A stretch of 64,000 nucleotides of DNA, from assembly GCA_014905635.1 (NCBI GenBank), contig JABVCE010000027.1, positions 62,001 to 126,000 on the forward strand, written 5' to 3'. Shown here piece after piece: positions 1 through 64,000 of the stretch. Position numbers and translations under genes: made by a program. The stretch comes from Scenedesmus sp. PABB004 (taxonomy: Eukaryota). The notes under the pieces are model-generated. The model was not told the origin of the DNA. It saw only the letters and a program-made list of their open reading frames with translations, and made no database searches. How positions within the stretch are numbered: the first letter of the stretch is position 1; the number at the start of each line of letters is the position of its first letter.

Positions 1-879
1 CCCAGCAGCATCATCGACGAGCGCGCGACGCCCGACGGCAAGGGCCGTGAGTTCCTGGTGGCCTACAAGGTGCGGCGCCGGCGCGGACGGCGCGGGGCAG
101 CGGCGCGCGGCGCACGCGCCGCCCGCGCCCGCGCCCACGCCCACCGCGCCCGCGCCCGCGCCCGCGCCGCGCGCCGACCGCGCCCGCGCCGCGCGCCGAC
201 CGCGCCCGCGCCGCGCGCCGACCGCGCCCGCCGCGCGCCGCGGCAGGACGACGCGCCCGACGAGTGGCTGGGCGAGGCGTTTGTGGCGCAGGACCTCATC
301 GACGACTGGGCGGCGGGCCTCGAGCGCGCGCCCGTGGCTGCGCTGCTGGACGTGCAGCAGTGGGGCACCAGCCGCGAGTACCTGGTGCAGTGGGCCGACG
401 GCAGCCCGGTGAGCGCGGGGGCGCAGGCCGCGCGTGCTCTCGGCCGCCGCCGAGCACGCGGCGGCTGGCGCAGGCGGCCCGAGCGGCGGCGTGGGTGCGC
501 GCGCACGCGCCCAGCCTGCCCTCCCCCTGCCCCTGCCCCCCCCCCCTTCCCATCCCAGGACTCGTGGGAGGACGAGGCAAACATCCCGCCGGCGCTGGTG
601 GAGGAGCTGCAGGCGGCGCAGCCGGCCCTGTTCCGGGGGCTCAAGGGCGGCGCGCCCTCGGGCGCGAAGAAACGGCGCAAGCGGCGGGGGCCCAAGGCGG
701 TGCAGCAGCAGCAGCAGCAGCAGCAGCAGCCGCAGCCGGGGCTTGCCGGGGCACAGCATGCGCCGCCGGGCCTGGACGAGGCGCACGACGGCAACGGCAG
801 CGGCGGCGCCGCGCCAGCGAGCAGCAGCAGCAGCGCCAGCAGCAGCAGCAGGGAGCGCGAGCCGGTGGCGACCAGCTAG
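1..879 (+). CDS. cpSRP43: Chloroplast signal recognition particle 43 kDa subunit, 3' part (two C-terminal chromodomains); 5'-truncated by the window. Exons 1-69, 247-408, 559-879
   Basis: Spliced translation: ...IIDERATPDGKGREFLVAYK|DDAPDEWLGEAFVAQDLIDDWAAGLERAPVAALLDVQQWGTSREYLVQWADGSP|DSWEDEANI. It has two chromodomain EF/YLVxW/Y motifs, and the linker VAQDLIDDWAAGLE resembles plant cpSRP43 (VAEDV..DYE.GLE, recalled). GT-AG introns at 70-246 and 409-558; TAG at 877-879. Confidence 0.8.
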   Translation, partial: PSSIIDERATPDGKGREFLVAYKVRRRRGRRGAAARGARAARARAHAHRARARARAARRPRPRRAPTAPAPRADRARRAPRQDDAPDEWLGEAFVAQDLIDDWAAGLERAPVAALLDVQQWGTSREYLVQWADGSPVSAGAQAARALGRRRARGGWRRRPERRRGCARTRPACPPPAPAPPPFPSQDSWEDEANIPPALVEELQAAQPALFRGLKGGAPSGAKKRRKRRGPKAVQQQQQQQQQPQPGLAGAQHAPPGLDEAHDGNGSGGAAPASSSSSASSSSREREPVATS

Positions 880-1557
880 GATTGGGCGAGACCTGGGGGC
901 TGGCGCTGGCATGGGTGACCAATTTCCTCCGGCTCCCGGCGTCCGCCTGCCCGGCACGCGCGCGCGTGCCGCCAGAGGTTCAAAGTCAGGTCAAGGAAGG
1001 CCGCGCGCGGAGAGTCGCGCTCGGCGGGCAGCAGCGCTCGGTGACGCCTCCCCCCGCAGCGCCAGCGCCCGCCGCACAGGCGTTCTGACGGACCAGAGGC
1101 ATGGAAAAGACGCATTACCGTCGCCGGACTGTCCGGCGAGCCCGCAAACGCAGTCCTCGGCGAGCTGGACCTGGTCGCCCTCGCGTTCGCCCGCGCTCGC
1201 CGGTCACACCGCATTTGGACCGGCGACGCAGGCCCCGGCGCCAGCAGAGGGTCGGCGCTGAGATCCGCGCACCGCAGACGCGCACGCACTGTAGAAGCGC
1301 ACGCACCCGACCCGCCACCGCGCCCGCTCTCTTCGCGCTAGCCCCCCGGCGCTTCTAGTAGCCCCGCACCCCCCGCGGCACCGTTGACGCTCTGTAGCGC
1401 ACCCCTCTCCGTCCCCGTGCAGCGCGCCGTTGCGCGGCGTGCGCACGCGAGCGGCAGCGCGTGCGCCGCTGTTCCAGGCATCCCGGCTTCGCCCGGCGCC
1501 GGGCAGCTCGTGCGCGGCCCGTCTCGGCGTCGCGTCGTGAGCAGGTCGCCCGCAGCC

Positions 1558-6680
<5,123 letters not shown>

Positions 6681-7706
6681 GCTGGTGTGCTTGGCGCGCC
6701 GCGCAGAGCTGCGGCTCTGCGCGAAGGCAATAAATGGGTGGCCACGCCCAGGTCGGCGGCTGCCACAGGGGCTCACTCGCCTGGGGCGGTCGCCGGCCGC
6801 CGTCGAGCGCGTGCGCGCCTGCGCGTGCGCGCTCGCGCGTGCCGGTCATCGCCCGCTGCCCGCCGCACGCGGCACGCGCGTTTGGGGTCGGGCAGGGAAT
6901 AAGACAACGTGCCGTTGACTGCGCCGTCGCCTGCTGGGTCGTCGGGACGGTTGACACGTGAGCACGCTCCCTCGTGCGCGCATCCGCGTCGTCGTCTCGC
7001 TTTGCCGCTGCTGCCCCCCTCCTTCTTCCACATACCACACACGCTAACGCTTCTTTACTACGTGTTATTACGTAGTCCTTTGTGTACGCCAGCCACTCTA
7101 AGCTACGTGCACACATATGCGGCAGCACGGGCGGCGGCGCCAGTCACATGGTACCAGCGATTCGGACGTCGCACGACGTATCCTGCGGGCCTCATGTTGT
7201 TTTGGTTCTTGAGGCTGCGTAGCACGCGCAAGCGTGCGCCGCATCGCTCGCTAGCCGCGCCCCATGTAGCCGCCATACGTGGCAGGAGTGGTTGCCGCGC
7301 ATAACGCCGGTGTCGGTGGCGCAAGGTCGTTGGGAGGTCGATCGCCCACCAAAGCACTGTTATACGAGCACGCACCGCGCGGGCATCGTTCCGCGCGCGC
7401 TGTGCGCGCTGACCCGGACCTTCCGTTGCGCTGACTGAGCCGTTCCCCACGCGCGCGGCGACGGACGGACGCACTGCGACCTGGGGAGTTCGTTCGGCGC
7501 AGCTTTGCACTTGCGGAGTGTGCCACTGGTTGAGAGGCTTCATCCAATGAATAATAAGTGTCCGGCGGAGGTAACTCAGCGCCTAACCCCGCGGGCTCGT
7601 TATGCTCTCGCCAGCGCAGCCGCGGTTCATGAGCGGGCCGCCCGCTCGCTCGCCATGTGGGTCATCCCAGAAGCCCCCCCCCCCCCCCCCCAACCCGCAC
7701 GACGAC

Positions 7707-7992
7707 GCCGGCAGCAGCATCGGCGGCCCTGCGCGCCCGTCCGGCAGCGGCCGGACGGGCTGGCACGTTCAGGCGACGCTGCGGCCCGTACCCAGCGCTG
7801 CGGCAAGCCAGGGCGGCGTGCCGCGCGCGGCGGCGCTTGAGGCGGCGGTGGCGGCGGGCGCGGCGGCGCTGGAGCGGGGCCAGCACAGCGGCGCGGTGCT
7901 CGCGGCAGCGTTTGAACACATTCTGGCCGAGGCGTGGGAGGAGCAGGCTACCATGGCGGCCATGCCGGCGTGCCACACGAGCGTCCGTGCGG
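7707..7992 (+). pseudogene. Degenerate duplicated fragment of FAN1 (copy of ~57913-58220)
   Basis: Near-identical DNA encoding GPARPSGSGRTGWHVQATLRPVPSAAASQGGVP.AAALEAAVAAGAAALERGQHSGAVLAAAFEHILAEA. It has a 27-nt deletion (RAYDLHLLDP replaced by W), and I found no other FAN1 exons nearby. Confidence 0.9.
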
Positions 7993-8041
7993 CCGCGCGG
8001 CCCCCGTCGCAGGCGCGCCGCGCCGGCGCCCGGCGCGCCTC

Positions 8042-8120
8042 GCCGACCGCGCGCCCGCCGCGCCCAGCGGCAGGACGGCGCTCCTACGAGTGGCTGGGCG
8101 AGCTGGCTGTGGCGCAGGAC
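8042..8120 (+). pseudogene. Degenerate fragment of the cpSRP43 intron end and following exon (copy of ~218-294)
   Basis: gccgaccgcgcgcccgccgcgcccagcggcaggacggcgctcctacgagtggctgggcgagctggctgtggcgcaggac aligns to gccgaccgcgcccgccgcgcgccgcggcaggacgacgcgcccgacgagtggctgggcgaggcgtttgtggcgcaggac, with a 1-nt deletion. Confidence 0.8.
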
Positions 8121-8638
8121 GCTGACCGGCTGCACTGCAGGCGCGCCGCCGCGGCGTCGGGGCAACTGCTCTGCGGCCAGTGCGCTAGGAGGGCTGGCGC
8201 GGCCTGGACGAGCCCGTTGCGTGCTTGGACTGGTGTAACACGGTACAGCACGAGCTCTCGCGCCGTGTCGGCAAAGCCGGATCGGCGACCCGCATGGTCC
8301 GTATGCGCGCGTGCGCGCGTGCGCACCTTCAGCGGCCCCCCGCCCCGCCAACCACCCTCTCGCCGCCGCGGCGACGCGTCCATCGGTTCCCCACCCCGCG
8401 CGCGCCCGGCCTGCAGCAGCCACTCCACCTCCACATCTAGTGCGCCCCTGGCGCGTAGCCTGCCCCAAGATCAGTGGTGCACCGCTCCCAGGCACTGCAC
8501 CCGGGCAAGGTAGCGTGTGGTGCCTCCGCATGGCTCGCCGCGCACGCGGCAGCGGGTTGTGCAGCGAGGCATCGGCGCGCTCGGCGGCCCCGCAAGGGGC
8601 GGCCTGAGCGTCGCGGCGTGAGCCGGACGGCCGCAGCC

Positions 8639-11600
8639 ATGGGCAGACGCCGGTCCGCAGCAGCAGCCTGCTGGCTGCTGCTGGCGGCGGCGGCCGCCCT
8701 CGCAGCGGGCGCTGGCGCAGCGGCGCCCGCGCCCTCGCCGAGCCCCAGCCCGCTCGTGGTGCAGCCCGGTGACTGCGTCGACTGCAAGCACTTGCAGGTC
8801 GGGGGCGCCTGCTCGCGATGGTCCTGCCAGTGCAGGAGCGGGTCGTGGCAGGTCACCTGGAGCCTGGTGCGCGCGCGCGCCGCAGCCGGCGGGGAGCGCG
8901 CAGCGCAGCGCAGCGCAGCGCAGCGCCGTGCAGCGCAGCACACCCGTACCGGCAGCAGCCGCGCGGCCGGTGCGTGCTCTCACCCCTGCTGCTGCCCGCC
9001 CCGGCCCACAGCTGCCCGGCTGCAGCAAGGACAAGATCTCTTGGGCCTGCTGTGCCAAGGGCTCCGACAGCTCGCGGTGCGCCCTCACCACGTGCACGGG
9101 CTCGAGCGCCAGCACCTACTGCGATAATGTCAGCAGCATCACCTACACGCTGCCCGTGAGCGAGACCGCCGCCACGTTCTACATGCACGGTGAGCCAGCG
9201 TCGGCGGGCGGCCGCGCATCTGCAGCGGCGTGCGGCGGCAGCAGCTCGGCGGCTCGCGCTTGACCACGCCGGCCCGCTCTGCCCGCAGACGGCAAGTTTG
9301 CCAGCGGCCTGGACTGGCCAAAAGGCAATGATGTGATTTGCGGCGGCGGCGGCGGCGGTAGCTGCGCCTCCTCTGGCTCGGGCGTTTGCCAGGTCCCGGT
9401 CGCGCTGACGGGGCCCGGCGGCATCTGCAGCGGCTCCTGCGGCGCCACGCCAGCAGTGTCGTCGCCTAGCCCGAGCCCATTCTGGAGCCCGAGCCCAAGG
9501 TGAGGTGGCGCTGCGCTCGGTGTGCGGCGGTCGGGCGCCCGTGCCGCCGGCTGCCTTCCTTGGCTCACGTTTGTGTCGGACCGCGCGTCGCCGCAGCCCG
9601 AGCCCCTCGCCGAACCCGAGCCGCTCGCCGAGCCCGAGCCCCTCGCTGAGCCCGAGCCCGCTGTCGAGCCCGAGCCCCAGGTGAGGTGGTGGCCACGCTG
9701 GGTTGGTGTGCAGCGGTCGGGTGCCCGCGTGCCGCCGGCTGCCTTCCTTGGCTCACGTTTGTGTCGGACCACGCGCCGCCGCAGCCCGAGCCCCTCGCCG
9801 AGCCCGAGCCGCTCGCCGAGCCCGAGCCCGAGCCCGAGGTGAGGTGGTGGCCGTGCTGGGTTGGTGTGCTGCGGTCGGGCGCCTGCGTGCCGCCGGCTGC
9901 CCTCCTTGGCTCACGCTTGTGTCGGACCACGCGCCGCCGCAGCCCGAGCCCCTCGCCGAGCCCGAGCCGCTCGCCGAGCCCGAGCCCCTCGCCGAGCCCG
10001 AGCCCGCTGTCGAGCCCGAGCCCCAGGTGAGGTGGTGGCCACGCTGGGTTGGTGTGCAGCGGTCGGGTGCCCGCGTGCCGCCGGCTGCCTTCCTTGGCTC
10101 ACGTTTGTGTCGGACCACGCGCCGCCGCAGCCCGAGCCCCTCGCCGAGCCCGAGCCGCTCGCCGAGCCCGAGCCCGAGCCCGAGGTGAGGTGGTGGCCGT
10201 GCTGGGTTGGTGTGCTGCGGTCGGGCGCCTGCGTGCCGCCGGCTGCCCTCCTTGGCTCACGCTTGTGTCGGACCACGCGCCGCCGCAGCCCGAGCCCCTC
10301 GCCGAGCCCGAGCCGCTCGCCGAGCCCGAGCCCCTCGCCGAGCCCGAGCCCCTCGCCGAGCCCGAGCCCCTCGCCGAGCCCGAACCCGAGCCCGAGGTGA
10401 GGTGGTGGCCGTGCTGGGTTGGTGTGCTGCGGTCGGGCGCCTGCGTGCCGCCGGCTGCCCTCCTTGGCTCACGCTTGTGTCGGACCACGCGCCGCCGCAG
10501 CCCGAGCCCCTCGCCGAGCCCGAGCCGCTCGCCGAGCCCGAGCCCGCTCCCGAGCCCGAGCCCCTCGCCGAGCCCGAGCCCGCTGTCGAGCCCGAGCCCC
10601 TCGCCGAGCCCGAGCCCGCTCTCAAGCCCGAGCCCCTCGCCGAGCCCGAGCCCAAGGTGAGGTGGCGGCTGCGCTGGGTTGGTGTGCAGCAGTCTGCCGC
10701 TCGCATGCGGTCACCGCAGGCCTTGCTTGGCTCACCGTGTGTGCGGTCCTGCACTGCCCTGCCGCAGCACGAGTCCCTCGCCGAGCCCGAGCCGCTCGCC
10801 GAGCCCGAGCCCGCTCCCGAGCCCGAGCCGCTCGCCGAGCCCGAGCCCGCTCCCGAGCCCAAGCCCCTCGCCGAGCCCGAGCCCGCTGTCGAGCCGGAGC
10901 CCCTCGCCGAGCCCGAGCCCGCTGTCGAGCCCGAGCCCCTCGCCGAGCCCGAGCCCAAGGTGAGGTGGCGGCCGCACTGGGCCGGGGCGCAGCAGTCTGC
11001 CGCTCGCATGCGGTCACCGCAGGCCTTGCTTGGCTCACCGTGTGTGGGGTCCTGCACTGCCCTGCCGCAGCCCGAGTCCCTCGCCGAGGCCGAGCCCCTC
11101 GCCGAGCCCGGGCCCGCTCACAAGCCCGAGCCCATTCTGGAGCCCGAGCCCAAGGTGAGGTGGCGGCTGCGCTGGGTTGGTGTGCCGCGGTCGGGTGCCC
11201 GCGCGCCGCCGGCTGCATTCCTTGGCTCACGTTTGTGTTGGACCGCGCGCAGCCGCAGCCCGAGCCCGTCGCCGAGGCCGAGTCCGTCGCCCTCGGCAAA
11301 CCTCAATGACGACGACGATGACGAGGATGGTCGGTCGCCGAGCCCCTCGCCGCGGTCCAGCCCGAGCCCCAGCCCGCGCCCGAGTTTGAGCCCGAGGTGA
11401 GCAGGAGCAGCAGTCTAGTGCTGCTGGGGGTTTGGGTCGCAGGGCTGCCAGCGACAACGCTGGGTGTTCCGCCAGCTCAGCACGCAGTGCGTAGCGTTGT
11501 GTTTGTGCCGCTGTCTGTTTTTGGCTCACGGAGTCGGCCCACGCTGCCCCGCCGCAGCCCGAGCCCGTCGCCGAGCCCGAGCCGCTCGCCGAGCCCGAGC

Positions 11601-14600
11601 CCGCTCCCGAGCCTGAGCCCCTCGCCGAGCCCGAGCCCGCTCTCAAGCCCGAGCCCCTCGCCGAGCCCGAGCCCAAGGTGAGGTGGCGGCTGCGCTGGGT
11701 TGGTGTGCAGCGGTCGGGTGCCCGCGCGCCGCCGGCTGCATTCCTTGGCTCACGTTTGTGTTGGACCGCGCGCAGCCGCAGCCCGAGCCCGTCGCCGAGG
11801 CCGAGTCCGTCGCCCTCGGCAAACGTCAATGACGACGACGATGACGAGGATGGTCGGTCGCCGAGCCCCTCGCCGCGGTCCAGCCCGAGCCCCAGCCCGC
11901 GCCCGAGTTTGAGCCCGAGGTGAGCAGGAGCAGCAGTCTAGTGCTGCTGGGGGTTTGGGTCGCAGGGCTGCCAGCGACAACGCTGGGTGTTCCGCCAGCT
12001 CAGCACGCAGTGCGTAGCGTTGTGTTTGTGCCGCTGTCTGTTTTTGGCTCACGGAGTCGGCCCACGCTGCCCCGCCGCAGCCCGAGCCCGTCGCCGAGCC
12101 CGAGCCGCTCGCCGAGCCCGAGCCCGCTCCCGAGCCCGAGCCCCTCGCCGAGCCCGAGCCCGCTCTCAAGCCCGAGCCCCTCGCCGAGCCCGAGCCCAAG
12201 GTGAGGTGGCGGCTGCGCTGGGTTGGTGTGCAGCGGTCGGGTGCCCGCGCGCCGCCGGCTGCATTCCTTGGCTCACGTTTGTGTTGGACCGCGCGCAGCC
12301 GCAGCCCGAGCCCGTCGCCGAGGCCGAGTCCGTCGCCCTCGGCAAACGTCAATGACGACGACGATGACGAGGATGGTCGGTCGCCGAGCCCCTCGCCGCG
12401 GTCCAGCCCGAGCCCCAGCCCGCGCCCGAGTTTGAGCCCGAGGTGAGCAGGAGCAGCAGTCTAGTGCTGCTGGGGGTTTGGGTCGCAGGGCTGCCAGCGA
12501 CAACGCTGGGTGTTCCGCCAGCTCAGCACGCAGTGCGTAGCATTGTGTTTGTGCCGCTGTCTGTTTTTGGCTCACGGAGTCGGCCCGCGCTGCCCCGCCG
12601 CAGCCCGAGCCCGTCGCCGAGCCCGAGCCGCTCGCCGAGCCCGAGCCCGCTCCCGAGCCTGAGCCCCTCGCCGAGCCCGAGCCCCTCGCCGAGCCCGAGC
12701 CCAAGGTGAGGTGGCGGCTGCGCTGGGTCGGTGTGCAGCAGTCTGCCGCTCGCATGCGGTCACCGCATGCCTTGCTTGGCTCACCGTGTGTGCGGTCCTG
12801 CACTGCCCTGCCGCAGCCCGAGTCCCTCGCCGAGCCCGAGCCGCTCGCCTATCCCGAGCCCGTCGCCGAGCCCGAGCCCCTCGCCGAGCCCGGGCCCGCT
12901 CACAAGCCCGAGCCCCTCGCCGAGCCCGAGCCCAAGGTGAGGTGGCGGCTGCGCTGGGTTGGTGTGCAGCGGTCGGGTGCCCGCGCGCCGCCGGCTGCAT
13001 TCCTTGGCTCACGTTTGTGTTGGACCGCGCGCAGCCGCAGCCCGAGCCCGTCGCCGAGGCCGAGTCCGTCGCCCTCGGCAAACGTCAATGACGACGACGA
13101 TGACGAGGATGGTCGGTCGCCGAGCCCCTCGCCGCGGTCCAGCCCGAGCCCCAGCCCGCGCCCGAGTTTGAGCCCGAGGTGAGCAGGAGCAGCAGTCTAG
13201 TGCTGCTGGGGGTTTGGGTCGCAGGGCTGCCAGCGACAACGCTGGGTGTTCCGCCAGCTCAGCACGCAGTGCGTAGCGTTGTGTTTGTGCCGCTGTCTGT
13301 TTTTGGCTCACGGAGTCGGCCCACGCTGCCCCGCCGCAGCCCGAGCCCGTCGCCGAGCCCGAGCCGCTCGCCGAGCCCGAGCCCGCTCCCGAGCCTGAGC
13401 CCCTCGCCGAGCCCGAGCCCGCTCTCAAGCCCGAGCCCCTCGCCGAGCCCGAGCCCAAGGTGAGGTGGCGGCTGCGCTGGGTTGGTGTGCAGCGGTCGGG
13501 TGCCCGCGCGCCGCCGGCTGCATTCCTTGGCTCACGTTTGTGTTGGACCGCGCGCAGCCGCAGCCCGAGCCCGTCGCCGAGGCCGAGTCCGTCGCCCTCG
13601 GCAAACGTCAATGACGACGACGATGACGAGGATGGTCGGTCGCCGAGCCCCTCGCCGCGGTCCAGCCCGAGCCCCAGCCCGCGCCCGAGTTTGAGCCCGA
13701 GGTGAGCAGGAGCAGCAGTCTAGTGCTGCTGGGGGTTTGGGTCGCAGGGCTGCCAGCGACAACGCTGGGTGTTCCGCCAGCTCAGCACGCAGTGCGTAGC
13801 GTTGTGTTTGTGCCGCTGTCTGTTTTTGGCTCACGGAGTCGGCCCGCGCTGCCCCGCCGCAGCCCGAGCCCGTCGCCGAGCCCGAGCCGCTCGCCGAGCC
13901 CGAGCCCGAGCCCGCTCCCGAGCCCGAGCCGCTCGCCGAGCCCGAGCCCGCTCTCAAGCCCGAGCCCCTCGCCGAGCCCGAGCCCGCTCCCGAGCCCAAG
14001 CCCCTCGCCGAGCCCGAGCCCGCTGTCGAGCCGGAGCCCCTCGCCGAGCCCGAGCCCGCTGTCGAGCCCGAGCCCCTCGCCGAGCCCGAGCCCAAGGTGA
14101 GGTGGCGGCCGCACTGGGCCGGGGCGCAGCAGTCTGCCGCTCGCATGCGGTCACCGCAGGCCTTGCTTGGCTCACCGTATGTGGGGTCCTGCACTGCCCT
14201 GCCGCAGCCCGAGTCCCTCGCCGAGGCCGAGCCCCTCGCCGAGCCCGGGCCCGCTCACAAGCCCGAGCCCATTCTGGAGCCCGAGCCCAAGGTGAGGTGG
14301 CGGCTGCGCTGGGTTGGTGTGCCGCGGTCGGGTGCCCGCGCGCCGCCGGCTGCATTCCTTGGCTCACGTTTGTGTTGGACCGCGCGCAGCCGCAGCCCGA
14401 GCCCGTCGCCGAGGCCGAGTCCGTCGCCCTCGGCAAACCTCAATGACGACGACGATGACGAGGATGGTCGGTCGCCGAGCCCCTCGCCGCGGTCCAGCCC
14501 GAGCCCCAGCCCGCGCCCGAGTTTGAGCCCGAGGTGAGCAGGAGCAGCAGTCTAGTGCTGCTGGGGGTTTGGGTCGCAGGGCTGCCAGCGATAACGCTGG

Positions 14601-17600
14601 GTGTTCCGCCAGCTCAGCACGCAGTGCGTAGCGTTGTGTTTGTGCCGCTGTCTGTTTTTGGCTCACGGAGTCGGCCCACGCTGCCCCGCCGCAGCCCGAG
14701 CCCGTCGCCGAGCCCGAGCCGCTCGCCGAGCCCGAGCCCGCTCCCGAGCCTGAGCCCCTCGCCGAGCCCGAGCCCGCTCTCAAGCCCGAGCCCCTCGCCG
14801 AGCCCGAGCCCAAGGTGAGGTGGCGGCTGCGCTGGGTTGGTGTGCAGCGGTCGGGTGCCCGCGCGCCGCCGGCTGCATTCCTTGGCTCACGTTTGTGTTG
14901 GACCGCGCGCAGCCGCAGCCCGAGCCCGTCGCCGAGGCCGAGTCCGTCGCCCTCGGCAAACGTCAATGACGACGACGATGACGAGGATGGTCGGTCGCCG
15001 AGCCCCTCGCCGCGGTCCAGCCCGAGCCCCAGCCCGCGCCCGAGTTTGAGCCCGAGGTGAGCAGGAGCAGCAGTCTAGTGCTGCTGGGGGTTTGGGTCGC
15101 AGGGCTGCCAGCGACAACGCTGGGTGTTCCGCCAGCTCAGCACGCAGTGCGTAGCATTGTGTTTGTGCCGCTGTCTGTTTTTGGCTCACGGAGTCGGCCC
15201 GCGCTGCCCCGCCGCAGCCCGAGCCCGTCGCCGAGCCCGAGCCGCTCGCCGAGCCCGAGCCCGCTCCCGAGCCTGAGCCCCTCGCCGAGCCCGAGCCCCT
15301 CGCCGAGCCCGAGCCCAAGGTGAGGTGGCGGCTGCGCTGGGTCGGTGTGCAGCAGTCTGCCGCTCGCATGCGGTCACCGCATGCCTTGCTTGGCTCACCG
15401 TGTGTGCGGTCCTGCACTGCCCTGCCGCAGCCCGAGTCCCTCGCCGAGCCCGAGCCGCTCGCCTATCCCGAGCCCGTCGCCGAGCCCGAGCCCCTCGCCG
15501 AGCCCGGGCCCGCTCACAAGCCCGAGCCCCTCGCCGAGCCCGAGCCCAAGGTGAGGTGGCGGCTGCGCTGGGTTGGTGTGCCGCGGTCGGGTGCCCGCGC
15601 GCCGCCGGCTGCATTCCTTGGCTCACGTTTGTGTTGGACCGCGCGCAGCCGCAGCCCGAGCCCGTCGCCGAGGCCGAGTCCGTCGCCCTCGGCAAACGTC
15701 AATGACGACGACGATGACGAGGATGGTCGGTCGCCGAGCCCCTCGCCGCGGTCCAGCCCGAGCCCCAGCCCGCGCCCGAGTTTGAGCCCGAGGTGAGCAG
15801 GAGCAGCAGTCTAGTGCTGCTGGGGGTTTGGGTCGCAGGGCTGCCAGCGACAACGCTGGGTGTTCCGCCAGCTCAGCACGCAGTGCGTAGCGTTGTGTTT
15901 GTGCCGCTGTCTGTTTTTGGCTCACGGAGTCGGCCCACGCTGCCCCGCCGCAGCCCGAGTCCCTCGCCGAGCCCGAGCCGCTCGCCTATCCCGAGCCCGT
16001 CGCCGAGCCCGAGCCCCTCGCCGAGCCCGGGCCCGCTCACAAGCCCGAGCCCCTCGCCGAGCCCGAGCCCAAGGTGAGGTGGCGGCTGCGCTGGGTTGGT
16101 GTGCCGCGTTCGGGTGCCCGCGCGCCGCCGGCTGCATTCCTTGGCTCACGTTTGTGTTGGACCGCGCGCAGCCGCAGCCCGAGCCCGTCGCCGAGGCCGA
16201 GTCCGTCGCCCTCGGCAAACGTCAATGACGACGACGATGACGAGGATGGTCGGTCGCCGAGCCCCTCGCCGCGGTCCAGCCCGAGCCCCAGCCCGCGCCC
16301 GAGTTTGAGCCCGAGGTGAGCAGGAGCAGCAGTCTAGTGCTGCTGGGGGTTTGGGTCGCAGGGCTGCCAGCGACAACGCTGGGTGTTCCGCCAGCTCAGC
16401 ACGCAGTGCGTAGCATTGTGTTTGTGCCGCTGTCTGTTTTTGGCTCACGGAGTCGGCCCGCGCTGCCCCGCCGCAGCCCGAGCCCGTCGCCGAGCCCGAG
16501 CCGCTCGCCGAGCCCGAGCCCGAGCCCGCTCCCGAGCCCGAGCCGCTCGCCGAGCCCGAGCCCCTCGCCGAGCCCGAGCCCCTCGCCGAGCCCGAGCCCG
16601 CTCCCGAGCCCAAGCCCCTCGCCGAGCCCGAGCCCGCTGTCGAGCCGGAGCCCCTCGCCGAGCCCGAGCCCGCTGTCGAGCCCGAGCCCCTCGCCGAGCC
16701 CGAGCCCGCTGTCGAGCCCGAGCCCCTCGCCGAGCCCGAGCCCAAGGTGAGGTGGCGGCCGCACTGGGCCGGGGCGCAGCAGTCTGCCGCTCGCATGCGG
16801 TCACCGCAGGCCTTGCTTGGCTCACCGTGTGTGGGGTCCTGCACTGCCCTGCCGCAGCCCGAGTCCCTCGCCGAGGCCGAGCCCCTCGCCGAGCCCGGGC
16901 CCGCTCACAAGCCCGAGCCCATTCTGGAGCCCGAGCCCAAGGTGAGGTGGCGGCTGCGCTGGGTTGGTGTGCCGCGGTCGGGTGCCCGCGCGCCGCCGGC
17001 TGCATTCCTTGGCTCACGTTTGTGTTGGACCGCGCGCAGCCGCAGCCCGAGCCCGTCGCCGAGGCCGAGTCCGTCGCCCTCGGCAAACGTCAATGACGAC
17101 GACGATGACGAGGATGGTCGGTCGCCGAGCCCCTCGCCGCGGTCCAGCCCGAGCCCCAGCCCGCGCCCGAGTTTGAGCCCGAGGTGAGCAGGAGCAGCAG
17201 TCTAGTGCTGCTGGGGGTTTGGGTCGCAGGGCTGCCAGCGACAACGCTGGGTGTTCCGCCAGCTCAGCACGCAGTGCGTAGCATTGTGTTTGTGCCGCTG
17301 TCTGTTTTTGGCTCACGGAGTCGGCCCGCGCTGCCCCGCCGCAGCCCGAGCCCGTCGCCGAGCCCGAGCCGCTCGCCGAGCCCGAGCCCGAGCCCGCTCC
17401 CGAGCCCGAGCCGCTCGCCGAGCCCGAGCCCCTCGCCGAGCCCGAGCCCCTCGCCGAGCCCGAGCCCGCTCCCGAGCCCAAGCCCCTCGCCGAGCCCGAG
17501 CCCGCTGTCGAGCCGGAGCCCCTCGCCGAGCCCGAGCCCGCTGTCGAGCCCGAGCCCCTCGCCGAGCCCGAGCCCGCTGTCGAGCCCGAGCCCCTCGCCG

Positions 17601-20600
17601 AGCCCGAGCCCAAGGTGAGGTGGCGGCCGCACTGGGCCGGGGCGCAGCAGTCTGCCGCTCGCATGCGGTCACCGCAGGCCTTGCTTGGCTCACCGTGTGT
17701 GGGGTCCTGCACTGCCCTGCCGCAGCCCGAGTCCCTCGCCGAGGCCGAGCCCCTCGCCGAGCCCGGGCCCGCTCACAAGCCCGAGCCCATTCTGGAGCCC
17801 GAGCCCAAGGTGAGGTGGCGGCTGCGCTGGGTTGGTGTGCCGCGGTCGGGTGCCCGCGCGCCGCCGGCTGCATTCCTTGGCTCACGTTTGTGTTGGACCG
17901 CGCGCAGCCGCAGCCCGAGCCCGTCGCCGAGGCCGAGTCCGTCGCCCTCGGCAAACGTCAATGACGACGACGATGACGAGGATGGTCGGTCGCCGAGCCC
18001 CTCGCCGCGGTCCAGCCCGAGCCCCAGCCCGCGCCCGAGTTTGAGCCCGAGGTGAGCAGGAGCAGCAGTCTAGTGCTGCTGGGGGTTTGGGTCGCAGGGC
18101 TGCCAGCGACAACGCTGGGTGTTCCGCCAGCTCAGCACGCAGTGCGTAGCATTGTGTTTGTGCCGCTGTCTGTTTTTGGCTCACGGAGTCGGCCCGCGCT
18201 GCCCCGCCGCAGCCCGAGCCCGTCGCCGAGCCCGAGCCGCTCGCCGAGCCCGAGCCCGAGCCCGCTCCCGAGCCCGAGCCGCTCGCCGAGCCCGAGCCCC
18301 TCGCCGAGCCCGAGCCCCTCGCCGAGCCCGAGCCCGCTCCCGAGCCCAAGCCCCTCGCCGAGCCCGAGCCCGCTGTCGAGCCGGAGCCCCTCGCCGAGCC
18401 CGAGCCCGCTGTCGAGCCCGAGCCCCTCGCCGAGCCCGAGCCCGCTGTCGAGCCCGAGCCCCTCGCCGAGCCCGAGCCCAAGGTGAGGTGGCGGCCGCAC
18501 TGGGCCGGGGCGCAGCAGTCTGCCGCTCGCATGCGGTCACCGCAGGCCTTGCTTGGCTCACCGTGTGTGGGGTCCTGCACTGCCCTGCCGCAGCCCGAGT
18601 CCCTCGCCGAGGCCGAGCCCCTCGCCGAGCCCGGGCCCGCTCACAAGCCCGAGCCCATTCTGGAGCCCGAGCCCAAGGTGAGGTGGCGGCTGCGCTGGGT
18701 TGGTGTGCCGCGGTCGGGTGCCCGCGCGCCGCCGGCTGCATTCCTTGGCTCACGTTTGTGTTGGACCGCGCGCAGCCGCAGCCCGAGCCCGTCGCCGAGG
18801 CCGAGTCCGTCGCCCTCGGCAAACGTCAATGACGACGACGATGACGAGGATGGTCGGTCGCCGAGCCCCTCGCCGCGGTCCAGCCCGAGCCCCAGCCCGC
18901 GCCCGAGTTTGAGCCCGAGGTGAGCAGGAGCAGCAGTCTAGTGCTGCTGGGGGTTTGGGTCGCAGGGCTGCCAGCGATAACGCTGGGTGTTCCGCCAGCT
19001 CAGCACGCAGTGCGTAGCGTTGTGTTTGTGCCGCTGTCTGTTTTTGGCTCACGGAGTCGGCCCACGCTGCCCCGCCGCAGCCCGAGCCCGTCGCCGAGCC
19101 CGAGCCGCTCGCCGAGCCCGAGCCCGCTCCCGAGCCTGAGCCCCTCGCCGAGCCCGAGCCCGCTCTCAAGCCCGAGCCCCTCGCCGAGCCCGAGCCCAAG
19201 GTGAGGTGGCGGCTGCGCTGGGTTGGTGTGCAGCGGTCGGGTGCCCGCGCGCCGCCGGCTGCATTCCTTGGCTCACGTTTGTGTTGGACCGCGCGCAGCC
19301 GCAGCCCGAGCCCGTCGCCGAGGCCGAGTCCGTCGCCCTCGGCAAACGTCAATGACGACGACGATGACGAGGATGGTCGGTCGCCGAGCCCCTCGCCGCG
19401 GTCCAGCCCGAGCCCCAGCCCGCGCCCGAGTTTGAGCCCGAGGTGAGCAGGAGCAGCAGTCTAGTGCTGCTGGGGGTTTGGGTCGCAGGGCTGCCAGCGA
19501 CAACGCTGGGTGTTCCGCCAGCTCAGCACGCAGTGCGTAGCATTGTGTTTGTGCCGCTGTCTGTTTTTGGCTCACGGAGTCGGCCCGCGCTGCCCCGCCG
19601 CAGCCCGAGCCCGTCGCCGAGCCCGAGCCGCTCGCCGAGCCCGAGCCCGCTCCCGAGCCTGAGCCCCTCGCCGAGCCCGAGCCCGCTCTCAAGCCCGAGC
19701 CCCTCGCCGAGCCCGAGCCCAAGGTGAGGTGGCGGCTGCGCTGGGTTGGTGTGCAGCGGTCGGGTGCCCGCGCGCCGCCGGCTGCATTCCTTGGCTCACG
19801 TTTGTGTTGGACCGCGCGCAGCCGCAGCCCGAGCCCGTCGCCGAGGCCGAGTCCGTCGCCCTCGGCAAACGTCAATGACGACGACGATGACGAGGATGGT
19901 CGGTCGCCGAGCCCCTCGCCGCGGTCCAGCCCGAGCCCCAGCCCGCGCCCGAGTTTGAGCCCGAGGTGAGCAGGAGCAGCAGTCTAGTGCTGCTGGGGGT
20001 TTGGGTCGCAGGGCTGCCAGCGACAACGCTGGGTGTTCCGCCAGCTCAGCACGCAGTGCGTAGCGTTGTGTTTGTGCCGCTGTCTGTTTTTGGCTCACGG
20101 AGTCGGCCCACGCTGCCCCGCCGCAGCCCGAGCCCGTCGCCGAGCCCGAGCCGCTCGCCGAGCCCGAGCCCGCTCCCGAGCCTGAGCCCCTCGCCGAGCC
20201 CGAGCCCGCTCTCAAGCCCGAGCCCCTCGCCGAGCCCGAGCCCAAGGTGAGGTGGCGGCTGCGCTGGGTTGGTGTGCAGCGGTCGGGTGCCCGCGCGCCG
20301 CCGGCTGCATTCCTTGGCTCACGTTTGTGTTGGACCGCGCGCAGCCGCAGCCCGAGCCCGTCGCCGAGGCCGAGTCCGTCGCCCTCGGCAAACGTCAATG
20401 ACGACGACGATGACGAGGATGGTCGGTCGCCGAGCCCCTCGCCGCGGTCCAGCCCGAGCCCCAGCCCGCGCCCGAGTTTGAGCCCGAGGTGAGCAGGAGC
20501 AGCAGTCTAGTGCTGCTGGGGGTTTGGGTCGCAGGGCTGCCAGCGATAACGCTGGGTGTTCCGCCAGCTCAGCACGCAGTGCGTAGCGTTGTGTTTGTGC

Positions 20601-23600
20601 CGCTGTCTGTTTTTGGCTCACGGAGTCGGCCCACGCTGCCCCGCCGCAGCCCGAGCCCGTCGCCGAGCCCGAGCCGCTCGCCGAGCCCGAGCCCGCTCCC
20701 GAGCCTGAGCCCCTCGCCGAGCCCGAGCCCGCTCTCAAGCCCGAGCCCCTCGCCGAGCCCGAGCCCAAGGTGAGGTGGCGGCTGCGCTGGGTTGGTGTGC
20801 AGCGGTCGGGTGCCCGCGCGCCGCCGGCTGCATTCCTTGGCTCACGTTTGTGTTGGACCGCGCGCAGCCGCAGCCCGAGCCCGTCGCCGAGGCCGAGTCC
20901 GTCGCCCTCGGCAAACGTCAATGACGACGACGATGACGAGGATGGTCGGTCGCCGAGCCCCTCGCCGCGGTCCAGCCCGAGCCCCAGCCCGCGCCCGAGT
21001 TTGAGCCCGAGGTGAGCAGGAGCAGCAGTCTAGTGCTGCTGGGGGTTTGGGTCGCAGGGCTGCCAGCGACAACGCTGGGTGTTCCGCCAGCTCAGCACGC
21101 AGTGCGTAGCATTGTGTTTGTGCCGCTGTCTGTTTTTGGCTCACGGAGTCGGCCCGCGCTGCCCCGCCGCAGCCCGAGCCCGTCGCCGAGCCCGAGCCGC
21201 TCGCCGAGCCCGAGCCCGCTCCCGAGCCTGAGCCCCTCGCCGAGCCCGAGCCCCTCGCCGAGCCCGAGCCCAAGGTGAGGTGGCGGCTGCGCTGGGTCGG
21301 TGTGCAGCAGTCTGCCGCTCGCATGCGGTCACCGCATGCCTTGCTTGGCTCACCGTGTGTGCGGTCCTGCACTGCCCTGCCGCAGCCCGAGTCCCTCGCC
21401 GAGCCCGAGCCGCTCGCCTATCCCGAGCCCGTCGCCGAGCCCGAGCCCCTCGCCGAGCCCGAGCCCGCTCCCGAGCCCGAGCCCCTCGCCGGGCCCGAGC
21501 CGTTCGCCGAGCCCGAGCCCGCTCTCAAGCCCGAGCCCCTCGCCGAGCCCGAGCCCAAGGTGAGGTGGCGGCTGCGCTGGGTTGGTGTGCAGCAGTCTGC
21601 CGCTCGCATGCGGTCACCGCAGGCCTTGCTTGGCTCACCGTGTGTGCGGTCCTGCACTGCCCTGCCGCAGCCCGAGTCCCTCGCCGAGCCCGAGCCGCTC
21701 GCCGAGCCCGAGCCCGTCGCCGAGCCCGAGCCCCTCGCCGAGCCCGAGTCCGCTCCCGAGCCCTAGCCCCTCGCCGAGCCCGAGCCCCTCGCCGAGCCCG
21801 AGCCGCTTGCCGAGCCCGAGCCCACTCCCGAGCCCGAGCCCGTCGCCGAGCCCGAGCCCCTCGCCGAGCCCGAGCCCAAGGTGAGGTGGCGGCTGCGCTA
21901 GGTTGGTGTGCAACAGTCTGCCGCTCGCATGCGGTCACCGCAGGCCTTGCTTGGCTCACCGTGTGTGCGGTCCTGCACTGCCCTGCCGCAGCCCGAGTCC
22001 CTCGCCGAGCCCGAGTGCCTCGCCGAGCCCGAGCCGCTCGCCGAGCCCGAGCCCGCTCCCGAGCCCGAGCCCCTCGCCGAGCCCGAGCCCGCTCCCGAGC
22101 CCGAGCCCCTCGCCGAGCCCGAGCCGCTCGCCGAGCCCGAGCCCGCTCCCGAGCCCGAGCCCAAGGTGAGGTGGCGGCTGCGCTGGGTTGGTGTGCAGCA
22201 GTCTGCCGCTCGCATGCGGTCACCGCAGGCCTTGCTTGGCTCACCGTGTGTGCGGTCCTGCACTGCCCTGCCGCAGCCCGAGTCCCTCGCCGAGCCCGAG
22301 TGCCTCGCCGAGCCCGAGCCGCTCGCCGAGCCCGAGCCCGCTCCCGAGCCCGAGCCCCTCGCCGAGCCCGAGCCCGCTCCCGAGCCCGAGCCCCTCGCCG
22401 AGCCCGAGCCGCTCGCCGAGCCCGAGCCCGCTCCCGAGCCCGAGCCCAAGGTGAGGTGGCGGCTGCGCTGGGTTGGTGTGCAGCAGTCTGCCGCTCGCAT
22501 GCGGTCACCGCAGGCCTTGCTTGGCTCACCGTGTGTGCGGTCCTGCACTGCCCTGCCGCAGCCCGAGTCCCTCGCCGAGCCCGAGCCGCTCGCCGAGCCC
22601 GAGCCCGTCGCCGAGCCCGAGCCCCTCGCCGAGCCCGAGTCCGCTCCCGAGCCCTAGCCCCTCGCCGAGCCCGAGCCCCTCGCCGAGCCCGAGCCGCTTG
22701 CCGAGCCCGAGCCCACTCCCGAGCCCGAGCCCGTCGCCGAGCCCGAGCCCCTCGCCGAGCCCGAGCCCAAGGTGAGGTGGCGGCTGCGCTAGGTTGGTGT
22801 GCAGCAGTCTGCCGCTCGCATGCGGTCACCGCAGGCCTTGCTTGGCTCACCGTGTGTGCGGTCCTGCACTGCCCTGCCGCAGCCCGAGCCCCTCACCGAG
22901 CCCGGCGCCGCTCAACCCTTACAACGTTGAGAGCCCGAGCCCGTCGCCGAGCCCGTCGCCCGAGCCGAGCCCGAGGTGAGAGCTTGCTGCGCGCTGGTTG
23001 GGGGCGCAGCAGCGCGCGGCTGGCCGCCGCCGCCGCGAGGGAGGGCCACGCGTGCCGCCGGTTGCGTTCCCTCGGCCGGGCTCACCGTGTCGGCCCGCGC
23101 TGCACCGCCGCAGCCCGAGCCCCTCGCCGAGCCCGGCGCCGCTCAACCCTTACAACGTTGAGAGCCCGAGCCCGTCGCCGAGCCCGTCGCCCGAGCCGAG
23201 CCCGAGGTGAGAGCTTGCTGCGCGCTGGTTGGGGGCGCAGCAGCGCGCGGCTGGCCGCCGCCGCCGCGAGGGAGGGCCACGCGTGCCGCCGGTTGCGTTC
23301 CCTCGGCCGGGCTCACCGTGTCGGCCCGCGCTGCACCGCCGCAGCCCGAGCCCCTCGCCGAGCCCGGCGCCGCTCAACCCTTACAACGTTGAGAGCCCGA
23401 GCCCGTCGCCGAGCCCGTCGCCCGAGCCGAGCCCGAGGTGAGAGCTTGCTGCGCGCTGGTTGGGGGCGCAGCAGCGCGCGGCTGGCCGGCGCCGCCGCGA
23501 GGGAGGGCCACGCGTGCCGCCGGTTGCGTTCCCTCGGCCGGGCTCACCGTGTCGGCCCGCGCTGCACCGCCGCAGCCCGAGCCCCTCGCCGAGCCCGGCG

Positions 23601-26600
23601 CCGCTCAACCCTTACAACGTTGAGAGCCCGAGCCCGTCGCCGAGCCCGTCGCCCGAGCCGAGCCCGAGGTGAGAGCTTGCTGCGCGCTGGTTGGGGGCGC
23701 AGCAGCGCGCGGCTGGCCGCCGCCGCCGCGAGGGAGGGCCACGCGTGCCGCCGGTTGCGTTCCCTCGGCCGGGCTCACCGTGTCGGCCCGCGCTGCACCG
23801 CCGCAGCCCGAGCCCCTCGCCGAGCCCGGCGCCGCTCAACCCTTACAACGTTGAGAGCCCGAGCCCGTCGCCGAGCCCGTCGCCCGAGCCGAGCCCGAGG
23901 TGAGAGCTTGCTGCGCGCTGGTTGGGGGCGCAGCAGCGCGCGGCTGGCCGCCGCCGCCGCGAGGGAGGGCCACGCGTGCCGCCGGTTGCGTTCCCTCGGC
24001 CGGGCTCACCGTGTCGGCCCGCGCTGCACCGCCGCAGCCCGAGCCCCTCGCCGAGCCCGGCGCCGCTCAACCCTTACAACGTTGAGAGCCCGAGCCCGTC
24101 GCCGAGCCCGTCGCCGAGCCCGTCGCCCGAGCCGAGCCCGAGGTGAGAGCTTGCTGCGCGCTGGTTGGGGGCGCAGCAGCGCGCGGCTGGCCGCCGCCGC
24201 CGCGAGGGAGGGCCACGCGTGCCGGCGGTTGCGTTCCCTCGGCCGGGCTCACCGTGTCGGCCCGCGCTGCACCGCCGCAGCCCGAGCCCCTCGCCGAGCC
24301 CGGCGCCGCTCAACCCTTACAACGTTGAGAGCCCGAGCCCGTCGCCGAGCCCGTCGCCGAGCCCGTCGCCCGAGCCGAGCCCGAGGTGAGAGCTTGCTGC
24401 GCGCTGGTTGGGGGCGCAGCAGCGCGCGGCTGGCCGCCGCCGCCGCGAGGGAGGGCCACGCGTGCCGCCGGTTGCGTTCCCTCGGCCGGGCTCACCGTGT
24501 CGGCCCGCGCTGCACCGCCGCAGCCCGAGCCCCTCGCCGAGCCCGGCGCCGCTCAACCCTTACAACGTTGAGAGCCCGAGCCCGTCGCCGAGCCCGTCGC
24601 CCGAGCCGAGCCCGAGGTGAGAGCTTGCTGCGCGCTGGTTGGGGGCGCAGCAGCGCGCGGCTGGCCGGCGCCGCCGCGAGGGAGGGCCACGCGTGCCGCC
24701 GGTTGCGTTCCCTCGGCCGGGCTCACCGTGTCGGCCCGCGCTGCACCGCCGCAGCCCGAGCCCCTCGCCGAGCCCGGCGCCGCTCAACCCTTACAACGTT
24801 GAGAGCCCGAGCCCGTCGCCGAGCCCGTCGCCCGAGCCGAGCCCGAGGTGAGAGCTTGCTGCGCGCTGGTTGGGGGCGCAGCAGCGCGCGGCTGGCCGGC
24901 GCCGCCGCGAGGGAGGGCCACGCGTGCCGCCGGTTGCGTTCCCTCGGCCGGGCTCACCGTGTCGGCCCGCGCTGCACCGCCGCAGCCCGAGCCCCTCGCC
25001 GAGCCCGGCGCCGCTCAACCCTTACAACGTTGAGAGCCCGAGCCCGTCGCCGAGCCCGTCGCCCGAGCCGAGCCCGAGGTGAGAGCTTGCTGCGCGCTGG
25101 TTGGGGGCGCAGCAGCGCGCGGCTGGCCGGCGCCGCCGCGAGGGAGGGCCACGCGTGCCGCCGGTTGCGTTCCCTCGGCCGGGCTCACCGTGTCGGCCCG
25201 CGCTGCACCGCCGCAGCCCGAGCCCCTCGCCGAGCCCGGCGCCGCTCAACCCTTACAACGTTGAGAGCCCGAGCCCGTCGCCGAGCCCGTCGCCCGAGCC
25301 GAGCCCGAGGTGAGAGCTTGCTGCGCGCTGGTTGGGGGCGCAGCAGCGCGCGGCTGGCCGCCGCCGCCGCGAGGGAGGGCCACGCGTGCCGCCGGTTGCG
25401 TTCCCTCGGCCGGGCTCACCGTGTCGGCCCGCGCTGCACCGCCGCAGCCCGAGCCCCTCGCCGAGCCCGGCGCCGCTCAACCCTTACAACGTTGAGAGCC
25501 CGAGCCCGTCGCCGAGCCCGTCGCCCGAGCCGAGCCCGAGGTGAGAGCTTGCTGCGCGCTGGTTGGGGGCGCAGCAGCGCGCGGCTGGCCGCCGCCGCCG
25601 CGAGGGAGGGCCACGCGTGCCGCCGGTTGCGTTCCCTCGGCCGGGCTCACCGTGTCGGCCCGCGCTGCACCGCCGCAGCCCGAGCCCCTCGCCGAGCCCG
25701 GCGCCGCTCAACCCTTACAACGTTGAGAGCCCGAGCCCGTCGCCGAGCCCGTCGCCCGAGCCGAGCCCGAGGTGAGAGCTTGCTGCGCGCTGGTTGGGGG
25801 CGCAGCAGCGCGCGGCTGGCCGCCGCCGCCGCGAGGGAGGGCCACGCGTGCCGCCGGTTGCGTTCCCTCGGCCGGGCTCACCGTGTCGGCCCGCGCTGCA
25901 CCGCCGCAGCCCGAGCCCCTCGCCGAGCCCGGCGCCGCTCAACCCTTACAACGTTGAGAGCCCGAGCCCGTCGCCGAGCCCGTCGCCCGAGCCGAGCCCG
26001 AGGTGAGAGCTTGCTGCGCGCTGGTTGGGGGCGCAGCAGCGCGCGGCTGGCCGCCGCCGCCGCGAGGGAGGGCCACGCGTGCCGCCGGTTGCGTTCCCTC
26101 GGCCGGGCTCACCGTGTCGGCCCGCGCTGCACCGCCGCAGCCCGAGCCCCTCGCCGAGCCCGGCGCCGCTCAACCCTTACAACGTTGAGAGCCCGAGCCC
26201 GTCGCCGAGCCCGTCGCCCGAGCCGAGCCCGAGGTGAGAGCTTGCTGCGCGCTGGTTGGGGGCGCAGCAGCGCGCGGCTGGCCGCCGCCGCCGCGAGGGA
26301 GGGCCACGCGTGCCGCCGGTTGCGTTCCCTCGGCCGGGCTCACCGTGTCGGCCCGCGCTGCACCGCCGCAGCCCGAGCCCCTCGCCGAGCCCGGCGCCGC
26401 TCAACCCTTACAACGTTGAGAGCCCGAGCCCGTCGCCGAGCCCGTCGCCCGAGCCGAGCCCGAGGTGAGAGCTTGCTGCGCGCTGGTTGGGGGCGCAGCA
26501 GCGCGCGGCTGGCCGCCGCCGCCGCGAGGGAGGGCCACGCGTGCCGCCGGTTGCGTTCCCTCGGCCGGGCTCACCGTGTCGGCCCGCGCTGCACCGCCGC

Positions 26601-29600
26601 AGCCCGAGCCCCTCGCCGAGCCCGGCGCCGCTCAACCCTTACAACGTTGAGAGCCCGAGCCCGTCGCCGAGCCCGTCGCCCGAGCCGAGCCCGAGGTGAG
26701 AGCTTGCTGCGCGCTGGTTGGGGGCGCAGCAGCGCGCGGCTGGCCGCCGCCGCCGCGAGGGAGGGCCACGCGTGCCGCCGGTTGCGTTCCCTCGGCCGGG
26801 CTCACCGTGTCGGCCCGCGCTGCACCGCCGCAGCCCGAGCCCCTCGCCGAGCCCGGCGCCGCTCAACCCTTACAACGTTGAGAGCCCGAGCCCGTCGCCG
26901 AGCCCGTCGCCCGAGCCGAGCCCGAGGTGAGAGCTTGCTGCGCGCTGGTTGGGGGCGCAGCAGCGCGCGGCTGGCCGCCGCCGCCGCGAGGGAGGGCCAC
27001 GCGTGCCGCCGGTTGCGTTCCCTCGGCCGGGCTCACCGTGTCGGCCCGCGCTGCACCGCCGCAGCCCGAGCCCCTCGCCGAGCCCGGCGCCGCTCAACCC
27101 TTACAACGTTGAGAGCCCGAGCCCGTCGCCGAGCCCGTCGCCCGAGCCGAGCCCGAGGTGAGAGCTTGCTGCGCGCTGGTTGGGGGCGCAGCAGCGCGCG
27201 GCTGGCCGCCGCCGCCGCGAGGGAGGGCCACGCGTGCCGCCGGTTGCGTTCCCTCGGCCGGGCTCACCGTGTCGGCCCGCGCTGCACCGCCGCAGCCCGA
27301 GCCCCTCGCCGAGCCCGGCGCCGCTCAACCCTTACAACGTTGAGAGCCCGAGCCCGTCGCCGAGCCCGTCGCCCGAGCCGAGCCCGAGGTGAGAGCTTGC
27401 TGCGCGCTGGTTGGGGGCGCAGCAGCGCGCGGCTGGCCGCCGCCGCCGCGAGGGAGGGCCACGCGTGCCGCCGGTTGCGTTCCCTCGGCCGGGCTCACCG
27501 TGTCGGCCCGCGCTGCACCGCCGCAGCCCGAGCCCCTCGCCGAGCCCGGCGCCGCTCAACCCTTACAACGTTGAGAGCCCGAGCCCGTCGCCGAGCCCGT
27601 CGCCCGAGCCGAGCCCGAGGTGAGAGCTTGCTGCGCGCTGGTTGGGGGCGCAGCAGCGCGCGGCTGGCCGCCGCCGCCGCGAGGGAGGGCCACGCGTGCC
27701 GCCGGTTGCGTTCCCTCGGCCGGGCTCACCGTGTCGGCCCGCGCTGCACCGCCGCAGCCCGAGCCCCTCGCCGAGCCCGGCGCCGCTCAACCCTTACAAC
27801 GTTGAGAGCCCGAGCCCGTCGCCGAGCCCGTCGCCCGAGCCGAGCCCGAGGTGAGAGCTTGCTGCGCGCTGGTTGGGGGCGCAGCAGCGCGCGGCTGGCC
27901 GCCGCCGCCGCGAGGGAGGGCCACGCGTGCCGCCGGTTGCGTTCCCTCGGCCGGGCTCACCGTGTCGGCCCGCGCTGCACCGCCGCAGCCCGAGCCCCTC
28001 GCCGAGCCCGGCGCCGCTCAACCCTTACAACGTTGAGAGCCCGAGCCCGTCGCCGAGCCCGTCGCCCGAGCCGAGCCCGAGGTGAGAGCTTGCTGCGCGC
28101 TGGTTGGGGGCGCAGCAGCGCGCGGCTGGCCGCCGCCGCCGCGAGGGAGGGCCACGCGTGCCGCCGGTTGCGTTCCCTCGGCCGGGCTCACCGTGTCGGC
28201 CCGCGCTGCACCGCCGCAGCCCGAGCCCCTCGCCGAGCCCGGCGCCGCTCAACCCTTACAACGTTGAGAGCCCGAGCCCGTCGCCGAGCCCGTCGCCCGA
28301 GCCGAGCCCGAGGTGAGAGCTTGCTGCGCGCTGGTTGGGGGCGCAGCAGCGCGCGGCTGGCCGCCGCCGCCGCGAGGGAGGGCCACGCGTGCCGCCGGTT
28401 GCGTTCCCTCGGCCGGGCTCACCGTGTCGGCCCGCGCTGCACCGCCGCAGCCCGAGCCCCTCGCCGAGCCCGGCGCCGCTCAACCCTTACAACGTTGAGA
28501 GCCCGAGCCCGTCGCCGAGCCCGTCGCCCGAGCCGAGCCCGAGGTGAGAGCTTGCTGCGCGCTGGTTGGGGGCGCAGCAGCGCGCGGCTGGCCGCCGCCG
28601 CCGCGAGGGAGGGCCACGCGTGCCGCCGGTTGCGTTCCCTCGGCCGGGCTCACCGTGTCGGCCCGCGCTGCACCGCCGCAGCCCGAGCCCCTCGCCGAGC
28701 CCGGCGCCGCTCAACCCTTACAACGTTGAGAGCCCGAGCCCGTCGCCGAGCCCGTCGCCCGAGCCGAGCCCGAGGTGAGAGCTTGCTGCGCGCTGGTTGG
28801 GGGCGCAGCAGCGCGCGGCTGGCCGCCGCCGCCGCGAGGGAGGGCCACGCGTGCCGCCGGTTGCGTTCCCTCGGCCGGGCTCACCGTGTCGGCCCGCGCT
28901 GCACCGCCGCAGCCCGAGCCCCTCGCCGAGCCCGGCGCCGCTCAACCCTTACAACGTTGAGAGCCCGAGCCCGTCGCCGAGCCCGTCGCCCGAGCCGAGC
29001 CCGAGGTGAGAGCTTGCTGCGCGCTGGTTGGGGGCGCAGCAGCGCGCGGCTGGCCGCCGCCGCCGCGAGGGAGGGCCACGCGTGCCGCCGGTTGCGTTCC
29101 CTCGGCCGGGCTCACCGTGTCGGCCCGCGCTGCACCGCCGCAGCCCGAGCCCCTCGCCGAGCCCGGCGCCGCTCAACCCTTACAACGTTGAGAGCCCGAG
29201 CCCGTCGCCGAGCCCGTCGCCCGAGCCGAGCCCGAGGTGAGAGCTTGCTGCGCGCTGGTTGGGGGCGCAGCAGCGCGCGGCTGGCCGCCGCCGCCGCGAG
29301 GGAGGGCCACGCGTGCCGCCGGTTGCGTTCCCTCGGCCGGGCTCACCGTGTCGGCCCGCGCTGCACCGCCGCAGCCCGAGCCCCTCGCCGAGCCCGGCGC
29401 CGCTCAACCCTTACAACGTTGAGAGCCCGAGCCCGTCGCCGAGCCCGTCGCCCGAGCCGAGCCCGAGGTGAGAGCTTGCTGCGCGCTGGTTGGGGGCGCA
29501 GCAGCGCGCGGCTGGCCGCCGCCGCCGCGAGGGAGGGCCACGCGTGCCGCCGGTTGCGTTCCCTCGGCCGGGCTCACCGTGTCGGCCCGCGCTGCACCGC

Positions 29601-32600
29601 CGCAGCCCGAGCCCCTCGCCGAGCCCGGCGCCGCTCAACCCTTACAACGTTGAGAGCCCGAGCCCGTCGCCGAGCCCGTCGCCCGAGCCGAGCCCGAGGT
29701 GAGAGCTTGCTGCGCGCTGGTTGGGGGCGCAGCAGCGCGCGGCTGGCCGCCGCCGCCGCGAGGGAGGGCCACGCGTGCCGCCGGTTGCGTTCCCTCGGCC
29801 GGGCTCACCGTGTCGGCCCGCGCTGCACCGCCGCAGCCCGAGCCCCTCGCCGAGCCCGGCGCCGCTCAACCCTTACAACGTTGAGAGCCCGAGCCCGTCG
29901 CCGAGCCCGTCGCCCGAGCCGAGCCCGAGGTGAGAGCTTGCTGCGCGCTGGTTGGGGGCGCAGCAGCGCGCGGCTGGCCGCCGCCGCCGCGAGGGAGGGC
30001 CACGCGTGCCGCCGGTTGCGTTCCCTCGGCCGGGCTCACCGTGTCGGCCCGCGCTGCACCGCCGCAGCCCGAGCCCCTCGCCGAGCCCGGCGCCGCTCAA
30101 CCCTTACAACGTTGAGAGCCCGAGCCCGTCGCCGAGCCCGTCGCCCGAGCCGAGCCCGAGGTGAGAGCTTGCTGCGCGCTGGTTGGGGGCGCAGCAGCGC
30201 GCGGCTGGCCGCCGCCGCCGCGAGGGAGGGCCACGCGTGCCGCCGGTTGCGTTCCCTCGGCCGGGCTCACCGTGTCGGCCCGCGCTGCACCGCCGCAGCC
30301 CGAGCCCCTCGCCGAGCCCGGCGCCGCTCAACCCTTACAACGTTGAGAGCCCGAGCCCGTCGCCGAGCCCGTCGCCCGAGCCGAGCCCGAGGTGAGAGCT
30401 TGCTGCGCGCTGGTTGGGGGCGCAGCAGCGCGCGGCTGGCCGCCGCCGCCGCGAGGGAGGGCCACGCGTGCCGCCGGTTGCGTTCCCTCGGCCGGGCTCA
30501 CCGTGTCGGCCCGCGCTGCACCGCCGCAGCCCGAGCCCCTCGCCGAGCCCGGCGCCGCTCAACCCTTACAACGTTGAGAGCCCGAGCCCGTCGCCGAGCC
30601 CGTCGCCCGAGCCGAGCCCGAGGTGAGAGCTTGCTGCGCGCTGGTTGGGGGCGCAGCAGCGCGCGGCTGGCCGCCGCCGCCGCGAGGGAGGGCCACGCGT
30701 GCCGCCGGTTGCGTTCCCTCGGCCGGGCTCACCGTGTCGGCCCGCGCTGCACCGCCGCAGCCCGAGCCCCTCGCCGAGCCCGGCGCCGCTCAACCCTTAC
30801 AACGTTGAGAGCCCGAGCCCGTCGCCGAGCCCGTCGCCCGAGCCGAGCCCGAGGTGAGAGCTTGCTGCGCGCTGGTTGGGGGCGCAGCAGCGCGCGGCTG
30901 GCCGCCGCCGCCGCGAGGGAGGGCCACGCGTGCCGCCGGTTGCGTTCCCTCGGCCGGGCTCACCGTGTCGGCCCGCGCTGCACCGCCGCAGCCCGAGCCC
31001 CTCGCCGAGCCCGGCGCCGCTCAACCCTTACAACGTTGAGAGCCCGAGCCCGTCGCCGAGCCCGTCGCCCGAGCCGAGCCCGAGGTGAGAGCTTGCTGCG
31101 CGCTGGTTGGGGGCGCAGCAGCGCGCGGCTGGCCGCCGCCGCCGCGAGGGAGGGCCACGCGTGCCGCCGGTTGCGTTCCCTCGGCCGGGCTCACCGTGTC
31201 GGCCCGCGCTGCACCGCCGCAGCCCGAGCCCCTCGCCGAGCCCGGCGCCGCTCAACCCTTACAACGTTGAGAGCCCGAGCCCGTCGCCGAGCCCGTCGCC
31301 CGAGCCGAGCCCGAGGTGAGAGCTTGCTGCGCGCTGGTTGGGGGCGCAGCAGCGCGCGGCTGGCCGCCGCCGCCGCGAGGGAGGGCCACGCGTGCCGCCG
31401 GTTGCGTTCCCTCGGCCGGGCTCACCGTGTCGGCCCGCGCTGCACCGCCGCAGCCCGAGCCCCTCGCCGAGCCCGGCGCCGCTCAACCCTTACAACGTTG
31501 AGAGCCCGAGCCCGTCGCCGAGCCCGTCGCCCGAGCCGAGCCCGAGGTGAGAGCTTGCTGCGCGCTGGTTGGGGGCGCAGCAGCGCGCGGCTGGCCGCCG
31601 CCGCCGCGAGGGAGGGCCACGCGTGCCGCCGGTTGCGTTCCCTCGGCCGGGCTCACCGTGTCGGCCCGCGCTGCACCGCCGCAGCCCGAGCCCCTCGCCG
31701 AGCCCGGCGCCGCTCAACCCTTACAACGTTGAGAGCCCGAGCCCGTCGCCGAGCCCGTCGCCCGAGCCGAGCCCGAGGTGAGAGCTTGCTGCGCGCTGGT
31801 TGGGGGCGCAGCAGCGCGCGGCTGGCCGCCGCCGCCGCGAGGGAGGGCCACGCGTGCCGCCGGTTGCGTTCCCTCGGCCGGGCTCACCGTGTCGGCCCGC
31901 GCTGCACCGCCGCAGCCCGAGCCCCTCGCCGAGCCCGGCGCCGCTCAACCCTTACAACGTTGAGAGCCCGAGCCCGTCGCCGAGCCCGTCGCCCGAGCCG
32001 AGCCCGAGGTGAGAGCTTGCTGCGCGCTGGTTGGGGGCGCAGCAGCGCGCGGCTGGCCGCCGCCGCCGCGAGGGAGGGCCACGCGTGCCGCCGGTTGCGT
32101 TCCCTCGGCCGGGCTCACCGTGTCGGCCCGCGCTGCACCGCCGCAGCCCGAGCCCCTCGCCGAGCCCGGCGCCGCTCAACCCTTACAACGTTGAGAGCCC
32201 GAGCCCGTCGCCGAGCCCGTCGCCCGAGCCGAGCCCGAGGTGAGAGCTTGCTGCGCGCTGGTTGGGGGCGCAGCAGCGCGCGGCTGGCCGCCGCCGCCGC
32301 GAGGGAGGGCCACGCGTGCCGCCGGTTGCGTTCCCTCGGCCGGGCTCACCGTGTCGGCCCGCGCTGCACCGCCGCAGCCCGAGCCCCTCGCCGAGCCCGG
32401 CGCCGCTCAACCCTTACAACGTTGAGAGCCCGAGCCCGTCGCCGAGCCCGTCGCCCGAGCCGAGCCCGAGGTGAGAGCTTGCTGCGCGCTGGTTGGGGGC
32501 GCAGCAGCGCGCGGCTGGCCGCCGCCGCCGCGAGGGAGGGCCACGCGTGCCGCCGGTTGCGTTCCCTCGGCCGGGCTCACCGTGTCGGCCCGCGCTGCAC

Positions 32601-35600
32601 CGCCGCAGCCCGAGCCCCTCGCCGAGCCCGGCGCCGCTCAACCCTTACAACGTTGAGAGCCCGAGCCCGTCGCCGAGCCCGTCGCCCGAGCCGAGCCCGA
32701 GGTGAGAGCTTGCTGCGCGCTGGTTGGGGGCGCAGCAGCGCGCGGCTGGCCGCCGCCGCCGCGAGGGAGGGCCACGCGTGCCGCCGGTTGCGTTCCCTCG
32801 GCCGGGCTCACCGTGTCGGCCCGCGCTGCACCGCCGCAGCCCGAGCCCCTCGCCGAGCCCGGCGCCGCTCAACCCTTACAACGTTGAGAGCCCGAGCCCG
32901 TCGCCGAGCCCGTCGCCCGAGCCGAGCCCGAGGTGAGAGCTTGCTGCGCGCTGGTTGGGGGCGCAGCAGCGCGCGGCTGGCCGCCGCCGCCGCGAGGGAG
33001 GGCCACGCGTGCCGCCGGTTGCGTTCCCTCGGCCGGGCTCACCGTGTCGGCCCGCGCTGCACCGCCGCAGCCCGAGCCCCTCGCCGAGCCCGGCGCCGCT
33101 CAACCCTTACAACGTTGAGAGCCCGAGCCCGTCGCCGAGCCCGTCGCCCGAGCCGAGCCCGAGGTGAGAGCTTGCTGCGCGCTGGTTGGGGGCGCAGCAG
33201 CGCGCGGCTGGCCGCCGCCGCCGCGAGGGAGGGCCACGCGTGCCGCCGGTTGCGTTCCCTCGGCCGGGCTCACCGTGTCGGCCCGCGCTGCACCGCCGCA
33301 GCCCGAGCCCCTCGCCGAGCCCGGCGCCGCTCAACCCTTACAACGTTGAGAGCCCGAGCCCGTCGCCGAGCCCGTCGCCCGAGCCGAGCCCGAGGTGAGA
33401 GCTTGCTGCGCGCTGGTTGGGGGCGCAGCAGCGCGCGGCTGGCCGCCGCCGCCGCGAGGGAGGGCCACGCGTGCCGCCGGTTGCGTTCCCTCGGCCGGGC
33501 TCACCGTGTCGGCCCGCGCTGCACCGCCGCAGCCCGAGCCCCTCGCCGAGCCCGGCGCCGCTCAACCCTTACAACGTTGAGAGCCCGAGCCCGTCGCCGA
33601 GCCCGTCGCCCGAGCCGAGCCCGAGGTGAGAGCTTGCTGCGCGCTGGTTGGGGGCGCAGCAGCGCGCGGCTGGCCGCCGCCGCCGCGAGGGAGGGCCACG
33701 CGTGCCGCCGGTTGCGTTCCCTCGGCCGGGCTCACCGTGTCGGCCCGCGCTGCACCGCCGCAGCCCGAGCCCCTCGCCGAGCCCGGCGCCGCTCAACCCT
33801 TACAACGTTGAGAGCCCGAGCCCGTCGCCGAGCCCGTCGCCCGAGCCGAGCCCGAGGTGAGAGCTTGCTGCGCGCTGGTTGGGGGCGCAGCAGCGCGCGG
33901 CTGGCCGCCGCCGCCGCGAGGGAGGGCCACGCGTGCCGCCGGTTGCGTTCCCTCGGCCGGGCTCACCGTGTCGGCCCGCGCTGCACCGCCGCAGCCCGAG
34001 CCCCTCGCCGAGCCCGGCGCCGCTCAACCCTTACAACGTTGAGAGCCCGAGCCCGTCGCCGAGCCCGTCGCCCGAGCCGAGCCCGAGGTGAGAGCTTGCT
34101 GCGCGCTGGTTGGGGGCGCAGCAGCGCGCGGCTGGCCGCCGCCGCCGCGAGGGAGGGCCACGCGTGCCGCCGGTTGCGTTCCCTCGGCCGGGCTCACCGT
34201 GTCGGCCCGCGCTGCACCGCCGCAGCCCGAGCCCCTCGCCGAGCCCGGCGCCGCTCAACCCTTACAACGTTGAGAGCCCGAGCCCGTCGCCGAGCCCGTC
34301 GCCCGAGCCGAGCCCGAGGTGAGAGCTTGCTGCGCGCTGGTTGGGGGCGCAGCAGCGCGCGGCTGGCCGCCGCCGCCGCGAGGGAGGGCCACGCGTGCCG
34401 CCGGTTGCGTTCCCTCGGCCGGGCTCACCGTGTCGGCCCGCGCTGCACCGCCGCAGCCCGAGCCCCTCGCCGAGCCCGGCGCCGCTCAACCCTTACAACG
34501 TTGAGAGCCCGAGCCCGTCGCCGAGCCCGTCGCCCGAGCCGAGCCCGAGGTGAGAGCTTGCTGCGCGCTGGTTGGGGGCGCAGCAGCGCGCGGCTGGCCG
34601 CCGCCGCCGCGAGGGAGGGCCACGCGTGCCGCCGGTTGCGTTCCCTCGGCCGGGCTCACCGTGTCGGCCCGCGCTGCACCGCCGCAGCCCGAGCCCCTCG
34701 CCGAGCCCGGCGCCGCTCAACCCTTACAACGTTGAGAGCCCGAGCCCGTCGCCGAGCCCGTCGCCCGAGCCGAGCCCGAGGTGAGAGCTTGCTGCGCGCT
34801 GGTTGGGGGCGCAGCAGCGCGCGGCTGGCCGCCGCCGCCGCGAGGGAGGGCCACGCGTGCCGCCGGTTGCGTTCCCTCGGCCGGGCTCACCGTGTCGGCC
34901 CGCGCTGCACCGCCGCAGCCCGAGCCCCTCGCCGAGCCCGGCGCCGCTCAACCCTTACAACGTTGAGAGCCCGAGCCCGTCGCCGAGCCCGTCGCCCGAG
35001 CCGAGCCCGAGGTGAGAGCTTGCTGCGCGCTGGTTGGGGGCGCAGCAGCGCGCGGCTGGCCGCCGCCGCCGCGAGGGAGGGCCACGCGTGCCGCCGGTTG
35101 CGTTCCCTCGGCCGGGCTCACCGTGTCGGCCCGCGCTGCACCGCCGCAGCCCGAGCCCCTCGCCGAGCCCGGCGCCGCTCAACCCTTACAACGTTGAGAG
35201 CCCGAGCCCGTCGCCGAGCCCGTCGCCCGAGCCGAGCCCGAGGTGAGAGCTTGCTGCGCGCTGGTTGGGGGCGCAGCAGCGCGCGGCTGGCCGCCGCCGC
35301 CGCGAGGGAGGGCCACGCGTGCCGCCGGTTGCGTTCCCTCGGCCGGGCTCACCGTGTCGGCCCGCGCTGCACCGCCGCAGCCCGAGCCCCTCGCCGAGCC
35401 CGGCGCCGCTCAACCCTTACAACGTTGAGAGCCCGAGCCCGTCGCCGAGCCCGTCGCCCGAGCCGAGCCCGAGGTGAGAGCTTGCTGCGCGCTGGTTGGG
35501 GGCGCAGCAGCGCGCGGCTGGCCGCCGCCGCCGCGAGGGAGGGCCACGCGTGCCGCCGGTTGCGTTCCCTCGGCCGGGCTCACCGTGTCGGCCCGCGCTG

Positions 35601-38600
35601 CACCGCCGCAGCCCGAGCCCCTCGCCGAGCCCGGCGCCGCTCAACCCTTACAACGTTGAGAGCCCGAGCCCGTCGCCGAGCCCGTCGCCCGAGCCGAGCC
35701 CGAGGTGAGAGCTTGCTGCGCGCTGGTTGGGGGCGCAGCAGCGCGCGGCTGGCCGCCGCCGCCGCGAGGGAGGGCCACGCGTGCCGCCGGTTGCGTTCCC
35801 TCGGCCGGGCTCACCGTGTCGGCCCGCGCTGCACCGCCGCAGCCCGAGCCCCTCGCCGAGCCCGGCGCCGCTCAACCCTTACAACGTTGAGAGCCCGAGC
35901 CCGTCGCCGAGCCCGTCGCCCGAGCCGAGCCCGAGGTGAGAGCTTGCTGCGCGCTGGTTGGGGGCGCAGCAGCGCGCGGCTGGCCGCCGCCGCCGCGAGG
36001 GAGGGCCACGCGTGCCGCCGGTTGCGTTCCCTCGGCCGGGCTCACCGTGTCGGCCCGCGCTGCACCGCCGCAGCCCGAGCCCCTCGCCGAGCCCGGCGCC
36101 GCTCAACCCTTACAACGTTGAGAGCCCGAGCCCGTCGCCGAGCCCGTCGCCCGAGCCGAGCCCGAGGTGAGAGCTTGCTGCGCGCTGGTTGGGGGCGCAG
36201 CAGCGCGCGGCTGGCCGCCGCCGCCGCGAGGGAGGGCCACGCGTGCCGCCGGTTGCGTTCCCTCGGCCGGGCTCACCGTGTCGGCCCGCGCTGCACCGCC
36301 GCAGCCCGAGCCCCTCGCCGAGCCCGGCGCCGCTCAACCCTTACAACGTTGAGAGCCCGAGCCCGTCGCCGAGCCCGTCGCCCGAGCCGAGCCCGAGGTG
36401 AGAGCTTGCTGCGCGCTGGTTGGGGGCGCAGCAGCGCGCGGCTGGCCGCCGCCGCCGCGAGGGAGGGCCACGCGTGCCGCCGGTTGCGTTCCCTCGGCCG
36501 GGCTCACCGTGTCGGCCCGCGCTGCACCGCCGCAGCCCGAGCCCCTCGCCGAGCCCGGCGCCGCTCAACCCTTACAACGTTGAGAGCCCGAGCCCGTCGC
36601 CGAGCCCGTCGCCCGAGCCGAGCCCGAGGTGAGAGCTTGCTGCGCGCTGGTTGGGGGCGCAGCAGCGCGCGGCTGGCCGCCGCCGCCGCGAGGGAGGGCC
36701 ACGCGTGCCGCCGGTTGCGTTCCCTCGGCCGGGCTCACCGTGTCGGCCCGCGCTGCACCGCCGCAGCCCGAGCCCCTCGCCGAGCCCGGCGCCGCTCAAC
36801 CCTTACAACGTTGAGAGCCCGAGCCCGTCGCCGAGCCCGTCGCCCGAGCCGAGCCCGAGGTGAGAGCTTGCTGCGCGCTGGTTGGGGGCGCAGCAGCGCG
36901 CGGCTGGCCGCCGCCGCCGCGAGGGAGGGCCACGCGTGCCGCCGGTTGCGTTCCCTCGGCCGGGCTCACCGTGTCGGCCCGCGCTGCACCGCCGCAGCCC
37001 GAGCCCCTCGCCGAGCCCGGCGCCGCTCAACCCTTACAACGTTGAGAGCCCGAGCCCGTCGCCGAGCCCGTCGCCCGAGCCGAGCCCGAGGTGAGAGCTT
37101 GCTGCGCGCTGGTTGGGGGCGCAGCAGCGCGCGGCTGGCCGCCGCCGCCGCGAGGGAGGGCCACGCGTGCCGCCGGTTGCGTTCCCTCGGCCGGGCTCAC
37201 CGTGTCGGCCCGCGCTGCACCGCCGCAGCCCGAGCCCCTCGCCGAGCCCGGCGCCGCTCAACCCTTACAACGTTGAGAGCCCGAGCCCGTCGCCGAGCCC
37301 GTCGCCCGAGCCGAGCCCGAGGTGAGAGCTTGCTGCGCGCTGGTTGGGGGCGCAGCAGCGCGCGGCTGGCCGCCGCCGCCGCGAGGGAGGGCCACGCGTG
37401 CCGCCGGTTGCGTTCCCTCGGCCGGGCTCACCGTGTCGGCCCGCGCTGCACCGCCGCAGCCCGAGCCCCTCGCCGAGCCCGGCGCCGCTCAACCCTTACA
37501 ACGTTGAGAGCCCGAGCCCGTCGCCGAGCCCGTCGCCCGAGCCGAGCCCGAGGTGAGAGCTTGCTGCGCGCTGGTTGGGGGCGCAGCAGCGCGCGGCTGG
37601 CCGCCGCCGCCGCGAGGGAGGGCCACGCGTGCCGCCGGTTGCGTTCCCTCGGCCGGGCTCACCGTGTCGGCCCGCGCTGCACCGCCGCAGCCCGAGCCCC
37701 TCGCCGAGCCCGGCGCCGCTCAACCCTTACAACGTTGAGAGCCCGAGCCCGTCGCCGAGCCCGTCGCCCGAGCCGAGCCCGAGGTGAGAGCTTGCTGCGC
37801 GCTGGTTGGGGGCGCAGCAGCGCGCGGCTGGCCGCCGCCGCCGCGAGGGAGGGCCACGCGTGCCGCCGGTTGCGTTCCCTCGGCCGGGCTCACCGTGTCG
37901 GCCCGCGCTGCACCGCCGCAGCCCGAGCCCCTCGCCGAGCCCGGCGCCGCTCAACCCTTACAACGTTGAGAGCCCGAGCCCGTCGCCGAGCCCGTCGCCC
38001 GAGCCGAGCCCGAGGTGAGAGCTTGCTGCGCGCTGGTTGGGGGCGCAGCAGCGCGCGGCTGGCCGCCGCCGCCGCGAGGGAGGGCCACGCGTGCCGCCGG
38101 TTGCGTTCCCTCGGCCGGGCTCACCGTGTCGGCCCGCGCTGCACCGCCGCAGCCCGAGCCCCTCGCCGAGCCCGGCGCCGCTCAACCCTTACAACGTTGA
38201 GAGCCCGAGCCCGTCGCCGAGCCCGTCGCCCGAGCCGAGCCCGAGGTGAGAGCTTGCTGCGCGCTGGTTGGGGGCGCAGCAGCGCGCGGCTGGCCGCCGC
38301 CGCCGCGAGGGAGGGCCACGCGTGCCGCCGGTTGCGTTCCCTCGGCCGGGCTCACCGTGTCGGCCCGCGCTGCACCGCCGCAGCCCGAGCCCCTCGCCGA
38401 GCCCGGCGCCGCTCAACCCTTACAACGTTGAGAGCCCGAGCCCGTCGCCGAGCCCGTCGCCCGAGCCGAGCCCGAGGTGAGAGCTTGCTGCGCGCTGGTT
38501 GGGGGCGCAGCAGCGCGCGGCTGGCCGCCGCCGCCGCGAGGGAGGGCCACGCGTGCCGCCGGTTGCGTTCCCTCGGCCGGGCTCACCGTGTCGGCCCGCG

Positions 38601-41600
38601 CTGCACCGCCGCAGCCCGAGCCCCTCGCCGAGCCCGGCGCCGCTCAACCCTTACAACGTTGAGAGCCCGAGCCCGTCGCCGAGCCCGTCGCCCGAGCCGA
38701 GCCCGAGGTGAGAGCTTGCTGCGCGCTGGTTGGGGGCGCAGCAGCGCGCGGCTGGCCGCCGCCGCCGCGAGGGAGGGCCACGCGTGCCGCCGGTTGCGTT
38801 CCCTCGGCCGGGCTCACCGTGTCGGCCCGCGCTGCACCGCCGCAGCCCGAGCCCCTCGCCGAGCCCGGCGCCGCTCAACCCTTACAACGTTGAGAGCCCG
38901 AGCCCGTCGCCGAGCCCGTCGCCCGAGCCGAGCCCGAGGTGAGAGCTTGCTGCGCGCTGGTTGGGGGCGCAGCAGCGCGCGGCTGGCCGCCGCCGCCGCG
39001 AGGGAGGGCCACGCGTGCCGCCGGTTGCGTTCCCTCGGCCGGGCTCACCGTGTCGGCCCGCGCTGCACCGCCGCAGCCCGAGCCCCTCGCCGAGCCCGGC
39101 GCCGCTCAACCCTTACAACGTTGAGAGCCCGAGCCCGTCGCCGAGCCCGTCGCCCGAGCCGAGCCCGAGGTGAGAGCTTGCTGCGCGCTGGTTGGGGGCG
39201 CAGCAGCGCGCGGCTGGCCGCCGCCGCCGCGAGGGAGGGCCACGCGTGCCGCCGGTTGCGTTCCCTCGGCCGGGCTCACCGTGTCGGCCCGCGCTGCACC
39301 GCCGCAGCCCGAGCCCCTCGCCGAGCCCGGCGCCGCTCAACCCTTACAACGTTGAGAGCCCGAGCCCGTCGCCGAGCCCGTCGCCCGAGCCGAGCCCGAG
39401 GTGAGAGCTTGCTGCGCGCTGGTTGGGGGCGCAGCAGCGCGCGGCTGGCCGCCGCCGCCGCGAGGGAGGGCCACGCGTGCCGCCGGTTGCGTTCCCTCGG
39501 CCGGGCTCACCGTGTCGGCCCGCGCTGCACCGCCGCAGCCCGAGCCCCTCGCCGAGCCCGGCGCCGCTCAACCCTTACAACGTTGAGAGCCCGAGCCCGT
39601 CGCCGAGCCCGTCGCCCGAGCCGAGCCCGAGGTGAGAGCTTGCTGCGCGCTGGTTGGGGGCGCAGCAGCGCGCGGCTGGCCGCCGCCGCCGCGAGGGAGG
39701 GCCACGCGTGCCGCCGGTTGCGTTCCCTCGGCCGGGCTCACCGTGTCGGCCCGCGCTGCACCGCCGCAGCCCGAGCCCCTCGCCGAGCCCGGCGCCGCTC
39801 AACCCTTACAACGTTGAGAGCCCGAGCCCGTCGCCGAGCCCGTCGCCCGAGCCGAGCCCGAGGTGAGAGCTTGCTGCGCGCTGGTTGGGGGCGCAGCAGC
39901 GCGCGGCTGGCCGCCGCCGCCGCGAGGGAGGGCCACGCGTGCCGCCGGTTGCGTTCCCTCGGCCGGGCTCACCGTGTCGGCCCGCGCTGCACCGCCGCAG
40001 CCCGAGCCCCTCGCCGAGCCCGGCGCCGCTCAACCCTTACAACGTTGAGAGCCCGAGCCCGTCGCCGAGCCCGTCGCCCGAGCCGAGCCCGAGGTGAGAG
40101 CTTGCTGCGCGCTGGTTGGGGGCGCAGCAGCGCGCGGCTGGCCGCCGCCGCCGCGAGGGAGGGCCACGCGTGCCGCCGGTTGCGTTCCCTCGGCCGGGCT
40201 CACCGTGTCGGCCCGCGCTGCACCGCCGCAGCCCGAGCCCCTCGCCGAGCCCGGCGCCGCTCAACCCTTACAACGTTGAGAGCCCGAGCCCGTCGCCGAG
40301 CCCGTCGCCCGAGCCGAGCCCGAGGTGAGAGCTTGCTGCGCGCTGGTTGGGGGCGCAGCAGCGCGCGGCTGGCCGCCGCCGCCGCGAGGGAGGGCCACGC
40401 GTGCCGCCGGTTGCGTTCCCTCGGCCGGGCTCACCGTGTCGGCCCGCGCTGCACCGCCGCAGCCCGAGCCCCTCGCCGAGCCCGGCGCCGCTCAACCCTT
40501 ACAACGTTGAGAGCCCGAGCCCGTCGCCGAGCCCGTCGCCCGAGCCGAGCCCGAGGTGAGAGCTTGCTGCGCGCTGGTTGGGGGCGCAGCAGCGCGCGGC
40601 TGGCCGCCGCCGCCGCGAGGGAGGGCCACGCGTGCCGCCGGTTGCGTTCCCTCGGCCGGGCTCACCGTGTCGGCCCGCGCTGCACCGCCGCAGCCCGAGC
40701 CCCTCGCCGAGCCCGGCGCCGCTCAACCCTTACAACGTTGAGAGCCCGAGCCCGTCGCCGAGCCCGTCGCCCGAGCCGAGCCCGAGGTGAGAGCTTGCTG
40801 CGCGCTGGTTGGGGGCGCAGCAGCGCGCGGCTGGCCGCCGCCGCCGCGAGGGAGGGCCACGCGTGCCGCCGGTTGCGTTCCCTCGGCCGGGCTCACCGTG
40901 TCGGCCCGCGCTGCACCGCCGCAGCCCGAGCCCCTCGCCGAGCCCGGCGCCGCTCAACCCTTACAACGTTGAGAGCCCGAGCCCGTCGCCGAGCCCGTCG
41001 CCCGAGCCGAGCCCGAGGTGAGAGCTTGCTGCGCGCTGGTTGGGGGCGCAGCAGCGCGCGGCTGGCCGCCGCCGCCGCGAGGGAGGGCCACGCGTGCCGC
41101 CGGTTGCGTTCCCTCGGCCGGGCTCACCGTGTCGGCCCGCGCTGCACCGCCGCAGCCCGAGCCCCTCGCCGAGCCCGGCGCCGCTCAACCCTTACAACGT
41201 TGAGAGCCCGAGCCCGTCGCCGAGCCCGTCGCCCGAGCCGAGCCCGAGGTGAGAGCTTGCTGCGCGCTGGTTGGGGGCGCAGCAGCGCGCGGCTGGCCGC
41301 CGCCGCCGCGAGGGAGGGCCACGCGTGCCGCCGGTTGCGTTCCCTCGGCCGGGCTCACCGTGTCGGCCCGCGCTGCACCGCCGCAGCCCGAGCCCCTCGC
41401 CGAGCCCGGCGCCGCTCAACCCTTACAACGTTGAGAGCCCGAGCCCGTCGCCGAGCCCGTCGCCCGAGCCGAGCCCGAGGTGAGAGCTTGCTGCGCGCTG
41501 GTTGGGGGCGCAGCAGCGCGCGGCTGGCCGCCGCCGCCGCGAGGGAGGGCCACGCGTGCCGCCGGTTGCGTTCCCTCGGCCGGGCTCACCGTGTCGGCCC

Positions 41601-44600
41601 GCGCTGCACCGCCGCAGCCCGAGCCCCTCGCCGAGCCCGGCGCCGCTCAACCCTTACAACGTTGAGAGCCCGAGCCCGTCGCCGAGCCCGTCGCCCGAGC
41701 CGAGCCCGAGGTGAGAGCTTGCTGCGCGCTGGTTGGGGGCGCAGCAGCGCGCGGCTGGCCGCCGCCGCCGCGAGGGAGGGCCACGCGTGCCGCCGGTTGC
41801 GTTCCCTCGGCCGGGCTCACCGTGTCGGCCCGCGCTGCACCGCCGCAGCCCGAGCCCCTCGCCGAGCCCGGCGCCGCTCAACCCTTACAACGTTGAGAGC
41901 CCGAGCCCGTCGCCGAGCCCGTCGCCCGAGCCGAGCCCGAGGTGAGAGCTTGCTGCGCGCTGGTTGGGGGCGCAGCAGCGCGCGGCTGGCCGCCGCCGCC
42001 GCGAGGGAGGGCCACGCGTGCCGCCGGTTGCGTTCCCTCGGCCGGGCTCACCGTGTCGGCCCGCGCTGCACCGCCGCAGCCCGAGCCCCTCGCCGAGCCC
42101 GGCGCCGCTCAACCCTTACAACGTTGAGAGCCCGAGCCCGTCGCCGAGCCCGTCGCCCGAGCCGAGCCCGAGGTGAGAGCTTGCTGCGCGCTGGTTGGGG
42201 GCGCAGCAGCGCGCGGCTGGCCGCCGCCGCCGCGAGGGAGGGCCACGCGTGCCGCCGGTTGCGTTCCCTCGGCCGGGCTCACCGTGTCGGCCCGCGCTGC
42301 ACCGCCGCAGCCCGAGCCCCTCGCCGAGCCCGGCGCCGCTCAACCCTTACAACGTTGAGAGCCCGAGCCCGTCGCCGAGCCCGTCGCCCGAGCCGAGCCC
42401 GAGGTGAGAGCTTGCTGCGCGCTGGTTGGGGGCGCAGCAGCGCGCGGCTGGCCGCCGCCGCCGCGAGGGAGGGCCACGCGTGCCGCCGGTTGCGTTCCCT
42501 CGGCCGGGCTCACCGTGTCGGCCCGCGCTGCACCGCCGCAGCCCGAGCCCCTCGCCGAGCCCGGCGCCGCTCAACCCTTACAACGTTGAGAGCCCGAGCC
42601 CGTCGCCGAGCCCGTCGCCCGAGCCGAGCCCGAGGTGAGAGCTTGCTGCGCGCTGGTTGGGGGCGCAGCAGCGCGCGGCTGGCCGCCGCCGCCGCGAGGG
42701 AGGGCCACGCGTGCCGCCGGTTGCGTTCCCTCGGCCGGGCTCACCGTGTCGGCCCGCGCTGCACCGCCGCAGCCCGAGCCCCTCGCCCAGCCGAGCCCGT
42801 CGAGCCCCTCGCCGAGCCCGGCGCCGCTCAACCCTTACAACGTTGAGAGCCCGAGCCCGTCGCCGAGCCCGTCGCCCGAGCCGAGCCCGAGGTGAGAGCT
42901 TGCTGCGCGCTGGTTGGGGGCGCAGCAGCGCGCGGCTGGCCGCCGCCGCCGCGAGGGAGGGCCACGCGTGCCGCCGGTTGCGTTCCCTCGGCCGGGCTCA
43001 CCGTGTCGGCCCGCGCTGCACCGCCGCAGCCCGAGCCCCTCGCCCAGTCCGAGCCCGTCGCCGAGCCCCTCGCCGAGCCCGGCGCCGCTCAACCCTTACA
43101 ACGTTGAGAGCCCGAGCCCGTCGCCGAGCCCGTCGCCCGAGCCGAGCCCGAGGTGAGAGCTTGCTGCGCGCTGGTTGGGGGCGCAGCAGCGCGCGGCTGG
43201 CCGCCGCCGCCGCGAGGGAGGGCCACGCGTGCCGCCGGTTGCGTTCCCTCGGCCGGGCTCACCGTGTCGGCCCGCGCTGCACCGCCGCAGCCCGAGCCCC
43301 TCGCCCAGTCCGAGCCCGTCGCCGAGCCCCTCGCCGAGCCCGGCGCCGCTCAACCCTTACAACGTTGAGAGCCCGAGCCCGTCGCCGAGCCCGTCGCCCG
43401 AGCCGAGCCCGAGGTGAGAGCTTGCTGCGCGCTGGTTGGGGGCGCAGCAGCGCGCGGCTGGCCGCCGCCGCCGCGAGGGAGGGCCACGCGTGCCGCCGGT
43501 TGCGTTCCCTCGGCCGGGCTCACCGTGTCGGCCCGCGCTGCACCGCCGCAGCCCGAGCCCCTCGCCCAGCCGAGCCCGTCGCCGAGCCCCTCGCCGAGCC
43601 CGGCGCCGCTCAACCCTTACAACGTTGAGAGCCCGAGCCCGTCGCCGAGCCCGTCGCCCGAGCCGAGCCCGAGGTGAGAGCTTGCTGCGCGCTGGTTGGG
43701 GGCGCAGCAGCGCGCGGCTGGCCGCCGCCGCCGCGAGGGAGGGCCACGCGTGCCGCCGGTTGCGTTCCCTCGGCCGGGCTCACCGTGTCGGCCCGCGCTG
43801 CACCGCCGCAGCCCGAGCCCCTCGCCCAGTCCGAGCCCGTCGCCGAGCCCCTCGCCGAGCCCGGCGCCGCTCAACCCTTACAACGTTGAGAGCCCGAGCC
43901 CGTCGCCGAGCCCGTCGCCCGAGCCGAGCCCGAGGTGAGAGCTTGCTGCGCGCTGGTTGGGGGCGCAGCAGCGCGCGGCTGGCCGCCGCCGCCGCGAGGG
44001 AGGGCCACGCGTGCCGCCGGTTGCGTTCCCTCGGCCGGGCTCACCGTATCGGCCCGCGCTGCACCGCCGCAGCCCGAGCCCCTCGCCCAGTCCGAGCCCG
44101 TCGCCGAGCCCCTCGCCGAGCCCGGCGCCGCTCAACCCTTACAACGTTGAGAGCCCGAGCCCGTCGCCGAGCCCGTCGCCCGAGCCGAGCCCGAGGTGAG
44201 AGCTTGCTGCGCGCTGGTTGGGGGCGCAGCAGCGCGCGGCTGGCCGCCGCCGCCGCGAGGGAGGGCCACGCGTGCCGCCGGTTGCGTTCCCTCGGCCGGG
44301 CTCACCGTGTCGGCCCGCGCTGCACCGCCGCAGCCCGAGCCCCTCGCCGAGCCCGGCGCCGCTCAACCCTTACAACGTTGAGAGCCCGAGCCCGTCGCCG
44401 AGCCCGTCGCCCGAGCCGAGCCCGAGGTGAGAGCTTGCTGCGCGCTGGTTGGGGGCGCAGCAGCGCGCGGCTGGCCGCCGCCGCCGCGAGGGAGGGCCAC
44501 GCGTGCCGCCGGTTGCGTTCCCTCGGCCGGGCTCACCGTGTCGGCCCGCGCTGCACCGCCGCAGCCCGAGCCCCTCGCCCAGTCCGAGCCCGTCGCCGAG

Positions 44601-47600
44601 CCCCTCGCCGAGCCCGGCGCCTGCCAACGCCAGCAGCAGCGTTGAGCAGCCCGAGCCCGTCGCCGAGCCCGTCGCCCGAGCCGAGCCCGAGGTGAGAGCT
44701 TGCTGCGCGCTGGTTGGGGGCGCAGCAGCGCGCGGCTGGCCGCCGCCGCCGCGAGGGAGGGCCACGCGTGCCGCCGGTTGCGTTCCCTCGGCCGGGCTCA
44801 CCGTGTCGGCCCGCGCTGCACCGCCGCAGCCCGAGCCCCTCGCCGAGCCCGGCGCCGCTCAACCCTTACAACGTTGAGAGCCCGAGCCCGTCGCCGAGCC
44901 CGTCGCCCGAGCCGAGCCCGAGGTGAGAGCTTGCTGCGCGCTGGTTGGGGGCGCAGCAGCGCGCGGCTGGCCGCCGCCGCCGCGAGGGAGGGCCACGCGT
45001 GCCGCCGGTTGCGTTCCCTCGGCCGGGCTCACCGTGTCGGCCCGCGCTGCACCGCCGCAGCCCGAGCCCCTCGCCCAGTCGCCCGAGCCCCTCGCCGAGC
45101 CCGGCGCCGCTCAACCCTTACAACGTTGAGAGCCCGAGCCCGTCGCCGAGCCCGTCGCCCGAGCCGAGCCCGAGGTGAGAGCTTGCTGCGCGCTGGTTGG
45201 GGGCGCAGCAGCGCGCGGCTGGCCGCCGCCGCCGCGAGGGAGGGCCACGCGTGCCGCCGGTTGCGTTCCCTCGGCCGGGCTCACCGTGTCGGCCCGCGCT
45301 GCACCGCCGCAGCCCGAGCCCCTCGCCCAGTCCGAGCCCGTCGCCGAGCCCCTCGCCGAGCCCGGCGCCTGCCAACCCAGCAGCAGCGTTGAGAGCCCGA
45401 GCCCGTCGCCGAGCCCGTCGCCCGAGCCGAGCCCGAGGTGAGAGCTTGCTGCGCGCTGGTTGGGGGCGCAGCAGCGCGCGGCTGGCCGCCGCCGCCGCGA
45501 GGGAGGGCCACGCGTGCCGCCGGTTGCGTTCCCTCGGCCGGGCTCACCGTGTCGGCCCGCGCTGCACCGCCGCAGCCCGAGCCCCTCGCCGAGCCCGGCG
45601 CCGCTCAACCCTTACAACGTTGAGAGCCCGAGCCCGTCGCCGAGCCCGTCGCCCGAGCCGAGCCCGAGGTGAGAGCTTGCTGCGCGCTGGTTGGGGGCGC
45701 AGCAGCGCGCGGCTGGCCGCCGCCGCCGCGAGGGAGGGCCACGCGTGCCGCCGGTTGCGTTCCCTCGGCCGGGCTCACCGTGTCGGCCCGCGCTGCACCG
45801 CCGCAGCCCGAGCCCCTCGCCCAGTCCGAGCCCGTCGCCGAGCCCCTCGCCGAGCCCGGCGCCTGCCAACGCCAGCAGCAGCGTTGAGCAGCCCGAGCCC
45901 GTCGCCGAGCCCGTCGCCCGAGCCGAGCCCGAGGTGAGAGCTTGCTGCGCGCTGGTTGGGGGCGCAGCAGCGCGCGGCTGGCCGCCGCCGCCGCGAGGGA
46001 GGGCCACGCGTGCCGCCGGTTGCGTTCCCTCGGCCGGGCTCACCGTGTCGGCCCGCGCTGCACCGCCGCAGCCCGAGCCCCTCGCCGAGCCCGGCGCCGC
46101 TCAACCCTTACAACGTTGAGAGCCCGAGCCCGTCGCCGAGCCCGTCGCCCGAGCCGAGCCCGAGGTGAGAGCTTGCTGCGCGCTGGTTGGGGGCGCAGCA
46201 GCGCGCGGCTGGCCGCCGCCGCCGCGAGGGAGGGCCACGCGTGCCGCCGGTTGCGTTCCCTCGGCCGGGCTCACCGTGTCGGCCCGCGCTGCACCGCCGC
46301 AGCCCGAGCCCCTCGCCGAGCCCGGCGCCGCTCAACCCTTACAACGTTGAGAGCCCGAGCCCGTCGCCGAGCCCGTCGCCCGAGCCGAGCCCGAGGTGAG
46401 AGCTTGCTGCGCGCTGGTTGGGGGCGCAGCAGCGCGCGGCTGGCCGCCGCCGCCGCGAGGGAGGGCCACGCGTGCCGCCGGTTGCGTTCCCTCGGCCGGG
46501 CTCACCGTGTCGGCCCGCGCTGCACCGCCGCAGCCCGAGCCCCTCGCCCAGTCCGAGCCCGTCGCCGAGCCCCTCGCCGCTCAACCCTTACAACGTTGAG
46601 AGCCCGAGCCCGTCGCCGAGCCCGTCGCCCGAGCCGAGCCCGAGGTGAGAGCTTGCTGCGCGCTGGTTGGGGGCGCAGCAGCGCGCGGCTGGCCGCCGCC
46701 GCCGCGAGGGAGGGCCACGCGTGCCGCCGGTTGCGTTCCCTCGGCCGGGCTCACCGTATCGGCCCGCGCTGCACCGCCGCAGCCCGAGCCCCTCGCCCAG
46801 TCCGAGCCCGTCGCCGAGCCCCTCGCCGAGCCCGGCGCCGCTCAACCCTTACAACGTTGAGAGCCCGAGCCCGTCGCCGAGCCCGTCGCCCGAGCCGAGC
46901 CCGAGGTGAGAGCTTGCTGCGCGCTGGTTGGGGGCGCAGCAGCGCGCGGCTGGCCGCCGCCGCCGCGAGGGAGGGCCACGCGTGCCGCCGGTTGCGTTCC
47001 CTCGGCCGGGCTCACCGTATCGGCCCGCGCTGCACCGCCGCAGCCCGAGCCCCTCGCCCAGTCCGAGCCCGTCGCCGAGCCCCTCGCCGAGCCCGGCGCC
47101 GCTCAACCCTTACAACGTTGAGAGCCCGAGCCCGTCGCCGAGCCCGTCGCCCGAGCCGAGCCCGAGGTGAGAGCTTGCTGCGCGCTGGTTGGGGGCGCAG
47201 CAGCGCGCGGCTGGCCGCCGCCGCCGCGAGGGAGGGCCACGCGTGCCGCCGGTTGCGTTCCCTCGGCCGGGCTCACCGTATCGGCCCGCGCTGCACCGCC
47301 GCAGCCCGAGCCCCTCGCCCAGTCCGAGCCCGTCGCCGAGCCCCTCGCCGAGCCCGGCGCCGCTCAACCCTTACAACGTTGAGAGCCCGAGCCCGTCGCC
47401 GAGCCCGTCGCCCGAGCCGAGCCCGAGGTGAGAGCTTGCTGCGCGCTGGTTGGGGGCGCAGCAGCGCGCGGCTGGCCGCCGCCGCCGCGAGGGAGGGCCA
47501 CGCGTGCCGCCGGTTGCGTTCCCTCGGCCGGGCTCACCGTGTCGGCCCGCGCTGCACCGCCGCAGCCCGAGCCCCTCGCCGAGCCCGGCGCCGCTCAACC

Positions 47601-50600
47601 CTTACAACGTTGAGAGCCCGAGCCCGTCGCCGAGCCCGTCGCCCGAGCCGAGCCCGAGGTGAGAGCTTGCTGCGCGCTGGTTGGGGGCGCAGCAGCGCGC
47701 GGCTGGCCGGCGCCGCCGCGAGGGAGGGCCACGCGTGCCGCCGGTTGCGTTCCCTCGGCCGGGCTCACCGTGTCGGCCCGCGCTGCACCGCCGCAGCCCG
47801 AGCCCCTCGCCGAGCCCGGCGCCGCTCAACCCTTACAACGTTGAGAGCCCGAGCCCGTCGCCGAGCCCGTCGCCCGAGCCGAGCCCGAGGTGAGAGCTTG
47901 CTGCGCGCTGGTTGGGGGCGCAGCAGCGCGCGGCTGGCCGCCGCCGCCGCGAGGGAGGGCCACGCGTGCCGCCGGTTGCGTTCCCTCGGCCGGGCTCACC
48001 GTGTCGGCCCGCGCTGCACCGCCGCAGCCCGAGCCCCTCGCCGAGCCCGGCGCCGCTCAACCCTTACAACGTTGAGAGCCCGAGCCCGTCGCCGAGCCCG
48101 TCGCCCGAGCCGAGCCCGAGGTGAGAGCTTGCTGCGCGCTGGTTGGGGGCGCAGCAGCGCGCGGCTGGCCGCCGCCGCCGCGAGGGAGGGCCACGCGTGC
48201 CGCCGGTTGCGTTCCCTCGGCCGGGCTCACCGTATCGGCCCGCGCTGCACCGCCGCAGCCCGAGCCCCTCGCCCAGTCCGAGCCCGTCGCCGAGCCCCTC
48301 GCCGAGCCCGGCGCCGCTCAACCCTTACAACGTTGAGAGCCCGAGCCCGTCGCCGAGCCCGTCGCCCGAGCCGAGCCCGAGGTGAGAGCTTGCTGCGCGC
48401 TGGTTGGGGGCGCAGCAGCGCGCGGCTGGCCGCCGCCGCCGCGAGGGAGGGCCACGCGTGCCGCCGGTTGCGTTCCCTCGGCCGGGCTCACCGTGTCGGC
48501 CCGCGCTGCACCGCCGCAGCCCGAGCCCCTCGCCGAGCCCGGCGCCGCTCAACCCTTACAACGTTGAGAGCCCGAGCCCGTCGCCGAGCCCGTCGCCCGA
48601 GCCGAGCCCGAGGTGAGAGCTTGCTGCGCGCTGGTTGGGGGCGCAGCAGCGCGCGGCTGGCCGCCGCCGCCGCGAGGGAGGGCCACGCGTGCCGCCGGTT
48701 GCGTTCCCTCGGCCGGGCTCACCGTGTCGGCCCGCGCTGCACCGCCGCAGCCCGAGCCCCTCGCCGAGCCCGGCGCCGCTCAACCCTTACAACGTTGAGA
48801 GCCCGAGCCCGTCGCCGAGCCCGTCGCCCGAGCCGAGCCCGAGGTGAGAGCTTGCTGCGCGCTGGTTGGGGGCGCAGCAGCGCGCGGCTGGCCGCCGCCG
48901 CCGCGAGGGAGGGCCACGCGTGCCGCCGGTTGCGTTCCCTCGGCCGGGCTCACCGTGTCGGCCCGCGCTGCACCGCCGCAGCCCGAGCCCCTCGCCGAGC
49001 CCGGCGCCGCTCAACCCTTACAACGTTGAGAGCCCGAGCCCGTCGCCGAGCCCGTCGCCCGAGCCGAGCCCGAGGTGAGAGCTTGCTGCGCGCTGGTTGG
49101 GGGCGCAGCAGCGCGCGGCTGGCCGCCGCCGCCGCGAGGGAGGGCCACGCGTGCCGCCGGTTGCGTTCCCTCGGCCGGGCTCACCGTGTCGGCCCGCGCT
49201 GCACCGCCGCAGCCCGAGCCCCTCGCCGAGCCCGGCGCCGCTCAACCCTTACAACGTTGAGAGCCCGAGCCCGTCGCCGAGCCCGTCGCCCGAGCCGAGC
49301 CCGAGGTGAGAGCTTGCTGCGCGCTGGTTGGGGGCGCAGCAGCGCGCGGCTGGCCGCCGCCGCCGCGAGGGAGGGCCACGCGTGCCGCCGGTTGCGTTCC
49401 CTCGGCCGGGCTCACCGTGTCGGCCCGCGCTGCACCGCCGCAGCCCGAGCCCCTCGCCGAGCCCGGCGCCGCTCAACCCTTACAACGTTGAGAGCCCGAG
49501 CCCGTCGCCGAGCCCGTCGCCCGAGCCGAGCCCGAGGTGAGAGCTTGCTGCGCGCTGGTTGGGGGCGCAGCAGCGCGCGGCTGGCCGCCGCCGCCGCGAG
49601 GGAGGGCCACGCGTGCCGCCGGTTGCGTTCCCTCGGCCGGGCTCACCGTGTCGGCCCGCGCTGCACCGCCGCAGCCCGAGCCCCTCGCCGAGCCCGGCGC
49701 CGCTCAACCCTTACAACGTTGAGAGCCCGAGCCCGTCGCCGAGCCCGTCGCCCGAGCCGAGCCCGAGGTGAGAGCTTGCTGCGCGCTGGTTGGGGGCGCA
49801 GCAGCGCGCGGCTGGCCGCCGCCGCCGCGAGGGAGGGCCACGCGTGCCGCCGGTTGCGTTCCCTCGGCCGGGCTCACCGTGTCGGCCCGCGCTGCACCGC
49901 CGCAGCCCGAGCCCCTCGCCGAGCCCGGCGCCGCTCAACCCTTACAACGTTGAGAGCCCGAGCCCGTCGCCGAGCCCGTCGCCCGAGCCGAGCCCGAGGT
50001 GAGAGCTTGCTGCGCGCTGGTTGGGGGCGCAGCAGCGCGCGGCTGGCCGCCGCCGCCGCGAGGGAGGGCCACGCGTGCCGCCGGTTGCGTTCCCTCGGCC
50101 GGGCTCACCGTATCGGCCCGCGCTGCACCGCCGCAGCCCGAGCCCCTCGCCCAGTCCGAGCCCGTCGCCGAGCCCCTCGCCGAGCCCCGCGCCTGCCAAC
50201 GCCAGCAGCAGCGTTGCCAGCAGCCCGAGCCCGTCGCCGAGCCCGTCGCCCGAGCCGAGCCCGAGGTGAGAGCTTGCTGCGCGCTGGTTGGGGGCGCAGC
50301 AGCGCGCGGCTGGCCGCCGCCGCCGCGAGGGAGGGCCACGCGTGCCGCCGGTTGCGTTCCCTCGGCCGGGCTCACCGTGTCGGCCCGCGCTGCACCGCCG
50401 CAGCCCGAGCCCCTCGCCGAGCCCGGCGCCGCTCAACCCTTACAACGTTGAGAGCCCGAGCCCGTCGCCGAGCCCGTCGCCCGAGCCGAGCCCGAGGTGA
50501 GAGCTTGCTGCGCGCTGGTTGGGGGCGCAGCAGCGCGCGGCTGGCCGCCGCCGCCGCGAGGGAGGGCCACGCGTGCCGCCGGTTGCGTTCCCTCGGCCGG

Positions 50601-53600
50601 GCTCACCGTGTCGGCCCGCGCTGCACCGCCGCAGCCCGAGCCCCTCGCCGAGCCCGGCGCCGCTCAACCCTTACAACGTTGAGAGCCCGAGCCCGTCGCC
50701 GAGCCCGTCGCCCGAGCCGAGCCCGAGGTGAGAGCTTGCTGCGCGCTGGTTGGGGGCGCAGCAGCGCGCGGCTGGCCGCCGCCGCCGCGAGGGAGGGCCA
50801 CGCGTGCCGCCGGTTGCGTTCCCTCGGCCGGGCTCACCGTGTCGGCCCGCGCTGCACCGCCGCAGCCCGAGCCCCTCGCCGAGCCCGGCGCCGCTCAACC
50901 CTTACAACGTTGAGAGCCCGAGCCCGTCGCCGAGCCCGTCGCCCGAGCCGAGCCCGAGGTGAGAGCTTGCTGCGCGCTGGTTGGGGGCGCAGCAGCGCGC
51001 GGCTGGCCGCCGCCGCCGCGAGGGAGGGCCACGCGTGCCGCCGGTTGCGTTCCCTCGGCCGGGCTCACCGTGTCGGCCCGCGCTGCACCGCCGCAGCCCG
51101 AGCCCCTCGCCGAGCCCGGCGCCGCTCAACCCTTACAACGTTGAGAGCCCGAGCCCGTCGCCGAGCCCGTCGCCCGAGCCGAGCCCGAGGTGAGAGCTTG
51201 CTGCGCGCTGGTTGGGGGCGCAGCAGCGCGCGGCTGGCCGCCGCCGCCGCGAGGGAGGGCCACGCGTGCCGCCGGTTGCGTTCCCTCGGCCGGGCTCACC
51301 GTGTCGGCCCGCGCTGCACCGCCGCAGCCCGAGCCCCTCGCCCAGTCCGAGCCCGTCGCCGAGCCCCTCGCCGAGCCCGGCGCCTGCCAACGCCAGCAGC
51401 AGCGTTGCCAGCAGCCCGAGCCCGTCGCCGAGCCCGTCGCCCGAGCCGAGCCCGAGGTGAGAGCTTGCTGCGCGCTGGTTGGGGGCGCAGCAGCGCGCGG
51501 CTGGCCGCCGCCGCCGCGAGGGAGGGCCACGCGTGCCGCCGGTTGCGTTCCCTCGGCCGGGCTCACCGTGTCGGCCCGCGCTGCACCGCCGCAGCCCGAG
51601 CCCCTCGCCGAGCCCGGCGCCGCTCAACCCTTACAACGTTGAGAGCCCGAGCCCGTCGCCGAGCCCGTCGCCCGAGCCGAGCCCGAGGTGAGAGCTTGCT
51701 GCGCGCTGGTTGGGGGCGCAGCAGCGCGCGGCTGGCCGCCGCCGCCGCGAGGGAGGGCCACGCGTGCCGCCGGTTGCGTTCCCTCGGCCGGGCTCACCGT
51801 GTCGGCCCGCGCTGCACCGCCGCAGCCCGAGCCCCTCGCCGAGCCCGGCGCCGCTCAACCCTTACAACGTTGAGAGCCCGAGCCCGTCGCCGAGCCCGTC
51901 GCCCGAGCCGAGCCCGAGGTGAGAGCTTGCTGCGCGCTGGTTGGGGGCGCAGCAGCGCGCGGCTGGCCGCCGCCGCCGCGAGGGAGGGCCACGCGTGCCG
52001 CCGGTTGCGTTCCCTCAGCCGGGCTCACCGTGTCTGCCCGCGCTGCACCGCCGCAGCCCGAGCCCCTCGCCGAGTCCGAGCCCCTCGCCGAGCCCGGCGC
52101 CTGCCAACGCCATCAATGGCGTTGCCGTTGGCCTCTCACCAAGCCCGAGCCCCGTGCCAAGCCCGGCGCCGAGCGACAACACAGGGACGCCTGCACCGCC
52201 GCCACCTGCAGCGCCGCCAGCATTGCCGTCCCCCTCCCCCGTGCAGGAGCTGGCGCCCGGCCCTGCGCCGAGCGCACCGCCGCCGTCGCCCTCCCCTGCG
52301 CCTGCACCTGGGCTGGCGCCCTCGCCGTCGCCCTCCCCTGCGCAGGAGCTGCTCGGCACCTGCGGCGACACAAAGCCGGGCCAGGCGGACGCCCCGGTGC
52401 GCTTTGCTGCCTGCCCGCAGTACACCGAGTATGCGGAGGCGCTGGCGGGCGTGAGCCCGCCGAGCGCGCTCGCGTGCTGCGCGGCGACCTGCGGAAACGC
52501 TGCCGTCAGCACGCCCGCCAAGGCCTGGGAGTGCCCCACTGGCCGGCTCTTCCGGGACAATGTGACGGTGTTGACCCTCACAAACCCCTCGGACGAGCGC
52601 TGCTGCGAGCTGGGGGTCGCGTCGGAGAGCACAGTGGTGCTGGGCCTGCAAAAGACGGGGCCCACCGCGCCTGTGCGGCTGGGCGATGAGTTTGACTTCA
52701 CCATCACCATCACCGTTACCTCGCTCGGCCTCGACAGCGCCGCGCAGGGCGTGGTCGTCACGGACGAGCTGCCAGAGGGCTTTGCGTTTGCCGGCACGCC
52801 GCGTGCAGGTGCGCGGCTGGGCGCATGGCCGGGCCGCTTGGCCGCCAACTGCCGCGCGTGCGCTCGCACACGCTCACGCTCCGCCCGGCGCTGCCCCCGC
52901 GCCCCCGTGCTGCACAGACTGCAACTACCAGGGCCGCCGCGTGACGTGTGGGCTGGGCTCCGTTGTCGACAGCGCTGTGCTGGTGGTCCGCGTCAAGGCG
53001 GTCAAGGCCGGGCCCTGGGTCAATGTCGCAACGGTGACCGCCACCAACGACAAGAGCGGCCCCAAGAGCGGCTCTTCGCCGGTTGTGGCTGTGCTGGTGG
53101 GTGCCGCACTGCGGTCAGCCGCCTTGGGCGGGGTGCTGCGTGCGCACTCGGGCCAGCCCTTGCCCCGCCTAGCCCGGCGCTAATGCGTGCTCACCCCGTC
53201 GCCGTGCCGTCAACCGCAGGGCGCTTGCTGCGACGCGTCTGCACCCGCAGCGGCGAGCTTCTGCAGCTACACTACGCAGGAGGCCTGCACCGGCGGCGCG
53301 TTCAGCGTTGACAAGCCCTGCCAGCTCGCGGCCTGCCCCGCGCCGCGGCCGCCGGCCAAGGCCACCTGCGCAGACAGTCAGCCCGGTGCCGGTGCGCCCG
53401 TGCCGTTTGCGTGCCCGCCCGGCACCACGTTCAACGTCGCCGCAGCCGGCACGGCGCGCCCCAAAGCGCGCACGTGCTGCCTGGCGACCTGCGCCAACAC
53501 CAAGGTCAACTCCAAGACTCCGCGCCCCTTCAACTGCCGCGCGGCCGGCCCGACGCTCGTCAACGACCCCACCAAGGCCTCCGCCTCGCCGCCCAGCGCG

Positions 53601-55079
53601 GGGGCGTGCTGCAAGGTGGAGGTGGTGGTGGACCCCGACGACGTGCCGGACGTGGGTCTTGTCAAGCGCCTGGTCGGGCCCAACAGCATCAGCATCGGCG
53701 CCGCGTTCACGTACGAGCTCACCGTGACGGTGCTGAAGGGCCTGGCCGGCGCGGACGACGTTGTCGTCGTGGACAGCCTGCCGACCGGGCTGGTCTTTGA
53801 CACCACGTCGCTGGACCTCTCAGGTGCGCGGCGCCCCGCGTGGCTGGCTGGCCGCGCCCTCCCTCGTGCGGCCGCGCGCGCGTGCAGTGACCAACCCCGC
53901 TGCGCCGCGCCCCTGCCCCGCAGTGTGCCGGCCCTCTGGGCAGGAGCTCACGTGCAGCCTGGGCTCCATGGCCTACAAGGAGGCGCGCACCATCAGCTTC
54001 AGGGCGGTCGCGCAGATCGCTGGCCGCTTCATCAACGCGGCAAGCGTGAAGGCCGCCGTGGATGCTGACCCCACCAACAACGCGGCCAAGGCACCCGGTG
54101 CCATTGTGATGGTGCGCGCGCTGCGCTGCACAGACCCTTGCGTGCAGCCGCCCCCGGGTGCACGATGCGCACCCGCCCTTGCGCGCCGTACCCGCTCCCG
54201 CCGCTGCGTGGGCGCAAGCTGACCGCACGGCTGTTTGTGCGCCCGCCTTCGCAGGGCGCGTGCTGCATCAGCGGCCGCCCGAGCGTGCGCAGCCAGGCGA
54301 GCTGCACGCGCGCTGGTGGCATCTTTTTCAACACCAAGAACAGCACCACCGTGCCGTCGTGCATCGCACTGCTGCCGCTCGACCAGCGCCCTGGCGCATG
54401 CTGCAAGGCCGACGGCGGCTGCAGCATCGAGCTGCGCGCTGACTGCGCAGGCGCGGGCCGCAACTGGAAGGTGGGTGAGCGCTGCTTCAAGAGGACCTGC
54501 CCCAAGCCCATGGGCGCGTGCTGCTACAGCGCCATGGGGTGGTGCAAGCAGACCACCAAGGACGAGTGCCTGGGCACGTGGAGCCAGGGCAAGCGCTGCG
54601 GCGAGGACATCTGCCCCCCCGTGTGTGTGTCGTCCTTCCAGCCCTGCACGCCCGGCGGCACGCGCTGCTGCGCGGGCGGCGTGTGCAGCGAGGTGCCTCC
54701 CGCCTTCCCCGGCAGCCCCGTCACGCACGCCTGCCAGCCCGCCGCCAAGTGCGGGCTGGTGAACTCGCCCTGCGGCGCCTGCGACGGTGGCGTGGCCTGC
54801 TGCGCCGGCCTGGAGTGCCGCTACGACTTTGCCTCCAAGTCGGGCAGCTGCCAGCCGCCCCCCGCCTGCAAGTCCGCGGGCAGCGCGTGCGGCGGCGACG
54901 GCGAGTGCTGCCGCGCCAACCGCTGCGGGCAGGACAAGAAGGTCAAGGCGCTCTCGCCGGCCGACTGCAACAAGACCTGCGGCGCGGACTACGCGTGCGA
55001 GACGGAGCGCCAGCGCGACTGCGCTGCGCTGCAGCTCGCGCTGACGTGCTCCAAGGCCGAGTCCAAGCGCCAGGCGTGA
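8639..55079 (+). CDS. Gene B: giant tandem paralog of gene A, ~183 exons, predicted ~7,400 aa. 5' exons 8639-8866, 9012-9189, 9289-9499; ~175 short (SP)n exons in 9597-51918; 3' exons 52057-52808, 52918-53096, 53220-53823, 53924-54111, 54255-55079
   Basis: The N-terminal exons (signal peptide, [12 protein letters not shown]...[12 protein letters not shown]) and C-terminal exons (...[14 protein letters not shown]) match gene A with the same intron positions. All intervening repeat units read AG|GTGAG...GGCTCAC...CCGCAG|C. Five units in 42.7-45.9 kb are frameshifted in this assembly. Confidence 0.75.
9500..22975 (+). repeat. Complex exon-intron tandem array: 52 introns in 4 sequence families (97-104 nt x6, 111 nt x14, 104 nt x16, 161 nt x16), with higher-order periods of 346, 523, 868 and 285 bp
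   Basis: Donor positions recur, e.g. 9681/10027 (346), 18920/19443/19966/20489/21012 (523), 16316/17184/18052/18920 (868) and 21881/22166/22451 (285). All exons I checked (54-270 nt) are multiples of 3. Confidence 0.9.
22976..52056 (+). repeat. 231-bp tandem array of 124 units (138-nt intron + 93-nt exon encoding [31 protein letters not shown]), with length variants of 243-267 bp
   Basis: The first intron is 22976-23113 and the first exon 23114-23206. The ORF track shows exact 231-bp periodicity from 24386 to 42635, with variants after 42635. Confidence 0.95.
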
Positions 55080-55379
55080 GCTGGTGTGCTTGGCGCGCCG
55101 CGCAGAGCTGCGGCTCTGCGCGGCGGCAATAAATGGGTTGCCACGCCCAGGCCGGCGGCTGCCACAGGGGCTCACTCGCCTGGGGCGGTCGCCGGCCGCC
55201 GCCGAGCGCGTGCGCACCTGTGCGCAGGCCGGCGAGCGCCCGCTACACGCGGCGCACACGTTGTTTGTGGTATGATGGATAAACACAACCTGCCGTTGTC
55301 TGCGTTGTCGCCCGCCGTCCGAGGCTCGACGCGCCCCTTGCATGCATCCCCATGTCGTATTGCTGCGCAGCTGCTGCCA

Positions 55380-55442
55380 TACACACACACACACATACAC
55401 GCACACACATACACTCACTCACTCGCTCACTCACTCACTCAC
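55380..55442. repeat. (CA)n/(CACT)n microsatellite
   Basis: tacacacacacacacatacacgcacacatacactcactcactcgctcactcactcactcac. Confidence 0.85.
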
Positions 55443-55462
55443 CCCACCTGAGTACTTAAGTA

Positions 55463-56258
55463 CCAACCACTCGGTCAGCTAGGGGCCACGTGCACATGCG
55501 GCGGCGCGGCTCGGGCGCCGGTGGCTGTCACCCAGGGGCCACGTGCACATGCGGCGGCGCGGCTCGGGCGCCAGCCGCGGTCACGTGGTGCCACCCCTGA
55601 AGCTAAGCCTACCTTATGCACCAACCACTACGAGTGCGTAGCTAGGGGCCACGTGCACATGCGGCGGCGCGGCTCGGGCGCCGGTCGCGGTCACCCAGGG
55701 GCCACGTGCACATGCGGCGGCGCGGCTCGGGCGCCAGCCGCGGTCACGTGGTGCCACCCTTGAAGCTAAGCCTACCTTATGCACCAACCACTACGAGTGC
55801 GTAGCTAGGGGCCACGTGCACATGCGGCGGCGCGGCTCGGGCGCCGGTCGCTGTCACCCAGGGGCCACGTGCACATGCGGCGGCGCGGCTCGGGCGCCAG
55901 CCGCGGTCACGTGGTGCCACCCCTGAAGCTAAGCCTACCTTATGCACCAACCACTACGAGTGCGTAGCTAGGGGCCACGTGCACATGCGGCGGCGCGGCT
56001 CGGGCGCCGGTCGCTGTCACCCAGGGGCCACGTGCACATGCGGCGGCGCGGCTCGGGCGCCAGCCGCGGTCACGTGGTGCCACCCTTGAAGCTAAGCCTA
56101 CCTTATGCACCAACCACTACGAGTGCGTAGCTAGGGGCCACGTGCACATGCGGCGGCGCGGCTCGGGCGCCGGTCGCGGTCACCCAGGGGCCACGTGCAC
56201 ATGCGGCGGCGCGGCTCGGGCGCCAGCCGCGGTCACGTGGTGCCACCCTAAAGCCTAC
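55463..56258. repeat. 163-bp tandem repeat, ~5 copies; each unit has an internal duplicated 39-bp element and three CACGTG palindromes
   Basis: CCAACCACT starts at 55463, 55621, 55784, 55947 and 56110. AGGGGCCACGTGCACATGCGGCGGCGCGGCTCGGGCGCC occurs twice per unit. Confidence 0.95.
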
Positions 56259-57047
56259 CGTATGAATATGGATATGGTTCTGAATAAACGCGCGGCAGCT
56301 GGTCACGAGGCCCTCGTGCAATGCTCATGATTGCGGCGGCGCCAATGGCACAGCACGCGCGCGCCGTATTGCCAGCCGCCTTGCGGCAGAGTCGGCTCGT
56401 ATTGCTGCCCTGGCCGCACTGCTCATCGCAACAACAACACTGTTCAACAGTGGTGTTGGCGACGAGCACTCTTGTGCGAGCGTGTGCGCGCGGGCTCCTC
56501 CGCGCGCGGGGTCAGCCCCTCAGGTTTCCAATCACGGGTGGGCGGGCAGGCAGCACATCAACCGGGCGCCCCTTGCCCTTTGCGGCACGCACCCACCTCT
56601 GGTGCAAAGGGCGTCTGGTGGTCTGGTCACAGCTAGGTAGGCGTTGAACAGCCACGCTGTCCGTGCGTCACCCTCTCTACAACTTCAAACTGTCCGTCTG
56701 CGAGAGTGTGTTTGTAGAGGCCTGTAGGGGGAGGGAGGTGGCGCCGCCGGCTGGCCCGGGACGGCGTCGACCTTTGAGGATCGGGCGGGTAATAAGCGAT
56801 GCCGAGCCCCGCGTGTGCGGTTTCCGTGGGGGTTTCAGCAGCCGCGCGCGTCGTGAACCGCACGCGGTTCAGGCTCAGCCGCCGGGCCAGGGCTCAGGGG
56901 CTGCTGAGCAGGGCCTGCGCGCCACCGCGTGCCTGCCGCTCGCAGCAGCAACAGCGCAGCGGCGCCAGCGCCGATGGCAGCGCGCTGCCGCGGCAGCGCA
57001 GCGTGAGCAGCGGCGGCGCGCGGCGGGCGGCCGCGCGCAGCAGCCCC

Positions 57048-58843
57048 ATGCGCGGCCACGGCAGCCTGCAGGCGCTGCTGGGAAAGCGCCCAGGCACCAA
57101 GCAGCGCCGCCAGGACGACGAGGAGGGCGCAGCGGCGGCGGCGCCGTCAGCGCCGTGGAAGAAGCCCAGGGCGGCTGCAGGCGCGCAGGGTGGTGCCGGG
57201 GGGCTGGTGATCGCTTTCGCACGCTGGGGGCGTCGGTCCCGACCCGCTGGCGCGCCGTCGGCCGCAGGCGGCGAGGCGGGCGGCAAGAGCAGCGGCGCCG
57301 CCACGCGCAAGCTGACCGCGTACTTCAAGCCCTCGCCCAAGGCGCCCCCCAACCCGCTGACGGAGCAGCCCTGGCTGGCGCAGCAGCAGCCGAGCGGGCG
57401 CGCCGAGCCCGAGCTGCGCACGGCGCCCCCGCCGGTGCCGGCGCCGGCGCCAGCGGCGGCGTACGTGCTGCTCACGCGCTGCGTGGGCCGCCGCGCGGCG
57501 CGCGGCGAGCGCGGCGGCGCGCCGACCATGGGCGAGGAGCTGCTGCTGCACCGCGAGCCCGCCAACCCGGTCGATCCCTGCGCCATCCTCGTGCGCCGCG
57601 GCGTTGACCGCCACCCGCGTGGCGCCTGCCCGCGCGCGCCCCCCACGCGCCGACGGACTCACTCCCCCGCTGCTGCGCCCCGCCGCAACGCAGGTGTGCA
57701 GCCGCAGCGGGCGCGGCGGCGCGCTGCGGGCGCTGGGCCACCTGCCCGCCAGCGTGGCGGCCCACCTGGCGGGGGCGCTGGACGCGGGGCTGCTCGACGC
57801 CAGTGCGCGCGCGGTGGCGGCGCAGCAGCCCGGCTGCGGCGACGATGACGAGGGTGACGGCAGCTGCGATGACGACGACGGCGATGGCTCGCCGCCCGCG
57901 TGGCCGCCGGCGGCCGGCAGCAGCGGCGGCCCTGCGCGCCCGTCCGGCAGCGGCCGGACGGGCTGGCACGTCCAGGCGACGCTGCGGCCCGTGCCCAGCG
58001 CTGCGGCAAGCCAGGGCGGCGTGCCGCTCGCGGCGGCGCTTGAGGCGGCGGTGGCGGCGGGCGCGGCGGCGCTGGAGCGGGGCCAGCACAGCGGCGCGGT
58101 GCTCGCGGCAGCGTTTGAACACATTCTGGCCGAGGCGCGGGCATACGACCTGCACCTGCTGGACCCAGAGGAGCAGGCTGCCCTGGCGGCCATGCAGGCG
58201 CGCCGCGCGAGCGTCCGTGCGCAGGCCGCTGCGTGCTGCCGCGCCGCCGCCGCCAACCCAGCCGCCGCTGCCGCCGCCGCCGCCGCAGGCGGTGCCGCCG
58301 CCCGCGCGTGCGCTGCTGCTGCGCCTGCTGCTGCGCAAGCGCACCTGGTTTGCGGTGGAGGCCCTGCACTGCTACGACGAGGTCCCGCAGCCGGCAGAGG
58401 CGGCGGAAGCGCTGGCGGCGGCGGGGCTGGCGTCCTGGAGCACCGAGCGCGGCGCCGACCTGCGCAGCCTGCTGCCGCACCTTTCGGTGCCCGTGCTGCG
58501 CCGCGTGCTGGGCGTGCTGCTGCCGCGCGGCCACCCGGCGCTCGTGTCGGCCGGCAGCGCGGCGGCCGGCGGCGGCGGTGCCAAGGCGGCGCTTCTGGCG
58601 AGCATGCCGGTGCGTGGCGCTGCCTCCGGGCCGCTGCCCGCGGGCGCCGCGTGGGCCCCCGTGCCTGCGCCGCCGCCCACCGCCGCGCCGCGCCCGCAGG
58701 CGAGCATCCCGCGCGAGAAGCTGGCGGCCGCAGTCGCCGGCGCGGCGGGGCGCTGGCTCCGCGTGGCGCCGGGCGTGGCGGCAACGTTTGGCCGCCTTCA
58801 GCACCTCTACTTCCTGGCACCCGGGCAGGACCTCAGCATGTGC

Positions 58844-58877
<34 letters not shown>

Positions 58878-61295
58878 GGCCGCCGCCTCTCGCGCGGCGC
58901 AGCTGCCGCGCGCGCGCTTGGCGCCCCGCCCCGCCCCGACCGCCGCCCGCGGCGCGCGCGCAGGTTCCTGGCGGTCGACCGCGGCGCGCTGCGGTACCCG
59001 CGCTACGCTGTGGCCCGCGCCACGCCCGTCTTCGTCGACCGCGCCGCGCTGCTGGCGTACGAGCAGGCGCTGGGCCTCGTGGCGCAGGTCGACGCGGCGC
59101 TGGAGGTGCGGCGCAGCGCCCGGGCGTGGCCGCCCGCGCCGGCGTGCGCGCGCCCGGCGTGCCCGGCCTCCGTGCTGGTCGGCTCGTGGTGCCGCAGCTC
59201 AGCCCGCGCCTGCGCCGCGGCGCGCCGCACCCCAGGGGGGTGATCACGAGCGGGCGTGGGCGCTGCTGCAGCCGGCGCTGCAGGCGCTGCGCGAGGGGAG
59301 CCACAAGGCGATTGCTTGGGACGGCGATGCGAACGGCTGCTTGGAGATGCCAAACCCGCCGTCGCCGGCTGCGGCGGCGACGGTCACACAGCAGGCGCAG
59401 CAGGCGCAGCAGCAGGCGCAGCAGCAGGCGCAGCAGCAAGGAGCGCAGCATGCAGGACAGCACGAGGCAGACGGCCGGGCGCTGAGCCTGCTCCAGGAGC
59501 TGCGCAGCCCCAGCCCCCGGCCGGCGTTCAGCGTGTGCAGCCCCAACCACAAGCGCAGCCCCTGCCCCAGCCCCAGCAGCGACTCGCCGGGCAGCCCGGC
59601 GCTGAGCGGCGCGAGCTGGGCGAGCTGGGCGAGCGGCGCCAGCAGCAGCCACAGCCGCAGCAGCGCCGGCGCCAGCAGCAGCACCTCCGGCAGCGGCTCG
59701 CCGCGATACGCTCGGCGCACCGGGGCCGTCACGGCGCCGACGGCGGCGGGGCCGGAGCTCGCTGCGCTGCCTGCCGCTGCGCAGCCGGCGGCCCACCAGC
59801 CCGCGGCCGCGCCGCCCGCGCTGCGGCGCGTCGGCCGGCCGCTGTTCCTGGCGCGCTTTTGCGCGGGGTGGGTGCACGCGAGCCTGGGCACCGTCGCTGC
59901 CAGCCTGCTTGAGAAGCAGAAGCGCTGGGCCGAGGCGGCCGACCTGCTGCGCCTGCTGCTGGGCGGCAACGCGTGCGTGGCGCGGCGCGGTGAGTGGTGG
60001 GCGCGGCTGGCGACGGACCTGGAGCACCAGGGCCTGGCGGAGGAGGCCCTGGAGGTGCGGCGCTGTATCGCGGGGCTGCCGCGCGCACCAACGCCGCCGC
60101 GCGCGGGGCGCGGTCCGCGCGCGCCGCCCGCCCGGCGGCCGCGCGCCCACGCCCGGCCGCGCCCTGCCGCCCGCCCGCGCGGGGCGCCCGCGCAGGCCAC
60201 CGAGGCGGCGCTGGCGGACGCGTGGGTGCGCTGGGGCGACCGGCTCGGGCTGCAGCGCCGCGCGCTGCGCCTGGGCAAGCCGCCGCGGCGCTGGCGGCGC
60301 CCCGCGTGGGCGACCGCGGCGGAGTGGGAGCCGCGCGAGGTGGTGCTGCATGCGCGCCCGCTGCAGAACACGACGGGCCTCAAGAGCAGGTTGGCCGCCC
60401 CGCGGCCAACGCGCGCCCGGGGCGGGGCGCCGGCGCCGGCGCGCACGCGACGCCACGGCCGCGCAGGGCCGCCCCGCCCCGCCGCCTGAACGCCCTGCGG
60501 CGGGTGCCGCCGCCGCCGCCGCACAGGTTTTACAGCCCCAGCGGCGACCAGGTCACCGTGGAGGAGCTCGCGCTTGCACACTACGCCTCGCCCGAGGGCG
60601 GCGGCTGGCGCGGGCTGCACAGCGAGGGCGGCGTGTGGAGCTGCCTCTTCGGGCTGCTGCTGTGGGACCAGATTTTCATGGGTGCGCAGCGCAGCGGCGC
60701 GGACTGCGGACTGCGGACCGGGGCAGGGGCAGGGGCGGGGGCTTCGGCGCGGCCGGGCGGGCGGGCGCGCGGGCCCACGCCGCCGCCGCGCTGCCGACGC
60801 GGTGCCGCCGGCCCCCGCCCCGCCCCGCACGCGCGCAGGCGGCGTGCCGGACGTGCTGCGCAGCCCCTTTCAGACCGCGCCGCTGGACCTTGACAGCGAC
60901 GCCTTTTACGCCGCGCGCGCGGCGGTGCTGGACCAGCAGCTCTGCGCGATCGCCGACGGCCAGGCCGGTGCGCGTGGCCGCACTGCGCGGAGGGGCCGGG
61001 CGCGCCTGGACCGCGCCGCTCACCGCCCCGCGCGATGCGCCGCCCCGCGCCGCGCCGCGCGCAGGCGCGATCCTGCGGCGCGTCTGGGCGGCGCACGCGG
61101 GCGAGCTCGCGCGCGGCGTGGCGTGGCAGCGCTTTGCGCTGGACGAGCTGCTGCAGATTGTTGACTGCGTGGGCGGGCTGGGCCTGGCGGGCGTGTTGCG
61201 CCTCATGGCGGAGGACCACGCCGGCGCCCAGGGTGCGGCGCCGTTGTACGCGCGCGCGGCGCTGGCCGCCGCCTCGCGCACGCGGCTCACGCGCC

Positions 61296-61326
<31 letters not shown>

Positions 61327-61549
61327 GTGCGCGCCAGGCGGCCTGCCCGACCTGCTGCTGTGGCGCCCGGCCGACCGCGCGGCGCGCGCTGTGGAGGTCA
61401 AGGGCCCGCGCGACCGCCTGAGCCACCAGCAGCGCTTCTGGCTGTCCCAGATGGCGGCGAGTGAGATCGAGGTGGAGGTCTGCAAGGTCAAGCCACCGCC
61501 AGAGGCCGCGGCGGCCGGCCGGCGGGGCGGCCGCGGCCGCAGCCGCTAA
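57048..61549 (+). CDS. FAN1: Fanconi-associated nuclease 1 homolog (HIRAN-like domain + VRR-NUC), multi-exon
   Basis: The N-terminus MRGHGSLQALLGKR resembles the plant FAN1 start (recalled). Other motifs: HIRAN-like GEELLLHREPANPVDPCAILV; LLLRLLLRKRTWF; RRGEWWARLATDLEH; VTVEELALAHY..GGWRGLHSEGGVWSCLFGLLLWD; SPFQTAPLDL; and the PD-(D/E)xK nuclease motif GGLPDLLLW...VEVKGPRDRLSHQQRFWL. TAA at 61547-61549. Some internal splice sites are uncertain. Confidence 0.92.
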
Positions 61550-62172
61550 CGGGGGGGGGGGGGGGGGAGGCGGGAGGCGCCCGCTGCGACACGCGGGCGC
61601 AACAGGGGGGAGGGGCGGGCGGGCGGCCGGCGGCGCGCGTACGCAGTTGAGCGGGCAGGGTGCTGGCGTGGGGCTGGTCGGCGCGGGCGGGAGCCGCCGT
61701 CGGCGCCCGCGCTGGCTGGCTGGCTGCAACAACCCGAGTTGCTCCCCGGCGGCTGTCGGCGATCCTAGACGTTTTCTTACCTCGCGGCCTGCCCCGCCGC
61801 CTGCCGCTGTCGCTGCCAGCCCCCCCCCCCCCCTAATCTACGCCAAACCGACGAGGGTCGCCGCACGCCCGGGTGTGCAGATGAAAGCCCCCGCCGCCGC
61901 GCGCCCCGCATCATCCGGGGGCGCCGCCGCCGCCGCCGCCGTCATCGGCGACCGATTGTCAGTGCGTTGTATGGTCTCGCGAGCTCCGTCGCTGCCCGCC
62001 CGCCGCCCGTCGTCGTCGCCGCCGTCAAGGGGGTGTCAAAGGGGTGCTGTCGTGTGGCGCCCCGCCCCGCCCCGCCCCGCCCCGCCGCCGCCGGGCCCGC
62101 CCCGCCCCGGCCCGGCCCGCCCGTTCCGCGCGCGCCGCCGGCGCCGCGGCGCTCGCTCGCGCCCGCGCGCGC

Positions 62173-64000
62173 TTACTTGCCGCCGCCGCTGCCCACGAGT
62201 GCGCGCAGCTGCGTCGCGAGCGCGCTGTCAGTCGCGAGCACCGCCTGCAGGCCCTTGATGAGCCCCTCCTTGCCCTCGCCCGTCGCGACCATGTCGCGCA
62301 CGAGCCGCGCCGCCGCCTGGCTGCGCAGCGCCTTGAGCTCCACCGCGATCTGCGCCTTGCCGCCGGGCGACTCGGCCCACGCCAGCAGCGCCGCGTCGCT
62401 CGCGAGCAGCGCCTCGTACAGGCTGCCCACGTCGCCGCCCGCCGCGGCCGCCGCGGCGGCCGCCGCCGCCGCCGCGACCGCGGGCGCCGCGCCGCCGCCG
62501 CTGCCGGCGCCGCCGGGCGCGCCGCCGCCGCCGCCGCCGGCCGCGGCGCTGCTGCCCCACGCGAGCTCGTCGTGCAGCCCGCTGCCGGCCATGCTGCTCC
62601 ACGCGCGCACCATCGCGATCGCCTGGCGGCGGCTGATGCTCACGTCGGTGCTCGCGACGTGCCGGATCAGCCCCTCCTCGGTGAGGCGGCGCTTGAGGCG
62701 CAGCGCGAAGAACCGCCGCGCCTCGCGCCAGGGCACCACGCCGGAGAGCACGCCCTTGGCGTACATGCGCGCGGGCGTGTCGTGCATGTCGGCGAAGCGC
62801 AGCGCCATCTGCTGGTACGCCGGCAGCAGCGCCTTCTCGCGCGCGCGGATCGCGGCGTCCGCCATCGCGCCGCCCGCGGCCTTGTGGCGCCGGATGACCG
62901 GGTCCAGCCTGCGCACGCGTGAAACGGGGCGGGGAGCGAGGGGAGCGAGGGGAGCGAGGGGAGTGAGAGGAGGGCGAGCGAGCGCGGCGGCGGCGCGCGC
63001 GTGCGCGAGGAAAGGGGCAGGCGCCGCGCCGCGCGGCAGCCCTGCGCGCCTTGCCGCCCCGCTGCCCCTCTGCTCCCCCCTCCCTCCGCCCGGCACCCAC
63101 GCGGCACACCCACACCCAGTCAAGCGCCGCGCACCTGTGCATCGTCGCGAGCAGGTCGCGCTCGCGGTACTTGATCTCCACGACGCCCTCGGGCTCGAGC
63201 ACGCCGCCGCGGGCGCGCGGGTCGGCAAACGTCTCGATGTGCGTCGGGTTGATCTGTGTGGTGGGTGGGGGAGGAGGGGCGGGGCTCAGGGCTCAGGGCT
63301 CGGGGCTTATCAGGGCTTGTCAGGGCTCGGGGCGCTCGCGGGCGCGGGCTGGCCGGCGCCACGCGGGGGAGGGAGCGAAGGAGGGGCGGCAACGCAACGC
63401 AGGGCTGCCGCCGCCGCGGGCTGCCGCCGCCGCCGCGCGGGCTGGTGGTCTCGCTCCCACCCACCTGGCTGTCGACGACGACCCACGCGCCGCCGCGCAG
63501 CTCCGCGCCGCAGGGGATGTAGACAAACACGGGCTGCTTGTACACGCGGAGCTGCTCCACGATGAGGCTGCCCGCCTGCAGCACGCCATCAAACAGGTCG
63601 CGCTGCCCGCCCGCAAAGCCGCGCCAGTTGGCGAGGATGAAGAGCGGCAGGCCCTCGCGGTCAAACTCTTCGATCGCCTGCGCCGTCTTGTCGGCGCTGT
63701 CGGGGAACCACACCTGCGCGCGGGTGCGGGGGGCGGCGGGGCGCGACGGGGGCGGCGCCGAGGGGGGCGGTGAGAAGGGGGGGGGGGCGGTGAGGACGGG
63801 AGGGACGGCTGTGAGGAGGGGGCTGGCAAAGAGAGCAAGGGAGGGTGGAAGAGGGCACGGCGGCGCACAGGGCGCGCGGGCGGCGCGCGCACCTGGCCGG
63901 CCTGGGGGATGGAGGTCTCGCTGCTGTCCAGCATGCCGGGGTCGGCCGGCACCACGCGCGTCACCGTCTGCGGCGGCGAGCGGGGGACGGGGGCAGGCAG
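62173..64000 (-). CDS. ACC1: Homomeric (eukaryotic-type) acetyl-CoA carboxylase, 3' end (carboxyltransferase domain). Exons 63967-63893, 63713-63465, 63253-63135, 62908-62173; continues beyond the window
   Basis: [72 protein letters not shown]...[16 protein letters not shown]...[16 protein letters not shown]...[16 protein letters not shown] are canonical ACC CT-domain motifs. GT-AG introns; TAA at 62173-62175. Confidence 0.97.

What the first reader, a model, noticed from the sequence alone, without database searches (positions are those of the whole stretch)
8639..55079. A 'satellite' that is a gene: ~176 tandem intron+exon units building a giant (Ser-Pro)n glycoprotein
Seen: 42.5 kb of tandem repeats lies exactly between the N-terminal and C-terminal exons of a copy of gene A, at the position of A's SP shaft. 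Every unit has a GTGAG donor, a GGCTCAC branch point ~30 nt upstream of a CCGCAG acceptor, and an SP-rich exon. Two of the intron families are near-identical to gene A introns 4 and 5. The hand tally is ~182 introns, ~22 kb CDS and ~7,400 aa, versus 1351 aa for A. Established: (SP)n tracts in algal/plant HRGPs are hydroxylated and glycosylated and form polyproline-II rods (~0.3 nm per residue). Inference: ~6,300 shaft residues could span up to ~2 micrometres, giving a dumbbell-shaped extracellular fibre or tether (mucilage, bristle or adhesion). A repeat-masked annotation would split or miss it.
Basis: partly seen in the sequence, partly recalled or inferred. Interest (0 to 1): 0.92.

Follow-up and report, generated by a model that had tools for sequence, protein, structure and literature searches.

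The report
Giant algal glycoprotein gene of repeats
A green-algal cell-surface glycoprotein gene has had its Ser-Pro rod region blown up into about 176 tandem copies of a short exon plus a short intron, which could encode a micrometre-long fibre, but no RNA data exist and five repeat units break the reading frame as assembled.

Summary
Window 8639-55079 (+) has the anatomy of one gene: three head exons, 175 short Ser-Pro exons separated by 176 short introns (9500-52056, 42.6 kb), then five tail exons ending at TGA 55079 (183 exons and 182 introns). It is the tandem paralogue of gene A (1558-6680, 10 exons, 1,351 aa). All 176 shaft introns start GTGAG, sit in phase 2, and would place TGA in frame if retained. 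The Ser-Pro frame is the one frame that joins head to tail.

Five exons (42773, 43552, 44565, 45313, 45807) are not multiples of three. Read straight through, the frame stops after 5,382 aa. With those five skipped it is an intact 7,224-aa ORF. No RNA run was listed, so transcription and splicing are inferred.

A giant proline-rich algal protein (Chlamydomonas MST3, 8,572 aa) and silk genes built of homogenised exon-intron pairs are both in print. This is therefore a new variant of known kinds, in an uncharacterised family (new head, two DUF11 domains, Cys-rich tail) whose one full-length relative found is in Scenedesmus sp. PABB004. Interest is moderate.

The parts
1558..6680 (+). Gene A, the short paralogue. 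It has 10 exons and a 4,056-nt CDS encoding 1,351 aa: head, 389-residue Ser-Pro shaft, poly-Asn run, two DUF11 domains and a Cys-rich tail.
   Evidence: Exon model translated without an internal stop. Tail compared with gene B.
7707..8120 (+). Junction of the tandem segmental duplication that made genes A and B. The breakpoint is at 7991/7992.
   Evidence: 7707-7991 matches 57913-58221 (87%), downstream of gene B. 7992-8120 matches 166-294 (80%), upstream of gene A.
8639..9499 (+). Gene B head: exons 8639-8866, 9012-9189 and 9289-9499. It has a signal-peptide-like start followed by a Cys-rich globular head.
   Evidence: Translation. Exon 2 is 41% identical to P0013 residues 65-125, E 2e-12. 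No Pfam family.
9500..11070 (+). Shaft zone 1: 8 introns (97 nt x1, 104 nt x5, 111 nt x2) and 7 Ser-Pro exons of 54-192 nt.
   Evidence: Layout table. The 104-nt family is 88% identical to gene A intron 4.
11071..21172 (+). Shaft zone 2: a higher-order repeat x16 of [84- or 120-nt exon, 98-nt intron, 144-nt exon with an acidic [11 protein letters not shown] motif, 161-nt intron]. Six units with the 111-nt intron are interspersed.
   Evidence: The 161-nt intron is 98% identical to A intron 5, and the 98-nt intron is 93% identical to A intron 4.
21173..22882 (+). Shaft zone 3: six units with the 111-nt intron and pure Ser-Pro exons of 102-210 nt.
22883..52056 (+). Shaft zone 4: 124 units of about 231 bp (93-nt exon plus 138-nt intron). 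Each commonest exon encodes [31 protein letters not shown].
   Evidence: TRF. 104 of 124 exons and 111 of 124 introns are identical, and no intron has an indel.
42773..45933 (+). Stretch holding the five frame-breaking exons: 42773-42891 (119 nt), 43552-43673 (122), 44565-44691 (127), 45313-45437 (125) and 45807-45933 (127).
   Evidence: The first in-frame stop falls at 43626. Skipping the five exons restores a 7,224-aa ORF.
52057..55079 (+). Gene B tail: exons 52057-52808, 52918-53096, 53220-53823, 53924-54111 and 54255-55079 (TGA). It is an 849-aa module.
   Evidence: Clean translation in the Ser-Pro phase. Exon 5 is 43% identical to the P0013 C-terminus over 272 aa, E 2e-54.
52640..53096 (+). 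DUF11 domain 1, split by the intron at 52809-52917.
   Evidence: PF01345 at 27.4 bits (cut-off 24.6) on residues 195-247 of the exon 52058-52807. The second half (52920-53096) gave no hit on its own.
53664..54093 (+). DUF11 domain 2, split by the intron at 53824-53923.
   Evidence: PF01345 at 21.9 bits (below the cut-off) on the first half and 26.3 bits on the second half, profile positions 64-112.

Best explanation
Shown. Genes A and B arose by a tandem segmental duplication. In gene B the Ser-Pro shaft was then expanded about 16-fold. The expansion amplified units that each carry one short exon and one short spliceosomal intron, most simply by unequal crossing-over or replication slippage. 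The early zones reuse A-type introns. The last zone is a 231-bp unit whose exon core resembles the start of the tail exon. The result is a coding minisatellite. Every shaft intron is in phase 2, and the Ser-Pro frame links a Cys-rich head to a DUF11-plus-Cys-rich tail.

Inferred.
- The locus is transcribed.
- The 97-161-nt introns are removed one by one by intron definition.
- The product is secreted, its prolines are hydroxylated and O-glycosylated, and its serines are galactosylated.
- The shaft forms a segmented polyproline-II rod. At 0.31 nm per residue, 6,280 residues would give up to about 1.9 micrometres, with a kink-like APLNPYNVE motif every 31 residues.
- The globular ends attach or cross-link the rod in the wall or matrix.
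- Because all shaft exons are symmetric, any exon can be skipped without a frame change. The five frame-breaking units need not kill the gene if they are skipped or are consensus errors.
- Array length can change quickly between individuals.
For: - Gene-like anatomy and counts.
- 176 of 176 shaft introns start GTGAG and give an in-frame TGA if retained, so only the spliced form is open in the Ser-Pro frame.
- Four intron lengths (97, 98, 104 and 161 nt) are not multiples of three, while 170 of 175 shaft exons are.
- The tail translates cleanly only when entered in the Ser-Pro phase.
- Gene A is intact, with the same architecture.
- P0013 of Scenedesmus sp. PABB004 carries a homologous head and tail in one protein.
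- The duplication junction is at 7991/7992.
- Intron families are shared with A.
- B's tail shows no stop or frameshift over 750 aligned codons. Ka/Ks against A is 0.63 (45 non-synonymous, 24 synonymous changes; Fisher p 0.068). Derived changes are symmetric, 7 in A and 6 in B, with 27 of 40 uninformative.
- DNA contigs from metagenome runs of other studies carry exon-intron-exon stretches of the unit with 0 differences: 165 nt in X1 and 261 nt in X3. One X2 contig runs from the 138-nt intron into tail-exon sequence. The best holder may be the window's own source sample.
- Established chemistry and rod geometry come from PMC11015965, sections 11 and 12 and passages.
Against: - Five of 175 shaft exons break the frame. 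The net shift is never restored, and the straight-through reading stops after 5,382 aa, without the tail.
- These variants look real rather than random errors. None of the 124 introns of 138 nt has an indel, and the 127-nt variant occurs twice, identically, 1,242 bp apart in the same context.
- The near-identity of the units means the expansion is very recent, so selection has had little time to act. The Ka/Ks test is not significant.
- No RNA evidence of any kind is available.
- The copy number inside about 17.8 kb of identical units cannot be verified.
Confidence: 0.55

Rival explanations
1. Young pseudogene or runaway satellite. After the duplication, gene B's shaft became an unstable minisatellite. 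Frame-breaking variants arose and were copied, and the locus no longer yields a head-shaft-tail protein. It would yield at most a tail-less 5,382-aa product, or transcripts removed by nonsense-mediated decay. Gene A carries the function.
For: - Five frame-breaking exons with no net compensation.
- One variant was duplicated with its neighbours.
- Ka/Ks of 0.63 is not significantly below 1, p 0.068.
- The region upstream of the start has diverged from A's: 58 mismatches plus many gaps in about 260 nt.
- An intact paralogue sits next door.
Against: - Head and tail are free of stops and frameshifts.
- B's tail has not gathered more derived changes than A's, 6 against 7.
- All 176 splice-site sets are intact.
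- Skipping five symmetric exons restores the whole ORF.
- The variants could be consensus mosaics of two unit types.
Confidence: 0.27
2. Assembly effect. The array and its junctions are real, but the copy number and the frame-breaking unit variants come from assembling and polishing near-identical repeats. The true gene is in frame and may be shorter or longer than drawn.
For: - 77 consecutive units (24986-42772) are identical in exon and intron, about 17.8 kb.
- The frame-breaking exons look like mosaics of the 93/123-nt type and the 129-nt type, and occur only where unit types are mixed.
Against: - There are no indels in 17,112 nt of 138-nt introns.
- Flanking genes and both tails read cleanly.
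- The identical 127-nt variant appears twice.
- No independent contig covered the sites, so this stays untested.
Confidence: 0.13
3. The array is transcribed but mostly skipped. With 176 near-identical donors and acceptors, the head is joined to a late acceptor or straight to the tail exon. This gives short A-like proteins or a ladder of sizes rather than one giant product.
For: All shaft introns share phase 2, so every such join is in frame. The splice sites are near-identical.
Against: Introns of 97-161 nt are of the same kind and size as the unique introns of the tail (99-145 nt). That favours pairing of nearest sites; this is an inference, not a test. There are no data either way.
Confidence: 0.05

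Closest known systems
Chlamydomonas reinhardtii MST3 (Cre06.g309951), the mastigoneme core protein
   Same: It is a giant green-algal hydroxyproline-rich protein: 8,572 residues and 42 proline-rich repeats. It is proposed to span about 800 nm and to set filament length. Its PPII geometry is 429 residues = 133 nm. Its gene model had to be repaired by hand (PMC11015965, section 12 read in full, other passages).
   Different: The repeat chemistry differs: P13/P11(XXP)3 against (SP)n with [12 protein letters not shown]3 has a PKD-like membrane domain, and none was found here. No sequence homology was tested. The paper's text has no occurrence of 'intron', so whether its repeats carry introns is unknown to me.
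Spider silk genes with repetitive exon-intron pairs (flagelliform spidroin, Argiope MaSp2)
   Same: Each protein repeat is bounded by an intron, and the introns are homogenised within the gene. Two intron types can alternate, as the 98- and 161-nt introns do here. Unequal crossing-over is invoked in both cases (PMC9779670, passages of section 18).
   Different: These are unrelated proteins in animals, with far fewer units. The units here are much shorter (231 bp) and far more numerous (124 + 52). Expression is shown for the silk genes and not here.
Chlamydomonas fibrous HRGPs with head and shaft (sexual agglutinins; GP1 'PPII rods with kinks')
   Same: Both are extracellular rods with a globular head that mediates adhesion (PMC2113723, abstract). 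The idea of (SP)n rods interrupted by kinks comes from Ferris et al. 2001, which I saw only as a reference-list title.
   Different: The sizes of agglutinins (about 3,400-3,900 aa) are recalled, not seen in any call. No homology of head or tail was tested against them. DUF11 domains are not a feature I know of in those proteins (recalled).
Volvocine pherophorins (Pfam PF12499)
   Same: Both have a dumbbell layout, with globular domains separated by a Ser/Pro-rich rod (recalled). The Atlas listed a chlorophyte cluster, partly PF12499, as the second look-alike of the relative's head, at score 0.75. That is a lead only.
   Different: There is no PF12499 match for the head exons, for whole P0013 or for the P0013 head alone, even at E up to 10. 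I do not file it as a member.
Hypothetical protein HT031_003959 of Scenedesmus sp. PABB004 (P0013, 1,619 aa)
   Same: It is the only full-length relative found. The head is homologous (41% over 61 aa) and so is the Cys-rich tail (43% over 272 aa). It has three DUF11 domains, 134.8 bits.
   Different: Its spacer is a run of Cys-rich modules, not Ser-Pro. It is uncharacterised.

Membership tests
Algal/plant hydroxyproline-rich glycoproteins (HRGP) | Long proline-rich repeats such as (SP)n | tested here: met
   The shaft is 6,280 residues, 40.9% P and 36.1% S, with 2,105 SP dipeptides.
Algal/plant hydroxyproline-rich glycoproteins (HRGP) | Secretory signal peptide | tested here: inconclusive
   The N-terminus reads as basic residues followed by a hydrophobic Ala/Leu stretch. 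This was judged by eye; no predictor was run.
Algal/plant hydroxyproline-rich glycoproteins (HRGP) | Prolyl hydroxylation and O-glycosylation of the protein | not testable with these tools
   This needs biochemistry. The chemistry of such tracts is taken from PMC11015965.
Pherophorin (Pfam PF12499, DUF3707) | Match to the family profile | tested here: not met
   No hit for the three head exons, whole P0013 or the P0013 head at E up to 10. The only support is an Atlas lead at 0.75.
DUF11 (Pfam PF01345) repeat proteins | Match above the curated cut-off | tested here: met
   27.4 and 26.3 bits against a 24.6 cut-off on two exon pieces; 21.9 bits on a third; no hit for exon 52920-53096. Each domain is split by an intron. 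P0013 scores 134.8 bits over 3 stretches.
Genes built of repetitive exon-intron pairs with homogenised introns (architecture, not homology) | Each protein repeat is bounded by an intron, and the introns are near-identical within the gene | tested here: met
   175 shaft exons and 176 introns in five families. 111 of 124 introns of 138 nt are identical.
Genes built of repetitive exon-intron pairs with homogenised introns (architecture, not homology) | The units are shown to be spliced into one mRNA | not testable with these tools
   No RNA holder was listed, and only DNA contigs could be laid.
MST3-type ruler protein | PKD-like membrane anchor domain | tested here: not met
   Pfam on all five tail exons found only DUF11.
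Introner-like elements (dispersed repeated introns) | Copies of the intron spread through many unrelated genes | not testable with these tools
   No genome is held for this window. Within the window, all 124 copies of the 138-nt intron lie in the one tandem array.

The most novel reading that the evidence does not exclude
The 42.6-kb array is a working, fully spliced coding minisatellite. One gene with 182 introns yields a Ser-Pro glycoprotein of about 7,200 aa and about 2 micrometres. Its length, and so the size of an extracellular structure such as a bristle, tether or mucilage strand, is set by repeat copy number and can change in a single unequal crossover. That would make it a heritable, fast-mutating length ruler. 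Because all exons are symmetric, defective units are simply spliced out.
Probability: 0.2. Interest if true: 0.8.

Novelty: new variant of a known kind. Interest (0 to 1): 0.55.

Why it matters
If it is expressed, this would be among the most intron-rich and most repetitive protein-coding genes described in an alga. It would also be a clean natural case of exon-plus-intron units behaving as a satellite while staying coding.

It would give a direct handle on how rod length in hydroxyproline-rich glycoproteins evolves, through copy number. It would show how a spliceosome copes with over a hundred identical adjacent introns.

It is also a caution for annotation. Repeat masking would hide the gene. 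An ORF caller would instead report a spurious 6,653-aa Arg/Ala-rich frame through the array.

The head plus DUF11 plus Cys-rich tail family is itself uncharacterised.

Tried and rejected
- RNA evidence: no RNA holder was listed for 51300-55400.
On 42765-45806, 7 contigs from 4 runs were laid. None covered the frame-breaking positions, so that question stays open.
- Own genome: not held, so other arrays or dispersed copies could not be sought.
- Metagenome contigs: 2 distant loci (L001, L002; 51% over 43 aa and 35% over 106 aa). They were not studied further.
- Word-indexed protein search with tail exon 5, longer proteins: 12 weak hits at 30-42% identity. It missed P0013.
- Exhaustive search with exon 53220-53822: 60 hits at E up to 0.001, mostly through DUF11. 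One was at E below 1e-30.
- Head search with P0013 residues 20-185: found only P0013 itself.
- The listing of cluster members could not be run.
- AlphaFold2 of tail exon 5 on a 4-row alignment gave pLDDT 60.2 and pTM 0.28. That is too poor for a fold search, so none was made.
- Idea that the introns host snoRNAs, as in repeated host-gene arrays: Rfam found nothing in the window at gathering scores. By eye the 138-nt intron has no C/D or H/ACA boxes.
- Other reading frames: the PE-type frame has a stop in each exon, and the minus strand is closed every 166 aa or less in zone 4. The Arg/Ala frame is open for 6,653 aa only because 231 is a multiple of three in 78% G+C DNA, and it joins neither head nor tail.
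- Pfam found nothing for the upstream gene pieces 247-411 and 558-875. My impression of a chromodomain protein is therefore unconfirmed.
- Earlier notes of this scan: nothing relevant.
- Literature searches listed no paper describing an algal HRGP gene made of tandem intron-plus-exon units. These are word searches of open-access text only.


Full report
WHAT IS THERE

The window is 72-80% G+C with no N. No genome is held for it.

Gene B. On the + strand an ATG at 8639 opens a signal-peptide-like start, followed by a Cys-rich head in three exons: 8639-8866, 9012-9189 and 9289-9499. From 9500 to 52056 (42,557 bp) the sequence is tandemly repeated. TRF gives a 231-bp unit x 124.2 copies at 95% matches, plus 158-346-bp periods upstream. 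From 52057, five exons read as a clean 849-aa module ending at TGA 55077-55079. This holds when the module is entered in the phase AG|C.

Gene A. This paralogue lies upstream at 1558-6680. It has 10 exons, a 4,056-nt CDS and 1,351 aa with no internal stop, and a 389-residue Ser-Pro shaft.

THE REPEAT UNITS AS INTRON PLUS EXON

A script paired each GTGAG with the next GGCTCAC and the next CAG. It called 176 shaft introns and 175 shaft exons. The whole gene has 183 exons and 182 introns.
- Intron lengths: 138 nt x124, 98 x16, 161 x16, 111 x14, 104 x5 and 97 x1.
- Donors: 176 of 176 are GTGAG.
- Acceptors: 160 of 176 are CCGCAG, and 16 (the 98-nt family) are GCGCAG.
- The branch A of CTCAC lies 29, 23 or 33 nt before the intron's end.

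The pairing rule required GGCTCAC, so its universality is partly by construction. The three GTGAG sites without it all lay outside the array. The motif stands 182 times on the + strand against 3 times on the - strand.

All shaft introns up to 42772 are in phase 2. Because the donor follows AG, every one of the 176 puts TGA in frame if retained. Only the spliced form is therefore open in the Ser-Pro frame. Four intron lengths (97, 98, 104 and 161 nt) are not multiples of three, whereas 170 of 175 shaft exons are. That second point is weak evidence on its own, because the exons are made of 6-nt Ser-Pro repeats.

ZONES OF THE ARRAY

- Zone 1 (9500-11070) uses 97-, 104- and 111-nt introns.
- Zone 2 (11071-21172) is a 16-fold higher-order repeat. 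Each copy is an 84- or 120-nt exon, a 98-nt intron, a 144-nt exon encoding an acidic [11 protein letters not shown] motif, and a 161-nt intron. Six units with the 111-nt intron are interspersed.
- Zone 3 (21173-22882) has six units with the 111-nt intron.
- Zone 4 (22883-52056) has 124 units of a 93-nt exon plus a 138-nt intron.

The 161-nt intron is 98% identical to gene A intron 5. The 98-nt intron is 93% identical to A intron 4. The 138-nt intron has no close A counterpart (0.69 or less). The commonest zone-4 exon encodes [31 protein letters not shown]. Of 124 units, 104 exons and 111 introns are identical, and the other 13 introns differ only by substitutions.

Five zone-4 exons have lengths 119, 122, 127, 125 and 127 nt (starting at 42773, 43552, 44565, 45313 and 45807).
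- With all exons joined, the CDS is 22,295 nt, which is not a multiple of three. The first stop comes after 5,382 aa, at 43626.
- With those five left out, the CDS is 21,675 nt and reads as one 7,224-aa ORF to the TGA at 55079.

The variants look like mosaics of the common unit core and of the 129-nt unit core. That second core in turn resembles the start of the tail exon. They could be real recombinants, and two facts favour this. The 127-nt form occurs twice, identically, 1,242 bp apart. There is also not one indel in 17,112 nt of 138-nt introns. Alternatively they could be consensus mosaics made where two unit types were polished together. I could not decide between these. The DNA contigs of four metagenome runs did not cover those positions.

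EVIDENCE THAT HEAD, ARRAY AND TAIL ARE ONE GENE

- Gene A has the same head-shaft-tail order.
- The one full-length relative found is P0013, named by its source as a hypothetical protein of Scenedesmus sp. PABB004 (1,619 aa). It carries a homologous head (41% over 61 aa, E 2e-12) and a homologous tail (43% over 272 aa, E 2e-54). It has three DUF11 domains, and its spacer is made of Cys-rich modules rather than Ser-Pro.
- In gene B the tail holds two DUF11 domains, each split by an intron. The exon pieces score 27.4, 26.3 and 21.9 bits against a cut-off of 24.6, and one further half gives no hit.
- The head has no Pfam family. A pherophorin-type cluster appeared only as a weak Atlas lead, score 0.75.

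ORIGIN

The stretch 7707-7991 matches 57913-58221, downstream of gene B (87%). Directly after it, 7992-8120 matches 166-294, upstream of gene A (80%). A and B are thus the two copies of one tandem segmental duplication. Their tails differ at 70 of 2,295 exon positions and 17 of 475 intron positions.

IS GENE B STILL UNDER CONSTRAINT?

Over 750 aligned tail codons there are 45 non-synonymous and 24 synonymous differences. Ka/Ks is 0.63 and Fisher p is 0.068. With P0013 as outgroup, 7 amino-acid changes are derived in A and 6 in B, and 27 of 40 are uninformative. There is no stop or frameshift in B's head or tail. This fits a live gene or a very young pseudogene, and it cannot tell them apart.

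INDEPENDENT DNA

Runs from freshwater and sludge metagenomes hold parts of the locus. X1 held 0.47 and X2 held 0.32 of the sampled words of 51300-55400.

Laid on 42765-45806, a 165-nt X1 contig and a 261-nt X3 contig match exon-intron-exon stretches with 0 differences. An X4 contig of 400 nt matches with 4 differences. One X2 contig runs from the 138-nt intron into sequence that reads like the tail exon.

These show that the unit exists as genomic DNA in other samples. The best holder may be the window's own source. They say nothing about RNA.

HOW IT MOST LIKELY WORKS (INFERENCE)

- The locus is transcribed, and short introns of the same kind as the unique ones in the tail are removed one by one.
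- The product enters the secretory pathway.
- Prolines in the Ser-Pro tracts are hydroxylated and O-glycosylated, and the serines are galactosylated. This is what was seen in the Chlamydomonas mastigoneme structure. That study also finds S, Y, E and A enriched in proline-rich regions (PMC11015965, passages and section 11). These are the residues of this shaft, alongside N and L.
- At 429 residues = 133 nm (PMC11015965, section 12), 6,280 shaft residues could reach about 1.9 micrometres if fully extended.
- The 124 APLNPYNVE motifs and the 16 acidic motifs probably make it a segmented rod rather than a straight one.
- The Cys-rich head and the DUF11-plus-Cys-rich tail are the likely attachment or cross-linking ends.
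- Because every shaft exon is symmetric, any exon skip is frame-neutral. This offers a way around the five defective units, and it would also allow a ladder of isoforms.

COMPARISON WITH WHAT IS KNOWN

Size is not unprecedented. MST3 of Chlamydomonas has 8,572 residues and 42 proline-rich repeats, and is proposed to set the 800-nm length of the mastigoneme. Its gene model also needed manual repair.

The gene architecture has a precedent in spider silk genes. There, repetitive exon-intron pairs with homogenised introns, sometimes two alternating types, are described and are linked to unequal crossing-over (PMC9779670, section 18 passages).

Three things are unusual here:
- the scale, 176 intron-bearing units of which 124 are nearly identical at 231 bp;
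- the setting, an algal HRGP-like gene;
- the uncharacterised domain family.

My four literature searches listed no paper on an algal HRGP gene of this build.

VERDICT

- It is a new variant of known kinds.
- Confidence that a giant Ser-Pro protein is really made from this locus is about 0.55.
- The main rival is a young pseudogene or runaway satellite (about 0.27).
- The next rival is assembly effects on copy number and on the five variants (about 0.13).

Noticed in passing
window 22883-52056, + strand, frame +1 relative to the Ser-Pro frame: 231 bp is a multiple of three and the DNA is 78% G+C. As a result an Arg/Ala-rich frame stays open for up to 6,653 aa through the array, exons and introns alike. 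An ORF-based gene caller would report this spurious giant protein instead of the spliced gene.
   Followed up: yes
window 7707-8120: This is the breakpoint of the tandem duplication that created genes A and B. A piece of the gene downstream of B (matching 57913-58221) abuts a piece of the gene upstream of A (matching 166-294) at 7991/7992.
   Followed up: yes
window 3760-3904 (gene A): A run of about 48 AAC codons encodes a poly-Asn tract between gene A's shaft and tail. Gene B has no such run at the matching place.
   Followed up: partly
window 55477-56249: A 163-bp tandem repeat of 4.7 copies at 98% identity sits just downstream of gene B's stop. Its function is unknown.
   Followed up: no
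window about 57.3-61.5 kb (+) and 62.2-64.0 kb (-): These are the neighbouring genes. One carries a VRR-NUC nuclease domain (76.9 bits) on the + strand. The other is the carboxyl-transferase part of an acetyl-CoA carboxylase-type gene (104.4 bits) on the - strand.
   Followed up: partly
window 1-880 (+): This is the 3' end of an upstream gene with Gln- and Ser-rich runs. By eye it recalled a chromodomain protein, but Pfam found nothing in the two pieces tried.
   Followed up: partly
P0013 residues about 185-640: The Scenedesmus relative fills the spacer between head and DUF11 domains with about a dozen Cys-rich modules instead of Ser-Pro. The spacer of this family therefore seems free to be swapped or expanded.
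   Followed up: no

Follow-up and report, generated by a model that had tools for sequence, protein, structure and literature searches.

Uniform AG|C intron phase in a predicted Ser-Pro-rich gene of Scenedesmus sp. PABB004 probably reflects tandem duplication of exon-intron cassettes

Introduction

Green-algal Ser-Pro hydroxyproline-rich glycoproteins (HRGPs), such as the GP1-type rods, have a signal peptide, long (Ser-Pro)n tracts, kinks, and globular Cys-containing ends. In titin PEVK and in the schistosome micro-exon genes, variation is generated by exon skipping or differential splicing. Symmetric-exon modular genes have been described for titin PEVK (PMC6469411) and for collagen and disordered-region exons (PMC3632108, PMC4838654). 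The Chlamydomonas protein MST3, the Pro-rich core of the mastigoneme, is 8,572 aa long and has repeats described as setting filament length, 429 residues corresponding to 133 nm (PMC11015965).

In the spider MaSp2 and flagelliform silk genes iterated, homogenised introns delimit the repeat units (PMC9779670). The same study, on Argiope MaSp2.1a/2.2a, gives a mean intron identity of 97.6% in MaSp2 and proposes unequal crossing-over as the homogenising force. Its authors knew of no other eukaryotic gene with an alternation of two intron types (PMC9779670). In our literature search no paper came up that describes exon-intron cassettes iterated in this way for a Ser-Pro glycoprotein gene of an alga.

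Here we describe a gene, gene B, that shares this iterated-intron architecture: all 176 of its array introns lie at AG|C, the main unit is a regular 231 bp and the introns are homogenised. It lies in a 64,000-nt stretch of GC-rich Scenedesmus sp. PABB004 DNA (GCA_014905635.1, contig JABVCE010000027.1, positions 62,001-126,000, forward strand), which we call the window and from whose first base we count positions.

Results

A gene model combined with Pfam searches gave the following layout for gene B.

8639 to 55079, + strand: gene B, 183 exons and 182 introns over 46,441 bp
8639-8866, 9012-9189 and 9289-9499, + strand: N-terminal exons, with intron phases 0 and 1
9500 to 22882, + strand: older heterogeneous array, 51 exons of 54-270 nt with introns of 97, 104, 111 and 161 nt
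22883 to 52056, + strand: main array of 124 units, mostly 231 bp (93-nt exon plus 138-nt intron), exons within 22883-51918
52057-52808, 52918-53096, 53220-53823, 53924-54111 and 54255-55079 (ending in TGA), + strand: C-terminal exons

The model runs from a signal-peptide-like start through a Cys-rich head and the Ser-Pro array to a C-terminal part that comprises two DUF11 domains as well as a Cys-rich tail. The start, judged by eye, has basic residues followed by a hydrophobic Ala/Leu-rich stretch and is a predicted secretory signal. Exon 9289-9499 has AG as its last bases, directly before the first array intron. In the C-terminal region (52057 to 55079) each DUF11 domain is split by an intron, and the intron phases are 1,0,1,0. 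The DUF11 matches (PF01345) have E-values of 4.6e-6 and 9.7e-6, with 27.4 and 26.3 bits for two exon pieces against a gathering cut-off of 24.6; a third piece scored 21.9 bits.

The three head exons, scanned singly, had no Pfam match to a pherophorin domain, a scan of low sensitivity for a domain split between exons, and our literature search found no paper combining pherophorin and DUF11. A protein search with the last exon gave 3 weak relatives at near lengths and 12 at longer ones, all without informative names; these were 30-42% identical over 28-80% of the query, in a collection without the window's own or gene A's proteins. Among metagenome contigs 195 pattern matches to protein relatives were found and 0 were confirmed.

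With a secretory signal, as judged by eye, and long Ser-Pro tracts, the model has the hallmarks of a Ser-Pro HRGP. We infer that the product is a secreted, Ser-Pro-rich, hydroxyproline-rich-glycoprotein-like protein, its secretion, hydroxylation and rod shape all being predicted. If read through, the roughly 6,100 array residues would form a polyproline-II-type rod; at 0.31 nm per residue, scaled from the 133 nm per 429 residues given in PMC11015965, it would measure about 1.9 um. Translation of gene B as far as its end is likewise presumed.

We parsed the array on the + strand with GTGAG as the donor and GCAG followed by [CA][CA][CA]GAG as the acceptor. The parse presupposes this splice motif, and an intron with other signals would be visible only indirectly, as an odd exon. 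Between 9500 and 52056 we found 176 introns. The two bases before the donor, which the search pattern did not impose, are AG in 176/176, and the first base after the acceptor, where the pattern permitted C or A, is C in 176/176. The sequence-only reading of this DNA had stated that all array introns are phase 2 in an AG|C serine codon, and this is the case at every one of the 176 junctions. The contexts are NCCNAG|GTGAG and CCGCAG|C, every intron having a GTGAG donor and a CCGCAG acceptor. The codon after the split serine begins with CC (Pro) at 175 junctions and is ACG at the remaining one. As a control, the six non-array introns of gene B have mixed phases (0,1 and 1,0,1,0).

The introns fall into five length classes (97 nt, one; 104 nt, 21; 111 nt, 14; 138 nt, 124; 161 nt, 16), and in all of them a CTCAC motif precedes the 3' end, by 29 nt in 162 introns and by 33 nt in the other 14. 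Only 21 distinct sequences are present among the 176, and 111 of the 124 introns of the 138-nt class are identical. Diversity between units is correspondingly low, with pi at 0.0002 for the exons and at 0.0016 for the introns. All five classes can be aligned, both among themselves and to the three introns in the array of the upstream paralogue, gene A, and within the window such introns are confined to the cassettes of genes A and B. About 1-3 array intron positions are thus effectively independent.

The exons differ between the two parts of the array. In the older part (9597-22771) the lengths are 54 (two exons), 84 (seven), 102 (three), 108 (one), 120 (11), 138 (16), 156 (one), 174 (three), 192 (one), 210 (two), 234 (one) and 270 nt (three). 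These match exactly the lengths listed by the sequence-only reading for 9.6-22.8 kb, and all 51 are multiples of 6, in 18 distinct sequences. From about 11.2 to 21.2 kb there are runs in which a 138-nt exon with a 161-nt intron alternates with a 120-nt exon with a 104-nt intron. TRF detects a period of 18 within exons, and the older lengths from 84 to 210 form an 18-nt ladder. The multiples of 6 thus follow from the Ser-Pro coding repeat, which has an internal period of 6/18 nt.

In the main array TRF reports a period of 231 with 124.2 copies and 95% matches. The unit encodes a 31-residue Ser-Pro repeat bearing the kink APLNPYNVE. The exon is 93 nt, the main length noticed before, in 105 of the 124 units, and 104 of these 105 are identical; all 124 introns are 138 nt. 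The other exons measure 123 (eight), 105 (two), 129 (two), 111 and 114 nt, together with 119, 122, 125, 127 and 127 nt. Here the multiple-of-6 rule fails: exons of 93, 105, 111, 123 and 129 nt comprise an odd number of codons, and the lengths 114 and 123 are 9 nt apart. Over the whole array 170 of 175 internal exons are frame-neutral, with a length divisible by 3 and equal phase at the two ends, and joining any array donor to any acceptor gives in-frame Pro-Ser-Pro. The claim that the frame survives any gain or loss of a unit therefore holds for 170 exons and breaks down for five (119, 122, 125, 127 and 127 nt).

Splicing at the AG|C sites is predicted from the splice consensus, from the in-frame TGA that follows on retention, and from the intact ORF that gene A gives through the same sites. 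The array cannot be a single unspliced ORF, because retaining any intron would at once bring in a stop (AGG TGA). Read in the alternative frame (PEPLAE...), the 93-nt and 138-nt exons also run into TGA. As RNA the introns are not structurally unusual (z = +1.69, -0.96 and +1.15 for three classes), nor is the 93-nt exon (z = -0.71). Contigs of four freshwater and sludge metagenome runs cover exon-intron boundaries between 51600 and 55300, for example 52804-53242, with the introns retained, as in DNA. No joint matching an intron was found in these contigs over that interval; two joints that go back within the repeat are uninterpretable. Separately, metagenome depth was higher over the array unit than over the tail, depth not being equal to copy number.

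Gene A lies upstream of gene B.

1558 to 6680, + strand: gene A, a short intact paralogue with 10 exons and a 1,351-aa ORF
2437-2543, 2760-2863 and 3002-3162, + strand: array introns of gene A, all AG|C phase 2, with array exons of 216 and 138 nt

Applying gene B-type boundaries to gene A gave an unbroken 1,351-aa ORF from ATG to TGA. Its array introns are near-identical to the 104-nt and 161-nt classes of gene B, and there are 3 of them against 176 in gene B. Across 1,794 aligned coding bases the gene B tail has no stop or frameshift relative to gene A. In the ungapped exons of the two tails pN/pS was 0.48 on 22.5 non-synonymous against 15.5 synonymous differences (one-sided p = 0.015), a value that averages both lineages and that one constrained and one neutral copy would also give.

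The five exons that break the frame lie together at 42.8-45.9 kb.

42773 to 42891, + strand: 119-nt exon that lacks one T and a further 3 nt of the 123-nt type; first frameshift of assembled gene B
43552 to 43673, + strand: 122-nt exon with the identical T deletion, holding the first in-frame stop (43626)
44565 to 44691, + strand: 127-nt exon with a 2-nt CC deletion relative to the 129-nt type
45313 to 45437, + strand: 125-nt exon, a hybrid of both exon types with a 1-nt deletion
45807 to 45933, + strand: second copy of the 127-nt exon, within a duplicated block

With all exons kept, the assembled coding sequence stops at 43626; without the five exons it is an open 7,192-aa ORF from head through tail, of which Ser and Pro make up 69%. 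The broken exons carry the same splice signals as their neighbours and have no mark for skipping. An internal GCAG|CCCGAG site in the exon at 44565 to 44691 would yield a 42-nt in-frame exon.

Two of the variants have been copied. Between the 3-unit blocks 42773-43551 and 43552-44333 the sole differences are one 3-nt indel and one substitution, and the 5-unit blocks that start at 44334 and 45576 are identical over their first 725 aligned columns. Since two of them sit in duplicated blocks, the frameshift variants look real and unfiltered. The young array alone allows recent small indels to be counted; of four such events there, three are frame-breaking, and two of those three then spread by duplication. 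This is the pattern expected without selection on the frame.

Discussion

Our data suggest, with considerable confidence, that genes A and B are tandem paralogues with a common head and a common DUF11/Cys-rich tail, and that the gene B array consists of amplified exon-plus-intron cassettes. The anatomy and the block duplications were read directly from the DNA, as were intron homology, unit identity and the contrast between A and B. The Ser-Pro region of gene A is interrupted by three introns, all of them within an AGC serine codon. Gene B is built alike, but its cassettes would have multiplied through repeated tandem duplication or unequal crossing-over to give 176 array introns, the most recent burst being the 124 near-identical, mostly 231-bp units. 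Every array intron would be AG|C phase 2 as a copy of one to three ancestral introns. Exons would be frame-neutral since a cassette can persist in a translated gene only when its exon is a multiple of 3, and slippage products would be multiples of 6 through the internal 6/18-nt Ser-Pro period. Unit number would be free to drift in the DNA without loss of frame.

The uniform phase had been taken as a signature of selection on the spliced product. This is not supported: the phase is uniform because the exon-intron cassette was tandemly duplicated and is not a signature of selection, the multiples of 6 follow from the repeat period, and the frameshifts were propagated. The proposal of copy-number change in the DNA fares better and is well supported by the 3 and 176 introns of the two paralogues, the near-identical units and the block duplications.

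Gene B as assembled may be truncated or decaying. The alternative that best survives is that the gene has been disabled, the cassettes having run away in a satellite-like manner after the A/B duplication, with a C-terminus that is no longer translated and units that are in frame only through youth. Such decay fits the stop at 43626 and the three independent frameshifts (T, CC and G deletions), which fall within 3.2 kb and of which two were copied when blocks were later duplicated. Units as nearly substitution-free as these would have left no time for selection, and one neutral lineage would be in keeping with the pN/pS of 0.48. However, all 176 splice-site pairs, the head, and the tail with its four introns are intact, the tail lacks any stop or frameshift over 1,794 bases, and the 51 older exons are all in frame. 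The five indels could moreover be consensus errors, lying in the most variable part of an array that is hard to assemble. Taken together, we regard decay as a serious possibility, albeit not a probable one.

A second alternative is that the AG|C phase-2 layout was selected for a tunable shaft length, regulated or stochastic exon skipping giving a ladder of isoforms and a molecular ruler. All donor-acceptor pairings do give in-frame Pro-Ser-Pro, the 51 older exons have stayed in frame despite divergence into 18 distinct sequences, and omission of the five broken exons would restore the 7,192-aa ORF. Precedents exist for Pro-rich repeats as a ruler, in MST3 (PMC11015965), and for symmetric micro-exons, as reported in the schistosome MEG genes (PMC10526429). 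Against this, descent accounts for the uniform phase, frame-breaking variants were spread rather than purged, and the splice signals of the broken exons do not differ from those of their neighbours. Furthermore, introns of 97-161 nt are in the size range expected for cross-intron pairing, and they have no unusual RNA structure (z = +1.69, -0.96, +1.15). We consider selection for skipping improbable.

It is similarly doubtful that the array is a working, evolvable length module, transcribed over 46 kb, in which skipping among 124 interchangeable units is tolerated or exploited, broken units included, and a micrometre-scale, glycosylated polyproline-II rod anchored by the DUF11/Cys-rich tail sets an extracellular dimension. 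If it is, unit number and with it the dimension of the structure would vary from strain to strain by steps of 31 residues, or about 9.6 nm.

Repeated insertion of introner-like mobile introns at the AG|C of a pre-existing long Ser-Pro exon is very unlikely: near-identical intron families do exist in some green algae (PMC4540971), and in the Ser-Pro coding repeat the AG|C of AGC appears to be the sole AG exon-side donor context, but exon and intron are co-amplified as a 231-bp tandem unit with identical exons and perfectly regular spacing, multi-unit higher-order blocks were duplicated whole, and a junction scan of metagenome contigs (AGGTGAG-N(86-116)-CCGCAGCCCGAGCCC, a pattern that did not span the 138-nt and 161-nt introns) gave 24 loci with one match each and no array, which we take as chance.

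Amplification of cassettes, the reading that we prefer, carries a lesson for genome scanning: uniform intron phase within a tandem array is one observation, not 176. Cassette duplication is an ordinary route by which such repeat genes grow, in an architecture known from spider silk. If transcribed, gene B would rank among the most exon-rich and homogeneous cassette genes on record. An architecture of iterated, homogenised introns, with its alternation of two intron types, would then be known from an algal wall-type glycoprotein as well as from spider silk. Gene B would also offer a natural test of how the spliceosome stays in register when 124 donor/acceptor pairs are identical. Its product is a putative Pro-rich spacer of micrometre scale and invites comparison with MST3.

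Compared with the GP1-type HRGPs, gene B has a similar signal-peptide-like start, (Ser-Pro)n tracts with periodic non-repeat kinks, and Cys-containing ends, but differs in its size, in the intron in every repeat, which makes the repeats cassettes, and in the DUF11 domains of its tail. Its head exons had no Pfam pherophorin match in the low-sensitivity single-exon scan.

Like titin PEVK (PMC6469411), collagen and disordered-region exons (PMC3632108, PMC4838654) and the micro-exon genes (PMC10526429), gene B has short exons of equal phase whose duplication, loss or skipping would leave the frame intact, and it shares with these symmetric-exon genes, as described there, tandem exon duplication in low-complexity, extended protein regions. 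Skipping or differential splicing is documented in those systems, whereas gene B is known from DNA and its short introns favour cross-intron pairing.

Like MST3, gene B would encode a giant, Pro-rich, secreted algal protein (8,572 aa in MST3 and about 7,200 aa in the gene B model). The tandem Pro-rich repeats of MST3 form a glycosylated polyproline-II helix, and their number was proposed to act as a molecular ruler for the length of a structure (PMC11015965), a likeness that is predicted for gene B. Where MST3 has PKD-like membrane and lectin domains, gene B has a Cys-rich head and a DUF11/Cys-rich tail.

The spider silk genes differ from gene B in product and kingdom, being Gly/Ala silks unrelated to a Ser-Pro rod, and in scale and evidence, since gene B has far more units (176 introns) and its splicing is predicted where that of silk is documented. 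In gene organisation the two agree (PMC9779670). Both are long, repetitive structural-protein genes in which a short intron delimits each unit, both have near-identical introns (mean identity 97.6% in MaSp2; 111 of 124 identical in gene B), and in both two exon types and two intron types alternate as a core unit, in gene B the 138-nt exon and 161-nt intron with the 120-nt exon and 104-nt intron.

Structure of gene B and its surroundings

Gene B, the giant Ser-Pro glycoprotein gene, lies in a window whose G+C content is 71-80% throughout and whose genes are of the spliceosomal type. Since the flanking genes encode a VRR-NUC nuclease domain and an intron-bearing carboxyl-transferase, the locus is nuclear and eukaryotic. 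The type of protein, the G+C content and the presence of the sequence in freshwater metagenomes suggest a green alga.

Gene B and its flanking genes
8639-55079, + strand: gene B model, with head exons, exon/intron array and tail exons
8639-8866, 9012-9189 and 9289-9499, + strand: three head exons of gene B (gene model)
ending at the TGA at 55077-55079, + strand: five tail exons of gene B (gene model)
61301-61546, + strand: VRR-NUC nuclease domain gene (E 3.6e-18), flanking gene B
62173-63998, - strand: carboxyl-transferase (acetyl-CoA-carboxylase-like) domain, intron-split (E 7.6e-30), flanking gene B

The gene starts with an ATG, basic residues and then an Ala/Leu-rich stretch resembling a signal peptide. 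The head exons gave no Pfam match when each was scanned separately, and the tail encodes two DUF11 domains (PF01345, Pfam), each split by one intron, and a Cys-rich end. Directly downstream is a 163-bp tandem repeat (55477-56249, 4.7 copies, 98% matches), preceded by CA-rich and CTCA-rich simple repeats at ~55380-55440.

Array introns share one phase

Introns were called by a GTGAG donor and a GCAG acceptor followed by [CA][CA][CA]GAG, and this pattern parse gave 176 array introns between 9500 and 52056. We found AG, which the pattern did not require, directly before the donor in 176/176, and C, where the pattern permitted C or A, as the first exon base after 176/176. The junction contexts are NCCNAG|GTGAG (donor) and CCGCAG|C (acceptor), and a CTCAC motif lies 29 nt from the intron 3' end in 162 introns and 33 nt in 14. 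The frame is fixed by a Ser-Pro frame that is continuous from the head through the array into the tail; the alternative frame, Pro-Glu-Pro-Leu-Ala-Glu, runs into TGA within exons of 93 and 138 nt, and retention of any array intron gives AGG TGA. The sequence-only reading, that all array introns are phase 2 in an AG|C serine codon, held at every junction.

We infer the splicing, isoforms and expression of gene B from sequence. Contigs of four metagenome runs on 51600-55300 have the introns present and no joints of intron size. At 52089, one contig (run X2) goes from the start of an array exon into a run of Asp codons (GAC repeats), which is like the 138-nt Asp-rich array exon yet different. This suggests that more alleles or paralogues of the gene family exist in nature.

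The uniform phase is inherited

The uniform phase had been read as a signature of selection. However, the 176 introns fall into five length classes (one of 97 nt, 21 of 104, 14 of 111, 124 of 138 and 16 of 161) with 21 distinct sequences between them, and these classes align mutually. Of the 124 introns of 138 nt, 111 are identical, and so are 104 of the 105 exons of 93 nt. Because the introns are not independent, their uniform phase is not beyond chance.

Gene A, the short upstream paralogue (1558-6680, + strand), resolves into 10 exons with an unbroken ORF of 1,351 aa when splice sites of these kinds are applied to it. Its array has only three introns (107, 104 and 161 nt), all AG|C and phase 2, and exons of 216 and 138 nt; introns 2 and 3 are near-identical to the 104-nt and 161-nt classes of gene B, in an alignment where three reference ends were 1-2 bases off. 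Outside the array, each gene has six introns, in phases 0,1 and 1,0,1,0. The layout is shared, with 3 versus 176 cassettes (exon+intron units), and thus gene B is the gene A layout amplified, its phase inherited by cassette duplication rather than a mark of selection. There is a simple candidate reason for the AG|C site of the founder intron: we take the inside of AGC to be the only spot in the AGC-CCN repeat that gives an exon-side AG donor context with the protein unchanged.

The long exon of gene A also holds a (CAA)x48 run (3760-3904), in frame with the Ser-Pro tract and giving ~48 Asn, whose counterpart is absent in gene B. In the spacer between the genes, 6681-6825 is 95% identical to the gene B 3' flank (55080-55224), and a 225-bp piece (7714-7938) matches 57917-58141, which lies in the gene region downstream of gene B, at 97.8% identity. 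Therefore the A/B duplication took in downstream sequence, later mostly deleted.

Array exon lengths

The 51 exons at 9597-22771, the older part of the array, have exactly the lengths first reported, every one a multiple of 6. A tandem repeat (period 231, 124.2 copies) makes up the main array, which has 124 introns, each of 138 nt, and 124 exons, 105 of them of 93 nt, as had been stated for the main exon; the in-frame minority are of 123 nt (eight), 105 (two), 129 (two), 111 and 114. Within the array exons is an 18-nt period, and the older lengths form an 18-nt ladder (84, 102, 120, 138, 156, 174, 192, 210) plus a few 6-nt steps. Runs at 11259-21172 have an alternating core unit of 523 bp with two exon types and two homogenised intron types, in which a 138-nt Asp-rich exon and 161-nt intron are followed by a 120-nt exon and 104-nt intron.

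Multiples of 6 had also been taken as a sign of selection, but slippage in a 6/18-nt repeat alone yields them, so that the two explanations cannot be told apart. Nor is such a rule needed: an exon of 93 nt has 31 codons but keeps the same Ser-Pro context at both ends, and a 9-nt length difference is also present among main-array exons (114 vs 123). Copy diversity is slightly lower in exons than in adjacent introns (0.0017 vs 0.0086; 0.0002 vs 0.0016), but too low among array copies for a test.

Constraint and frame-breaking exons

The tails of genes A and B show 38 differences over 1,794 ungapped coding sites, with a pN/pS of 0.48 (one-sided p = 0.015), and intron identity between the genes is 92-99%. 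This shows that constraint acted somewhere since the duplication; the ratio does not decide whether B is read at full length, because one constrained and one neutral copy fits equally.

Main-array exons whose length is not a multiple of three
42773-42891, + strand: 119-nt exon
43552-43673, + strand: 122-nt exon
44565-44691, + strand: 127-nt exon
45313-45437, + strand: 125-nt exon
45807-45933, + strand: 127-nt exon

Aligned to in-frame siblings, two of these share a 1-nt T deletion (one additionally lacking 3 nt), two share a 2-nt CC deletion and one has a 1-nt G deletion; none of the five is in a long homopolymer context. With all exons the gene B CDS is 22,199 nt; its frame changes at 42773 and a stop follows at 43626, and without the five an ORF of 7,192 codons stays open to the tail TGA. 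The claim that any skipping or copy-number change keeps the frame was therefore right for 170 in-frame array exons and wrong for five.

Blocks 42773-43551 and 43552-44333 differ solely by the 3-nt indel of the T-deletion exons and one substitution, and the blocks from 44334 and 45576 are identical over the first 725 aligned columns. Therefore both the T-deletion and the CC-deletion exons were copied by multi-unit duplications. This lowers the likelihood of random consensus error and shows that such units were not purged. The young array has four small-indel events (-1, -3, -2, -1), of which three break the frame, near the two-thirds that would be expected if no selection acted.

The 127-nt and 129-nt variants (44565-44691, 45807-45933, 50137-50265, 51328-51456) carry an internal GCAG|CCCGAG copying the normal acceptor. 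Splicing to it would leave an in-frame exon of 42 nt and so rescue both 127-nt frame-breaking exons; a branch-like CTCAC upstream of this site is absent.

Mechanism and predicted product

The best-supported account is that cassettes were probably duplicated in tandem, or by unequal crossing-over, in a gene for a secreted Ser-Pro glycoprotein, with frame neutrality a condition for cassette survival rather than design, and that unit number would drift freely. Tunability at the DNA level is borne out as an evolutionary fact by the paralogue contrast, near-identical units, block duplications and alternating two-cassette core. Translation of the 170 array exons that are in frame would give 6,138 residues and a predicted array length of ~1.9 um (main array 1.18 um; 9.6 nm per 31-residue unit), at the scale of 133 nm per 429 residues given in PMC11015965. 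Regulated exon skipping, the proposed RNA route to tunable length, is at present unlikely, as array introns are 97-161 nt and without unusual structure and the broken exons have the same splice signals as other exons.

Comparison with known systems

Phase-symmetric exons recur generally as modules (PMC6469411). In the main texts of the literature searched, we found no description of iterated cassettes of this kind in genes for Ser-Pro glycoproteins of algae. For the ruler idea, Chlamydomonas MST3 provides a precedent (PMC11015965). Gene B is like the flagelliform and Argiope MaSp2 silk genes in its iterated, homogenised introns, and the likeness extends to two alternating intron types, an alternation that, in the excerpted text, the Argiope MaSp2 authors knew in no other eukaryotic gene (PMC9779670).
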